This document shows positions 1-64,000 of a stretch of DNA of 64,000 nucleotides, piece after piece. Within the stretch, counting starts at the first letter, position 1, and each line of letters starts with the position of its first letter. Origin of the DNA: Isurus oxyrinchus (Eukaryota). Made by a program: the position numbers and the translations under genes. The stretch covers positions 31,372,001 through 31,436,000 of the forward strand of contig JANJGN010000025.1 of the NCBI GenBank assembly GCA_026770705.1, in the 5' to 3' direction. The notes beneath the pieces are model-generated. The model was not told where the DNA came from. It saw only the letters and a list, made by a program, of their open reading frames with translations, and searched no databases.

Positions 1-413
1 TGTGACACAAAAAAATGAAGAGAGGGAAGAAAAAAAAAGGACTGTGGATTTCAATGACTGTACATGAACTTAAAAAAAACGCATTCAAAAACTCTCCTGT
101 GTCGTTCAGAACAACTTGCTACTTATCATTTTTGTAACAAAAGGAAATTAGTCTTTTATTTTGGTTTATTTTGTAAACTTTTGAGAAATATCGATATAAA
201 GATAAGTGCATTTAAACAAGAATCTCAAAATTAGGAGGAAAGAAAATAACATTTTCCAAATTATTATAAATTGTCCTGTGTCTATGTATCTATAGCTGTT
301 TTGTATTTTTCCTGGTTTCAAACCAGTCTCCTCTGTGATTCTCTACTAATAATTTTGATATAACCATTGCTTCTTATCAGATACGGTGTATCACGTAAAT
401 ATGTTCTGCAAGA

Positions 414-419
414 ATTAAA
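414..419 (+). terminator. Candidate proximal polyadenylation signal ATTAAA
   Basis: ATTAAA inside the conserved block GCAAGAATTAAAACTGA. Confidence 0.4.
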
Positions 420-484
420 ACTGAATCCACTAAAACGTTAGACGAAAGGTTTTATTGACAGAATTGAAACTTAATGCTGGAAAC

Positions 485-1104
485 GCACTTATAGTGTTAA
501 CTCATAAGACGTTTAATTTGGGGAAGATGGACTGCAGACCTATATTAAATGATACACACTTGTAATTTAAAAATCCATTGTTGAAAACTCGTTAATATTG
601 ACATGTTGGGGGGGGGGGGAGGAGTACATTGTGGGTATATTTCTGAAAGCAAAAATCTTTTACGTGTCCAAGACACAGTACAATTTTCTTTCATTAAATT
701 TAAGAAAATTTTAGCGATCTGAATGTGGCTCCATTTAGTTCCTGTTGCAGTATAGAGTCCTACCAGGCTCCAAAAATAAAAACGCCTGTTTGTATATTTC
801 CAGTCCATTTGTAACAATTATCAACCCCCTGCCCTTTTAAAGGAAAGTAATGCCACAATTTCTTTTCTTGGATTCAGCATGGAACTCTATGTCGGCACTT
901 ACTATTTGACATGTGGTTAATTAAGTATCTAGAGTTTACAGTCGTGTATACAAGCTGAAGGTTTTTTTTAAGTGCAACATTTCTGTACTGTAAAGAGTTA
1001 TGATTGGATTGTTTGGTCAGTCTTGTGTGTTATATTCAAGAAAAAAATGAAAGTATTCGGAGATTATAATATTATTTGATATATGGAACTTTTTCGCTGT
1101 TACA
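485..1104 (+). promoter_or_regulatory. miRNA seed matches in the 3' UTR: miR-302/430 (GCACTTA 485-491, 895-901), miR-101 8mer (GTACTGTA 985-992), miR-194 8mer (CTGTTACA 1097-1104)
   Basis: Exact seed complements seen in the sequence. miR-302, miR-101 and miR-194 are reported regulators of mammalian NR2F2. Confidence 0.55.
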
Positions 1105-1588
1105 ACTGTATGTTCACCCAAGGGAAAAAAATCTCATTACAATGGTCAAACATCGCAGTTTACTGGAGTCATTACAATTCGTGGATTATTTGTCTTATTT
1201 ACTCAATATACCTGTATGGTTTACTACCACTGTCTGTAGTAGTGGACAAACCACATGCTCTTTCAATGAAAGGATAAACCGTGGACTCATGCTGCTCATT
1301 GTCTTTTGGGTTTAGCAGTGACACCTTAAAGATACAGTCAAAATCCCCAATACGAGACGCCGTTCCCCCTCCTCTTTTAAATTCAAAATGCCATAGGGAT
1401 TTTGACCACCGACCCTTATTTAGTTCTAACTTAAGTGCCTGTGCAACCAATGTACATTAGACAGGTGTTAGGAAGCATGGATCATTATGTGTTTTAATGG
1501 TCAAGATTTTGTTTTGAAGCTTATTGTGTCTAAAGTTCACGCACAGAACACACTTAAACAAGCAATTGCTACTAGGAACAGTGTTGAT

Positions 1589-1660
1589 TGTAAATAAAAT
1601 ATATTAAATGAATTTATTCAAAAAAGTATGTCTGGAAAAATGTGGTTGCCAATTTTTGTT
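1589..1660 (+). terminator. Main candidate polyadenylation site: TGTA + AATAAA (1593-1598) + ATTAAA (1603-1608) + downstream GU/U-rich element
   Basis: TGTAAATAAAATATATTAAATG, followed ~40 nt later by TGTGGTTGCCAATTTTTGTT: canonical cleavage/polyadenylation architecture. Confidence 0.65.
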
Positions 1661-2445
1661 ATTGGAAGTTCTTCAAACTGAGGATGATGTGACTGACGTT
1701 TGATGTGTAGCACTATAAGTGAGCCTGATTTAATGGATATAAATATAAATTCATTTGAATTTTTATATATGGGAATAGACTGTGAGAGCATGGCCACAGG
1801 TCGCTAACACATTTTACATTTGTTACATACATGTAAATGTTGGATTGTATAGAGGATATACATTTTGGCGAATGTTTGCCTTCAGTGCTCCCATATACCC
1901 TTGTATTAAAAACAAAACACAAAAAAAAACAGAGCGAGCTGGTTTGAGTTGGCCAAGCCATTTGTTCCAAGCTTTTCTGGTAGTGCTGCTACCTACACTG
2001 CAGTGTGAAAACTTGCATTTTGTCCCTTTTAAAGAAAAAGACAAAAAAAACTTTTTTTGTGTGTGTGGCTATCCAGCCACATACTACATCATGTTGTGGT
2101 TGCACACAAAAAAAGAATCATTTTGTATAGTTGATGGAACAGTGATCTTTACCTGTTATAGAGACAGATCTGGACCAGAAATGATGTATGGTTGTGATTA
2201 TTAACACGTTTGCAGCTGACCCACGTTTTTTTACTTCAGGGTATTGCTCCGCTGTTCTAACTTATAGATCGAGCCTTTTCAGATGTTTTTTTTATTGCAA
2301 GTAATATGTGTATGGAGTTACTCCGCCAGACTCCTGTTTGTGTTAGCTATTGTATACAGCGTTTTTGTTGTAAATTGTTCTTGGTATTAAATTATAATTT
2401 ATGGCTTTGAATCAAAGGCTCTCACTGTTTTATTCCCTATTTTCT
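1626..2445 (+). other. Possible extended 3' UTR ending at a distal ATTAAA (2386-2391)
   Basis: UTR-like U/UG-rich, CpG-poor composition continues. TGTA motifs precede ATTAAA at 2386-2391, and CTGTTTTATT follows. Confidence 0.4.
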
Positions 2446-2712
2446 TAATTTAAATATTGATAAGCGGGGGCCTTGACCATAACCAACTATGATGCATAAT
2501 GGTATCTATACAGAGTAAGAAGCTGTATCTCTGTACAGTAAAGTTTCTCAACTGCAGATCGCAAGGTTACCTGTTCTACATTTAGAATAGGTTAGTCTTT
2601 TTTCTTACTAACCGCCTAACTCCTTCCCCTCCGCTGCCACCCCTCACTCCAAAATGTTACCCCCAATCTAGCTGCTTTAGAACAATAAAATTAACCCGGG
2701 GGGGGGGGGGGG

Positions 2713-3060
2713 TGAAACTGACAAAAGGGATTGAAATTGACGAGCTTGTCCTTTAACTGGAGAGATCTGAGGCTGTTGAAATATGGTGACGCTCGCTGAA
2801 GTGTCCATTTATTTTTCCTGCGGCTTTTAAAAAAAATCTGATCTCACTTCGCATTTCTGTGCTAGGGGTTAAAAGAAACCAGCCAAACATGATCTGCAAG
2901 CTTGTATGGCTCCGGCGTGCCGCCCCCTCTCTCTCTCTCGCTCTCTCTCTCTTTCTCTCAAACACTTTTTTTTTGATGGGAGGTCTGTGCAATATGACTT
3001 CACTCAGTAAGCTCGGTAACCCAAGTGTTTTCCCTTTAACCGCTAATGCCCAAATTCTGA
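2713..3060. promoter_or_regulatory. Candidate conserved non-coding element just downstream of the gene
   Basis: Complex non-repetitive block bounded by G/C homopolymers. Conservation is inferred, not tested. Confidence 0.3.
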
Positions 3061-3138
3061 GGGTGGTGGGTGGTGGAGGGGTGTATATCAGATCATGCTT
3101 TACAAGGCGGCTCGGCGATATTTAAACAGCAACAATAA

Positions 3139-3416
3139 CCCCCCCCCCCCCCCCCCCCCCCACCACCACCCCCTCCCCACAAAAAAAAAGCCCAATTAAG
3201 CGGATATAACTCAATATTACGCCATCTGCACTGCACCAAATCCAGTGCGATTTCTGAATGTTGCTTTGAAAAACGGGACGCGGTTGCGTTGTGATAGAAA
3301 GTTTTGTGCATTCTTCCTCCGTCTGTCTTTAATGGGAATTTTTTTTTTGGGGGGGGGAGGGAGGAGGGGGGCGTGGTGGGGGGGGGGAGGTGGGGGGCGG
3401 GTGTGGGGATGGGGGT
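3139..3416. repeat. C23 tract (3139-3161) and G-rich low-complexity tract (3349-3416) with G-quadruplex potential
   Basis: Directly visible runs; many GGG+ runs with short loops in 3349-3416. Confidence 0.85.
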
Positions 3417-3454
3417 GTATTTGTAATCGGAGACCGAGCGTGTGAAAGTATGTG

Positions 3455-3660
3455 TTCAGCCGGCTGGGCTTAGTGTCCTGTTAGCAAACCCAACATGGCG
3501 GCGTGTAATATGCTGCCGTCTCCAGGCGAGCAGTAATAGGAAACACATTTCAATGCCCCCCCCCCCCCCCAACCCCCTTTGCCATTTGTGTACAGAGCGG
3601 CTCCAATAAAACTATTAGCGGCAGGATATATGTATCGGCCTTATTTATTTATTCTTTTGC
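3455..3660. promoter_or_regulatory. CpG-rich element with YY1 motif CAACATGGCGGC (3491-3502)
   Basis: Strong match to the YY1 consensus AANATGGCGGC in a CpG-rich context. Confidence 0.45.
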
Positions 3661-5607
3661 AATCGTAAACGAGAGCGATCTAAGGGGGGTGTGTGTGTGT
3701 GTGTGTGTGGAAATGAGGAACCTCGGGTCTGGAAATGCAGTTGTTTCTTGCTGGAGCCGAGCAGATTTTATCCCTTGCACAGCCCTCGAGATAAAAAGGC
3801 CCGGCGTTTCACGCGATCCCTATTGTAGTTTGACATTTAAATATGCAAAAAACAACAAAATCGCCGGCTTCTCAATCCAATCGTCTTTTATAGAGTGCAG
3901 TGTATTGGCTGCACATAGCAACACAAAATAATAACGTGCATTTGCATAGATAGTTGTCTCCTGAACAATCTGTTTACACTGCTGCGCTCCGCATAACATG
4001 CTCCCCACTTCTCCGCTTAAAATCTGTTCCCCATCGCAAAGACCGAAAGGGTTAAATTCAGTCTTGTTCGGTTTAATAGTGTCAGGACAAAGCTAACAAA
4101 AAAAAACGCAAGTGATTTAACAAAGTTTGCATTAGCCGCGCCATCGGCTTGAGGGAAATGTATTTACAGCTTTTGAGGCACAGAAAATCCAGAATCTTAA
4201 ACTCCCGCCAGCATTTATTTATTTAAACTGGGCTGAAAGTTGCTTCAGATGATTCTCTCACCCCCCCACCAACACCCCCCCCCCCCATTTTCTCAAATTT
4301 CAAAGCCTCCCCACTGTGTTGTTGGGCTAATTAATGGTGAAACGCAACTAAAGCTAATTACTCAATAATTTTAAAGTAGTTAAAGCTGGGCGTTGGTTGT
4401 AACAGGATTCGAGTTGGTGAAGAAAAAGTTTGATCGTTATGTGTGGCTGTTAAACTCATTCAATATAAATGCATTTAATCACTAGAATATTCTTTAAATC
4501 TCAGACCTCGAAAAGCCAGTGGCGTTGTGTTTTTTTTAAAGAAAAGCACAACGTTGAGAGATGTGATTTCTTGCAAAATTTGAGTTGCAAATATTCCAAC
4601 GCAAAATTAATTTTAGTGCAGCTTTCAACGTAAAGATGATTGTCTCTGTGCTCGAGCTCCAAGGGACTGGGATGCAATTTTGCAGCAATTTCTATCATGG
4701 TTCTAGGGGGCTGATTTCAGTTGACAACGCGTGTGCTTGGCTTGAACTCTATAATTTGCACTTATGTCCCCGTATTACGAGCGTACAGCGAACTAATGAG
4801 CGCTTGCTTAGCCGAATGTCACATTTATTTATTTCCTTCTGCAGAAAGTTTGAGAAAGAGCCGAGGGTATGCACGAAGTCCCAGCGCTTCGTGGCACAGC
4901 CATCGGGATAACTTCACGCACGCAGACATACACACATTTCAATCCACAAGGAAGGATTTGGGTTTTTTTTTAAATGGAAATGTCACCTGGAATGGCGCCG
5001 CATTCTGCCACTTACTTTCACTTGTAAAATGGAAGTATAATCAATAATAGAATCGTGTAAGCATGAAACTGCACACGCACACACACAGTTTCAACTAATC
5101 GTAATGTATATTGACTTGAAAGCGGCTTCTAAGACGCTGACATTGTGGCGGGAAGCACGAAACATGGACAAAACAGAACTGTCTGGATTTTAAATAAAGT
5201 GCAAATTTCCATGAAACCCTCTGGTTCGGGCTGCAGCGTGATAACATACCACTAGCTAAGCTTCAGTATGTTCACACAAATCCTTTTTTAAAATATATTT
5301 TTCCCCCTTTTTTTGTCTCCCCGGGAGGTTGTCCGTCTTAAGCAGTTTTACCTTTTGAGAGAAGGTGGCATAAATCTCTTGACAAGAAAAGTGTTATTGA
5401 TTACATTGTTAACACACACACACACGTATTTTGCGTTCTGTGCAGAGCATGCTAAAACCTGGAGTAATTTAAAAAAAAACACACCTCTAACTGTGAGATG
5501 CAAACTGCATTATGAGGGGAACATTGGACTTTACGATTCCAGGCGTTTTATCTGGGCACTCAGACACTAACCCAGCTAAGGTGTGTGATTGAAAACGATT
5601 ATCCTGT

Positions 5608-5738
5608 NNNNNNNNNNNNNNNNNNNNNNNNNNNNNNNNNNNNNNNNNNNNNNNNNNNNNNNNNNNNNNNNNNNNNNNNNNNNNNNNNNNNNNNNNNNNN
5701 NNNNNNNNNNNNNNNNNNNNNNNNNNNNNNNNNNNNNN
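5608..5738. other. Assembly gap (131 N)
   Basis: Run of N. Confidence 1.
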
Positions 5739-6959
5739 AGTTGGATATGATGAAGCACTCTTTAGAAGGAGAACAGCCTGATTACTGCTATACTGCGCCT
5801 TTGATGCTCCGTTTCTAACTTTCTATCATCAGGCTCCCCACGCTCTTTCCAAAGTCATTTAATAAATGTCTATTAAAGCGCTACAAAAACGGGATAAATT
5901 TACTGTAGCTGCCGCCTTACAGGAACGAAATGCTAATGATGGATTTACCACCAGGGATTCGCCTTCAACTCAACCAGGCTGCTGTTCGCGGCCTGAGTCC
6001 TCTAAAACTCAAAGCTTCTGCACTATTTATTTTCAGTTCAAATTGACATTTCTTGGGAGGAGAATTAATTTATTGACAGCCCCACGGAATAATGTTGCCC
6101 TTCTCCACAATCTTTACTTCTGCAATTTTTCTTCATAAACGCGTGATTTGCGAATTCCTTTGTGCAAACTTTTACAGGCTTCATTGAGATGTCTATGTTC
6201 TGCTTGTCTGTCAAGTTATCTCTGTGCACACAAAGAAAGTGCTTCTAAATGGACTTAGTTCTCAGCGTGTGTGCTCTCTAAATGTTAGAAAATTGTGCCA
6301 TCTACCCGTTATTCACAGAATTGTCACTTAAGGACCTACTTCGAGTTTCAACCACAAGTTAAACACGACAGGGACACGAATGGTTCAAAGTGGGGGAAAA
6401 GCTATATTACTTTAATGCCGACACTCAGGCAGAAGTTAACCATGTTACTTCATTCCTTTTTTTTTCTATTTCTCATAATTACTAATCTTCAGTTTTATTA
6501 AAACCTGTCCTATATTACCCACCTGTTAGGCATCGTTTCGGAAGGCTGTGTGTCATGGACAACGTTTGTGCACTATGTAAATAGCGCAGATGCTAACATT
6601 TGACCACACATAGAGGCCGAAAGGAGAAAGAAACTCCGCTAGCACATTTTGCTCCAACTTTATAATGGGACATCCTTAGTTCGTCCCCCGGGGCCGGATC
6701 CTATCTCTCAAAAAAAAATCAAGCCTGGGATCTCAGATCGTGGAAAAGTGTGAACAAGGGGCAGAACGCAGAATGTAGAATCCTGCACAACTCCGCGCAC
6801 ATGAAAGTAACTCGGAGGTCGTAAGGGGGCTACCTTTGCTCTGCTCAACAAACAAAAATTTAAGCAAAACATGAACACAGTATTCGAAGTGTTTGTCCGT
6901 TCCTTTGTTTTTATTTCCACGGGTACTTCTTTTTACATTCTCCCCTGACAGGGAGGAAC

Positions 6960-7500
6960 TCTCCATTGTGGATGGATTGCTATTAAACAAGTGCACTAAC
7001 CCGGCCACATCACTAATGAAGTCAGTTTGGTAACTTTAGCGTTGCGCCCGGTTTTACAGCCCTACAATTTCGTCGCAAACACTTAGCAACTCGTACTTGA
7101 GGAACGCCGGACTTTTCACCAACACAGGCTAGCATAGCGAACCCAGTTTCGGTAGTTTAACCTAGCACTGAAGTGAAATAACACAGAGTTAATCATTAAA
7201 TAGATACCCGGGTTTGGATGGGATTTGCAAGCGAAGGATCATTTTCTGTCTGTTTATCATTGATGGGCGAGACGGTGCGGGTGCTCGGGAAATACAACCT
7301 GGGTTGTTAACAAAAGTTGTTGGCTAGTAAGTAGCCCCGTGCTAAAGATGAGGCTGATTATATCATTGCTGCGCCGCATAAATGAGACGTCCTGAGAGCC
7401 CAGGGTCAACCATCGATCCCTTCCTATATAACGAAAGGACGGGTTAATTTTCTCTCATTAGCATTTCCCATTGCACGAACCTACAGATTGACAACTAACA
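6960..7500. promoter_or_regulatory. CpG-rich candidate promoter/enhancer (GGGTCA 7403-7408, TATATAA 7425-7431, several TAAT/ATTA sites)
   Basis: Motifs seen directly; function inferred. Confidence 0.35.
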
Positions 7501-7831
7501 CATCTGCTCTGTGCTTATTTTAAAAAAAGCTTTTCCTCATCAGAAAACGCGAGTCTCATCTCTACACGTCCCTCTTTTTTGTCTTTTATTACTGCTAAAG
7601 AGAAACACACCAAGTCACCCAATCAATTCCACCTCTTCATTCATTTTCCTTCAGTCCTTCTTCCCCCATTTTTTCCTTTTTGTTTATTACCTCCTTTCGC
7701 CCCCCACCTCCCCCCAACTATATTTCGTCTTCTCCAAACCCGTCCTCTCTCTATCCCCATGCCTTGATGTTTTGTTTGCCCCTGTGAAATAGACGAGGTT
7801 TGGTCGACACCAAAGTGGCAAAGTTCAGATT

Positions 7832-8020
7832 GAGGGAGAGGGAGAGAGGGAGAGAGAGAGAGAGAGAGAAAAAAAACTCCAGCGACGAACAAAAGGATGC
7901 CTGGGCTTGGAAACTATGGCAGGGATATGAAAACCGCAGTTTCGACTGGTGTATGTATGCGTGTGTGCGTGTGTCTGTGTGTGTCTGTATGTGTGTGTGT
8001 GTGTGTGTGTGTCTGCGTGT
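7832..8020. repeat. (GA)n (7832-7868) and imperfect (TG)n (7950-8020) microsatellites
   Basis: Visible dinucleotide repeats. Confidence 0.9.
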
Positions 8021-8769
8021 ATTTTAAAGGTTTCTTTGAACTGCCTTTGTGCTGAGTCGGCGCTGCTTTTTGCCAATGCAAGTCACGGTCATACGAACTT
8101 TGTGTTAACCTCTTATGTCGAATGAATCTTTTCATTTGGAAAGACATAAATCTCATTCCGTAGCTCCTTTTGTGCAGCACGCTACGACTTAGCAAAGCCA
8201 AGTGTGCGTTCAACAACAACAACAACAAAAAGTTAAAAGAAAAGTTGCAACCGATTTTTTTAAAAAAGTATAAGTTTAAAAAAAAATAGATTGCAGTGTA
8301 AAGAGCGGAGCTGGCTGCTCACAGGAGGCATCGTGGAAGCGATCGGACTGGAAACGGAGCGCACACATACACAGTAAGCAAGCTATTTTCTAAAAAGCTC
8401 CTTCAAGGTTCGCATGGAGACGGTGATTTATCATTCCGAAACGGTCATTATTTTGGTGAATTTCAAGTAGTTAGGACCTGCTGTGATTTGAGCCGAGTGG
8501 GTAGAAACGGGACGAAGGGCTGACGGGTGAGAGAGAGCGAGAGATTCAGGACGTGGAAAATACGTTTTTTTAAAAAAAATGGTCATTTAAAAAGGATGCT
8601 TGTAAACGAGCTGTACAGCGACACGCACACGCGAAAAAGAATATTTTAGCTGAAGTTTATGTCGATCTGTCAGCATTTGGGGATTGTGGGGGGGGGGGGG
8701 GGAAGGGCCTGTAAATGTTGTGCATGCGCGAAAAAGAATGAGTGGAGAGAGCGAGAGAGAGAGAGAGAA

Positions 8770-8910
8770 AGTTTAACATTAAAGCATCTGGCCTGCAAAA
8801 CTCTCCGAATTTAAAATGGAAGTGTCAGGATTCCATTAAACAATGACTGTTACACTGCTCATTCCCGTATTGTGATGAATTTATGTGTTTTATGCTTGTA
8901 AGTGAGTCTT
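8770..8910. promoter_or_regulatory. Candidate CNE with TGTCAG (Meis), CCATTA (Hox), AACAAT (Sox) and TGATGAATTTAT (Pbx-Hox-like)
   Basis: Dense developmental TF motifs in about 140 bp. Confidence 0.45.
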
Positions 8911-10529
8911 TTTTTGAGTGTCGGTTTTTGGTTTTATTTTAAACCTTATCATTAAGTTCTCCGTAGCGACTGCCCGTTCGTTCTGGACGGTTGAGACCTA
9001 TTGTAATTCGCCGTAGCTGTAGCCATAAAATGCTCTTTAGACAGCGTGTCGACCATCCGTTGCGGCGTGCGGTATTGCAATTAGCATCTATCTGCTTTCC
9101 TTTCTCTCCTTCCCTCCCCACAACCGCACCCCCCCCCCCCCATCTCTTTTCATCTTTGCTTTCTTCTACTCCTTCTTTTCCTACCTGCGAACGTTTCATT
9201 ATTAATGCTTTCTCCAATCGACTATTACACTCCCTCACCCACCCACCACCCCCGCCCTTGTCGAATCTTTCTACACTCGGCATCATTGTGGGACAGCCGT
9301 GCTTATCACTACCGGTACAGGAGGATTCATTCGTCTCTCAGCGTTCCACTCAGAGGGTTATTAATTGCCACTACAATGCTGGTGATTTTTAACTAATAAC
9401 AAAGTTGTAAATTAACGCGTTCCTTCAAATATTCCTAATTTGTCAACATTGATTGATTTGATTAATACACCTCTAGTATAGATAATGTTGCAACCAGTAT
9501 ATTTGCGGTGTGGCTGTGTGAGAGGCTGGTAGTTTCCTATTATGAAAAACTTAATGACACAAATGTATTCTTTTTGTTAGTGGCATTATCAGCTCAACCT
9601 TTAGATAAGAAACGATCGCATGGCAAAAATTTCCGCCGCACCGTAATCTAAAATGCCAGTTTATTCGGTGCTGCTCTCTATTACAGTGAGTGGTACAGTA
9701 CAGTAGTTATAAAGTTCGATATGTGTTTGTTCACGTAGAAATTGACATAGATCGTTCACACGACGCTCATCTTGATCAATGTAAGCCCCAACATATTTAT
9801 TTAAAAAAAAACTCGAGGTGAAGTATAGCAGTGCTGATGCTTGAATACGGCATGTAGAACACCTGGAAGTCAAGAGAATACTGTTAAACTTCGACCTCTG
9901 GTCCTTTGGTTTTTTCTTTTGGGATAAAGCCGGGGAGAGAGTGGTTTGAATCGTCTCAAAGGATGGTTAAAAAGCCTGAAAGAATAGCACGCTCTGATGA
10001 TGAACTTACTGCCAACGTTAAGCCTTTAAGCCCTTTGGCGCATTCTGACAGTTTTCTATTGGAAAACAGTAACTAAGATTTGCAAAGTTCTCTCATCCTA
10101 TGAACACCTATTGTTTCGCCTCATTTCCACCACTTTCACTAGATTCTAACAATCTATTATATATATATATATACACAAGTGCATCCATGTTTGTTCTTTT
10201 TCCTTCATAGATCTAAAAACAAAAACTTTCAGCCTGCACGAATTTGGTGAATCTGCCATACTAACGAGAAGCGAGCAGGAGGCTGTTTTATTTACCTTAT
10301 CAACATTCATATTAGAAGTACAAACGTGCTTGTGCGAAACAAACTTTCCACAGAAATTAAATTTAAATGGAAGTTGCAACCTCTGCGAGACCGTATATAT
10401 ATATATATATATATAAATGAGGAATTCAATCTGCCGAGTATTGTGACTCGTCTTTAAATAGGTTGTATTTGTGTGCATGAAACCTTTGTCTGGGTTTGGG
10501 TGCAAAGCTTTTCAAGCAGACCTAGCGAT

Positions 10530-10541
10530 AGTTCAGGGTCA
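10530..10541 (+). promoter_or_regulatory. Nuclear-receptor DR0 element AGTTCA-GGGTCA
   Basis: Two perfect RGKTCA half-sites with no spacer. Confidence 0.4.
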
Positions 10542-11119
10542 CTGGCAATTTACTGTCCCATTACTTTAAAGCATAGCACCCCAAACTATTCAAGAAATAA
10601 GAAAATTGGAACGGCTGCTAAATACTACCTCGACGCTTTCCTCCCACATAACCTGCCCAAGAGTTCGGTTCATTTAAACGGAAATATATTGAGACATTTC
10701 AGGGACACAAATGGCGCACACTGCACGTTCACACTGTGAATGGGATACTTTGCCATGACATAAAGCATAACTTACACAGAATGCACTTCAACAGTCAACA
10801 TTTTCCAAGGCAGTTAAACGTAGAAATCCTTGTAAAGGAGGTGACACTAAACGCGTTTCAGCGACTTGCTGGTGCAATGGATTGCATTATGTGCATTTCA
10901 TGTGTAAATGTCTGTGTGACACATTTCGACAGTAAAGGAGAAGTCAGGCTGTACTATCATGCATTGGTGTAAAATAGTGTCCTGATTGATCGAGGAAAAT
11001 TTATTTATTCCTAAAAGCCTAACCTTTAAAACATAACAACAGCCTGGAGGACTCGTGCTCCATTGAATGGTCTGATTCGTTTGTCCAGCTCGGTAAACGT
11101 GGTTTGATGAGAATGTTAA

Positions 11120-11345
11120 ATTTCTATTAATTGCCTAGAAGCCAACGGGAAAAGAATCCATACATCAGATCCAGCAGAAAGTCTAAACTTCTAATATCAT
11201 TAGCTGGGAGACAGAATAAGGCGTCATATGGCGATATAGTAAGTAGTTAATCCTTGTAGCATCTCTTCAAATTTGATTATTAAATCGGTGGCCAGCAATA
11301 ATTTATTTACAGAGTGACTCACACATCTTGTATATTGATGACATA
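11120..11345. promoter_or_regulatory. Candidate CNE (homeodomain TAAT sites, Fox TATTTAC, AP-1 TGACTCA 11315-11321)
   Basis: Motif cluster in non-repetitive sequence. Confidence 0.35.
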
Positions 11346-12659
11346 TTCTTCAACCACATCTGCTTAGTGCCTTCCAATAACGTGAAGAATCTGTAAAACA
11401 TTTAAAAAAAAAGTCACACTGAAATCTTCGCAGATTTCTCTTTTGCAGATTGCACACAAAATAATCTTCAGTTAAATCTTTGCCAAAATATACAGAATAT
11501 TTATTAGAAAGCGCGACAAGCCGTGCAAAGTGTGGAAGTGTGTCTGCTGGTACCACGATAGTGGAATCACAATTAAATACGTTTCATAATTCCACGTACT
11601 AATTGAAAATTGTATGTTAAGTACAACAACCAAATGAGGCTGAAATGATAACTCCTATTCTCCCGAATTATAAAAACAGGGTTATATTACAATGAAGTAC
11701 CCAATTAATTTGGTACACTTCACGATACTAATTCCAAAAATTCACCGTTATAGCATATCTAAATAAGTATCGGAGAATAGAAAAGGAACATACACAATCA
11801 TTGAAATCATAGCATGCCCTTGCTGGCTCGGAGTCTATCTATAGGGTAATATTTAAAACATTTAGTCCCCAGTATCGTAGCTTTAGCTTGACACGCTGGC
11901 TTTAAAGCTCGAGTAGAGTATTGTTTATGTGTTTATTTGCAGTCATTTATTTAGCAATAAAAACCTGATTCGATTGTTAGGCGGATCAGTTTATTGTATC
12001 AATACTTCACCCAGGCACGATTTCTTAGCGATTGAAAAATGGCTGCTTTGTGGCAGGTTATCAACTGCCGCCATTCCGTGGACGCGGATAAGTGGGACTA
12101 TTTATTGCAAGTATTACTAAATAATTTCGGCTAGTATTGTTAAGTATTACGATTCGTCGTTTTCAGATAATATTAAGAAAAACAATAACTGCTTTGGGTT
12201 TAAAGTTGGTGGAATAGCATTTCTCTGCCGAGCAGTTAAAAACAATCTCACTTACTGGGTATTCTATTATTGCTGATATATCGGGGAAATAGCCAGAGCA
12301 GGTTATTTGCCTTAATAAATTGGCCGCACTGAACAGCTAACCTAAGTAGACTGGCCTATACAGTCCCAGCAAAATCAATGATAGCGAAGATATATTTAAT
12401 ATCTCAGCATATATTGAGCTTAGATACTGCATGCATTATATTTGTTCCTGTGGAATGATATTTTTGTTGTATATGTGTATAGATATACATACACTAAGTA
12501 TATCTGGAGTATCTTCTGAATGACACCTCCGCTCCTTCTCCAATGTGACGTTCAAAAGACACATATACCTCACGGTGTGTGTGTGTGTGTGTGTGCGTTT
12601 TTTAAATAAGGCCCCTGTTTTTTTAAAAAAAACTTATGCTTTTTTCCCTCTCTCTCCCC

Positions 12660-12840
12660 CAAGATCCGATGATTAAAGCAAGCTGAGAGTAAGTAGATTA
12701 AATCGGATCTGAGATTGGAATCCCGGCTTAGCACGTGACTCTGAACAATTGCATTTATTATAATATCAGGACAATCAAACATAAACCAAGACTTATTAAA
12801 ATATCGAACACATTGCATTCATTTGAATGGGAATAGAACA
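12660..12840. promoter_or_regulatory. Candidate CNE (TGATTAA, GATTA, E-box CACGTG, AACAAT)
   Basis: Motif cluster next to a (GT)n repeat at 12575-12594. Confidence 0.35.
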
Positions 12841-13779
12841 AGTTGCTGAGATCGGGTGCTACTATAATGTGCGATTAATATTTCATATTATTACAGTACA
12901 TTGTTCAATATATTAATAAAGTAACATGCTTGCATGTTTATTTTAGACCTAGTTATGATGGCATTGTGCTTATTAATCATCGCGGGCATGATACAAATTG
13001 GGGCAGTCAGGAAATTTGCAACATATTTGGTATAGCACAAAGGATTGGCAATGCCACAATTCTACAGCTTGCATCTTCTGAAACTGTAAGGTGGAGAACT
13101 GATTTGTATGGCGATGTCTTTTGTAAATATCTCTTCCGAAATGGGCTCAGTGTTCTGTGCTGTTGCAGCCCTATTGGAGGCAGTGATCCGCACGAATATT
13201 TGCAGTGGTCCAGACTGTTCAAATTCACCAGGTTATTTCATTAAATACTTTACGAATCCGAAATATATTGCAAGGGGGACGTTCCCAAAATGGATTCGAA
13301 CGCTAAATCTATTCACGTTTCCTAAAACTAGCTGCAGCAAGATTTGCATTGGTGCAGCAAAGTGGCTTGATCAGTATAATAAAGAACTCAACCAGAATCG
13401 TCATTCCCTCTGAGATAAATAACACCTTAAAAGATGCCCAGAAAGTAGTTCCGCCCTCTGTTCATTATTACAAATGTTTCCACACTCTCCAACACTTAGA
13501 AATGAATTCGAATGCTTCTTTTCAATAACACGATGGGCGATGATTTACAACCACGTCCGGCCAGATTTAATAAGTCCCCAACTTTAATAAGTGTCGATTT
13601 TGCAATGAATTCAGTTCCGCCTTTTTAATTTCGCATTGTCAAAAAAACCTCTTGATTCTTCAGTGTTAAATATCATATGAATTGTTAGGAAACTTGATGC
13701 ACAGAAAAGGCCTGACTTATATTCTGTATCTGGTACTTTAAAAATGACAAATGTCTTGTCAAATGTAGAAAATCTATTC

Positions 13780-14900
13780 CATCTGGATCTCCACAATTAC
13801 TCATTCAGTGAAATGCAGCTGGAAAGGTCTGACGGCGCGTCACATAAAATAAATTTGTAATGTAATAGCAAAAACGTAGGGATAATTTGCTGCTAATCGT
13901 TTTGTAGCATGGTGCCGGAGAGGAAATCAGCTGAATAAAGAGTGGAACCGGGTTTGAAAAGAAGAGAAAAAGTTTATAATTAGCGTTGAGACATAAAGCA
14001 TCATATTTTAAAAAATCTTTATGTTGGAGTGCTATGTGTTTCTTGTTTTATAGTCCAGGGAGACTTGGATAAGTGCCTGACCACTGAATTAATAATGGCC
14101 AGTTTCTAGGCTGCCTGTTCTGCTGGAGCCGGGTTTTATACTGTAATCATTAGCAGCCCCTCTGGCTACATGTTTTGCATCGGTGTAACACTATGACACA
14201 GTTGTAATACAAACTCCTCAGTCTTGCTTTGCATTTTGTGGCAGGAAGTTTAACAGCAGTAGAATTCACCCTCACACTCTAGTTTAAAGGTAACCATAAA
14301 AACTGTGACGCGCTACAATATTCATATGTGAAAAAGAGAATATTGGTACATTTAGCAAATATTTCTACATCTATCATCCTTGAACTTGTATTGAGGGATG
14401 GATTGAATTCACGATTCAATGGGAACTATATTAACTTTTTAAATATTCATTTTTATATCGTTTAATATGGATTGCTAATGGAATTAATTGGCATTACATA
14501 ACTTTGCTATTAACAGATAAACTAGTAAGTCTTCGAGCAAAACAATATTTTAATGTGAGCGGTTCAGGATCAGCACGTCAAAAAGGACGCTGCTGTTGGT
14601 GCCTAATAAAAGGTTCAATAATTTAATGAAAAGTTACAAAGGGTAACGATGTGTGTGTCATGTTTGAAAGACTGTTTGATCTACTCCCTGCTTTTGGAGT
14701 GCACATCCCACGAATGACAGCGGGGTGGCGCTAATATCTGTGGTTTTCCTGCTGCACGTTCAAGATGGTGCAGTACAATCAGGCACAAAAGAATTTTTAC
14801 ATTATTGAATTTGTTTGGGGCCCATAAAATGGGACAAAAATCCCACATAGATTTTGTGCACCTTTTGTAAAGTAAAACTGTGCTGATCTCGACGTTATTT
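13780..14900. promoter_or_regulatory. Large candidate CNE cluster
   Basis: Many Hox/Cdx-type CATAAA/TTTTAT, TAAT, CAGCTG and CAGGAAGT motifs; weak CTCF-like TGACAGCGGGGTGGCGCTA at 14715-14733. Confidence 0.45.
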
Positions 14901-17109
14901 ACTATTACAATTCCAGTCAGTGATCGCTGAAGTGAAGAGTTCCGCAGATTAAAAGTTTCATTTTTTTCAGCAATAGATGGAATAAATATTTGCGGCGAAA
15001 CCGATGTTTTTTTTCACAAAGAGATTTCCTTAATTTGATGCTGTTTGCGAGCCATCTTTAGTTTGACTGCGGTGTATCTGACAAACTATGGGGTCTCTGA
15101 ATTTAGTCAGATTACAATTTTGACTGCTTTGTTTGAATAAATATCAGAGAATAGAAACCGCACTCTTTCCTTTAATATAACTGCACACAGCCTTTACATG
15201 TAATGATTATCTTTATATTCCCCCCCTTTTAAGTTAACCAAATTATCTCAGCTGTAAAGTGTTGGAGAAAAACACAAATTAAACTGTGAAGCAGGCCATT
15301 TAAGAATAGTGTGTCGGTAGATTCATTGTGAAATAATTTTATTTTCTATAAGTTTATCAAATACGAAAGCATCTAATTATAAAATAGAAGCGAAATAACC
15401 ACAATAATTAATTCTCTCCCCTACCAAAACCCCCGCCCCCCTAAAAAAAACAATCTTTTAACCTCGTTGTTGGCACAGTCTTTGGGAAGGAAGTATTTAC
15501 ACGTTATCGCTTGGTATGTTTTGTTTTATACGGTAGAACATGAGCAAGTCGAGCAGGTGAAAGTTAGGTGACTAAAAGATTATGAAATAATTGGAGCTTG
15601 TAGCAGCTGCCTCCGGTTAAACACGATTTTGTTCATTTAATGCGCTGAATTTATAAATTCTGAGTTAAAATAAGACATTGGAATGCTTAGGCCAGCAAAA
15701 TAAACCCATGTGAGAAGGAAGGAAGCTACAATTTATTTTTTTACTCAACTTCGTCAATCGGCCATGATCAGTCATCAACAAATGTGAAACATTTTAACTA
15801 TGAGTGTATAGCTTCTCGCATTGAAGAAAACATTTCAGGTTGAGTTCGTACTGTCACACAAAATAACACACCCGTGTATTGCATTTTGCGGCATAATTCC
15901 GAAGTTATAATTTTACATTAGACAGCCAGGGGCAGATATAAAATTTGTCGCCAGTCCACTTTTTTAAAACAAAAAAAAACGCCAGCCGTATGATCATGTT
16001 ATTTGTTTTAGTTCATATGGCATTATGGATCTTCAGGAGAAACTATTAGAGTTATTACCAAGTCGGGTACTAGGAGGCGCTGGTCCCTGAACAAAATTAT
16101 GTGCTTTAAAAAAGCCCTGTTCTTTGTCTAGGTGATATGTGTCGAAGGTAATATCAAATTCCAAAATTAAATTCTTGTGAACGAAAACCAACGTATCTCT
16201 AATTGTAAAAATATATTGCATCGTCTGGCGTTATTTATTGGCTGCAAAATTAAATTATATATACTTAAAGCATCTTATCAGAATGCCTTTGCTGAATTAT
16301 ATACGCCTGTTTTGGAAATGCAAAAATGTCAAGCTTTTAAAAAAAAAATTAAAGTATGTATTCGCTATCATAAATTAAATGCAAGAAAGGCGATATCTAC
16401 ATATTTCTTTTAGCTTGGCTGCACAAAATGAACCGAAACGCATTCACTGAGTCCGTTTCGTTGAATATTATATGTCGAGAATGTTGTTTGTCTTGTGAAA
16501 TTAAAAGTGACATTCCAGCATTAAAATCTCTTAAATGTAATAAGTGAAGTCGTACCACGGATTCGTCCGGGGTCCTGATAAATAAACCAGGAAAAGACGA
16601 AAGGGCTAATCAATGAAACTATGTTTTTTTTCCACGACGTTTGGAGAGCTGATAGATAGTAATTGAAAAGAGCTGATATAAAAGTGGGCACCAATCTAAC
16701 CATCCCGAACGAGCATCATACAATAAACCCTGAAGCTATGCTATTACTAAACTTTTGAACATTTCACGTTAAGATGATAAAATTGATAATTAGAATACGT
16801 TTCTCATTTTTTTTGAAACAGCCAGAAAAGCAATCAATTCGCATATAACTCTTTTACAGGTTGAAATCAAAAGAAAATTGATGAATTTGTGCAAATTGAA
16901 CTCAACGGCGCTGGCTTGTGATCATTAATATTAAATTATAAGCTGTAGAGAAAAAAAAAGTTGGAAAAAAAATTACATGCGGGAAATGTATTGTGTAAAA
17001 TTGATTACAAATTTGTTAACGCGCAAAAATAATAGTTCACAGAAAAAAAATCCTTATATTCAAATTAATATTTCATTTGTTGCATTAAAATAAATTGCAG
17101 GTATGTTTC

Positions 17110-17520
17110 AAGGATGGGGCCGTTGTCATAAATTAATAATCAATCTACTTGTGATCCGTTCTGGCCTGTGTTCTGAGCGTAAATTTCAGTGAGGCTTATA
17201 GCCCTCGGTGATTTTTTTCTAATTTCCTGTTGTCTTATAATCTTTGCAATCGTCAGGTTGTCACCGTCGCTGCATCAATATCATAACGTCCAGAGCAAAT
17301 CAATTTGTTCATTGCATTTTGATCCCTTTTGAAAGCTGATTTCAGGTTATAAAACAGGTTATTTCCTTTGCAGATTTCAAGAAAATGGACAAACGGGGTG
17401 TTACATATTTTCTCCGTGAAATTATGTCTCAGTCTAGATAATTTTACATCACTAATGTGCAAAAAGGTAAAGTTCTCAGAAAGCATATTTAATCATCATA
17501 TTACACACTGATTTTAAGTA
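17110..17520. promoter_or_regulatory. Candidate CNE (GTCATAAATTAATAATCAA composite Hox/Pbx site; TCF-like TTTTGAT and CTTTTGAA)
   Basis: Motifs seen directly; composition typical of vertebrate CNEs. Confidence 0.45.
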
Positions 17521-19019
17521 CCATAATCCAATATTGGCACTATATTTTAATGAAATCCTTACAAGACTTAAAAGCAAAAAATCACATATTTTTATAATAA
17601 ATGTTTTTTTATCACAATAAAGGGAAAGGCTTGACCAAATGCTTTAAAATATTTCAGCAGTGTAACACAATAATTATATTCATTATATAACGGTTATCTT
17701 GTCAAATGATGTGCGTTCACGTGAAATGTACATCCTTCCGCTACTTACCTTGGAATAAAGTCTTTCGAGAACTAATTCGCAAATTTTCATGACTTTTTAT
17801 TTCATTTGAAAATGACAAACGTGCGGTTATATGGTTGTGATAGATTCTTTTTAAAGTTTTTTTCTTGAAGTTTTCTTAGCTCATTTGTCTATTGATATAT
17901 CTTTCAAAAGTGGCCTTGACGTTAAGGTCAATTGGATGACGGCTTGGGAAATCATTTTGCACATTGATAATTAAAACAAGAAAGTTATCATGCAGGCCAG
18001 GGATTTAAAAAAAATACAATTCTTTCCCTCTATATTATGGTCAACTGATATAGTGTTCCAACTAAAATCTAAACAATTGAAGCAACCGTGTTATTTACAA
18101 TATTTATGATGTTAACTATTAATAAAATATTCTCCTATAAGCTTCTACACACAGCCAATTTGGACTTTATGGAACTATATGCTCTATTTCCTTTGTTTCA
18201 TTGCTTGGATTTCTGAAGAGAGTCTGAAAACTTGTCTTTGTATTGCTACGTGCTGTACAAATGTGTAAATTTGGAGTTCAGCAGAATAGTATATACAGGA
18301 GATGAAATGTTGTGAAACAGTGTTTGATAGGGGAACCTAAGCAGATCAATTTAAGAAATGGTTTGTCGTTGGTTGTATTTTAATGTTGTGCTAAGGCTAC
18401 CGGGCTGGCATCATCAAAGAGCACAGGTTTTAAATCATGGTTCATCAATAGACTTTAAAGTTTATTTTAGCACAATCGATGGCTGCAGACATCCTTTGTT
18501 TAACGGAGACTTAAAACGTCCTAGAAACATGTAGCTGGCATACATCAGAACTACTTAGAACATGAAGAGTTTCAGCAAAGCACCTGTTGAGCATTACATT
18601 AGACAAGTTCACTGCTGAATGTATCAATGTTGGAGACCCAAACACCTTTCCATTTAGACACATCAAGCTTTTTAATGATCCCATAGCTGCGTATGTTAAA
18701 AAAACACTTATCTATTGTTTACCACTAATATTCATTGGGTTATGAATCTAAATGTCTCCATTAATTGTAAGTATACATATATATATTCCATTTAGTGCTA
18801 CCTGTTGTTTAAAAAAAACTTAGTTCATTTCGAACGAATGTGCAGTGCCTAGCGAGCGAAATTTCTGCCGTATCTTTAGAAGCCGACTTTTTAAACAAAC
18901 GAATGTATAACTTCAGTGAAACTGAACTAGATATTTAAGCCACTTAACAACTTAAGACGCCCCTGGTATTTTATTTAACAAGTTACTATTTATGCACTTC
19001 CCTCCCCCTTCCCTCTTCA

Positions 19020-19285
19020 AATGGTCCAAATTGTATCAGCCATTTTTAAATGTCAGCACTGTGGAATAGCTGTCAGGATAGACGTTGCAAGCATCGCCAG
19101 CTGATTTTAAGCGAAATTCAAGCCTAATCAACAATTTACATTGTTATCTGTTCAAACATTTTATAACAACCCTCCACAGATGGCACTGTTACAAGTGCTG
19201 GAAACTCAGAGTGCTCCGATCGGGAGGAAAAGTTTCAAATGGAACAGGTATAATGAATGCCCTAAAACGAAATTCCATTTAAGGT
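19020..19285. promoter_or_regulatory. Candidate CNE with paired Sox palindrome AACAAT-N4-ATTGTT (19130-19145), two TGTCAG and E-boxes
   Basis: Perfect inverted Sox pair plus Meis and bHLH motifs. Confidence 0.5.
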
Positions 19286-20611
19286 GTGGGTGAAGGAGGC
19301 ATTTCACCAGGACGCTTCCTAATCAAAATAAAAACACGCCGATTAAAACTGTTTTAGCCTAACAACGAATATAAAAAAAATGCATACAGAAGCCACATCC
19401 GCAACGGATTTATTGTAGCATCGATTTACTGTCCATTTTTCCTTCCTTCCCTCCACCCTCACCCCATACCCTCCGTTTCCCAATAGGCGAACCCTAAAGG
19501 GAATGAATGTGGTAATGTTTTTTTTCTACACGTGAAATCTCGAGCTCAAGCGAATTGAGACAAGATGTATAGATCCAATTAAACTCTACCAAAAGTTCAT
19601 CATATTCTCAAGGCCTTACTGGCTAGGAAGGGAGATTAAAATAAGAAAAGTTCATATAGCATGAGAGATGATCAGCTCAATCTACAAACTCGTGTTTGTA
19701 ATGCATATCACACTGAACTGCTGCAATGTTATGTAACGTAACGCTATGGTAGTAATTCTAACACAATCAGGTGTATATGACTATATCTTCTAATCCCCAC
19801 AGATCCCCATAATATATAGCAGACCTAACATAAATTAAGTGTTACACTGTTACGCGGATTCCCCCAGCCTCCGAGAATATGTCTATAAAAAGATGGAAAG
19901 ATAGTAGGATCTTAATAATCGAAATAATTGTCTAAAAATTAAGCAATTCATACAGTTTGTTGCACTACACCAAAACCACATAGAAGTGAGACGAACTTAT
20001 ACCAAGGTTCAGTGCCCACTAAGATTCGAATCATTGCGCTGCACGATCCACACTTATTATAATGTTCATAGAATCTTAAAGGCGGGTATCTGTGCAAATT
20101 GTTCAACTTTGATGCGAAATCTGTCAAAGGTTTACATCAAAGACACAACATTATTCAGTTACCAGAGAAACTGTCTCCTCAGATAAGAATATCTTAATTA
20201 CTGCGACACAAAGGTAACGATTACAAAAAAAAAAATAAGATTTGTAAAGAGGAGCCATTCGGTCTATTTCTTTGATGGATTTCTATATCGGATCGCGATG
20301 AAGTTCTCAATCAGGGAAGACTGAAGCTCGCTGAACTCGGGAGCTATAAGTAAACAAGTTGTCAGATTGGAATAATCTCTCTTCTTTGGGGTTCTGAGAA
20401 AATTTCGGCCTCACATTCTTAGATGTAGCTAAATCTACTTTCTCCTCGAGCCGATAGTGGCGTACTTCATGTCTTGGACAATAATGTGGCAATTGTTAAA
20501 GTTTTGTGACCCATAAAATTTCGGGGTTAGTATTCTGGCTATGGCATGTAATTATGCAAAACACTTTCCATAAAGACTTGCCATTCGATCTAATGACATA
20601 GTCTACGGTCC

Positions 20612-20616
<5 letters not shown>

Positions 20617-20643
<27 letters not shown>

Positions 20644-20718
20644 TGGGGTTGGGTGGGGAGGGGATAGTTGTGGTGGCGGAGGACTGGGAGGTGGTGGGGT
20701 GTGGGGGTGGGGTGGGGA
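20617..20718. repeat. (TG)n microsatellite followed by a G-rich tract
   Basis: Visible. Confidence 0.85.
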
Positions 20719-21158
20719 GAGATGCTGCCTGTTCCCAAATGAAGCCGTACAATAACTATACCTGCAAAGTTACAAGCTGCAGCGAAGATATGGCCACGCA
20801 GTCTTTCTGCTTTTTCTCACCTTCACGCACTTTATCAGTCCGTACAAATATGTATCTCCGAGCATTCTCCACTTATTTTGGTTTGATGACAGATATTGAT
20901 AGCAATGAGGATCAGTGCACAGCACGCATCCCTCTAGACTGATGGGACATTGACAAGTGCATTGTGAAAGGGACCTGACAGTTGGGATTGAATTAGTCGC
21001 ATTTGTACAAAATTTGAGGAATCGATAATCGGGAAATCAAAGGACAGCTATGACATCCAACAGAAACAAGGCTGGAAATCACTGATTACTGAGCAGAACT
21101 TTCTTCCAGCATAAGGCAAAAAACAAAGGCTAACATGTTAAATCTAACCCGACAAGCC

Positions 21159-21189
<31 letters not shown>
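21159..21189. repeat. (AC)n microsatellite
   Basis: Visible. Confidence 0.95.
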
Positions 21190-21191
<2 letters not shown>

Positions 21192-21734
21192 ATAGCTTAT
21201 TGGCGGCGCAGAGGGAAAAACTAGACACATTCCAGCATTTTAAAGGTTTTAGACTTATTATCTAAACAGTGACAAACAAGTACAGACATGGGGCTTACTC
21301 TCAGTACTTTCTGGTCGATTTCCTATTTTACTGTTTCATCCTCTTTTTTCCCCTTTAAGGAAGGAATTACACGGCTTCTGTAGGCTTTGGTTCAGAATTT
21401 TATTGATCAAAATTCGAAAGAAAGCCTCTCAGGTTATTATCACCCAGGTTTTGGGATTCGCGAATCAGAGGAAGGGGCTCCGCAGCAGATGCCTTTAATG
21501 ATGAAAGCAAGTTAACCAAACTTCTTAGGTAAACAGGTAGCATCAAAAACATGTTTAAATTTTATTTAAAAAAACGTTTATTCGATCCCTTTTATTCAAT
21601 CGGAAATAACTTCATAAGATTGTGTACGATATAGCCTATAGTTAGCATGTCAGAACTATGTTTGAAACACCACTTGTTACTAGATAACATTGACGGATAC
21701 GCTGCCACTGAAACCTCAGCCTTGCTCTGCAGAC

Positions 21735-22385
21735 CTTCCCTAATATCAAATGATTTAATCGCACCTTATTTAATCAAGCCCGATTAAAGTGAAACCGAAT
21801 GGCTAATATGGCATTTCACAGGTACCCTGTTAACTTTCAATTAGGCGGTGGCGTCCCCATCAATTTTAGCCTCACATAATTGTTTGTCTCATAGATCCTA
21901 GAGTTGTGGCATGACAAAGGTTTGCCCCATACGAGAACATCCATAGATATTAAATGTGGGCGCGAACCTAGAAGATGTTTTGTAGCGAAGAAAATACTGC
22001 CAGGGACAGGGAGAGAGAGAGAGAGAGAGGGAGGGAGGGAGGGAGAGAGAGAGACTGGCTGTCAGGGGTCAGGCAGCCGGAGATTGCTTCTTGAGATCTT
22101 TCAAATTTCACACGTTTGAAGGCTTATAGGCTTTACTGATTCGCATTTCAAAACAAGATCAGTGGATTCATAATCAAAAAATTGAGGTCTGTAACTGGGC
22201 TGCATTTTGATGCACGGAGATGTCTTGTAGGGTGAGTGAATTTGGAAAGCACTGTTCTGACACGTCTCTGATCGCTGGGATGACGGGTCTCTCTGAGAAA
22301 AGAAGAGATTGCTGCCTGTCTTGTTTGCCTCTCCACCATCAAAGTCAGAGTGAGCGGAAATTGGGAATCAAATTAAGTGGTGGTC
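21735..22385. promoter_or_regulatory. Candidate CNE pair separated by a (GA)n tract (22011-22053)
   Basis: Three TTAATC/GATTAA (K50 homeodomain) sites at ~21753-21787; CTGTCAGGGGTCA at ~22059-22071; TCF site ATCAAAG at ~22338. Confidence 0.4.
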
Positions 22386-23884
22386 CAAAATAAAAAAAGC
22401 CATTTGAGAGTTTTCTTTTTAAGCACGAGTTGCTCATGAGATCGGTCGCGCGATTTTTCCACTCGTGTATTTTTTTAACATCTTATTTCCACGGGTCTAC
22501 GCACTGAGAAAAAAGGGATAAACGCAAAAATTCAGTGCAATTCCAAATAAGTCGATGGCCAATGACGTTTAAAGAAAATCTTTGTTTTGAAGTGACATTA
22601 TGCAGGTTAAATCAATGACGTCATATACAAGATTCAACTCGAAGAAAAGTTTGATACAAAGTAAATTACCCAAAATAATGATATCAGGAATATTAAAAAT
22701 TAATGTCATCTGCAATGTTATAAAACTAATGCCATATTATAATTAAAGAAAATATAATTGTCGTCTGGACATCTTACGACGATGCAGGTTTGAAGCTATC
22801 GAGCCAGCTATCATTTCCTAACGAAAAAAGTTGGTTATATAATAATCTTCGGCAATAATATTGGATAGGGAAAAAAACAAAGTTTAAAGTTGGAGAACCT
22901 GTATTGGCACAAAGAAGGAAGGGAATATCGCATTGAAACACTACAAGTGTTTCCCAATTGTTTTATCATTCTGCAACTAAAGGATTCATGTAGAAATATC
23001 ATTTTGGAGGCACTCAATTTTGGGACATTAGTCAATCTAACATACATCACTACTGGCGAATGATATCTATTGCTATTGCAATTACAATGACTTATCGCAG
23101 AATAAAATTCTATGGGGCGATGCAGATATGAAGGGTTTAATCATGCTGCATAGAATGAACGTGGGCGTTTTCCTCACGAAATAAACTAACGACGTGTTTT
23201 GCGAAAAGGGAAGGAACAAGATCCGTTTTGTTAATTAGTGCGAGGTCGCAAGTCAAATAAGTTGGGAAAAAATCGATTTACACCAAAGTCTCTTTTTGTG
23301 ACATTTTATGTGATATGATGATACTGTCTGTAACTGAGGTGCAGATTTAGTAGATACGAGAGCGAGGTTCTCAGGATAAACACCCTTTCGATGGGTTTCT
23401 TAGTTGCTTTGTTTGTACTTTTGTAAATTAATAAAACTGTAACTAGATTTATATCCTGTCCCGGTGCAGCAAGAGACTTAGCTCAAATGGCCATTTTTTT
23501 TTAAATGAAAGGCATACTGGTGAAAATTGAAAGGTAGGTTGAAGAAAAAAATCAATACGATGATGAAAAAGGGTGTAGAACAATAAAGGTAAAATTAAAA
23601 TAAGGCAAGTTGAGATACCTACTTAGCCAAGGATAAGAACGTGGGACAAATGAGCATTAACATCGGTGCAAACAACAAGAACAGAATGAAAAACTACCTC
23701 AAAGCGGGAAAAGGAAAACGGCTGAACAAGAAAAATGTGTTCAAAAGTGTACCACAATAAACAAGAAGAATAGAAACAGGAGTGACAAAGAATTTACGCA
23801 ATAAGCAAAAATGGAGGGGAGGGGAAGAGTTGGCAGACGAGAGAAAGTGTGAATCTGAGGAAAGTAAGATAGAAGGGACTAGAG

Positions 23885-24125
23885 ATAAAGGCCTGTTCTG
23901 ATTGATGACCAGTTTTTGTAGCTGACATTACCATTAAATTATTGCCCAGTATCCTAGTTGTGTTGTCTGTGGCGAACCTCTACCACAAGCTGTTTAATTT
24001 TTTTCTAATAGTCTCACGCCTGGCTGCCTTTAGTGGCTCGCTATTAATCAGCAAGAGGCTCTACGTTCAGGAAGAAAAGCATTTTGCATTGCACGTGTTT
24101 GACAGTGTAGGATAGTCTGCACTCA
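23885..24125. promoter_or_regulatory. Candidate CNE with Pbx-Hox TGATTGATG (23899-23907) and Meis-type TGACA/TGACAG sites
   Basis: Canonical TALE-Hox grammar. Confidence 0.45.
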
Positions 24126-25269
24126 ACCATTTACACAACAAATTATTCTTATCAGATACACTTTATATTTCAATAAAATTTCACGCACAAAAATACTGCT
24201 TTGGAGTTCAAAGAATAAACAGCCTGATCAGGGGGAAAACACAAATCGGCCTGTCTGTCTCGTTTTTATATACAAATCATAGCCAATCAAACCTGTGAGT
24301 CTGAAGCTAACGGGGCGTATTTATCTCATGTAACCTCTGTGATATTAGTTCATTTGAATTCACCTCGAAAAGAAAGTGTTCTCTACTCTCAGGCTAGCAT
24401 GCAGTAATTTTATTGCAGTGATTTAACCCTTATAAGTCGCTAGAATGTCCATGGCTAGTGCATTCAAAGAAGTATCGCAAAGGTGTTTTTGCAGGATACT
24501 ATTTCATAGTGTATATCAGCAGCGTATACCATCTCACGGTTGTTAACGGTTAACTATTGATTGAAATGCTCTCCAATCGAAACACGGCGCACTTTTTGAA
24601 ATCCTTCTCCATTTTTGCGTGCCTGTTTATATATTTCAGATCAGTGCTTTTAAATTACCCTGAAACAGTGTAATGGGATTGACCATCCCTTTCCAGGTGA
24701 ATCCGATGATATGCTGTATTAAATGCGTCCCTATGAGCCCACAAATGTGGATTCCGTTATGTTCTGAAGCGACAACTCTTTTCGAAGTTTTGAATTCACG
24801 CATTATATGAAGCAAATGCCAGAATTAATCGTCCATGTAGTTTGTTCTGCGAATATTTTTGTTATTTTGAATTCGATTTGTTCCAAGGGTAATGAAGTTG
24901 GGATTTCTCGAGGGAGTGGAGAATTAGCTCTGCACTTAAATGGTAGTTCATTAATGTGATAAAGAAGACAGCAAATTATAAGGATATTGGCTTTAGGAAT
25001 TCCATATTTTTCTACTTCCATGATATTCATGAAATAACTCAAATTGTTCAGACCTCCGAGTTCCAACTTTACAGTGCCAGGACCAGATATTAAAGCAATT
25101 TTCACAGTTTGGGCCAGCTACAAAGATTGGGCACAGCATTCTCGAGAGGACTTGAGTGCGACTTGGTTTTAGCAAAGGCGGTATAAGCCCATCTCGAGGA
25201 CCTGGTTTGGCACTGTGTTGGCTGGAGCTTAACTCCAAACGTGAATGAAGGCACGGTCCAGATGATCTA

Positions 25270-25935
25270 TACTTCAGTCATGTTAAAATTGACCTGGTCA
25301 GCAAGCAATAGGTAAAAGGTAACATTTTATTTTAAATCAGGAGTGAACAGGAAATCTGCCCTGGGTTAATAATTCCTAGAACGGGGACAAAGAAGAAAAA
25401 AAAACTAGCAGGCAGCGTGGCACGCAGATTAATAAAGCTACCAGATATATATCAAGGTAAAATAATTAAAAGCGAAGAAATGCCACAGAGAGCGATCAAG
25501 GCGAGATGAGAAAGAGCAGAAAAAAAGAGAATTAACATATCTCCAACAACAAGAAATGAGGGCAACAAATGAAGAGTAAATGCCTCAGCACAGGAGACCG
25601 CCAGCTTAGTAGGACACGTCCAATCAAAAGTGTAACATATATACCTTGATGTTTCTGCTTCATTACATCGCTGGTTTATCTGGTTATTTAACACAATTAA
25701 CCCCAAACTAACCAGCTGACAGGGAAATGTGTCATCCAGGGTTATCCTGCAGAATTGAAAAGCATCAGATTTGTTTTCTCCAAAATGCTCTGGGAAGTGA
25801 GGGTCTTTTAATTTAGCAATTGAACCTAACCATTGAAGCAGCACCTGTAGCCTCAGGCCTTATTGGTGGGTTAGCATCTTTACTGATCCGGATTTGTGAC
25901 AGGTTGTGAGATCTGGTTCAACTTCGGCTCAGCGT
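25270..25935. promoter_or_regulatory. Candidate CNEs with TGACCTGGTCA (25290-25300), DR1-like AGGTAA-A-AGGTAA (25310-25322) and CAGCTGACAG
   Basis: Motifs seen directly. Confidence 0.4.
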
Positions 25936-27064
25936 TAGAATGAAGGCCGATTGCAATGGGGGTATTGGCTGGTCGCCTGCTCTTGTTTGGGGGTTGAGTA
26001 TTGGCAGATGCCAGTGCCGATGTTTAACTGGAGGAACTTGGCCATTTGCAGTCCGGTTTGGCGGTGAACATGAAACCTGGGGGGTTGGGGGGGGGGGGGG
26101 GGGGGGGTGGGGAGGAGGGTGGCGGAGGGGTGTGGAATCAACAACGTTCTAGGCAAAGCCTGCACATTCGAGAGTAATTGTGCTCGAGGCCTGAAGACCT
26201 CGGATTAGCAAACTATGATGTAGTAATTCGAATGTAGCTATTAAACATCATTCGCCATTTATGTCGCATGGAAGCTATCTATAAGCAAGTACCCAGCCAT
26301 TCTTACCAATACAAGATGCATTAGTCTTAGCATGAAGGTTTCAGCTATCAATAGTTCTAACAGTTATAGTCACAAAATTGCGACCGTCCTGAACCTATCC
26401 ATGAGCAATTTCACTTCTGTGAAAACTATTAGGTTAAAAAAAAGTTTTGAGAGTTGGAGCGATTTTAACGGTAACGGTAGCACATGAATAGTCGCCAGTT
26501 GCAGTGCTTTGATTGAAATAGCAATGCAGTCAAACGACATCCACCCAAGGCTGCAGAGAGTTTGGGCATTGTCAAGAGATTGTAAGGTTAAAGGCAAGGA
26601 TCGCCCAATTCTACTTTCGAACAGAAGTTCATGCAATGCTTGATGCAATTCAAATACAAATTAAAGCGGGAAAGTAGGCGAAGTCTCTCCTCCTCAGTGA
26701 CAGAAACAAGACGTGCTTCGAGGTGAAACTGAATAACATTGCACATGATAAAAATGTCGTTGATGTTCGAAAATGTGACATATAGAATCGCTGGACGCTA
26801 TTTGTTATTTTTATGTCCCTTTCTTTCTCCGAAGCCCGAAATATCTCTGAAAGCGGTTAAGGCTTGATCGCTCCAGATTTAAGATTCAGTTGGCAATCTG
26901 ATTAGAGAGAGAAAAAAATGCAAACGTAGGGACAGAAACGGTTGATTTTGCGTAGTTGGCGAAGTTCCAAATTGCGATTGACATTTGACACACCTGCGAA
27001 CATGAACGGGTTTCGATAACGATGAGCGAAAATCGTGGACGTGTATGTAGCACATTAGAATCCT

Positions 27065-27330
27065 TCCAGCCTTCCTGTGCCGATTTCACGATGTTACCCG
27101 ATGGACAGGAAGTGCTTTTCTCTGAGACAAATACTTCCATAAAAACAAGGCACATAAGATCGTTGCAGGAAATATCATGAAAGGTCACTTCAGGTTTGAT
27201 TTCTACTCTCGGGCACTGTTTGGGATGGGAACAGATGCAGCTAGCAGACTGGAGATTTAGCGGGGTCAATAGCGCCTTGCCCTTTTGTAGGCTATTTTAT
27301 TCTGGGAGAGTTGGCTTTCTCTTAGCTTTT
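27065..27330. promoter_or_regulatory. ETS-cluster candidate enhancer (CTTCCTGT 27071-27078, ACAGGAAGTG 27105-27114, CAGGAAAT 27166-27173) plus AAAGGTCA (27180-27187)
   Basis: Three ETS cores and an extended nuclear-receptor half-site in about 120 bp. Confidence 0.45.
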
Positions 27331-28454
27331 AAGACTTTGAAAATCATCGAGTTTCGAGAAATCCACGGGACTGACAGAGCAGATTCAAAATGCAGTATCC
27401 TTCTTGGTGAAAGTGATTTTGCCACCCCTGCGAACGTCTGCTGGAGGGAATATTGCATGCTGTCTCTTTATATAATAGCAGTTACATTGCCATAGCTAAT
27501 ATTGAAGAGTAACATCTCAGTACTTCCTGGAAAGTATTATTTCGGAAGGTGCAGTGACTGTTGTTATGTATGCAAACATATAAGTTTCGGCGCACAGGAA
27601 AGGCAAATAGCAACGTGGAGCGGTCACTTTTGCACTCAGTACATATCCAAAGAAGCTCCTGACCAATACAAATGTCAATATGAGCATGCACTAACGTTGC
27701 AGTTATACTACAGGTAGCCTCAGACGCGATGCGCAGCTGACACACTGGAGAGTCACCGCCGGCTATACCAAGGTCCGCCACACAGGAGTTCCATGCACGC
27801 ACCTAAAAAAAAAGCTTGTAATATTGGGGAGTGCACCCCCACTTCCTCCTAACATTCAAAACTCCGAAAAATATGTCGAAAAAGTGTCCGAAAGATCTAA
27901 CAGCCACGTCCTTTGAAAATTCAGTTTGCTCTGGGACGAAGTTATACTGCATTCAGTGCAAATCCCAAACAATATGAGCCCCAAACAAATAGAATTAGTA
28001 TACCAAGGGACCAGACTTCTCACCTACCTTTGGGTTGTAAGATATAGTCAAAACTTTTAAGTCGCAATGTAAAAAGTAACAGCATAGCTAATTTACTGAG
28101 GCAACAAGTACATTCTTCAAGTTACAAAGATGATATTTATAATGTATTTATGTTGAAAACTCCACGACTCACTGAGAAGTTATCGAAGAAACTGGTTACT
28201 AGTCGAGGATGAACTTTGTGTTTGTTGCTTATGATATGGAAACTCTTAACAAATTGGCAATGTGATGGGGAGCTGATAGGATCTTCAACGGACAAAAGAA
28301 AAATTAGACTGGTTGGTTACAAAGATCCGGAAGAAGTAACCGTGCAGAAATCGACGAGAAAATCTCAATTGTGCGCTTTAGTTAAGCATCAATAAATTGT
28401 TAATGAATTGACAATTCAACACTTTTGGCTGGTTCATTTGCACTCCAGCTCTAG

Positions 28455-29000
28455 CCCATGAAGCTTGACTCAGTGGTAGCATTCTTGCCTCTGCATCAGA
28501 GGTTATGGGTTCACGCTCTACTGTCGGACTTGGAGTAAAAAAATTAAGCCAATGTTCCGATGCAGTATTGAGAAATGATTTTACTTTTTTCTGGAAGAGC
28601 TGACTTTCAAAGCAGAAACTAATCTGAGGTCCTGTGTGTCTATTCGGTTCAAGAAGGCAGCTCACCACCGTCTGCTCGAAGGCACCTAAGGGTGGGCAAT
28701 AAACGCTGGTCCAGCCAGCGGCGCCCATATCCCATCAATTAATATGAAAAAAAATGTAAAAGATCAGAGATTCACTATTTGAAGAAGAGCAGAGAATTTT
28801 CCTGGTGACCTGGTCGACACGCGGCCCTCAGCCAAAATGGATTAACTGCCCATTTGTTTTATTTGCTGCTTCTGGGATATTATTGTGTGCAAATTGTTTG
28901 TTGCAATTGTCTCCTTAACAACAGTGATTGCAATTAATTAAATGCCTACGAAACAGCTCGAGGCATACCAAGGACATCAATACAGGTTGTTTAATTCTTT
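28455..29000 (+). mobile_element. tRNA-derived Deu-domain SINE (SacSINE1/AmnSINE1-related), decayed and interrupted by a LINE 3' end
   Basis: A-box-like TGACTCAGTGG (28466-28476), B-box-like GGTTCACGCTC (28508-28518), Deu-like core TGTAAAAGATC...CACTATTTGAAGAAGAGCAG...GTGTGCAAATTG. Colinear with the copy at 54350-54795. Confidence 0.8.
28645..28754 (+). mobile_element. 5'-truncated LINE 3' end nested in the SINE
   Basis: CGGTTCAAGAAGGCAGCTCACCACC...GGGTGGGCAATAAACGCTGGTCCAGCCAGCGGCGCCCATATCCCATC plus an A-tail. Matches the 3' end of the LINE at ~59235-59340. Confidence 0.85.
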
Positions 29001-29514
29001 CCTTGGTTCCATTTGAGTTAAATTTTAATTGGACTATATGGAATCTAGTAAGAACATTTCGCAAGTTATTAGTAAGAATAAAACTCACTATTATAACTTT
29101 TTCTAAGATTCAAAGAATGACGATTGCCAATCTGCCTCAGTTGCCTACTTTAGCCAGTAACCTGTGTGATGTTCTTGCAGGGGAACTGAGGGTTGTGCTT
29201 TGCAACACTTTCCACTCTCTCCAACTAGGAGAGAGACCTGTGAATGTTCTGTAATTACTGTTAATCCGGCAGTGTGGCCGAGAGCTGGGGGGTGGGGGGG
29301 GGGGGGGGGGGACAAGGAATTCCCTGTGCATCAAGGTTGGGCTAGCACCTGTATATGAAGGGATAAGTTAGCCTATATAATGCGGCACGGGATAGACCCT
29401 ATGCATTGCTATGTGCACAACCTCTTCAACAAAGCGCCATACACTAAGTCCCACATTAACATTACACACCAGCACTGGACTGCAGTGAAAACCTATATAC
29501 TGTTAATCAGGCAG

Positions 29515-29670
29515 CATCGGTGAAAAGATAGGCAAACTTAATGACCAAAACGCTAACTCTGTTTCTCTCTCTACAGATGCTGCCTGATCTACTGAGTATT
29601 TCCAGCATTTCCTGTCTTTTTTCCCCTCACATTTCCAGCAACGACAGCATTTTGCTTTTATTTTCCTGTA
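29515..29670 (+). mobile_element. Penelope-like element terminal-repeat remnant
   Basis: AAACGCTAACTCTGTTTCTCTCTCTACAGATGCTGCCTGATCTACTGAGTATTTCCAGCATTT resembles the abundant shark Penelope-like terminal motif (from recollection). Confidence 0.6.
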
Positions 29671-31319
29671 TGCATCTTATATTTCGCAGATTTTTAGAAA
29701 CATTAAACATACCGATTTTTCAATCTCAACCTGTAATCGTTTTTGTTGGAAGAAAGGGAAAATGTTTCCGCATTGAAAATTTAGGGCCAAGAGAGGGGTT
29801 TTAAAACTAATTTACGCTGGATTGCAGTTATACTACATCCTGCGCGAACTCCAGAGAGTATGCGAGTACCCATCGGATGTGAGTTCAGACATCTCATGTT
29901 ACTTGCACTTGAATCAGATCGATGCCGAACCCTAAGTTATACTGCTGGTTTCATTTGGATGAATACTCAAAAGAGATTCGCATTGATTTGAAAGTGATTG
30001 CATGATGGTAATTAAAATTTAATTTCGTATGCTTTCCATCTTTTTTTTGTCAACTTCTATTAAAAGACATTGGTTTATATGATTTGGTGGGTGAGCTACT
30101 GAGTGCCACAGTAACCCCGATCACAGGAGTGTAGAGAACATTCACATGGCATCTGTAGTGTTGCTGAAAAGCGGTTCTCCGTCAAGCACTGCTAAAGTCA
30201 GTGCGTAAAAACAGCGTAAATTGTAATTCGCATCAATGCCTAGTTTCCGTATTCACAGCTGAATTGTAGATCCCAGACCAAATCAGTTCTCTGCAGTTCA
30301 TCTTCAAAGGCTAAGGAAAGGAGCTAAGGCGTATGTTGTTTCCAGAACTGTCTGTCCGATTTGGGGATAATAGAAATATATGTCATGGTTATAAATATAG
30401 CGAAACTATTTGTGTGCATACTTCGTGACCTCCTGACGTCACCATACACACATTAAGATGCTGTGACACGATTGAGCCACTATCAGGACTTTGAAGATGC
30501 CGATAAGAATTAACCCAGCAACCCTCCAGCTTCAATAAAGGGAAAGTGACTGTGTCAAAACTTTCACGCCCAGGCTTCTTCTGGAAATTATGAACTTGAC
30601 TATTTTTCTGTGTATTTTTTTCATGTTAATGCCCGTATAAAACACTATTCCGCACTTCACACGTATTGACTCTTCTGTAACATTATCTTTTGAAGGAAGG
30701 TACATCCCTTCATGTTTCGAGGGCTCTGGAAGTTCAGTGTCTTCTCCCAGACTGCTATTCCAGTGGTGACAGAAACAATGTGCCAATACTAGAAGAGAAC
30801 AGGGCACAGCCAAGCTAATCTACATAACTTTTAATTGTTAGAGAGATTTGATTCACGAAGGTTAGCAATGTATAATTAGTAAATATACATCTCTTTCATA
30901 GCTGTTATAACAATACGATTTTTTATGCGGAATGAAGGCCGTCTGACGGAAACTGCTATTGACATCAGGCGGCTGACCGGCAGTTTTCACAGAAAAGTGC
31001 ACAGAATCATGGGCTGAAATTTCCCCACAACATCGGCGTAAATATAGGAATCCTATACGACGAAATTCTAATTTGATTCATTGTTTCATTATAAACCACG
31101 GCTCCCCATTGTAAACGAGAGCATTGCATATTCTCTATCTCACGTCACTGATAAAAAAAATCGTTAAGTCCCACTTATTAAAAGCAGGATTTGGCTTATT
31201 TAACCATTTTAAACTGGTAACCTTTTAAATAGCTTGTGCCCATTAAAGAATACATCTTGCATTGCACATTATTATTTGAGGTTACAGAATGGAACTAACC
31301 ATTTACCCATTTACCACAG

Positions 31320-31665
31320 TCCTAGTGGTGCAAATTACTTAGTCAGAAGAAGGGTATTCCTGAAACACACACAGACCAGGAAGGCGCATTATACAAGCTG
31401 TTCTCAGCTATGTTAGTGATCAGGGTGCTACAATTGGATAGATTGGGGGTGGGGGGGGGGGGGGGGGGGGGGGGTTGGTGGTGGTGGTTGTCCATGCGTC
31501 CCATTACTGATCGCTATTCGGCTCCCTACACGAAGTGCGTATGTTTGGACTCCGGCTGAGGGCTTAACCTGGTGCGATAGCCCCCCCCGAGGTTGTGTCT
31601 AATGTCAACAATTGCCCTTAAGGCTCACATTTGAATCTCGGCCACTTGGGTGAAATAACGAGGAA
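31320..31665 (+). mobile_element. Ancient SINE relic (family uncertain, possibly AmnSINE2-like) with an internal G24 tract
   Basis: Ordered blocks ACAGACCAGGAAGG, GCTGTTCTCAGC, GGTGCTACAATTGG, CTGATCGCTAT, AGGCTCACAT and GGCCACTTGGGTGA resemble a recalled chondrichthyan SINE consensus. Confidence 0.5.
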
Positions 31666-32729
31666 AACGTGAAGTTCATGGAACCACATCCCAACAAGAA
31701 TGCCTTCAGCAGTGTAGAGACAATTAGCTAGAAACGGAAGAACAAAATATATAGGTGTTTTCGCCCCGAAACAATTACTGTTTGCTCTGTAACACACTTG
31801 ATATGCGCGCCTCTTAGGCACAGTCCTCTGTAAAGTGTAGAAAATCACTTATAGGGTTAGCATGTGAGCACTGTAGCACCGAGGAGATAACTGAATCTGC
31901 AAAATAATTTATGCAAAAATAGCAAGAGGATGATTGACAGTTTAGGGGTAATCACCTCTCATTCAATTAAAATATGTACATTTTTCACATGATTTATTTT
32001 GCAGTAACTACCTCTTGTGCAAACTTGTCAGATAAAAAAAAGTCAGTATTATGCAACAACGTATAGTTACGTTGTCAGTCTCCCCTCAAGTATATTTCAC
32101 CGATTATTTTTTTATGACTACAATTAACAGCTGACTACTAGAGATTGTACTTCGGCAACCAAAAATTAACTTTGAAAATCGGGGAATCCCCGCTCCAATG
32201 TTTTAGGGGAATATTTGTGAGCAGGTTTAAAGTTTTAGATATAAACTTTATAGCCAAAAATTTCAATGGAAGTTTCACTACTGTTTTGAGAGCGCATGTC
32301 CGTCAAGAAGAGAAAAAATAATTGGTGTTAATTTTATATAGAAGTATCACTGAATTATCCATTTCAGGCAACACTTGATATTAAACGTTCCTCCCCACAC
32401 CCAACCGCTGTATGTTGCATACGGTTTTGGAAAGGGTAGCCTACAACTGTAGTTGTCATACACTCATTTTTTCCCCCGAAAAACAACTTTTCTGGTGTGA
32501 AAAGAAATGTGTTTATCAATGAATGTCCTCGGATGGCTCTCTACACCGTCGTGCAAAGAGTCCAGGGACAAAGTAGACGCCACGAACAGACCACTAAGTT
32601 AAGGAGGCCAGCAAAATAACATCCGGATACAAATGACACTATGCAATGGCGGAGAACATTTTACCATTTTAATGAGCAATCCTTCGCCAATGACCAAACT
32701 GAAACCATGCCTTTCCATGAAAATGCGAA

Positions 32730-32810
32730 AGATAAGAAAGGATTGCATTTATATAAAGCGGCTTTTCAGGGACCACGGGGCAAAATAAGGGATTTGTAAA
32801 CAAAACAAGC
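32730..32810 (-). mobile_element. Decayed SINE/L2 3' tail
   Basis: AAGAAAGGATTGCATTTATATAAAGCGGCTTTTCAGGGACC resembles the reverse complement of the SINE tail at ~54745-54793. Confidence 0.45.
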
Positions 32811-33929
32811 CTCGGAAAAATGAAATTTGTTTTTTTTTTAAATATCGTGCATAAAGTCCTTTCGAAGGACAATGACATTGATCAACTTGTAAATTAAAAC
32901 ATTTGCCTTCAATTTCCTCTTGCCAGTCAACATGTTGAAACCTCACTTTGAAGAACCCTTGAAGAGGTTGTGACAGGGCAGATAATAATATTGAACATGT
33001 GAGTGTGGGGCTGTTGAGATATGCAAGGCAGCAAATGAGATCCACTTATTTTTGCCAACAGAAGTTCCCCCTCTTCACGTCACTATTAGTTGCCACATGT
33101 TCAAACACGTTTCTGGTTTCTTTGCTTCAGCGCTTCCTTAAGGCTGGCAGTATCTCCAGCAGGGACCGGGGACATGGAGACAGGCTAAGGCTGTGATCTG
33201 AGATCCGTGCCACGACAGAAAGTTATAACAATATAAGTCTGTTGGACATGCCGGCTGGGCTGTCAGTTTTAATTTGTGCATGACCTACTGGCCGAAAAAT
33301 GGGATAGAAGTGGCAGAAAGTGGGACTGAAGGCTAGTATTATTGCTTTGACAGCTTCACTCATCTAGAAGTAATGCAAAATGCAATTTATATTTATACTC
33401 CCTGACCTCCTGCTCCAAGAGGAAAGTATCTAATGAAGGGCCACTAAGGCAGGGGAGAAGCAGCCTTAAGTTCAGCTGGAATTTGTCTACATTGTTATTC
33501 TTCAACTGTTTAATTACAGTCCAAACGTAAATCAAACACCGAAGAGGGCAATGGAGCCTGAAGTCTTACCATTGTTTCTTTGGGGGGCTTTGGTAGGGCA
33601 GGAAGGAATAGGGAGTCCCAGGGATGTTCTGCAGGATGTCTGCTAAAACTCTTTATTAGATAAATGTTCGAGCAACACTCCTGGCGTTTGTTTTTTCCCT
33701 CGAGACCCAGTCACTGAACTATGCTGACTTTTCACCGTAGCGCCAATGGCCAAACGTTAGATATTCTGGAGCAGCGCCAGGGAAAGGCTTGGGTTCACAC
33801 CAAAGTAAACACAATCATGTCTTCTAGCTTTGTACACACTGAATACGATCTGCAAAATATGTGTTTGCTGCCATCATATGTCTCTTTTTTTTATTCTTTC
33901 TCCCTTTTAATCCACAGACCCGTGCTTCT

Positions 33930-34460
33930 GCTTGTCCTATAATCCCGTGGCATGTGCTGATGACATCACATGATGTCCATTGCCGGCAACATCCAGTCCC
34001 CTGCAACTGTCATTTAATGCTGCAAGCAAATGAAAAATGACTGTGAGACTCACTGGCTCCCAGAAGTGACCTTGAGTATTATTAGAATGACCTCCCATCG
34101 GTTTGACCAGAAGACCTTTGATATCTGCATGAAGAAAATATACGAGTGAGATGCCTCGTCTACCAATAGAAAGGACAATAGTCAGCGAGAACAGTACAAA
34201 GCTAACTCTAAGTTGCAGCTCATTGCTACCAACATTAAAAAGTGATCACTGTACACAACTTGAATCTTTGTTACCATTGCTTTGAGAATTCTGTTTTTAA
34301 TGTACATCATTAGTTTCTTATATTAATTTAAAAAGCCCCAGGCTTATAAAGGAAATATAGTCTCTGTCAGTTGGAAATGAATCTGATAGTCGATAAGAGT
34401 TTAACTCCTCTCAAGGAGCATTTTATTACAGGTTATGGCAAGCTATAGAGTCAGGAAGAA
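33930..34460. promoter_or_regulatory. Candidate CNE: palindrome GACATCACATGATGTC (33962-33977), TGACCTTGA (34067-34075), TGACCT, TCF site CCTTTGAT (34115-34122)
   Basis: High-quality motifs clustered in about 170 bp, followed by a homeodomain-rich block. Confidence 0.5.
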
Positions 34461-37400
34461 AACAACGAGTGGAATCACATGCTTTGGACTGTCAGTTCAG
34501 TGAGTAGACTGAAAGCTTTACTTGATCAAAAATTATAGGTAAATCGAATTCCTTGCTGTAATCAGCTTTTCTCCACTCAATCACGCAGTCTCTCCCATCC
34601 CTAAACAAACTCTAAATACTACCCTGCTCTAATCAGCTCACACACTCGAAGCACGCTCCATGACTAATACGATATCCTGAAAACAAATTAATGAGGACTG
34701 ATTACGGGAGAGAAGGTTAGCTCTCCTGCTCTACTTTCACCCCCTGCATCGTTCATCTTTCCCGGTCTCTTCCCTCTCTTCACATTTCATTCTGTTTAAA
34801 AAAAAATCCCGCCCCCCCCCCCCCCCCTCCCACCCACAGCTTTACCAGATTCCACCTCTCTCCCTCGTCAATCCTCTTTTCCTTCTTGTTTCTTTACTTT
34901 TCTCTGGTCAGCTCGCCTCTTTCTAACCCACTCCCGACCCCCACGCCCACCTTTCTCTTTGCCTTACCCACTATCACTTCAACCTGGAGCACAGCTTACC
35001 TATGCTGCTATGAGTGGAATGATAAACGCTCATCCCTTTACTGTCCCTTTCAACTGTGCATCCCACGCCAGCTGATATCAAAAATACAAATTGGATGTGA
35101 TCTTGCTGTGCTGCTGAGGCTTGTACCCAAACAGCTCCCTGACACACCGTGTACCTGTCTCGGATACTTGGCATTAGCAAATTTCTCAAGTGTCAGGTGA
35201 ATCCCGAAATTATTCCGATAAAACACTCATTCCATTGATTCAGCCAGGAGCCAACAACTCACTATAAACTGGTTTTATAACAAAAACAAGCACCCTTCTC
35301 GCCAGTAAATCACAGGAGGCATTGTGTCTACACCTAGTTACAATTAGTTATATGAAGGTGAGTACCACATACATACATTTGTAGCAGTGAAGAGATATAT
35401 GTTGCTTTATTCTCTCCCCCGCACCTCCACCCCCACTCACCCCACCAGCCCACTCCCCCTCCCAATATCAGACTGTTCACCTCTCATCAATCCTGAAATT
35501 AATACGGATATTGTCGTGTGCAGATTATGACCGGGGGACACTTGAGCTAATGCCTTTTACCCTATGCGCATTCGTCAATATGATAAAATGTTTCCTTTCC
35601 AAATGGGATGCTGTTGCAACGAGACTGTAATGTGCCGAATTATATGTGGTGCGACGATAGAAAGATTGATACTTCAAAGGCTGCAGATTTATTGCAATCA
35701 CATAACTATGTCGTCCATTGTGATCTTCCAACAGTCTTTCTGTGGCAAAACTGAAACCTAAATAAAAGTATATATTCTTCTGTAATGCAACATCACGTCT
35801 TGCCGATTATTTAATATTATAGCTGCAAAGTTTGATTCTGAGCATATAGAGTAAGTTATATAGAATGTTAAAATGCATATCCCTTAGTATTTCAGAAAGA
35901 GACGGATTTCTGCGGACTGGTCATTGTCAGCTCCGTAAATCGTATTCATGGGAAATCACCAAATTGCTAAGAGTGTTAAGGGAAAGAGAAGCAATGGCAA
36001 ATACTTCACAATCATCGGGATTAAAGCAACACTGCTCGTCTGCAGATGTTACAAAAACTTTACGACAAAGAGGATTTCTGAGGCTTGTTAAGTAGAACAC
36101 CTTGAGATTTATTTTATCCCCTTTCCTTAATCTGCCACGAAATCAGCAGAATGGAATCCACAGAAAGTGGCTCAATGGCTTTAAAAATACTTTTTTTTTG
36201 CCGTCTGAGCGATGATTCATCACGTGCAATTTTTTTTAAACAAATGGAAGCAAAAGTAGTGCCTCGCGTTAAACGGGCAATGAAATAGGTGCACTAGGTA
36301 TTCCTGTTTAGTAATTCCACCGTAACATACAGTTAGAACAACTTTCTTGCTTTATTCTGATGAATATTCCCTGCGGGGAATAAAAGAGCAACCGCAGAGA
36401 CAAATTGAACTAAAATGTGCTTGACTGAAGGGTGGACAACGTAGGAATGGTTGACTGAACACAGTCATCCTTTTCTGCATTCTAATGTATGATCTAGAAG
36501 CCTAACAACTTATTTCTGTGCACTTGAACAGAGCGAAGGTTTTGCTCAATCAACATGAAGGTGACAAACCTTTTGGGTAACTAGAAAGTATGATTCGCTT
36601 CTTTTCCATTAGACTTTGCGGTCTTTGGGTCAGAGGTACCTTAAATAATGGGTGCTCCTGCTGAGAGATTAAAACAGGTTCCGATGATAAAAGTACAATG
36701 AGTTAAATTTAAAGTCCAATGAAGCTGTAGCCTCGTGCTTAAAGTACAGTAGGACAAAGTACTCACACAACAGAATATATCTCTCGTGTGTCACTTTCTG
36801 TGGATTTCTCGTTCACTGATCAAGTGCAGTTATCTATTTTCTCCAGAAAACATTGTTTCTCGCCAAGTTTGCTTCCTGCCCAAATAACATGAAACCTGCT
36901 TTCAGTAACTAATCGGGCCAGTTGTTGGCCATGCTGACAGTTTTTCGCCAGGTCCCGAGAAAAAGATTGGACATTCCAGTGCTCCTTATTAAATGCTACA
37001 TTCTTAATCATTATCACACGTTATCTGTTAACCCCTCTCACGAATCAAAGTTTTAGAAAATATATTCATTCATATTTATCTGGTAGAATGTTTATATAGT
37101 AAATGTTAGTAGAAGTTTCCGACTGGAATGTAAGAACTGTATATAACTCATGGCTGCTTTGTGCATCCCCTGCATTTGCAGAGGAGGCTGATTCCAATGC
37201 TTAACGTTTTATTTTAATCCCATTTTCTTGAGTTCAACTGAACATTCAATGCTAGAATGAAACACATCAGCCAATATACTGTATACTTTTTTCTATATAA
37301 TAAATACAAGCAGCGCTTTGTACATCACCTGTGTAGGAATGTAGCGAAGCATGAAAATAAATGACTATTTTTCCGAATAAGTGGATCTGTGATAACTTTC

Positions 37401-38319
37401 AGGATAGAATTGCTTTATTTTGGTGGCTAACTAGAAGAAGATAACCTTCGTCTTTTAAAATGAGACAGATGAGAAGCAAGCCCTCTTCCAATGGTCTAAC
37501 TGTAAAATTATACACTGCAGATTACAGTCTCACCGACTCTCACACTCGACTGCACGTATCCAGTGCATATTTTGTATTCAAACAATTTGAAACATTTCCC
37601 TTAATTTAAGGTTTATCAGACATGGTTTATTACAGAATCGAAAGAGGTTTTTTTTGTCTAATTCACGGTTTAGCAGACGACCCTTTCACGAACAAATAAA
37701 AGTGGTTCAAGGTGATTGATGACAATGTTTATTCTGGCCGAGATTTATTGCAGCGACGTGTTAGCATGGAGACGAAAGGTAGCATTTAGCGCGAAGCCTC
37801 TGAGGAAGTTCTAGAGGACAAAAGTTGAATGAAAGACCCGTGCCTTTTACCTAATTCTACAGACTCCGGTCATTTTTATACCTTTGGAAGGTCATTTCAA
37901 AATATACTCCAATGTAGTACTGGAACGGTTAGCTTACACCAGTTCTTGTAACGACTAATATTATAAGTCGTATGTAATAGACGGACATTTCCGACACAAA
38001 TCTAGGGGGATGATGGGAGCATTTTCAGTCTGAGATCTATTGTTATCCATGTTCTATACTCAATGCATTATTAAAGTCACTAAAAAGACATTGCATTAAA
38101 CATTGCATCTTTAAAACTATTGCCAAGAAGAAATCCAACCACCATTATTATGGCATTTCTTTTCAAGTGTTTGGCAATATTTTTACACCACTTCAAAGTA
38201 CGGCTTACACTTTCTATACAATATATGTGATAGCAATGAAAAATACATCCGGAAACATTAACAGCCTTGATTATAGTTATATAAATCTCGCCTTGAATAG
38301 GGACTCCTAAGGCAAACTC

Positions 38320-38765
38320 AAATGCCAAAGCTCAGGGTCAATGAGAATGCACATCTTTCGGTCCTAGTCATAGATTAAAGAAATATGAATTTATTTTAAA
38401 TAGCACATTAGCATGTTGTGTCTGTAAAATCCATCATGGAGCCCAAACAGGGGGAAGGTGGTGTCCGCCTGACCAACTGCACTGCATCTCCATCAAATCG
38501 TTTCATCTTCTTTAGCAAACTTGACAAAACAGAAGAAATATGACACGTGAATTATTAAATAGAGCCCATTTGACTTTTAACCTGCTGTTTTCAGGAAGCT
38601 AAATTTCCGGTATATTTATCTTGATACACATTACAAGGGCTGCGGGCTATTGAGTTGAAAAATTCAGAGGCAGAAGGAAGAGCCAGGGCTCGAGCGAAGG
38701 TCTGCATGAGAAATGGGTCATTTGTCATAGAAAAACGTCAATAAATTAGATAGAATGATGGATAA
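38320..38765. promoter_or_regulatory. Candidate CNE (reverse Pbx-Hox ATCCATCA at ~38429-38436, CACGTG, TAAT sites)
   Basis: Motif cluster. Confidence 0.4.
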
Positions 38766-39744
38766 AAAGGCTGCAAATGGATGCGAGTGACGACAGACAG
38801 CAAACGGGGTCTGGTTGAATAAAACGGGCGCAACAGGCAACTAACTCTTACAGTATGGAATGGTCTTATTAACTGTGCGAGGATATTTGGGGATATGTGT
38901 ACCATCTAACAGGTGTTAACATGTAATAAGTTTTCAACTCTGAATATTATACAAAATAATGTAATAATTTCTTTACTAATGACATGCAGTTATGCTGATA
39001 ACAAGAAATCCTGTTCTGTTTTATAATCGCTGCCATGGTTAATATTAGGTTTAATATGATCAGTGTGGTATTTATCAGGAAATGATGGCATCCAACCGAA
39101 ATTAATAAACTTAAAATAATTAACGTCTACCACATTCTCGCCATCTAAAGTAATAATCACAAATGTAGTTCTTCATGCCAGTCATCACAATATGATGTTT
39201 TGCTTTGGGTTCAAAAATTGTAACTGCTTGTTCGAATGTTAAAAAAATGAATTCTATCTCCGTCGATATATTTTGTATTACCACCACATGGACAGATAGA
39301 AGCTGACAATTTCAAGATATGTTTGCTCTGTGATATAGATAAATATAATTCTATCGCTTAATGTGCATCATTAAAATTAATTATTTTTCAATTCACTCAA
39401 ACATCTACACAGGTATATGCTGCCCCAGCCTATAGTCAAATCATATTTGCAACTATTGCAACATTTCTATTCAAATTCACTGCTAAGTGGACGAACCAAC
39501 AGTTTGATTTAAGTACTGGTGACTGCAAAAATATATAGGATACTTGTTGGACAGGTACATCATTGATCAGAATACCTGTGCTCAGTTACTCTGATTCCAA
39601 GTACGCGGGCGAGATCACTTTTTTCTGCAATATTAATAACAATTAAAAAGAAACAGTTTAACTGTATTATTGATGCGAAAGGACACAATTAGCGAATAGG
39701 CGCTCAACAGAGGGGAAAATCCTGAGTAATTGAATAAACCAAAA

Positions 39745-40700
39745 TCTGGGTGATAGAGCAGTCAAAAGTGGCCGCGGTGACAGGAGAGCTATGAGGCAAG
39801 TGATGGATACTATTGTCCTAATTTGACCCTCCATTAACACCAGTTCTCAGCAGCTGTATTATGTCAGAAATTCCCATCGACATACAGAGGTTGTCACTAA
39901 TTTTCTCAGCACACTCAGTCCTCGATGCAGTGCTCAATCCTATCTCAAATAAATGGGTGGAGAATATGACCCAAAACTGCTCTCCAATCTGAGCAGCCTA
40001 TTACCGTCGCCAAAAAGCATTGTTGTGCAGGTGCCGGTAATTTGGTCCTTATCTCTAAAATGTTTATGCAGCTCCGTCCATTAATACTGGAAATGTTATT
40101 AATATTAATTAACAAATAAAACGAATCATTTTGGGCCCAGTGAATAGCCTCATCTTCTAATTGGACTTAAAGGAAGAAAAAAGTTGACCTACTAGTGACA
40201 GACACAGGTTTGAGGGTGACATTTCATTGTGTAGCACCATGTGAAAGAAATAAAAAGGGACCCGTCAATTTAATGCAAGGACCAAAAGTGCATATTGTTG
40301 CTAAGAGACAGGGATGCCGCTGAACTTCCATCAGAAGCTCTGCTCCGACCTTATGCAAATAGAACTGAAAACTCTTTGTGGATGGCAGCGAATTCCACCC
40401 ACCATGTCAGGAATACCTGGCAGAGGCTTTTATTCAAATGTTCAGTAAAAACACACAAGATGTGACAAAGCATGACACATTCAGCTCCGTGGAGAGAGAG
40501 GGAGAGAGAGAGAGAGAGCGCTCACCATCCAAAATGCCATCAATCCAACCTCCGGAGCTGTCATTTTTCTCCCCCTTCAGCCTCACAGAAGATTGGTCCA
40601 AAATACTAAATTGTTTCTCTTTACATCTCTAAAAGGACTATTAAGCCACATTAATGTAACTAAGCAATCTACCAGAAACGCACATTAAGGCAAAGGGGAA
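39745..40700. promoter_or_regulatory. Long candidate CNE block (TGATGGAT 39801-39808, TGACAG, RFX-like GTTGCTAAGAGAC, octamer ATGCAAAT 40353-40360)
   Basis: About 1 kb of motif-dense, repeat-free sequence apart from a short (GA)n. Confidence 0.5.
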
Positions 40701-43700
40701 AGAATCTGAGGAATGGTTGGATCATATCACTCCAATGTCCTCCTGAAATTATCTAGACCGGAGGAAAAAAAATCAAAGTAATCTCAGTAACACAAATGAA
40801 GTATGAATGTACAATTTAAAGAGGTTATAAACCATTCAGAGGTTGAACATTATTATTTGAAACTGCAAGCAGATGAATGTCTAAAATGTCATTTATGTAA
40901 GAATGTGCCACATGATAGTCTGAGATTGAGTAAATAATATTAATAATATTAATGTTAACAGATTTTGTTGGAATATTAATTCATATAACATTTTGCATTT
41001 AATTATCCCAAGAAACAATACAGTAACAGCTGATATATTTTATAAAGGAAGAAATCTCGCAGTTAATGACTGCGTAGGTCAGCTTTGTGGTTATTACCTC
41101 TTTAAAAAGGTCATGCATAGTTTTATACTGCGGGGGGAAAAAATCTAATAAATGTATTTGTAAACTATACACAAAGAGCTAGGGAGAAACAAAACTTTAC
41201 ATAGCCCAGAATATCAGTTCTGTACGCATCAACACATTTACACCAAAATGTCATACTCTATAAAGATGCACATTTAAACTTATTTTTGAATGTGTGTTAG
41301 AATTAGCGGAAAAGCTCCCACATGTACACAGATAAATTTAAAATAAATGAGTTTCAGTCTATTTTAAAAGTTAAACGCTTCATTTTAAAGGAAACAAAGC
41401 ACAAAATATATATGTGATCATCTGTCTTTGGGGGTTTGTTATGAGTGGTCAGTGTGCTGCAATAGTATTCAATCACATTTCAACAGTATCTAGATAGTCA
41501 CGAGAAAAAGTGAAATTATTTGAAGACTTACTTAAAGTCACGTTCAATAGACATGTTCGTTAAGATTTAAAAAAAATCATTCCAATCTATTTGACTTCCT
41601 TAAACACCGTTTTTTTCCGATTTAGCTTGCATTATCAATTTACGCACTTTCGAAGAAAATACATTTCTGTTTCCCCCAGCCCAACAATTTTGTTTTCAGA
41701 CGCTGAGCAAACTATAATAAAATGAATCCTTCAAAGATTAAATTACTGCAGTCAAATGTTTTGTTGTTATAATAGATCAAACTTGTCAACAGTTAAAGTT
41801 ATTTAACGCCCGCAACTTCATATTTTCAACACAAGGCAGCGCAAAAAAAAAAGGTTTGGACCGACAATCAAAATAAACTTTCAAAAAATCTGATAATAAT
41901 TGTGCAAAGAATTGAAGGCATGCGTTTTCCTGCGACATGACTTTCTGCCGTGGTAACAGTAATCATTCTGACTTTTTTGATTAAAGAGAATGTTATTATT
42001 TTAAAAATGTGTAATGTGTGATTTTACTTCTACTTTACATCACTCGACTTCAGGAGTGGTGACAAGTTTGTTTCTGCAGATTATTATATAATGCTCGAAT
42101 ATAAAACATGTGATGTAAACTATGTCAACATTTCCACCGCGTTCCCACTTAATTCTCCCCCTTCATATAGGTTTTCAATAAAATGTCTGCATTGCTTTGC
42201 AAAACGAATTTGGAATTCATGTATTCATAGTTTAAATAAACGAAGTTACTTAACTAGTATCACATTAAGCGCTGTAAACTCCGAAAGGAAACTAATTTGT
42301 TCCGTAGTGAATGTAAAAGTTAAAGCAAGTTATGCAGTTGGATAAATAGCAAGTGAAAATTGTACTGTAGAAGTTATCTCAGGGTAAAAAGGGGACCATT
42401 ATGTTTCCAATATTGCAAAAGGCGTGGAGGCTAAAATCGGAATTGTCCATTTTGTTTCACGATACAATCTTAAACCAGCAGTTAAATTACCTTGAAATTG
42501 AAACAGAAATTGTGGCGAGATTTCCAAATAGCAACCAATTTTCATAAGGTGTATAATAAGATGGGTATTTAAACAAGCGCTGCGTATGTTCAGGAAAGGT
42601 TTTAATGGGAAATTCAGTAGGTGTTGTAAATATTAATGGGATTTGAAATTGCTCGGTTTCCGATAGCAGCGCATGGAACAGCTGACAGCAACACACACGG
42701 AACATGTGGCGGCCCAAGAGCAGGATGGTCCGTGCTCTTGTCTTCTCTACTTCATTACACCATTCCAAGTGTTTCAGTACAGTTTAGTTCAGGAAATAAA
42801 GTCCACGGGTCAGCCATGCCAAATGTCCTCGTTTCTGGCCAAACTAGACCCACTCATGGCCCCAGTATTACACGTAGCTCCTTGGAGATAGAGATAGAGA
42901 GAGAGAGAGAGAGACAGCGCTGGGGAGTCCTTAAGGCTCACGTTCACAGGTAGATGTCATGAGAGGACTCCCCACCACAGACTATGGAGACAAATCTGTT
43001 TGCCTGTCCCCTCCCTTCACTCTGCTATCATGAATATGTAACCTGGCGGGTGACTGTGGACGGGGACAGTGGCTCCCAAAGTCAGACGCATTACATCCAG
43101 CCCAGGAATGCACACCGATCATCTCCACCAGAGAGAGTATGTCCTATAATTTAACGCAGCAGAGGGCTTTTGGAAACGAATCCCAGGTCATATTACCAGG
43201 GGCTTCCTACCGCTGTTGGTCCTAACAACATGGAACCCAGCAATAACTTGAACGAGAACAATCGTTAGGTACAATTTCTTAACTACCTGTCAATTTAAGG
43301 TCGGTGTTAGCAATCCAAAATTAACCCAGCTGTATTTTAGAGTTGGGTACCAATAAGGGCAGCAAAACAAAAAGTATTTTTCTGCACTAGAACCATGATG
43401 GTAAAAATGGTACAATCTGTTGTATCCCAAGCCAGATTTCACCTAATTCAATTTCGGAATAGGGAAACGTGTCAATTTATCCCGTCAGCGCCCCTTTTCG
43501 CTCCAAGCTGTCTTATTGTTAAATGTACACAGATCAACTCTTTTTGCACAGTGTTGGGAAAATCGAAGACTTCACAAATGTTCGTTAAACCAAACGAAGT
43601 GAGTGTGCTTTACTTAGAGGGCAGAAGGATCCAAATGGAAATCCTTCTCAATAGTGTACACTCGAATTGCTTTTTGCAGTTAGTTTGCATAATGCATTGA

Positions 43701-46700
43701 GGCTGCCATAATTATATTTTACAGGGCGCCACTTCTTATCGAGATAAATGTGGGCTAACAAAATAGAGCATTTCCGCATAATCACGAGTTTAAAGACGGA
43801 TACAGATATGATTGTCTGTTTCATAGACTGGCTGATTGAACTATTATTAACTACATTTCAAATGTAAATGTGCACAATAGCCCATCAACAACTAGCGTCC
43901 CATACGAAGGCTCGAGGGAATAATGCAGGGACTGTTGATTGGGTTTACCTCTACCTGAAACACGCGATCGTCAGCCCTGATTCCGTCATAGCAGAGAACT
44001 CACAGAGCAAAAACATGCACAGGTTGCCTCACAAGCGTTGTCCATCTATAGAATAATGAATTGGCCATTTCCATCTAGTGCTCCATTAAGGATAGGGGAG
44101 GTCTGATGAAAGGTTGCAATGGTCGGATGAAGCGATTATAACACACCTTTTTGAACAGTTCTAAATGTCTTTCTTTATTATTGCATAATGATTTTTCTTT
44201 CAGCGTCACCCGTGTAAAAATGCTAATGCATTGGGGGCACCGGATAGAGAATCATTGTGAGCCCAGGCAAGTAATGTGCACTGTTCCGTGCCAAAACATG
44301 CTTACCCTTCTGTAATTAATATATTCATCGCAGGGTTAGAATTTTAATGTATACCTATTGATTTCGTAGCAGAATATTCCATTCATATATTTAACTGTAA
44401 CCGTGAAATGCATGGGCTATGAATTAAATATTAATAAAGAAATAAGACTATCTCTTAAGGTTAAAACAATGTAACCAGTGTCATTGCTGATTTACATCTG
44501 GAATGGGAGCATAAATCAAACTGATGTCATGACTTCATTGAATAAAGACAGGGCTGAGCACCACACACCATTTTATGGTTTTATATTAATGACAGACTTT
44601 AAGTACAGTTAATTCATATTCCATGCAGATTTCCGGTAAATCCAAACTATAACCACTGTGGATGTGATTACTTTTAAAACTCTGCCCTGGTGATAATTAT
44701 GGTGGCCCGAAGTCTGTTAGAGTTTAAATCGCGAAAAGCAGAATGAAATATTACACGGTGGACTGTGTTGTAAACAATCCATGCACTATTTAACACTCTG
44801 TGATTGCAATTCATGTTGTTTCCCCATTCGAGGCAACTTGCTCTTGAATTCGTATCGAAGTGATCCTGCATCCAACCTTGCCTGAGAAAAGTCAAGGGGC
44901 AGACCATCACAAGATAACAAATTTACTCTTCTGTCACTTAAATGTTCCTCCCAAATAAGTTACCTTTATCATGGCCGCATATATACATATGGATCTACCT
45001 CTGTCGAGTGATTCAATGCATTTTCTATGACTCACATTCATTGCCACAGAACTGATAAACTACAGGACTAAGGCATATTAACAGCACCGTGCAAGCTCAT
45101 CTTACTTTTAGAGACATGCTGAAAGCGAAATCAGATCAACTGTGTCCACTGATGTTCAGTTACCCTCGCATCACTATAGGAGTCACTTGATCAACGTGCT
45201 GATGCTCTATCACTCACTACCCCCCCGCCCCCCACCCCTGCCACAACCATCCAACCTTCCAAAATCTCAGCAAAACAAGTATACGCAGGAAACTTCCTGA
45301 TGCAATGAGTAATTGTCAATCTACACGATAATTATCAATACATTTTGCATTTTAGAGCTAGGTTTGTTTCCCTCTCTCTCGGCAACTTATCCGATAGGTC
45401 AGTTGTTATCAGAAGGCTATGCACCTTTAGCATTCTCAGTACTCACTGTGACACGTCCTTTGGCTGATAACGCCGTGTACAGTCATCTAAGTACAGCAAT
45501 TCACACACAGGCCTAATGTTTGCCTTTCGATGTCTTTAATGACAAAAATGTTTGAAAGGCTCCAGGAGGTCCATCAGTTCACCGGGAAAACGTATCTATC
45601 AGCCTAAGTACACAAAGCTCAGAGAGGGCGTCATGGCATATATAATATTGACGCATGACTCAGTGTAGACAGGGTGCAAAGTCGTACCAAGGTGAACAAA
45701 GGGGCAGGTATAGATGTGACACAGTCACATAGGTCAAAAAGTGTTGATAGATACAATGATAACATTAGCTATTAATATTTTGATAATAATTAGGGGATAA
45801 AAGAGAAGGAACAACAAGCCTAATCAGCACTTTATCCACCTGAAGAAAGGTAGGAACGGTTTTAGTGATGCTCTGGCTTTTTATTGGCTGCCTTTGTGTT
45901 TGCATTCGCACATTATGAATCAAAGTATTGCATTTGGTAGATAACACAGGCTGTTAAAAGCAAACAAGGTCAGTGGGGCTATGTAGGGGCAAGGGCATGG
46001 ACATGGTTATCTCAGTTAAAGCAGCAAAAAAATATAGTGTGAAAGATAGAAAATTTTTTAGGTAAAAACATTCTGCATGGTTCAAGAACATAATAGTTCA
46101 ACTGACTTTTTAATCCTATTGAGTTTTCATATGTTTTATATATATAATTTATATGTATATACACACATGTAACTGTAAATCACTCATCTTATGAATAGGC
46201 CAGTTGATCCAAAGATGTAGTCGGATGGCTTACCTTTCACATTGTGTATAGAGTTACTGCTGATGACACCTGTGAACAATAGCACAGTAATGTTGGCAAT
46301 CATTGGCAAAACAGGTGTCATTGACAGAATATTATTTATGACAATAGAAAGTGCAAAAGGCAACAGGTATGCAGTCATTACATGATGTCTAAAGGAAATT
46401 TGAGATTAAGGCAATAAAGTGGTTATGTGCTCTCATCATTTGTTCACCCTTGTCTGCTTGTTATAGTTACATTTGTTCCATGAGCATCAGCTATGGAGAA
46501 CATAATTTTCTAACATGAACTGATGGGCAGCATCCAAAATTTAACTTACTAATGAAAGCCCCCTCCACCGTGAGAAAAGTAACTGCCATTGCAGATGAGT
46601 TTCAGAACCCAAAGCATTGAATTTCTATTTGCTGCTTGCCGATGGAAGACACTAAAAGCTTCCCCCAGAAGCAACATTCACTTAAGGTTTAGGAAGATCT

Positions 46701-46929
46701 GTCACCAGAAAGATGTGCCATAAGGGTAGATTTGCCAGTAAACAAGACCACCAAATGAACCTCAGGAAATAAGAGGATAGAAAAGGCAAAAAGACAGAGG
46801 CAGAAACTGAATGAGAATCTGTGATAAATGTAACAAATCCTTGGTTTTGACAGTGGAAGATCCCTTTCAAAGTCATCTTCTAAAGGAATGTATACTTTGC
46901 TAATATCATTTATGAAAGCAACTAATGCT

Positions 46930-48110
46930 ATCCAGCATAAGTGGGACTGTTCTTACCTGGTTCCATTCTTGTCTACCTAATCATAGCCAGAGAATTACTT
47001 GCAATGCTTCCTCTTGCCCGGTTGCCCTGTTGCCTCTTGTATCCTTTAAGGACTCATCTTTGGTCCACTCCCGTTTCTCATCTGCATGATATCATCTCTG
47101 TGATATCCACAGTGTTAGTTTTTGTACATATGCTGACAACATACAGCTCCACTTCGCAACCGCCTTGCTCGATTCTTCCACTGTTGCTAAATTATCAGAT
47201 TGTTTATCTGAATTCCTGTAATAGCTGAGCAGAACTTACCACCAATTAAATAATGGGAAGACTAAAGCCATTGTTTTCAGCCCCCACTCCAAACTTCATT
47301 CTATAGCTACCAACTCCATCTCTCTTCATGCCAACTGAGATTAAACTAGACCATTCATAACCTTGGTGCAATTTGACCCTGAAGTTAACTTCTGACCACA
47401 TATTACAGCATCACTAAAATTGCTTATTTCCACCTACTTAACATTGCCTGGTATCATTCCTGCTTCAGCTCATCTGCTGCTGAAACCTCCATTTATGCCT
47501 TTGCTATGTCTAGATTTGACTATTGCAATGTATTCCTGGTTGGTTGCCTGCATTCGACCATCCATAACCTTAATGGCAGTCAAAACTCTGCTGTCCAAAT
47601 CTCATCACATAGTAATTCCCATTCACTTATTACCCCTAAGCTCATTGACCTACATTGGCTCCCAGTGAAGCAACATCTTTGAATTTACAACTTTCATCCT
47701 TTTCTTCAAATCACTCCATAGCCTTGCTACCTCCTTATCTCCATAATCTCAACCAGCCCCATAACTCTCCATGATATCTGCACTTATCTAGTTCGGGTCT
47801 CTTGAGCATCTCCAATTTTAATCACTCTGCCATTGGTGGCCACGTGTTCAGCTGCCCAGGCACTAAGCTCTGCAATTCTCTCCCTAAACATTTCCACCTC
47901 TCTACCTCCCTCTATCCTTTAAGATACTCCTTAAAACCTACATCTTTGACCAAGCTTTTGATAATTTGACATAATATTTCCTCACATAGCTTAGTGTCAT
48001 ATTTTTACTTTGCTGCTGAAAAGCATCCTTGAGATGTTTCATTACTTTAAAGTTACTATAAATTACCTTAAATGTAATATATACTTTCAAGGTACTATAT
48101 AAATTTAAGT
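46930..48110 (+). mobile_element. L2-clade LINE, decayed 3' portion
   Basis: Degenerate RT and C-terminal motifs: TATGCTGACAAC (YADD-like), TCTAGATTTGACTATTGCAAT (SR.DYCN), CTACATTGGCTCCCAGTG (LHWLPV), CTCCTTAAAACCTACATCTTTGACCAAGCTTTT (LLKTY.FDQAF). Many frameshifts and stops. Confidence 0.85.
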
Positions 48111-48314
48111 TGTTGTATGTACTGAACATTTTGTTTGAAGTAAATAACTATTTGGCAACTAAGCAAAATATAAGCCTATTGAGTATCTTGCCATTAATAC
48201 TGCATTGACCTAATATTTTAATATACTGACCATGGATAAAAATGTATACCTAAATGAATCATGAATTCCTCACAAACTGCAATTAGATAACCTTGTTCCC
48301 CTGATGTACAAAAG

Positions 48315-48660
48315 ATATCAGAAGAAATAGGAGCAGAAATAGGCCATATGACACCTCGAGTCTGCTCTGCCACTCGATAAGATCATGGCTGATCTGATTA
48401 CCGTCTCAACCCCACTTTTCTGCCTATTCCAATAGCTCTTGAATACCCTTTAGTTCAACCATCTCAGCCTTGAATATATTCAATGACTGAACCTCTGTTG
48501 CTCTCTGGGGTAGATAACTCAAAAGATGCACAACTCTTGGAGAGAAATAATTCCTTCTCATCTCTATCTTAAATAGACAACCACTTATTCTGAAACTATA
48601 TCTCCCTAGTTCTAGATTCCCCCATGTGTGGAAACAGCATTTACCCTGTCCAGGCCCTTA
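48315..48660 (-). mobile_element. CR1 LINE 3' fragment
   Basis: AGAAATAGGAGCAG..AGGCCAT..CTCGAGTCTGCTCTGCCA..GATCATGGCTGATCT, the typical shark CR1 3' end in reverse. Homologous to 57745-58020. Confidence 0.85.
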
Positions 48661-49099
48661 TTTAACTAGTTACATCAGTGCAGGTGCTGTGTGTAGCTGC
48701 TGCCACACAAATGATCAAATTTAGGCAAGGAAATGATCTTAATCATCAGTTATCCCCAATAGAGTTGAAATGTTCATATTTTACTTTATGTTGATGTTTT
48801 AATACAAATAAATTATAACTACCTTCAAAGGAGATTCAGGGGTGCTAATAGTGGCTTATGAGGCTTTTGGCACTGTAAATTCTCAAGTATTTCCAGTACT
48901 GGAGGGCAGGAGATGCGACAGAAGAGGAGCGGGGTTTACATGTAGCAAGTCTTGGTGCTGTCTGAACAGTTACTCCTACTGTCAATCATACAAAAAAACC
49001 TGCAAGAGGAATGCATCCCCAAATCCAAGATATTATGCGGTTCATTAGATTTAGAAGCAAGGTAGACCTTAATGCATTCTTGGAATTTTGACTGTAGTG

Positions 49100-49700
49100 T
49101 ATTATGAACATACGCACAATGATGACAGGCAAAGACCCTCTGGTCCATCCAGACCACCTCCCAAAATTGTGATACTGTGTGTATCACAAGATACACGCCC
49201 TTCATCCCATCCAAAGCTATGCAGTTCCCTGGGAGAGGCAAAAAAGCTAGATAAAAGCACTGGCCAATTTGGTGGAAAGTGTCTGGGGAATTCCTCTCCT
49301 CCTCATCTGGCTAATCAAAACTAGTCCAGGAGATCCCTTTGTCCCTGAATTCCCTGAAGTATGCATCTTTTGTAAGAGGTGATGTCTGCACCAACCAGAA
49401 ACTGGTCCAGCTTTTGCTTGAAGGAATTGTGAATCAGCATTGGCACATGAGAGGGCAGCTATTCCAGAGGTTCAGTATTCTTTGGAAGAAGAGCCGTCTT
49501 CTTACATCAGACATAGATCTGGCCTTATGTGCCTTAAAACTGTGACCTCTGGTCCCCCCATGACCTATTTAATTGGGAACAAGCTGTCAGTCAGAATTCA
49601 ACCTATTTTCTTCATCACCTTATAAACCTCAATCAGATCACTCCTGCATCTAGGCATTTCTGCAATGTCGTCCCAACTCTATTAGCCTATCCTGCACAGA
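49100..49700 (-). mobile_element. CR1 LINE 3' fragment of a different, long-3'UTR lineage
   Basis: Reverse CR1 ORF2 C-terminal traces (GCAGCTATTCCAG = WNS.LP; TTATAAACCTCAATCAGATCAC = DLIEVYK) plus an extended 3' UTR. Confidence 0.75.
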
Positions 49701-50117
49701 ATGACACTGGGGAATTCTGCAGTTTAATTGGTGAAAATTCCAATAGGCCCTTTTTCAATCTCAAAATATGTATTGTGCATGGAGCTCCCACCCCAAACTG
49801 GTACATTAGAATAGCCCAAAATCTGCCCTCAAGCCTTATTAATATTATTTGGGTGAGCTGTCAGTTCATATCACATTTCCATAGGCATCTTACCTATTTC
49901 ATTAAGTTTTATACCTTACTTTCAGTACTGTTTTTATCAGATTACTAAAAAGTAATGGAGAAATTCAAATATTTTAAAATTACATCTAAATGATCTAATT
50001 AGTTTCTGTTTTCCTTGTTACTTGTTTTGTACTTAGCTACTTTTTTTCTGACTGTTGATTTCCAATTCACAGCTTTTGTTCTTGTTTTCAAATGATGCAT
50101 CTCTTTCCTTTTCATCC

Positions 50118-50270
50118 TCCATAGAGTATAGAATAGAATGGAATAGTACAGCAGGATGCCATTCAGCTCACCAAGTCTGCACTGGCTCTTTCAAAGAGCA
50201 ATCTCATTAGTTCCATTCCCCGCCCTCTTCCTTTCCCCATATCCCTGCAATTTTTACTCCTTTAACTATG
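50118..50270 (-). mobile_element. CR1 3' end fragment
   Basis: ATAGAAT-type tail repeats followed by GCCATTCAGCTCACCAAGTCTGCACTGGCTCTT...TTTCCCCATATCCCTGCAA. Confidence 0.7.
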
Positions 50271-50999
50271 TAATGATGCCAAAAGATTGCTTACTGTAGA
50301 GTTCACAGGCAAATTTTGAGCTTGATAGTGAATTGGTTACATTCACATAAACAAAGGGTGGTTATTAATAGTAATATCATTATCCCGTTACTGTTTGTTG
50401 GAGTTGATGCACGCAATCCTTTCCTCTGTCTTACTCAGAGTTACTCAGTCACTAAGCGTGGGGTAAATGGATTCCACGATCTGTTTTGCCAGTTCATGGC
50501 CCTTTTCACATTTTCCCATGATTTTTAGAGCTCCTTGTGTTGGAGGAGTAGTGTAGAGATTAGTTGAGAGGAAGAATGCCAGGCTTTTCACCGAAATTTC
50601 CTGGGGGAACATTTGCTGGATGGCCCAGCCCAGGGGATGTCCTCAATTGCCTGCTCCCCCAAAGAAATTTGAAGATGATTGGAACCTTGCTGGCCAGAAT
50701 ACCCTGATCTTGCAGGACTCTCATTTCAAATCATGTGTTCGTATATCTTAATGGGGAGAAGAGATATGAAAAATGTTTTGGCTCAGGTAGTTGAGTTAAA
50801 TGTAGGTGATCACTGAGTAACATGACAGAGTTTGAGGCATAGAAGAGGAAGCAGTTTGCACAAAATCAAGGTCCACATATTTATTCCTTTCTGAAAGATG
50901 AAGGGTGAGTTAGCAAAGGTAAAGTGGAAAGAGGAATCACACAGGATTGTCGTTAATGGGCTGCATGGTAAAGAAATATAGATTTCTGCTGCTTCGAAA

Positions 51000-51160
51000 C
51001 ACAAGAATGGGAATAGCATGTTCAGTCCTCAAGCCTGTTTCTCCAGCCAATTAGATCATGCATCTCCACCCCACTTACCCACTTTTGATCTACACACATT
51101 ACCTCACTTACATAATAAAAATCTAGCAATTTCAGTTTTGAAAATTTCTATTGACTAAAC
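51000..51160 (-). mobile_element. CR1 3' end fragment, decayed
   Basis: TTCAGTCCTCAAGCCTGTTTCTCCAGCCAATTAGATCATG...AAAAATCTAGCAATTTCAGTTTTGAAAATTTC. Confidence 0.55.
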
Positions 51161-51242
51161 ATCAAGTTTGTTTTCTCACCTTGGTAAAATAGATAATCTA
51201 CATTATTTATCTTAACAAGCTGCAAGCTAAATAATTTTGATG

Positions 51243-51653
51243 TTTTTATTCTTTCATGGGGTGTGGGGCATTTGATGCCCATACCTAATTGTCCTTAAAT
51301 GGAATGGCATGCTAGACCATTTCAAGGTGAATGGAATGGTTTGCTCAGCATTTAAGAGAGCAATTAAGAGTCAACCACACTGCTGTGTGTCTGGAGTCAC
51401 ACGTAGGCCAGACCAGGTAAGGATGACAGATTTCCTTCCCGAAAGGATAGTAGTGAACCAGGTAGGTTTTCACCACCATCATTGACAGTTTCATAGTCAC
51501 TATTACTGAGACTAACTTTATATACAAGATATATCAATTGAATTTAAATTTCAACAGCTACTGTGGTGGGATTTAATCCCCTGACCCCCAGAGCAACAGC
51601 TTGGGCCTCTTGATTACTAGTCCACTTCCATTATCACGATACCACCATGTCTC
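51243..51653 (-). mobile_element. tRNA-derived SINE sharing its 3' tail with the LINE at 58168-59340
   Basis: On the - strand: head ...GGACTAGTAATCAAGAGGCCC...GGGATTAAATCCCACCAC, body ...CCTTACCTGGTCTGGCCTACGTGTGACTCCAGAC...GTGGTTGACTCTTAATTGC, tail AAGGACAATTAGGTATGGGCATCAAATG...CCCATGAAAGAATAAAAA. Confidence 0.8.
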
Positions 51654-51745
51654 TTTTCATCATGCTATGAGATACAGTACAAATAACCATTCATAAACTG
51701 GTCAATTAAAAATAAAAAAGAAAAGGCCTTATGCTCCACTGAAGC

Positions 51746-52430
51746 TTTTTAAAATTCTTTCACAGGATGTAGGCATTGCTGGCAAGGCCAACATTTATTG
51801 TCTATGCCAAATTGCCCTTGAGAAGATGATAGTGAGTTACTTCTTGAACCATTGCAGTCCATGTGGTGTAAGTACACCCACAGTGCTGTTTGGGAGGAAA
51901 TTTCAGAATTTTGACCCAGCAACAGTGAAGGAATGGCGATATAGTTCCGAGTCAAGATGGTGTGTGACTTGAAGGGCAATTTGCAGGTGGTGGTGTTCCC
52001 ATGCATCTGCTGCTCCACTCTTTTGAAGTGGTAGAGGTTGCGGGTTTGGAAGGTGGTGTTGAAGAAGCCTTGCTGAGTTGCTGCAGTGCATCTTCTAGAT
52101 GGCACACATTGCTTCCAATGTGTGTCGGTGGTGGAGGGAGTGAATGTTTAATCCGGTGGATGGGGTGCCAATCAAGTGGGCAGCTTTGTCTTAGATAGTG
52201 TCAAGTTTCTTAAGTGTCGTTGGAGCTGCACTCATCCAGGCAAGTAAAGACTATTCCATCACATTCCTGACTTGTGACCTGTAGGTGGTGGACAGGCTTT
52301 GGGGAGTCAGGAGACAAATTACTCACCTCTCGCCAAATTCCCAACCTCTGATGTGCTCTTGTAGCCATAGTATTTATGTGGTTAGTCCAGTTCAGTTTCT
52401 GGTCAATGGTAAACCCCAGGATGTTGATTG
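51746..52430 (-). mobile_element. CR1/L2-superfamily LINE 3' fragment (same family as 58168-59340)
   Basis: Reverse complement is colinear with ~58670-59340. ORF-track peptide MHCSNSARLLQHHLPNPQPLP resembles MHCRNSPRLLRHYLPNTQLLP. Confidence 0.9.
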
Positions 52431-54349
52431 TTACCTTTCTCTCTTATAACTTATTTATAATCAAACTAGCCAAATACTTTTCATCTTTATTACTCACCTG
52501 TACCTTATTCAAAGCATCATTCTTTCAGTAAATACGTCTTTTCTAATTTATGTTTTAAATTTATCTTTTACTAATTTATATTTCTGTCCTCCACTCCTAT
52601 TTTCTGGCTTATTGGATAATTCTGGATTTGATTTATACCATTTAGTATTACATATAATTACAAGGATCCCGTTAAATGCTTCATATTCAACCATAGAACC
52701 TTTGCTTCTCTTACTTTTTCTCATAGTTCATCTCAGTAATACATTGAAAATGTCTTCCAGTACATACACTGAGTATCTTTTATGTGGAATGGTATTCAGA
52801 ACTGAACATTGTACTTCAAATGTGCACTATCTGTTTATTGTAAAGCCTTACAGCACATTTGTACTGCACCTTTAGTGTCACTATAAAATGCTTTCCACTT
52901 CACATAACTTCTAAAGTTGCAGTATAAATCTGAAGTACAGTCTAACCACATTCCAGAGAGCATCAACATGAGAGCCTCAGTCGGATGTCATCTCACATGT
53001 CTCGAGTTTGACATTGTATGGAATTGAATTCCAATGTAATATCCAGCTTGATTTAAAAAGCATTTGCGAGGGCGGCCTTTGGGCCTGAGGACTCTTTTAA
53101 CCAACCCGGAGTCGATAAAGGATGGTATGCCTCAGCTCATAGGCCTTACCGACCTTTAGGCGTATGCAAGGTCCCATGTGGGCAAAGAAATGGGAACTCT
53201 CAGCCTAGAGAAATCCCTTACCTGCCATTTTCCCCTCAGCATTAGTACATTATGAAGGATGGGTAGAGACTCTGCCCTTCTAAGACTGAGCAGGAATTCC
53301 CAGATTAGGTTTGGAGCTGACGTATCTTGCTCTTGGCCTCCTTCCAAAATAACTCTCTGGATTTCCATTGGAATCAATTCAGCCTCACTATGTTTGCACC
53401 CTCAGAAGTTACGTGCTAATTTAATTGCCCATAATACATCATGTAACCCTGCCATCCTGTCCTTGAATATAGAAAGTTTGAATATTAGTTTACCAAGTTA
53501 TGAATGTGCTTTATAATGAACATAATTATAGCATCTTAATTTAATTTGTAAGGTTTACTTATTCTTTAATTTTACCATCATTTTTAGTTCCAATTTGCTC
53601 TCTAACTGTGCATTAACCAGCATGATTCAGAAGTATTTTTCCATATTATCGATCCATTTCTAGAATCCTTTTTGGATCTAAAATATTGTTTAAAGCTTAT
53701 TTTAGCTAATTCATTTACTTCTCTCAGAGATTCTCTCTCCCTTTTTTCTTCAGGAGCTTTGAATTCTTTTTCTTTTGTGATTTCATTTCAATTGAGCTAT
53801 TCTCCTATTTAGAGACCACTAGTTTCATGTCTTTTCATTACTCACCTTGAATGTTCAACAAAATATTTAAAAAATTGTTCAATTTATCCTTGACACATAT
53901 TCTTAATTTATTTCTTTTTCAAATTGTTGCTCATTTTAAATTCCTAGGTTTTTAACTCCTCCTTACTGCTTTTGAGTGTTAGATTATTTAAAATGAATTA
54001 TATCGAGGTTAGGAGTCCAGAACAGGTTCCACTACTTCCATATTATGGATGCAGGTTTCTCCCAGTGGAGTTCACAATATATCAAGTTATAAAAAAAAAT
54101 CTGGTATCTCATTCACTAGTTCTGATCTGATACTTTATTTCCAGTCGGGCATATTTCCAGTTTATACTGAGCTGGTTAAACACACATATTGAGTAATTAC
54201 ACAGTCTTCTTACCTCATCATAAGTTCATCTTCTCCACGCTTGAAGAGAGCATAAGTTGGAGACTCGAGTATTGTTACACTATCTCTGACCCAATGAATA
54301 TGTGGGCTTTGGAAGTTTTGTGATTATATACTGTCATTACCTTTCTAGC

Positions 54350-54795
54350 AGTAGTTCTGCTGGTAGCACTCTCTCCTCTTGTGTCAAAAAGTTGTAGTTT
54401 CAAGGTCCACTCCAAAGACTTGAGCACAAATTCTGGTCCAATATTTCAGAGAGGGAGGGGTGTACTGTTGGAGGTGTCATCTTTCAAACAAAATTTTAAC
54501 CCGTTTGCTCTGTTAAGTGGGTGTAAAAAATCCCACAGTCTTATTTGAAGAAAAGCAGGGGTGTTTTCCAAGGTGTCCTGGCCAATATTTATATCTCAAC
54601 TAATAGCGTTAAAAACAGATTGTCTGGTCAATATCTGACTGCAATTTGTAGAATTCTGTTATGTACAATTTGGTTGCCTACATTTCCTACATTAAACATT
54701 GATTACACTTCAAAAGTACTTAATTGGGTGTAAAGCATTTTGGAATGGCCTGAGATTGTGAAAGAAGCTATATAAATACAAGTTCTTTCTTTCTA
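54350..54795 (+). mobile_element. Deu-domain SINE (SacSINE1-like), near full length
   Basis: TGGTAGCACTCTC...CCACTCCAAAGACTTGAGCAC...TATTTGAAGAAAAGCAGGGG...GGTGTCCTGGCCAATATTTAT...CACTTCAAAAGTACTT...GCTATATAAATACAAGTTCTTTCTTT. Confidence 0.85.
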
Positions 54796-54851
54796 CATAT
54801 TGAGATCTTGTTCTCCACCTGTTTATTAACTGAAGCCAGATTTTGTGACTT

Positions 54852-55528
54852 TCACAGAATCACAGTGCAGAAGAGGCCTTTTGGCCCATCGAGTCTGCAC
54901 GGACACGTGAGAAACACCTGACCTACCTACCTAATCCCATTTACCAGTACTTCGTCCATAGCCTTGAACATTATGACGTGCCAAGTGCTCATCCAGGTAC
55001 TTTTTAAAGGATGTGAGGCAACCCGCCTCCACCACCCTCCCAGTGCATTCCAGACCGTCACCAACCTCTGGGTAAAAAAGTTTTTCTTCACATCCCCATA
55101 AATCTCCTGCCCCTCACCTTGAACTTATTCCCCCTTGTGAATGACCCTTCAACTAAGGGGAACATCTGCTCCCTATCCACCCTGTCCACACCCCTCATAA
55201 TCTTAGACACCTCGATCAGGTCGCCCCCTCAGTCTTCGCTGCTCCAACGAAAACAAGCCAAGTCTATCCAACCTCTCTTCATAACTTAAATGTTTCATCC
55301 CAGGCAACATCCTGGTGAATCTCCTCTGCACCCCGTCCAGTGCAATCACATCCTTCCTATAATGTGGCGACCAGAACTGCACACAGTACTCCAGCTGTGG
55401 CCTCACTAAGGTTCTATACAACTCTAACATGACCTCCCTACTTTTGTAATCTATGTCTCGATTGATACAGGCAAGTGTCCCTTATGCCTTTTTTACTAAC
55501 ATGCCCCCCCCCGCCTTCAGAGATCCCA
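54852..55528 (-). mobile_element. CR1 LINE 3' fragment, relatively young
   Basis: ORF 55203-55430(-) LYRTLVRPQLEYCVQFWSPHYRKDVIALDGVQRRFTRMLPGMKHLSYEERLDRLGLFSLEQRRLRG is the classic CR1 ORF2 C-terminus. 3' end with CACAGAAT-type tail. Confidence 0.95.
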
Positions 55529-56619
55529 AGGCTATCATTTGGTTTCTTAATTTCTAAACCCCTCAGAATATGTAAAATTTGACTTTCTATTTTTATGAAA
55601 ATCCTGTATCCTTGCACACTGAATTCATTCTCATCTTCCAGAGTGAACTATATTCCTGTATGATTTTATTATTAGCTATTGCTGCGTTTGCCTCTTATAC
55701 AAGCATTATTGAATACTTCTGGTGTTTGGGTACAGATAACTGATTCTATTTTTTAGTCTTTTCTTAGGTAATTGGCTCTCTGTGTTTATTTCCTTTATTG
55801 TTTCATACTACCTTCACCCTCTTTTAGTACACTTTCTGACCTTGGTTTATCTGTATTTAAAAGTTTAAACTCTTCACATCTAAATGCACTGTAAATGGGG
55901 CACAATGGTCTCCTTAACATTAACAGCTAATCTTTCTGATCATGTCATGTGCAAGCCCTTGTTATAATTCACTAGGCAAAGAAGGAATCTGGAGCCAGTC
56001 TTTCCTTAACTTGGTTTATTCACATAACGCAGAGGACGAGGAATGGACATGGACACAGGCTCCCTTTTCATCCCCCTATACAGGTGAAAACCAGTTCTTA
56101 TATATACTTAACAATAATACCCTAATCTTTGTCCAATTAGTAACAGCTGTTCTCACGTACAACAAAAAAAAGCATGCACTTCCTTGTAACAGTATTGCAA
56201 CATTAACAACACTTTCTTATGTACTCATCTAATGAAAGACTCACCGTCAGTGTCCTTTAAAAAAAGAAATAGATACAAGAATTGCTGGTAACTTCAATAA
56301 CCCCTATCCTTTCTGTTCTCATTAATTTGGGGAGTAATTTTATTTTGTTTTTTTCTCATAATCACAAGGCTCTCCATATGCCTGTATGACACACCTTCTA
56401 GTTACTAGGAAACTGGCACAATAAAGATTCCAACAACAAGCAAATGGAAGCTTGTATCTCACAGAGTACATTGGCTCCATTTGCGCAACAATTTCGGGAT
56501 TCTTCAAATTTGCAGCACTTCATTAATTTGGTCCAGTTTTCAGGGAAAAACAAAGCCTATAATTGTCCACTGACTCAATCTGACATCCTTTCAGCCCACC
56601 TGGAGGAATGGACATTACG

Positions 56620-56732
56620 CATTTGGGCAGACAAGTGGAATTGAGGTCAAAGATCTGCTATGATCTAATTGAATAACGCAGCAGGCTTGCAGGACCATAT
56701 GGCCTTTTCCTGCTCATATTTCTTATATTCTT
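56620..56732 (+). mobile_element. CR1 3' end fragment
   Basis: AAGTGGAATTGAGG..AGATCTGCTATGATCTAATTGAATAACGCAGCAGGCTTGCAGGACCATATGGCCTTTTCCTGCTCATATTTCTTATATTCTT. Confidence 0.8.
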
Positions 56733-57683
56733 AATATATATTTTAAGTCTAGTAGCAATCATTGTGGGTTTTTTCTTCCCCTCTCCTTTCACAATCATGC
56801 ACTCTGCCAATCACAGATTTAGTAAGTAATAACACAGTATGTCTTGGCACTTATTCTAAGCAATGTGTTTATAGGTGAAATTTTAAGGTTTATTCCTGTT
56901 GTAACTTTGCTGAATGTCCCCAAGGAGTGGAATGCTGCAGGCTCAAGTGTGCAGATGCTACCATCTCATGACACAGAGCAACATCAACACAGGTACATCC
57001 ACACTATAGGAAAAAAGATCTAGAATTAGACTTAGAGCAAAGTACCGGACAAAACATAGATCATGAGTGAAAAGGACTAAGTGGCATTGGCAGTAAAGAA
57101 ATAGAATAGAATTGGTCAGTAGCCTGCTCCAGGCTACTCTCAGCTACAGGTGACATTCTGTACTTGTTAATAAAGAATGCTGCTTTCTGAGTGCCATGAA
57201 TTCATGCGGACATTTGAGAGAGTGCACATGGCATGTTCTGGACTTTCTGCAGCACAGCCCCCTTAAAATCAATTCTAGGCACAGCTGTAGGTTCTCTTGG
57301 AGAAGTATTTACTGGTACTGGAAAGATCCTGGGTTCCAATGTCCATAAATCTGTCCAGTCTAGATACACCATGCTGTGGAATTGGCCGAACAGTATGCTG
57401 GCATCAAGATTCACTTAGCTTATCGCAGTCTTCTGGCCTGCTCCCGCATGGATTACTGTGGATGCAAAGATATTACCCAGCATGATTGGAGTTAGGTCAA
57501 GCTGGGTCTGAGGGTGACTCTTTATGGCATGCACCCAGTCTGGCCGAAATGGATAATGCAGGGTTAGGCCGCACAACGCTAGTGCAGGCAATTGCCTGCT
57601 GCCAGAGGCTTGATAAAACTGTCCCTTTTACTAAGAGAATCCAAAAGTTGATGCCGAGGAAGAAGGTGGAGCATCTGCCTCAG

Positions 57684-57725
57684 AAATTCCAAATTCCAAA
57701 TTTCAAATTTCAAATTTCAAGTTCC
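57684..57725. repeat. 7-bp tandem repeat (AAATTYC) x ~6
   Basis: AAATTCC AAATTCC AAATTTC AAATTTC AAATTTC AAGTTCC. Confidence 0.85.
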
Positions 57726-57744
57726 CAGCTTCCTAGCTAGAAGA

Positions 57745-58020
57745 AGAGGAAGAAGAAGAAATATTAGCAGGAGCAAACCATCTGCTCCATTGAGCCTGCT
57801 CTGTCATTCAATATGATTATTGCTGAACTTAGGCTTCAGCTCCAGTTTCTTGCCCATATCCCTTGATTCCCTGAGAGAACATCTGTTTGTCTCAGCCTTA
57901 AATATACTTAATGCGGGAGCATCCATAGCTCTCTCGGATAGAGAATTCCAAAGATGCACAATTCTTTGAGTTAAGAAATTTTGCCTCGTCCCAGTCCTAA
58001 TCCTTATCATGGGACTGTGT
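57745..58020 (-). mobile_element. CR1 LINE 3' fragment
   Basis: ORF 57804-58010(-) RQNFLTQRIVHLWNSLSERAMDAPALSIFKAE matches the CR1 ORF2 terminus. Confidence 0.9.
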
Positions 58021-58167
58021 TAGAATGGACCCACTAAATAGTTAGCTTTATGGATTATATTGTAAAGCAAATACTGGAATTGGATAGAGCCAACCCACTG
58101 ATCTTTCAATCTCGAATAAAATAATCAATTGATCTTCTGAAAATATCAAGCACATATTAATTGGTCA

Positions 58168-59340
58168 GGTGAGGTGAGGTGAGAGTGACTGCCCTTGACA
58201 TCAAGGCATCATTTGACCGAGTATGGCATCAAGTCATCCTAGCAAACCTAGGGTGAATGGGGATCAGGGGGAAAACTCTCCGCTGGTTGGAGTCATACTG
58301 AGCACAAAGGAAGATGGTTGTGGTTGTTGGAGGCCAGTCATCTCAGTTCCTGTACGTCACTGCAGGAGTTCCTCAGGGTAGTGCCCTTGGCCCAATCATC
58401 TTCAGCTGCTTCATCAATGACCTTCCTTCCATCATAAGGTCAGAAGTGGGGATGTTTGCTGATGATTGCACAATGTTCAGCACCTCAGATACTGAAGCAA
58501 TCCATGTCCAATGGTAGCAAGACCTGGACAATATCCAAGCCTGGGCTGACAAGAAGCAAGTAACATTTACACTACACAAGTGCCAGACAATGACTATCTC
58601 CAACAAGAGAGAATCTAACTGTCACCCCTTGATGTTCAATAGCATTATGATCACTGAATCCCCCACTATCAACATCCTGGAGATTGCATTGACCAGAAAT
58701 TGAACTGGACTACCCATATAAATATTGCAGCTACAAGAGCAGATCAGAGGCTAGAAATCCTGTGATGAGTAACTCACCGCCTGACTCTCCAAAGCCTGTC
58801 CACCATCTAAAAGGCATAAGGCAGGAATGCGATGGAATGCTCTCCACTTGCCTGTATGAGTGCAGCTCCAACAACACTCAAGAATCTTGACACCATCCAA
58901 GACAAAGCAGCCCACTTGATTGGCACCCCATCCACAAACATTCACTCCCTCTGACACCGACGCACAGTGGCAGCATTGTGTACCATGTACAAGATGCATT
59001 GCAGGAACTCACCAAGGCTCCTTAGACATTACCTTCCAAATACACAACTGCTACCATCTAGAAGGGCAAGGGCAGCAGATACAAGGGAACATCACCAGCT
59101 GGAAGTTCCCCTCCAAGCCATTCACCATCCTGACTTGGAAATATATCACCATTCCTTCACTGTAAATGGATCAAAATCCTGGAACACCTCTTCCTAACAG
59201 CACTGTGGGTGTACCTACACCACAGGGAGTGCATTGATTGAGGATGGCAGCTCATCACCACCTTCTCAAGGGCAGTTGGGGATGGGCAATAAATGCTTGC
59301 CCAGCCAGTGACAGCCATATCCCATGAATGAATAAATAAA
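58168..59340 (+). mobile_element. CR1/L2-superfamily LINE, 5'-truncated, with a disrupted reverse transcriptase
   Basis: ALDIKASFDRVWHQ, AGVPQGSALGPIIFSCFINDLP and GMFADD motifs. Stops and frameshifts. 3' end ...CCCATGAATGAATAAATAAA. Confidence 0.95.
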
Positions 59341-59499
59341 AGGTCAGTCATGGAAGATCCTTCACACTACTTGTTGAAATCATCATTATTCAAAAATATC
59401 TTGTGTTCCTATAGGTTATTGGAGGATCAATATATACCCAGGTTAGAGGGAAAGTATCCTAACACAGTTTGACTGATAACTTGCTCTTATTCAACTCCA

Positions 59500-59925
59500 A
59501 CTCAGGCAGAACTCTGTGGTTTGTGTCCTATCCCTCACAATGTGCTGCACACACATCGTCCCTGTCCTTACTGACCTTCAGTGACTCACTAATCATCAGT
59601 GCATTGATTTCAAAATCCTCATCCTTATCTATAAATCCTTTCATACCCTTGTTCTATTAAAAGACTGCAATCTTTCTAGCCTAATGTTCCAGCATACGCT
59701 GGTGTAAACCTCCCCATCTTCTTCAGCCTTCAATCATCACCATCCGGGACTCTGAAACTATCTCCCAAAACCTATTTACTTTGCTACCTTCAAAAGCCTG
59801 CTGAAAGATACCTCTTGGGCTGGATCTTCGGTCCCTTCCCTGAACTTCACGCTAATTCCTCCTGTAAAATGCCATGGGACGCTTTGCTATGGGAAAGGTT
59901 CCAGATGTGCAAGTTTTTGTTGCAA
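59500..59925 (+). mobile_element. L2 LINE 3' fragment, highly decayed
   Basis: CACATCGTCCCTGTCCTTACTGACCTTCAGTGACTC (HI.PVL.DLH.L), ATTGATTTCAAAATCCTCATCCTT (IDFKILIL), TTCAAAAGCCTGCTGAAA, and an L2-like tail. Confidence 0.7.
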
Positions 59926-60859
59926 TGGAGTAGATCTTGACTTTATGCTAAAGTGAGAAATGGGCGACAAGGAATTGGCCTGGTCTTCATTTGGTTTGAT
60001 TTTTATTTCCATTGAAATGAATTAAATTAACATCGGTTGTTAAGCAAAGTGCCAACTCACTGTTACCCAGTTTACATGATAGCACAAAGTCAAGATCAAT
60101 GCTAGTGTGTTTTACAGCCAAAAAAAGATAAAATTCTTCCATTGCAGTTAATATATGCTGTGCTTCTTTCTCAAATTGGAGAATGACAGTAAAACATTAT
60201 ATAGGGAGATTTTACAATCCTTTGAGATGATGCAGTTGCTGATCCTAATCATCAAGGGTTATAGGGTAAGAGTAAGTAGTAACAATGATAGAGGGCAGCC
60301 CTGTTGTTAGGCCTTTAAGTACAATTTCAGCAATGGCCAATATACAACCTGTGTGCTGCTCTCTATAAAAACGTGCAGTCTGATTGTAGTGATGAATCAT
60401 AGCAAACTTCCATTACCATTTATTAATGGTTGAGAGTTTTCCATTAATAGGTAGCAATATTGCACTGTTATTCTCCAAGTTTTCTCTTGCTATACCTTTA
60501 CCTTTTTAATGTGGCTGTATTTAGGTGTAATATTCGGCATCCAAGAGTTGAAAAGTCAAATTAATTGGAAGCATTGGATAAAAATAAAGGAGTAAAGTAA
60601 TAAAGAAAGGGCAGAAAAGAAATGATTGAAATTTATGAATCAGATGAAGGAACAGAGTGATGAATAAATACATAATCATGAAGAGATGGATTGCTACTAG
60701 AGAAAAATATATTTTTACTATCTGCTTCAGCTTTTTAACTGACAGTTTTATTATTCAGTAATAAATATACATGGGTTATGTAAAAGCAGTGTTCTTTAAA
60801 TGTTCCATTCTAGTCAGAAAAATTTATGAAAACCCTCAATTTTGATTTACAGTTGAGGG

Positions 60860-61800
60860 CTATTCTAATGCCGTGTTTTCCTTCAAGCACCACTGATTAA
60901 ATCTTAAAACATTAAATGCTGATGGATGTGAAATAGTGCACCTGCACTGTTAAGTGATGGGAGGTTAGAAGCCTGCACTCGCCAGCCTGAGTCACTGACT
61001 CCTAAGACCTCATCTGTCTCAATCTCTGCTGCCAGCTGACATTGTACAAGCAGGCACAATTAATAATGGTGTTATCCACTAGCGCCACTATAGACATCCT
61101 GATGAAGAGATTCTAACCCTTGCTACAAAAGCACTTCAGAGAAGGCCAAACGGTCACCTCTCCGCCTTTAAATTCAGGACTCCACCTTGCCACCGAGTCT
61201 CATCAGACCATATTCTCACAGCAAAAATAAAAGATCAAGTGCTACTGGTTATTATGTTATTTTTTCCTCCTTGTCCATGAGGGAAGGCTGAGACCAGTTA
61301 TGGATTAACAAAATGATCAATAGTTCCTTGCTGCCTTTCTCGGTGGGGGAAAATGAACTCCAAACACAGTCAAACTCTTATTGATCAGAAGATAGCTTTC
61401 ACTTTCATTACCACTGTCTCCTGATAACCCACAAATAATGTGATGAGCTGGTAATCTCTCTGATTTTCAATGGACCCTTCGCCCTCTCATCTCTGGCAGG
61501 ACTTTCATTTTTTTTTCCTTGATAAATCCTTTCACATAATTTATGCAGGAGCTCTTTGCCAGGTTTATCAGACTGTGCCACTCACAAAACACTAATTTTG
61601 GCGTGGCCACTATCTAGCATTTTCAATTTTTTTTGTTTTGAATGTCTTCACACTATCTCAGTACGGCATTAATAAAACAGTGATTGATTAATAAGTCAAT
61701 AATCAATCAGATTGGCATTAAATGTGTGAAGCAGATTTAGCTTTACACATGAGAAATGCAAACACTGCTAAATTATTTAAAAGTGAGACACAAAAAATTA
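60860..61800. promoter_or_regulatory. Candidate CNE cluster in a TE-free island
   Basis: TGATTAA, TGATGGAT (~60920), TGAGTCA, CAGCTGACA, GATA sites, and an inverted TGATTGATTA pair at 61681-61709. Confidence 0.5.
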
Positions 61801-63185
61801 CAGGTATAATTGTGTAGATTAATTATAAATATAATTACAAGTACATAATTCATTTTTAGGAAGCATATTGTATATTTTTGGAGATATCAACATTTCTTCA
61901 GGATCCAGGCATCGCATGTGCAGCTCAAGAGCAAGCCTGATACAATTTATTATATTTTCATTTAGTCTGTAGCTTGGCTTCTTTATAAAGCAAATGCATC
62001 TTTCTCATAACATATGTGGCCATTTAAGAACTATGGAACTTCAGTGAAGGAAGCAGCTTTCTTGAAATAACTGGTGTGTTTGTTTGTATGTATGTGTGAG
62101 TGAGTGAGTGTGTGCGTAAGTAGGTGCACACCAGCATGTATAAGACACATTGTCAGTGGTCTATTAAAGTACTTACATATGCTACAGATATTGCTCTAAT
62201 ATTTTACAGTGTGTCAACTAGGAGCAGTAAAATCTTACCAGTAGTATTGAGTGTTTGCTTTTATGGAATTTTAGTGCAGTGAATTGAGGAATGCATCAGC
62301 ATATCTAGTTCATATAAACATGATGATTGGCATTTTGATGCACTCATAATAGTAACACTATTTCTCACCGTGAATCTTTACAGCACTCTGAAGCTGGTAT
62401 TGCCACTAGATACTGAAAAATTCAGCAGAGATTTACTAGTTAAGATCTGCCAGGGACTTATCGCTCACAACCACAACAGGATATTTTAATATTTCGTGCT
62501 TACATTTCAGGGTTCCTTGCTGGTGTCATTTCATTAACACATTATTAAGAGTATTGACATTTTTAACAAAAAGTGCATAAGGGTTTTATATAATTGCTGT
62601 AATTGTTAATTAGATTTATGATAAGAGGAAGGAGTATTGTGCCATAATTGCTTTTCAGACTTTGGTAATGGTGGTGGTCCTAATCCCCAGTGCCCAGTTT
62701 GGGTGGTGGAACTACAGCTGAAAGACATATAAGATAACTGTGTCCATTTCCAAACATCTGTTTGATGCAGCTCCTTAAAATGGCTAAATAGAAATACAGA
62801 CAGGAGGTTTCAGGCACAGAGAGGGGGTGGGTGGGGGGACCCTTATCAGAACATGCTTTATTACTTTACTTTAAGGATTACATTTTAATGAAATATTCCT
62901 GTGCTTCTAGATCTGAAAAAGTGTGTCATTTCTAAATATTGTCAGGATTTTTTGTTTTGGGGGATGGGGAGTGGGAGCAGGCATGGGCGGACGCGAATCC
63001 GATCACCACTTGCGATCGGGTGCGCTCTGCCATTTTATGACTCACGTGGATAACAGGAGTGTGCAGGCGGCAGCGGGTGTGCACAGACCACCAGGTCCAA
63101 AGTCTGTCTGCTTAAAAGAAGGCCTGGCAGCCTCCTCTGTAGGCTGCTCACAATGGCCAGTTACAGGTTGCACCAGAGTGTGTGC

Positions 63186-63377
63186 AGGCCAGGCTGGAGG
63201 GAAGGCCAGAGGAGTAGGCCAGGCTACAGGGTAGGCCAGAGGAGCAGGGCAGGCTGTAGGGTAGGCCAGAGGAGCAGGGCAGGCTGTAGGGTAGGCCAGA
63301 GGAGCAGGGCCGGCTGTAGGGTAGGCCAGAGGAGCAGGGCAGGCTGCAGGGTAGGCCAGAGGAGCAGGGCAGGCTGC
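63186..63377. repeat. 30-bp minisatellite (GTAGGCCAGAGGAGCAGGGCAGGCTGTAGG) x ~6
   Basis: Near-identical units at 63231, 63261, 63291 and 63321, a partial unit at 63351, and a variant at 63201. Confidence 0.95.
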
Positions 63378-63391
63378 TGAGTGGACCAGTG

Positions 63392-63619
63392 GAGGGCCAA
63401 AGCGCCCCTCGGCTTTCTGATGAATGCCTTGCTGCCCTCTTCTAGGAGGTGGCAGCACGGCGGGAGGTGTTGGTTCCCCAGGATGGGAGGAGGAGGCCCC
63501 TCCAGATGACCAAACGTGCCTGGGAGGAGGTGGTGTAGGTGGTGAGATCCTGTGACATGGTGCAGCGCACCTGGATCCAGTGCCGCAAGATCTTCAATTA
63601 TTTGTTGCGCTCTGGCAGG
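63392..63619 (+). pseudogene. Myb/SANT-like (trihelix, NAIF1-type) DNA-binding domain of a Harbinger accessory ORF, inactivated
   Basis: Manual translation: EGQSAPRLSDECLAALF*EVAARREVLVPQDGRRRPLQMTKRAWEEVV*VVRSCDMVQRTWIQCRKIFNYLLRSGR. TAG stops at 63443 and 63536. Donor-like AGG/GCGAGT at 63620. Confidence 0.8.
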
Positions 63620-64000
63620 GCGAGTACCATCTGGGCATTGGGCATTTAACCCAGCAGGTAGCCTTACCCTCTGAGGCACCCCCCCCCCCCCCCCCCCCCA
63701 CCCCCACCCCACCAAATCTTACGTTCATGACTGCATTGAATCATTTAGGGCATTTATCCTTCGTTGGGTGGCCAAGCAGATAGTGCTCATGCTGAGATCA
63801 GCCTGAATGGGTCATGAGGAGATGAGTTTTCCCCTGCACCATGTGTTGTCCTTAGTCGCACATAACTAGTTTGGGGGCGGCCTGGAGGAGCTGCAGCAGG
63901 CGCATACTCAGAACTCCAGGACATGTCCTATTCAGGGTGATGAGATGGTGGAAGGGGAACCTCAGGGTGTCAAAAAACCATCTGCTGCCCTCTACACTGC

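Follow-up and report, generated by a model that had tools for sequence, protein, structure and literature searches.

Why does a stretch of DNA, probably from a shark, beside a likely developmental gene keep its CpG dinucleotides for at least 45.7 kb and then lose them across an edge of at most ~2 kb? The window considered here, the whole 64,000-nt stretch that was analysed, opens with what is likely the distal part of a COUP-TF 3′ UTR (1..800, plus strand), in which hexamers at 414, 544, 693, and 775 are candidate poly(A) signals; we take the gene to be NR2F2. No coding exon was recognised by eye in the 44 stop-to-stop frames of at least 100 aa in the whole window, and none of these frames resembled a host protein; the gene name therefore rests on the putative 3′ UTR. 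A 21-letter stretch of the putative UTR had no match in a literature text search, and scans of the window gave no Rfam match at gathering score and no ARAGORN gene. The identity of the paralogue would not alter the class of the locus, since Nr2f1 likewise occurs 21 times in a mouse list of methylation valleys (PMC5806489 supplement). Positions 1..45,704 probably represent the 3′ portion of a DNA methylation valley (a broad non-methylated island) that is unmethylated in the germline and lies at the likely NR2F2 gene; this valley likely has a transposon-free core.

The CpG step and its edge

Over the 64,000-nt window, CpG observed/expected (o/e) is 0.68 within 1..45,704 and 0.21 beyond, making the domain three times as CpG-rich as the adjoining flank. 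Inside, the CpG/GpC ratio is 0.61, and CpG retention runs on past the window's left end. The original prediction placed a sharp boundary at ~45.7–46 kb and proposed sliding-window CpG o/e as a check, and the step is indeed there. A change-point analysis of CpG against GpC located it at 45,704 (support 45,591..45,960; 2dLL 168), a score reached by none of 1000 permutations at each of four block sizes of up to 4 kb. All 46 of the 1-kb bins up to 46,000 have a CpG o/e of 0.40–1.12, and all 18 bins past that point fall at 0.09–0.33. For a logistic edge, 10–90% widths of up to ~1.8 kb lie within 2 log-likelihood units, while 3.5 kb is 3.6 units worse. The earlier hand counts of CpG were exact at all four sites (15 in 26,881–27,120, 8 in 43,861–44,100, and 0 in both 46,261–46,500 and 60,061–60,300), the first being an extreme sample (o/e 1.31 vs. 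the domain mean of 0.68). Matches to a CTCF-like pattern numbered 13 vs. 13.6 expected, with none less than 1.6 kb from the edge.

Among the 16 dinucleotides, CpG is the most altered across the edge; by dinucleotide counts, CpA o/e goes from 1.17 inside to 1.30 outside and TpG from 1.18 to 1.26. Conceivably, CpG in the domain is replenished, independently of methylation, by GC-biased gene conversion or some other regional mutation bias. A/T runs of at least 8 are more frequent inside (1.16 per kb vs. 0.39 in the unmasked flank, p 0.025) and microsatellites are also enriched there, so the mutational regime differs beyond CpG. However, GC is not higher inside (39.2% vs. 40.5%; Mann-Whitney p 0.68), GpC o/e is nearly the same (1.12 vs. 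1.06), and A/T runs change over a broad zone farther left (19–44 kb), out of register with the sharp CpG edge; such a bias is judged quite improbable. Because GC does not differ between the two sides, AT-richness does not distinguish the domain, and that part of the original prediction does not hold.

The abruptness of the edge would also suit an assembly join, or a left part made of foreign DNA. The sole assembly gap in the window (131 N, 5,608..5,738) is 40 kb from the edge, though, and a contig of the source organism covers 42,926–47,197 with one difference and one gap letter. Contigs of a relative, a second species ~1% diverged and represented by contigs from two studies, cover 40,529–47,273 unbroken, and at least 16 of its runs contain ~70% of the words sampled from 37,001–46,900; no RNA run was among those listed for these words. 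The CpG step is present in two species. Contigs of an independent species across the edge refute an assembly join, and the chance of an artefact or foreign origin is negligible.

Layout of the domain

The domain comprises a core (2,601..28,400) with a CpG o/e of 0.70–0.81, no recognised transposon, and many A/T runs and CA/GA microsatellites, followed by an outer shelf (28,401..45,704) with a CpG o/e of 0.58–0.60 and sparse, old repeat fragments, which is single-copy by depth from 38.6 kb. The fall in CpG o/e is gradual, from 0.78–0.81 at 2.6–18 kb to 0.58–0.60 at 28.4–45.7 kb (Spearman −0.51, p 0.0006), and a second, internal step was not significant in the change-point scan (2dLL 5.6). TpG and CpA are still in excess within the domain (1.17–1.18) and CpG o/e drops to 0.55–0.60 close to the edge; the outer shelf may therefore be methylated in part or intermittently.

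The retained length of at least 45.7 kb, a sequence proxy rather than measured hypomethylation, is above the 5-kb minimum given for methylation valleys in the accessible part of PMC5806489. By the classical criterion the window holds no CpG island (no Takai-Jones-like region with GC of at least 55%, o/e of at least 0.65, and at least 500 bp), and Gardiner-Garden-like criteria pick out 10 patches totalling 3,230 bp, eight of them inside the domain. Island callers would therefore miss most of it, as had been anticipated.

Transposons and the flank

Past the CpG edge lies a single-copy, CpG-depleted interval (45,705..46,949; o/e 0.12), and the repeat-dense, CpG-depleted flank starts at ~46.9 kb (46,950..64,000). 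All 12 depth bins over 38,601–46,604 are single-copy, and 12 of 18 over 46,605–58,600 exceed a depth of 1000 (run X10). When the right-hand repeats were compared with the left part, one convincing match was found (28,638–28,780), the rest being low-complexity or of E ≥0.15; similarly, tblastx of five right-hand repeats gave only the tail at 28.6–28.75 kb below E 0.03. Before 28,638, no match was found to the repeat families present in the window, copy number being covered from 38.6 kb. The predicted transposon gradient is supported, its left-hand absence being relative to the window's own families.

The flank includes a 5′-truncated, decayed LINE with a reverse-transcriptase fragment (58,165..59,350, plus strand; Pfam RVT_1, E 6.8e-23) and a second copy that is 79% identical to it (51,745..52,431, minus strand). 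Six short frames scanned with Pfam yielded this one RVT_1 match and one sub-threshold chance match. The stretch at 47.0–47.6 kb, presumably L2-like judging from its depth and by eye, had no reverse-transcriptase match in the Pfam scan.

Could methylated transposons filling the right-hand side account for the step by themselves? Approximately 44% of 45,705–64,000 is repeat by a rough hand mask, and dense repeats begin ~1.25 kb past the edge. Nevertheless, CpG is as scarce in the unmasked flank (o/e 0.196) as in the masked repeats (0.214), with the proviso that the mask is approximate and may leave old, unrecognised repeats unmasked; depletion is already complete enough in the single-copy interval to give 0.12, and repeat relics inside the domain keep an o/e of 0.50. 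The depth bins, too, suggest that a substantial share of the CpG-poor DNA on the right is unique. An origin of the step in transposon content is accordingly very improbable. CpG retention ends at 45.7 kb, at neither of the transposon edges (28.4 kb and ~46.9 kb).

Repeat relics as inside and outside controls

A LINE 3′ tail inside the domain (28,644..28,751, plus strand) carries six CpGs, and its outside copies (59,234–59,341, plus strand; 51,746–51,851, minus strand) carry none. Opposite all six inside CpGs, each outside copy reads TpG or CpA (12 of 12 sites). At two of the six the outside copies differ, with TpG in one and CpA in the other, the signature left when an ancestral CpG decays on one strand or the other. 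This comparison concerns one 108-bp element. A third LINE-like outside copy (63,728–63,845) has one CpG near the fifth site and is too poorly aligned to count. The tail splits an old SINE-like relic (28,440..28,990, plus strand), which we take to be a SINE and which belongs to the family of 54,330–54,790 by weak similarity (E 0.28). Together, the SINE relic and LINE tail hold 14 CpGs in three inside pieces vs. two in the matching outside pieces, the SINE alignment being too poor for site counts. The LINE copies form a small built-in control, suggesting that an element inserted into a valley can be spared the decay that methylation brings.

Divergence from a related species

Among the differences from the relative that were listed (40 of 210, all outside the domain), seven are CpG transitions. 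Outside, 3 of 46 CpG bases have changed vs. 10 of 1,332 other C/G bases (odds ratio 9, p 0.008), the CpG rate estimate there resting on seven events. The contig over 40,529–47,273, mostly inside the domain, has 76 differences in 6,745 positions (1.13%) and 129 CpGs, counted as totals rather than site by site, vs. 114 in 7,508 (1.52%) and 54 CpGs outside (p 0.048); it is less diverged despite a 2.7-fold higher CpG density. Outside rates predict 100–124 differences on this contig vs. the 76 seen (probability of 76 or fewer at most 0.007). Transition/transversion totals per run pool both sides of the edge.

The lower inside divergence could also stem from purifying selection. One alternative would indeed have the region methylated and its CpGs kept by purifying selection on dense regulatory elements. 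The lower divergence is in keeping with it, as is the density of transcription-factor sites in valleys described in the available text of PMC5806489. Yet CpG is retained in every one of the 46 inside bins and in a decayed LINE tail that is unlikely to be constrained, and a divergence lower by only about a quarter hardly seems enough to reflect site-wise selection across 1,195 CpGs. This alternative is considered improbable.

Proposed mechanism

The CpG step, the inside/outside contrast in one LINE family, and the differences from the relative all point the same way: CpGs left of the edge would long have been protected from methyl-CpG deamination, which would still go on to its right. Low CpG deamination relative to the flank, non-island sequence included, is indicated by the step and the LINE tail and more indirectly by the species divergence, and these results support the original reading of the domain as a sequence fossil of a valley. 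From established chemistry, CpGs outside would carry germline methylation and be lost by deamination to TpG/CpA, and those inside would escape germline methylation and persist. By analogy with the mouse, Polycomb with TET enzymes, together with CXXC proteins at denser patches, may well keep the valley unmethylated and set its edge, an arrangement that we lean toward. In addition, transposons inserted into the regulatory core would likely be removed by selection; this would account for the differing edges at 28.4, 45.7, and ~46.9 kb.

Several published observations bear on this scheme. The elephant shark genome is globally CpG-methylated, TEs included, according to the available part of PMC5437953. 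Low deamination in the non-island parts of valleys and dependence on Polycomb/TET are described in the accessible text of PMC5806489, and its supplement lists mouse Nr2f2 among the valley genes of all 21 samples, sperm and oocyte included. Mouse Nr2f2 valleys also carry H3K27me3 in retina (PMC4798964 supplement).

Significance

A valley at a developmental gene belongs to a class already described in other vertebrates, and the finding overturns nothing. Such valleys are known in mammals and bony fish. The large 3′ extent of the putative NR2F2 valley is possibly new. A literature search, its coverage excluding most subscription journals, found no description of a valley in a cartilaginous fish and no paper on NR2F2 as a hypomethylated Polycomb canyon, and NR2F2 is absent from four supplementary files of PMC6085761. 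If confirmed, the domain would extend valleys to the other branch of jawed vertebrates and make a valley border locatable from sequence alone. Moreover, three borders that are usually lumped (transposon-free, CpG-retaining, and repeat-dense) would come apart.

A bolder and distinctly tentative proposal is that in this lineage a conserved downstream core of ~28–30 kb, in agreement with where the human transposon-free region ends, is joined to a 17-kb shelf far larger than the mammalian valley, keeping LINE and SINE relics unmethylated, and that the edge has long been fixed and is readable to 2 kb. Were the edge fixed long enough for such a readout, the slowly evolving genomes of sharks would allow ancestral jawed-vertebrate valleys, borders included, to be mapped without a methylome.

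Comparison with known systems

Transposon-free regions are stretches of at least 10 kb that hold no annotated transposon. In human, the regions hs15.253 and hs15.254 presumably contain NR2F2 and end ~30 kb past the gene. They span chr15:94,658,960–94,713,228 (hg18) (PMC2241635). In zebrafish, such regions average 38% GC, and the one at nr2f1 measures 28.6 kb, compared with 28.4 kb lacking a recognised transposon beside the likely COUP-TF gene here (PMC2241635). Unlike those regions, CpG retention here reaches ~17 kb past the transposon-free stretch, as judged against the window's own repeat families.

Broad non-methylated islands, as presented in the accessible text of PMC3583005, span genes in the testes of seven vertebrates, are enriched in H3K27me3, and are poorly picked up by island callers in cold-blooded species. 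They were measured by CXXC capture; no cartilaginous fish was found in that text, and the main text does not mention nr2f2. The K27HMDs of medaka (PMC4331722) are also large hypomethylated domains at developmental genes in a fish, marked there by H3K27me3. Examples run to ~4–20 kb, with ~90 kb at the hoxa cluster, and the single-gene domain here is larger than the non-Hox examples.

In mouse photoreceptors, Nr2f2 valleys of 5.0 and 8.1 kb are recorded (PMC4798964), and here the domain extends for at least 45.7 kb beyond the likely final exon, sizes that are not directly comparable because definitions and tissues differ; no row for a further photoreceptor valley at 70.30–70.35 Mb was found in that supplement. 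DNA methylation valleys or canyons are defined from methylomes, whereas the present domain is inferred from sequence alone. Nonetheless, as portrayed in the available parts of PMC5806489 and PMC4798964, they are likewise large, CpG-retaining, low in deamination, and mostly non-island, and they are situated, as the present domain likely is, at developmental transcription-factor genes.

CpG Retention and Its Edge

The CpG domain at the left of the window is a real, well-bounded feature. The observed/expected (o/e) CpG ratio lies between 0.40 and 1.12 in all 46 of the 1-kb bins up to 46,000, and between 0.09 and 0.33 in all 18 bins beyond. A change-point fit of CpG against GpC places the step at 45,704 (support 45,591–45,960; 2dLL 168), a Poisson fit places it at 45,690, and the step statistic was reached by none of 1000 permutations at each of four block sizes. 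The transition is also narrow, with a width of at most ~1.8 kb within 2 log-likelihood units, and a width of 3.5 kb fits 3.6 units worse. The original prediction of a sharp CpG edge near 46 kb is thus borne out, and its four hand-counted CpG samples (15, 8, 0, and 0) were all exact on recount.

Among the 16 dinucleotides, CpG changes the most, from an o/e of 0.68 inside the domain (1–45,704) to 0.21 outside (45,705–64,000). TpG and CpA, for which an excess had been anticipated, both rise outside, as does ApG (0.97 to 1.17). The domain had further been described as AT-rich, which holds for the window as a whole but not as a trait of the domain, because GC content does not differ between the two sides (39.2% inside versus 40.5% outside, p 0.68). 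Runs of eight or more A/T number 53 inside versus 4 outside, G/C runs 14 versus 2, and CA/GA microsatellites 16 versus 0; the A/T-run change point, broad at 19–44 kb, does not coincide with the CpG edge.

Within the domain, CpG o/e drifts downward from ~0.8 at 2.6–18 kb to 0.55–0.60 at 28.4–45.7 kb (Spearman −0.51), and the change-point fit found no significant second step there. Positions 1–2,600, likely 3′ UTR and the DNA directly after it, have the lowest o/e of seven inside segments (0.48), which could stem from transcription-linked gene-body methylation. No coding exon was recognizable in the window by inspection of reading frames; bases 1–800 probably belong to the 3′ UTR of NR2F2, which they resemble, and they are somewhat similar to NR2F1 as well. 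An AT-rich stretch at 40,050–40,360, with clusters of homeobox-like TAAT/ATTA motifs, resembles by eye a putative conserved non-coding element.

Transposable Elements on Either Side of the Edge

The repeats of the window are presumably of shark LINE and SINE families. In run X10, one of the sequencing runs, all 12 of 12 bins across 38,601–46,604 have single-copy depth, and depth exceeds 1000 in 12 of 18 bins from there to 58,600. The flank, 44% repeat by an approximate hand mask, includes a LINE with an RVT_1 fragment (58,165–59,350; E 6.8e-23) and a second copy 79% identical to it (~51,745–52,431). When the left part was searched with right-hand tiles and repeats, one convincing relic was found (28,638–28,780), enclosed by a more weakly matching SINE-like relic; a short repeat tail at ~29,525–29,670 was recognized by eye only. 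The predicted density of elements beyond ~46.9 kb therefore stands, while their absence before 28.4 kb holds for the window's own families, and others could be missed in 1–38.6 kb.

Several flank elements were observed individually. The very high-copy repeat at 54,850–55,530 (depth ~1e6), one of just two loose CpG-island patches outside the domain, has CpG slightly above its neighbours, probably because it inserted more recently and its CpGs are still to decay. At its right end the window has a GC-rich element that holds a likewise GC-rich 30-bp tandem repeat (63,154–63,423; ~6.4 copies, 93% match), where CpG o/e is low (0.25) though GC reaches 59%. A 47-nt inverted repeat at 59,933–60,097 (74% complementary, arms 71 nt apart) is possibly a decayed small DNA-transposon relic.

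Repeats could be invoked as the cause of the step itself. By the same approximate mask, however, flank CpG o/e is 0.214 in repeats and 0.196 in non-repeat DNA; it is 0.12 in the single-copy stretch 45,705–46,949, and the first repeat begins ~1.25 kb past the edge. The edge is therefore independent of repeats, and this explanation was rejected.

Methylated CpG deaminates to TpG or CpA, and within one LINE family the fate of CpG differs inside versus outside. The LINE tail at 28,644–28,751 (inside) has six CpGs, whereas no CpG is present in the two outside copies that align well, and all 12 of 12 matching sites in them are TpG or CpA. At two of the six sites these copies show opposite decay products, which points to an ancestral CpG there. 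A third outside copy, poorly aligned and with one CpG left near the fifth site, was excluded from the counts. The SINE pieces hold eight CpGs inside versus two outside, in an alignment too loose for site counts.

Presence of the Edge in a Second Organism

An assembly join at the edge was also considered. The sole assembly gap in the window is at 5,608–5,738, and 37,001–46,900 is present, by shared words, in 20 of 24 listed sequencing runs, four from the source organism (0.98 of words) and 16 from a relative ~1% diverged (~0.71). Four of the 20 were aligned to 38,601–58,600; run X7, about half of which was examined, gave next to no coverage of that stretch. A source-organism contig, not independent of the assembly, spans 42,926–47,197 with one difference and one gap letter, and contigs of the second organism, from two studies, span 40,529–47,273 unbroken. 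As contigs of two species cross the edge, it is a real junction common to both, and with no gap nearby an assembly origin was rejected.

Of 210 differences from the second organism, 40 were examined singly, all in the flank, and seven of these 40 are CpG transitions. CpGs outside are hypermutable: in covered stretches of the flank, at least 3 of 46 CpG bases have changed versus at least 10 of 1,332 other C/G bases (odds ratio 9 and p 0.008 from these minimum counts). Six flank contigs with 54 CpGs differ at 114 of 7,508 places (1.52%). For the contig over 40,529–47,273, where 119 of the 129 CpGs lie on the inner side of the edge, the count is 76 of 6,745 (1.13%, all types of difference together). 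Flank rates predict for the latter ~84 non-CpG and 16–81 CpG differences, and the probability of 76 or fewer is at most 0.007. This low divergence is consistent with unmethylated CpGs inside, and constraint on regulatory DNA could likewise lower the count. At 54,289 the second organism also has, in two runs, an insertion of 25 letters that the window lacks.

Proposed Mechanism and Known Valleys

Elephant shark DNA is methylated globally, transposable elements included (PMC5437953). Judged from sequence, the left part has very probably been unmethylated in the germline over a long time, and the domain is best explained as the sequence footprint that a germline methylation valley of a probable COUP-TF gene would leave. 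In mouse, the non-island parts of valleys are kept unmethylated by Polycomb and TET (PMC5806489), and by analogy it is reasonably probable that the same machinery would hold this domain unmethylated. A pattern search of the window found no CTCF-like motif marking the edge. The apparently transposon-free core ends earlier, at 28.4 kb, which suggests a separate force, conceivably selection against insertions in a regulatory core.

Valleys as a class are already known; what stands out here is how far the domain reaches beyond the gene, a transposon relic that has kept its CpGs, and an edge that can be read from sequence. On human chr15, two transposon-free regions probably end ~30 kb past NR2F2, a distance similar to the 28.4 kb of the window. 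These regions adjoin and together span 54 kb (PMC2241635 supplement file 2), that of zebrafish nr2f1 spans 28.6 kb, and such regions are kept from fish to mammals (PMC2241635). No description of a shark valley was found in the literature searched, a scope that left out most subscription journals; PMC9842680 includes 32 cartilaginous-fish samples, with no valley analysis found in the portions seen, and no size for an NR2F2 valley was found in the accessible parts of PMC6606599 or of the PMC6085761 supplements. Developmental genes across vertebrates are known to lie in valleys and broad non-methylated islands, and in cold-blooded species these are poorly predicted by island callers (PMC3583005, PMC5806489). 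In mouse, Nr2f2 is listed as a valley gene for 21 of 21 samples, sperm and oocyte among them (PMC5806489 supplement file 2). It is also named as valley-bearing in endothelial cells (PMC6126923), and in photoreceptors two valleys marked by H3K27me3, 5.0 and 8.1 kb long, are assigned to it (PMC4798964 supplement file 4). Finally, examples of hypomethylated domains in medaka measure ~4–20 kb, and that of hoxa ~90 kb (PMC4331722).

Follow-up and report, generated by a model that had tools for sequence, protein, structure and literature searches.

Two CpG records in one nested repeat may reflect a two-phase methylation history in an Isurus oxyrinchus domain

A single nested element in a CpG-retaining domain of Isurus oxyrinchus carries two different CpG records. 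Its inner layer, a 101-bp LINE-type tail, has kept CpGs where copies outside the domain have none, and its outer layer, a Deu-type SINE, has lost those of its Deu core. The best explanation among the histories considered, which we place just short of an even chance on sequence evidence, is that the SINE was methylated and decayed, that methylation then lapsed, and that the later tail was spared. ‘The window’ below is the whole 64,000-nucleotide stretch analysed.

A CpG-retaining domain and its edge

The window consists of two unstranded segments, a CpG-retaining domain of normal GC content (1..45687; CpG o/e 0.68, GC 0.392) and CpG-depleted, repeat-rich bulk DNA (45688..64000; o/e 0.21, GC 0.404). 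A change-point fit over the 64-kb window places the step at 45687 (2-log-likelihood interval 45632-45996, LLR 153). The left edge either lies beyond the window or tapers off in its first 2.5 kb, and CpG o/e declines from left to right across the domain (0.80, 0.67, 0.58). Beyond the step, o/e is 0.21 in repeats and 0.19 in non-repeat DNA, and TG+CA o/e is 1.28, versus 1.17 in the domain. In an equilibrium model, an o/e of 0.68 corresponds to a CpG multiplier of 2 and an o/e of 0.20 to a multiplier of 13. The composition supports low CpG deamination in the 45.7-kb domain relative to its flanks, also outside islands: at 39% GC the domain as a whole fails the classical island criterion (GC >50%, o/e at least 0.6), which is passed only by six overlapping 500-bp windows starting at 3051-3351 (~3.05-3.85 kb).

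Counting within-window matches and ORF remnants, with several single-copy repeat-like pieces of the domain left uncounted, repeats occupy 544 of 45,687 bp inside versus 6,308 of 18,313 bp outside. Methylation valleys are characterised by hypomethylation of many kb in different tissues, by Polycomb/H3K27me3 marking, by a position at developmental transcription-factor genes and by a low content of transposable elements (TEs). By eye, no host coding frame was recognised among the 71 ORFs of at least 90 aa in the window, and bases 1 to ~1600 may resemble the NR2F2 3′ UTR. The CpG-retaining domain itself is an expected feature. It looks like an ordinary low-methylation domain of the known DNA methylation valley type, in which protection of TEs would have been partial or late. 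Such valleys or canyons are reported in PMC5806489 to show conservation between human, mouse and zebrafish and to overlap 146 of 190 hyperconserved CpG domains; that paper has 0 mentions of NR2F2, and we found no paper linking NR2F2 with a valley. Like the valleys reported there, this domain combines multi-kb extent with low deamination that includes non-island DNA. Unlike them, it is known from sequence alone, has a GC of 39%, spans at least 45 kb and belongs to a shark-like genome.

One nested element and its relatives

The two repeats inside the domain that had been taken as separate controls are one element, with the tail (28645-28745) lying within the SINE (28455-28998). The SINE's 5′ part (28455..28644, + strand; head and start of the Deu core, 3 CpGs) aligns to 54344-54516 with a score of 246 (maximum of 200 shuffles, 174), and its 3′ part (28752..28998, + strand; 5 CpGs) to 54521-54794 with a score of 397 (maximum of 200 shuffles, 219). 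The tail (28645..28745, + strand; 6 CpGs) matches 59243-59334 at 77% (E 1e-12), the end of an element bearing PF00078, and is thereby homologous to the 3′ end of a reverse-transcriptase-encoding LINE. A short A run follows it to 28754, about seven SINE bases are missing at the insertion point, and the alignments show no target-site duplication around 28645-28745. The nesting gives the order of insertion, the SINE first and the tail later.

The Deu central domain was matched by eye to five published rows (28597-28644 plus 28755-28812 inside, 54474-54580 outside), and a core like that of SacSINE1/AmnSINE1 is recognisable (portions of PMC5499810; rows from the PMC7245038 supplement). ARAGORN returned 0 tRNA genes and Rfam 0 at the gathering score; box-like A/B motifs of the SINE head were seen by eye. 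The two SINE copies are 0.42 apart (~0.21 per copy), near the 22.4% mean of SacSINE1-CM, whose whale-shark copies have 75% identity (PMC5499810, in part), a likeness by figures rather than by consensus alignment.

Outside the domain, the SINE copy (54344..54794, + strand; 2 CpGs) was identified by alignment to the inside SINE. The PF00078-bearing element (58186..59340, + strand; E 2.3e-11 on 58302-58514) is a 5′-truncated LINE with a broken reverse-transcriptase frame and the tail; it has 7 CpGs in 1151 bp, 0 of them in the tail. A second copy of this LINE (51748..52436, − strand) matches 58665-59308 at 79% over 655 bp, with a K2P distance of 0.21 at non-CpG-marked sites, and its tail (51752-51853, − strand), absent from the initial annotation, also has 0 CpGs. 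Tail alignments further identified a SINE-like element (51240..51660, − strand) whose end is formed by a part-deleted version of the tail; its 5′ end looks head-like, a putative family resemblance. As the inside tail spans only 101 bp, its source may be a LINE or a tail-sharing SINE. Finally, a distant relative of the LINE 3′ end (63718..63995, − strand; E 4e-9 to 59068-59354) has retained CG at its counterpart of 28719.

Pattern scans of genome contigs for copies beyond the window gave 0 matches. Within the 64-kb window, blastn tiles, nhmmer tiles with a reversed-window null and five family profiles gave no further inside family members above the null; the domain's evidence on TE decay comes from one locus. 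A match between 3142-3366 and 63680-63890 was dropped as driven, by eye, by C and G runs, and one between 27914-28031 and 29801-29905 went unused with a score within the null range.

CpG records of tail and SINE

The initial annotation had claimed that the LINE tail keeps its CpGs inside the domain and that its homologue outside decayed, quoting sequences that we find at 28644-28726 and 59291-59316. The counts bear this out: 6 CpGs inside versus 0 in each of two similarly diverged copies outside. Opposite all six (28645, 28669, 28677, 28704, 28719, 28722), the 59.3-kb copy has TG or CA. Ancestral CG is proven for 28719 and 28722, where one outside copy has TG and the other CA; the remaining four, for which published sources yielded no LINE-tail consensus and which are thus unpolarised, may be gains inside. 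The rate fit left out the part-deleted 51.25-kb tail and the distant 63.8-kb tail. It modelled the CpG multiplier as 0.14 inside (profile drops of 1.8 at 5 and 3.0 at 8, bounding it below ~6) versus 13.1 outside, with non-CpG branch lengths of 0.13-0.17 inside versus 0.09 and 0.15 outside. Of 6000 simulations run with the outside rate and the age from the fit, at most 0.4% ended with at least 6 CpGs. Low deamination in the tail is supported by these sequence comparisons.

The SINE's record differs. It had been described as holding many CpGs, but 6 of the 14 in 28455-28998 belong to the tail, leaving 8 in 437 bp for the SINE proper (o/e 0.46), versus a domain mean of 11.75 over that length; among 844 windows of the domain, 12% lie as low. 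The outside copy has 2 CpGs in 447 bp (one-sided P 0.051), and P rises to 0.14 if a 12-bp patch holding three of the five CpGs of the inside 3′ part (28815-28826; GC-rich inside, AT-rich outside) counts as one event. Opposite the 8 inside CpGs, the outside copy has TG/CA at 3, other bases at 4 and a gap at 1; from this pair alone, the 3 TG/CA-opposed sites are only just more numerous than in the GpC control (2). With 7-9 new CpGs predicted from gains alone, the 8 observed require no retention.

The 107-bp Deu core contains 0 CpGs inside and 1 outside. By eye against the published rows, 0/8 homologous CpG sites are kept inside (7 now TpG/CpA) versus 1/7 outside, which is the equal decay that the initial annotation had named as refuting its model. 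The inside sites (+ strand) read TG at 28601, CA at 28608, AA at 28617 and TG at 28625 and 28633 in the 5′ part, and TG at 28755, 28780 and 28803 in the 3′ part. The rows represent hagfish and amniote families rather than the shark master, and CG stands in all five at 3 of the 8 sites only; the window alone shows three sites varying around CG (28601, TG vs. CA; 28633, TG vs. CG; 28803, TG vs. AG), and the outside CpG at 54502 is an ancestral site lost from the inside copy. A ninth site, 28769, outside these counts, is also lost inside (GA, against CA in the outside copy and CG in the rows of four hagfish families). Even if CpGs decayed only at the rate of the domain itself, loss of all 5 firmest sites would have P 0.03-0.08. 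That the outside SINE is better preserved is true, by eye, of its 3′ end only, and two copies by themselves give no polarity.

Low deamination is thus supported for the domain and the tail; the wider claim of escape by TEs in general is not supported, the SINE's Deu core having decayed alike inside and outside. The proposal that domain chromatin overrides TE silencing draws on one 101-bp promoterless fragment, and the full-length SINE points the opposite way.

Candidate histories and their meaning

In the two-phase history, the left 45.7 kb would be a long-lived germline-hypomethylated domain, perhaps under Polycomb- or TET-type maintenance, with CpG deamination ~2-fold rather than ~13-fold over background. 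A full-length, CpG-rich Deu-type SINE would have inserted there and, through putative TE-directed targeting, been germline-methylated despite the domain until its ancestral CpGs were gone. Local methylation would then have lapsed, the SINE regaining a few CpGs, at other positions than before, and the promoterless tail would have inserted later and kept its own. TEs of the elephant shark are hypermethylated (PMC5437953, in part). Joint log-likelihoods are -3.3 to -5.8 for this history, -5.2 to -8.0 for the best constant rate, -7.8 to -13.2 for constant protection and -9.7 to -12.7 for constant methylation. DNA 2-3 kb left of the SINE (o/e 0.71-0.82) is too CpG-rich for recovery only since the tail's arrival, for which 0.42-0.45 is expected, and the right flank (0.29-0.59) is compatible with late recovery. 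We also tried to argue from a flank recovery simulation that the domain predates the SINE, which proved indecisive: with ancestral composition assumed, as in all our simulations, a depleted flank would recover to 0.52-0.67 during the lifetime of the SINE, and the domain may therefore be no older than the SINE.

The strongest rival, possible though less probable, is a single intermediate rate (~4-5x) at this patch with no switch, the old SINE having had time to lose CpGs and the younger tail having kept its own partly by luck. Positions 28455-29704 have an o/e of 0.44, which ranks them in the lowest 4.3% among 812 windows of the domain and is what a multiplier of 4-5 gives at equilibrium, but this patch was picked after looking. 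The constant rate trails the two-phase history, whose switch was timed by the age of the tail, by only ~2 log-likelihood units with one parameter fewer; on the tail, with CG in 6/6 CpG-type columns, it loses 1.2-1.6 units.

It is improbable that the tail is merely young or from another master (a subfamily or tail-sharing SINE), its CpGs then being uninformative on protection and the whole nested element perhaps methylated. Outside-rate simulations give 6 CpGs in 4-34% of cases if the true age is 0.02-0.04 substitutions per site, the SINE-like element at 51240-51660 bears the tail, and column 28733 (CA, CA, TG) hints at subfamily differences. Yet the inside tail has 13 private changes in 99 columns, 9 of them away from CpG sites, including two transversions in the terminal repeat; 8 of these 9 also differ from the third copy, by eye. 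Constant methylation, moreover, predicts 2.2 new CpGs in the host SINE versus 6-8 seen.

A cause other than methylation (selection after exaptation of the element, GC-biased conversion, or a rearrangement importing an already-decayed SINE with its flank) appears very unlikely. Private tail changes run 7/13 from AT to GC versus 4 from GC to AT, and the 28815-28826 patch could have the same source, but GC is equal across the boundary while CpG shifts ~3.5-fold (GpC 1.12 vs. 1.05), and the TG/CA excess is lower inside the domain.

Least likely of all is the model of the initial annotation, protection of both elements since insertion: it accords with the tail, with 8 versus 2 SINE CpGs and with up to 3 SINE CpGs facing TG/CA (two beyond the published Deu span, hence unpolarised), but is the worst-but-one of the fitted histories, predicts 56-64% survival at the 0/8 Deu sites (P 0.0003-0.0015; 0.006-0.017 on the 5 firmest alone), and is rescued only if the shark master lacked the Deu CpGs.

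Germline-unmethylated CpG islands are TE-depleted, and germline TE methylation drives CpG loss (PMC12582260, in part); here, likewise, host DNA retaining CpG appears TE-poor on the matches counted, though unlike islands this domain mostly falls short in GC and holds an old TE that has decayed where it sits. CpG-substitution rates in TEs read out germline methylation, the approach of the initial annotation, and the ~15-fold CpG rate quoted in the relevant part of PMC2265638 (citing Meunier et al.) compares with 13 fitted for our outside LINEs; those are genome-wide primate averages, whereas a nested pair offers two time layers at one spot. L1 copies and insertion sites influence each other, a TE imposing its methylation state within ~300 bp, according to part of PMC10879037, which measured young L1s in human cells rather than a fossil mutational trace.

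More tentatively, nested insertions could serve as dated germline-methylation layers: in a shark genome that evolves slowly, silencing would first have overridden an ancient valley at the full-length SINE, then lapsed after CpG and promoter decay, short promoterless fragments never being targeted. Among open-licence papers, we found no prior work treating nested TEs in this way. One trap is general: CpG counts in an old repeat within a CpG-rich domain reflect gains, not retention, unless polarised and freed of nested pieces. If the two-phase history is true, valleys are no wholesale TE shield, and element type, length or time decides; nested repeats would test protection from assemblies alone, in species without a germline methylome. 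If the layers reading is true as well, such pairs genome-wide would put dates on when valley protection was gained and lost, across hundreds of millions of years, and would reveal the TE features that beat the domain.

The CpG-retaining domain and its edge

None of the window's 71 ORFs of at least 90 aa could be assigned to a host gene, and neither Rfam families nor tRNA genes were found; the stretch is non-coding vertebrate DNA. CpG o/e is 0.68 for 1-45687 (the domain, or inside) vs. 0.21 beyond (outside), with GC at 39.2% vs. 40.4%, and the change-point falls at 45687 (interval 45632-45996). Across this edge GpC is nearly constant, and the domain shows less TpG/CpA excess than the DNA beyond, a pattern as would be expected from reduced methyl-cytosine deamination. 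In simulated equilibria, o/e of 0.68 and 0.21 correspond to CpG multipliers (deamination rates relative to background) of about 2 and 13. The domain appears to behave as DNA methylation valleys and hyperconserved CpG domains do; low deamination outside islands has been reported for these (PMC5806489).

The edge is sharp, with o/e in successive 500-bp bins running 0.58, 0.39 and 0.07 (45632-45996); the nearest large repeat remnant past it, L2-like by eye, begins near 46950, ~1 kb on. A classical CpG island was considered as the identity of the domain and rejected. The sole island-like stretch of the window (3050-3850; GC ≥50%, o/e ≥0.6) has long C/G runs and what we take to be a YY1-like motif near 3490-3500. 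An assembly gap (131 N) occupies 5608-5738. AU-rich DNA at 1-1600 (+) presumably resembles the NR2F2/COUP-TFII 3′ UTR; if it is that UTR, the window would be the gene's downstream flank.

A tail nested within a SINE

The two repeats that the initial annotation used as separate inside controls are one nested element. Two parts of a Deu-type SINE (28455-28644 and 28752-28998) align in order to a single outside SINE at 54344-54794 (+), both scoring above 200/200 shuffles, and between them sits a 101-bp LINE-type 3′ tail (28645-28745). The tail must thus have inserted later than the SINE, and it supplies 6/14 CpGs of 28455-28998. No further inside member of any window repeat family was found, so the comparison has a single inside locus.

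Together, the Deu-type SINE and CR1-like tail would point to a cartilaginous fish. Another CR1-like family has six pieces outside (48304-48575, 50122-50272, 50999-51190, 54856-55515, 56568-56735 and 57738-58003) and none inside; the tail at 56621-56732 resembles by eye elephant-shark CR1 tails in PMC7245038 supplement 1. A short motif around AGTTATACT is common to 27680-27730, 27914-28031 and 29801-29905, the longer match being within null range. Inside pieces at 29130-29285, 29500-29645, 31335-31730 and 32730-33060, which we take to be repeat-like and single-copy, have o/e of 0.22-0.48, under the domain mean. The last kb of the window, GC-rich (59%) and CpG-poor, holds a tandem repeat (63184-63376; 30-bp unit, 6.4 copies, 93% matches).

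CpG sites of the tail and the SINE

That the tail kept CpGs inside and shows TpG/CpA outside, as first proposed, held: it has 6 CpGs vs. 0 in 103 bp and 0 in 102 bp of the good outside copies (near 59.3 kb and at 51752-51853 (−)), and the 59.3-kb copy has TG or CA opposite all six. At 28719 and 28722 one outside copy has TG and the other CA, so CG was ancestral and was kept inside. The outside copies agree in base pair at the remaining four sites, which may be gains inside rather than retained; persisting gains likewise speak for low deamination. Fitting the three copies with a dinucleotide model whose calibration used 680 columns of the outside pair (composite likelihood, approximate) gave a CpG multiplier of 0.14 inside vs. 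13.1 outside; the inside profile drops by 1.8 units at a multiplier of 5 and by 3.0 at 8. The tail's own branch (0.13-0.17) is not shorter than those outside (0.09 and 0.15). Of 6000 simulations run with the outside rate for an age of 0.13, at most 0.4% gave at least 6 CpGs. Youth or a different master, rather than protection, is the loophole, because at age 0.02-0.04 6 CpGs arise in 4-34% of outside-rate simulations; against it, 9 of the tail's private changes in 99 columns are not at CpG sites.

For the SINE, the claim of CpGs kept despite divergence failed. We polarised sites by eye against the five Deu-domain rows of PMC7245038 supplement 1, four from hagfish families and one from AmnSINE1 (7 to 13 CpGs over the span, counted by hand); these rows are outgroups, not the shark master. 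CG stands in 5/5 rows at 28601 (inside TG, outside CA), 28617 (AA, TT) and 28803 (TG, AG), in four rows and the outside copy at 28633 (TG, CG), and in four rows at 28755 (TG, TG); 28608 (CA, CA), 28625 (TG, deleted) and 28780 (TG, TG) are less secure. By this reading 0/8 sites were kept inside vs. 1/7 outside, and within the 107-bp Deu core the inside copy has no CpG and the outside copy one. If the outgroup rows stand for the ancestor, and the inside copy contributes 0.21-0.28 to the pair distance of 0.42, a fully protected SINE should have kept 56-64% of the sites (P(0/8) = 0.0003-0.0015; P(0/5 firmest) = 0.006-0.017); at the domain multiplier of 2, these probabilities are 0.004-0.018 and 0.03-0.08.

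Once the nested tail is set aside, the SINE has 8 CpGs in 437 bp, fewer than the domain average of 11.75 but a number that only 0.6% of 338 outside windows reach. This count shows no retention, since ordinary mutation is expected to add 7-9 in a fully unmethylated copy of its age. Opposite the 8, the outside copy has TG/CA at 3, other bases at 4 and a gap at 1. Three lie within a 12-bp patch (28815-28826), GC-rich inside and AT-rich in the outside copy, with mismatches at most of its positions; it looks like a complex replacement and may count as a single event. The patch resembles by eye, possibly by chance, a hagfish SINE segment in the same supplement.

Proposed timing of methylation at the nested locus

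Joint fits took in the tail, the SINE sites and the newly arisen CpGs, and were run for two ages, with 5 or 8 sites and with 6 or 8 gains. Both extremes lose, with log-likelihoods of −7.8 to −13.2 if always protected and −9.7 to −12.7 if always methylated. The best constant multiplier (about 4-5) gave −5.2 to −8.0, and a two-phase model, methylated first and then, over the most recent 0.10-0.13 substitutions per site, at a multiplier of 1-2, gave −3.3 to −5.8; its lead of about 2 units is suggestive only. The o/e of the local patch 28455-29704 (0.44) is allowed by both.

Most likely, the full-length SINE was methylated first, decayed and came back under the domain state, and the tail was spared later. 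A fresh, CpG-rich, full-length SINE would be methylated in the germ line despite the low-methylation domain, and once decayed would revert to the domain's state; the short tail would insert afterwards and, being promoterless, would not be targeted. TEs are generally methylated in elephant shark (somatic data, PMC5437953). In this account the insertion order and the CpG states are observed and the rates come from models, while methylation, targeting and the switch are inferred. The same two phases would also arise if the domain had spread late over the SINE's spot. Recovery is possible within the SINE's lifetime; counted only from the tail's arrival, it could account for the CpG level of the right flank but not for that of the left. 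The initial observation was half right; the view that TEs in the domain escaped deamination was overstated, and for the SINE, the larger element, reversed.

TE CpG decay is an established gauge of germline methylation (PMC2265638), and local two-way influence between a TE and its insertion site is established too (PMC10879037). No prior use of nested insertions as methylation layers was found in the open-licence literature. Judged by its sequence, the domain would be a fresh example of an already known kind, to which this one locus may add a small, testable twist.
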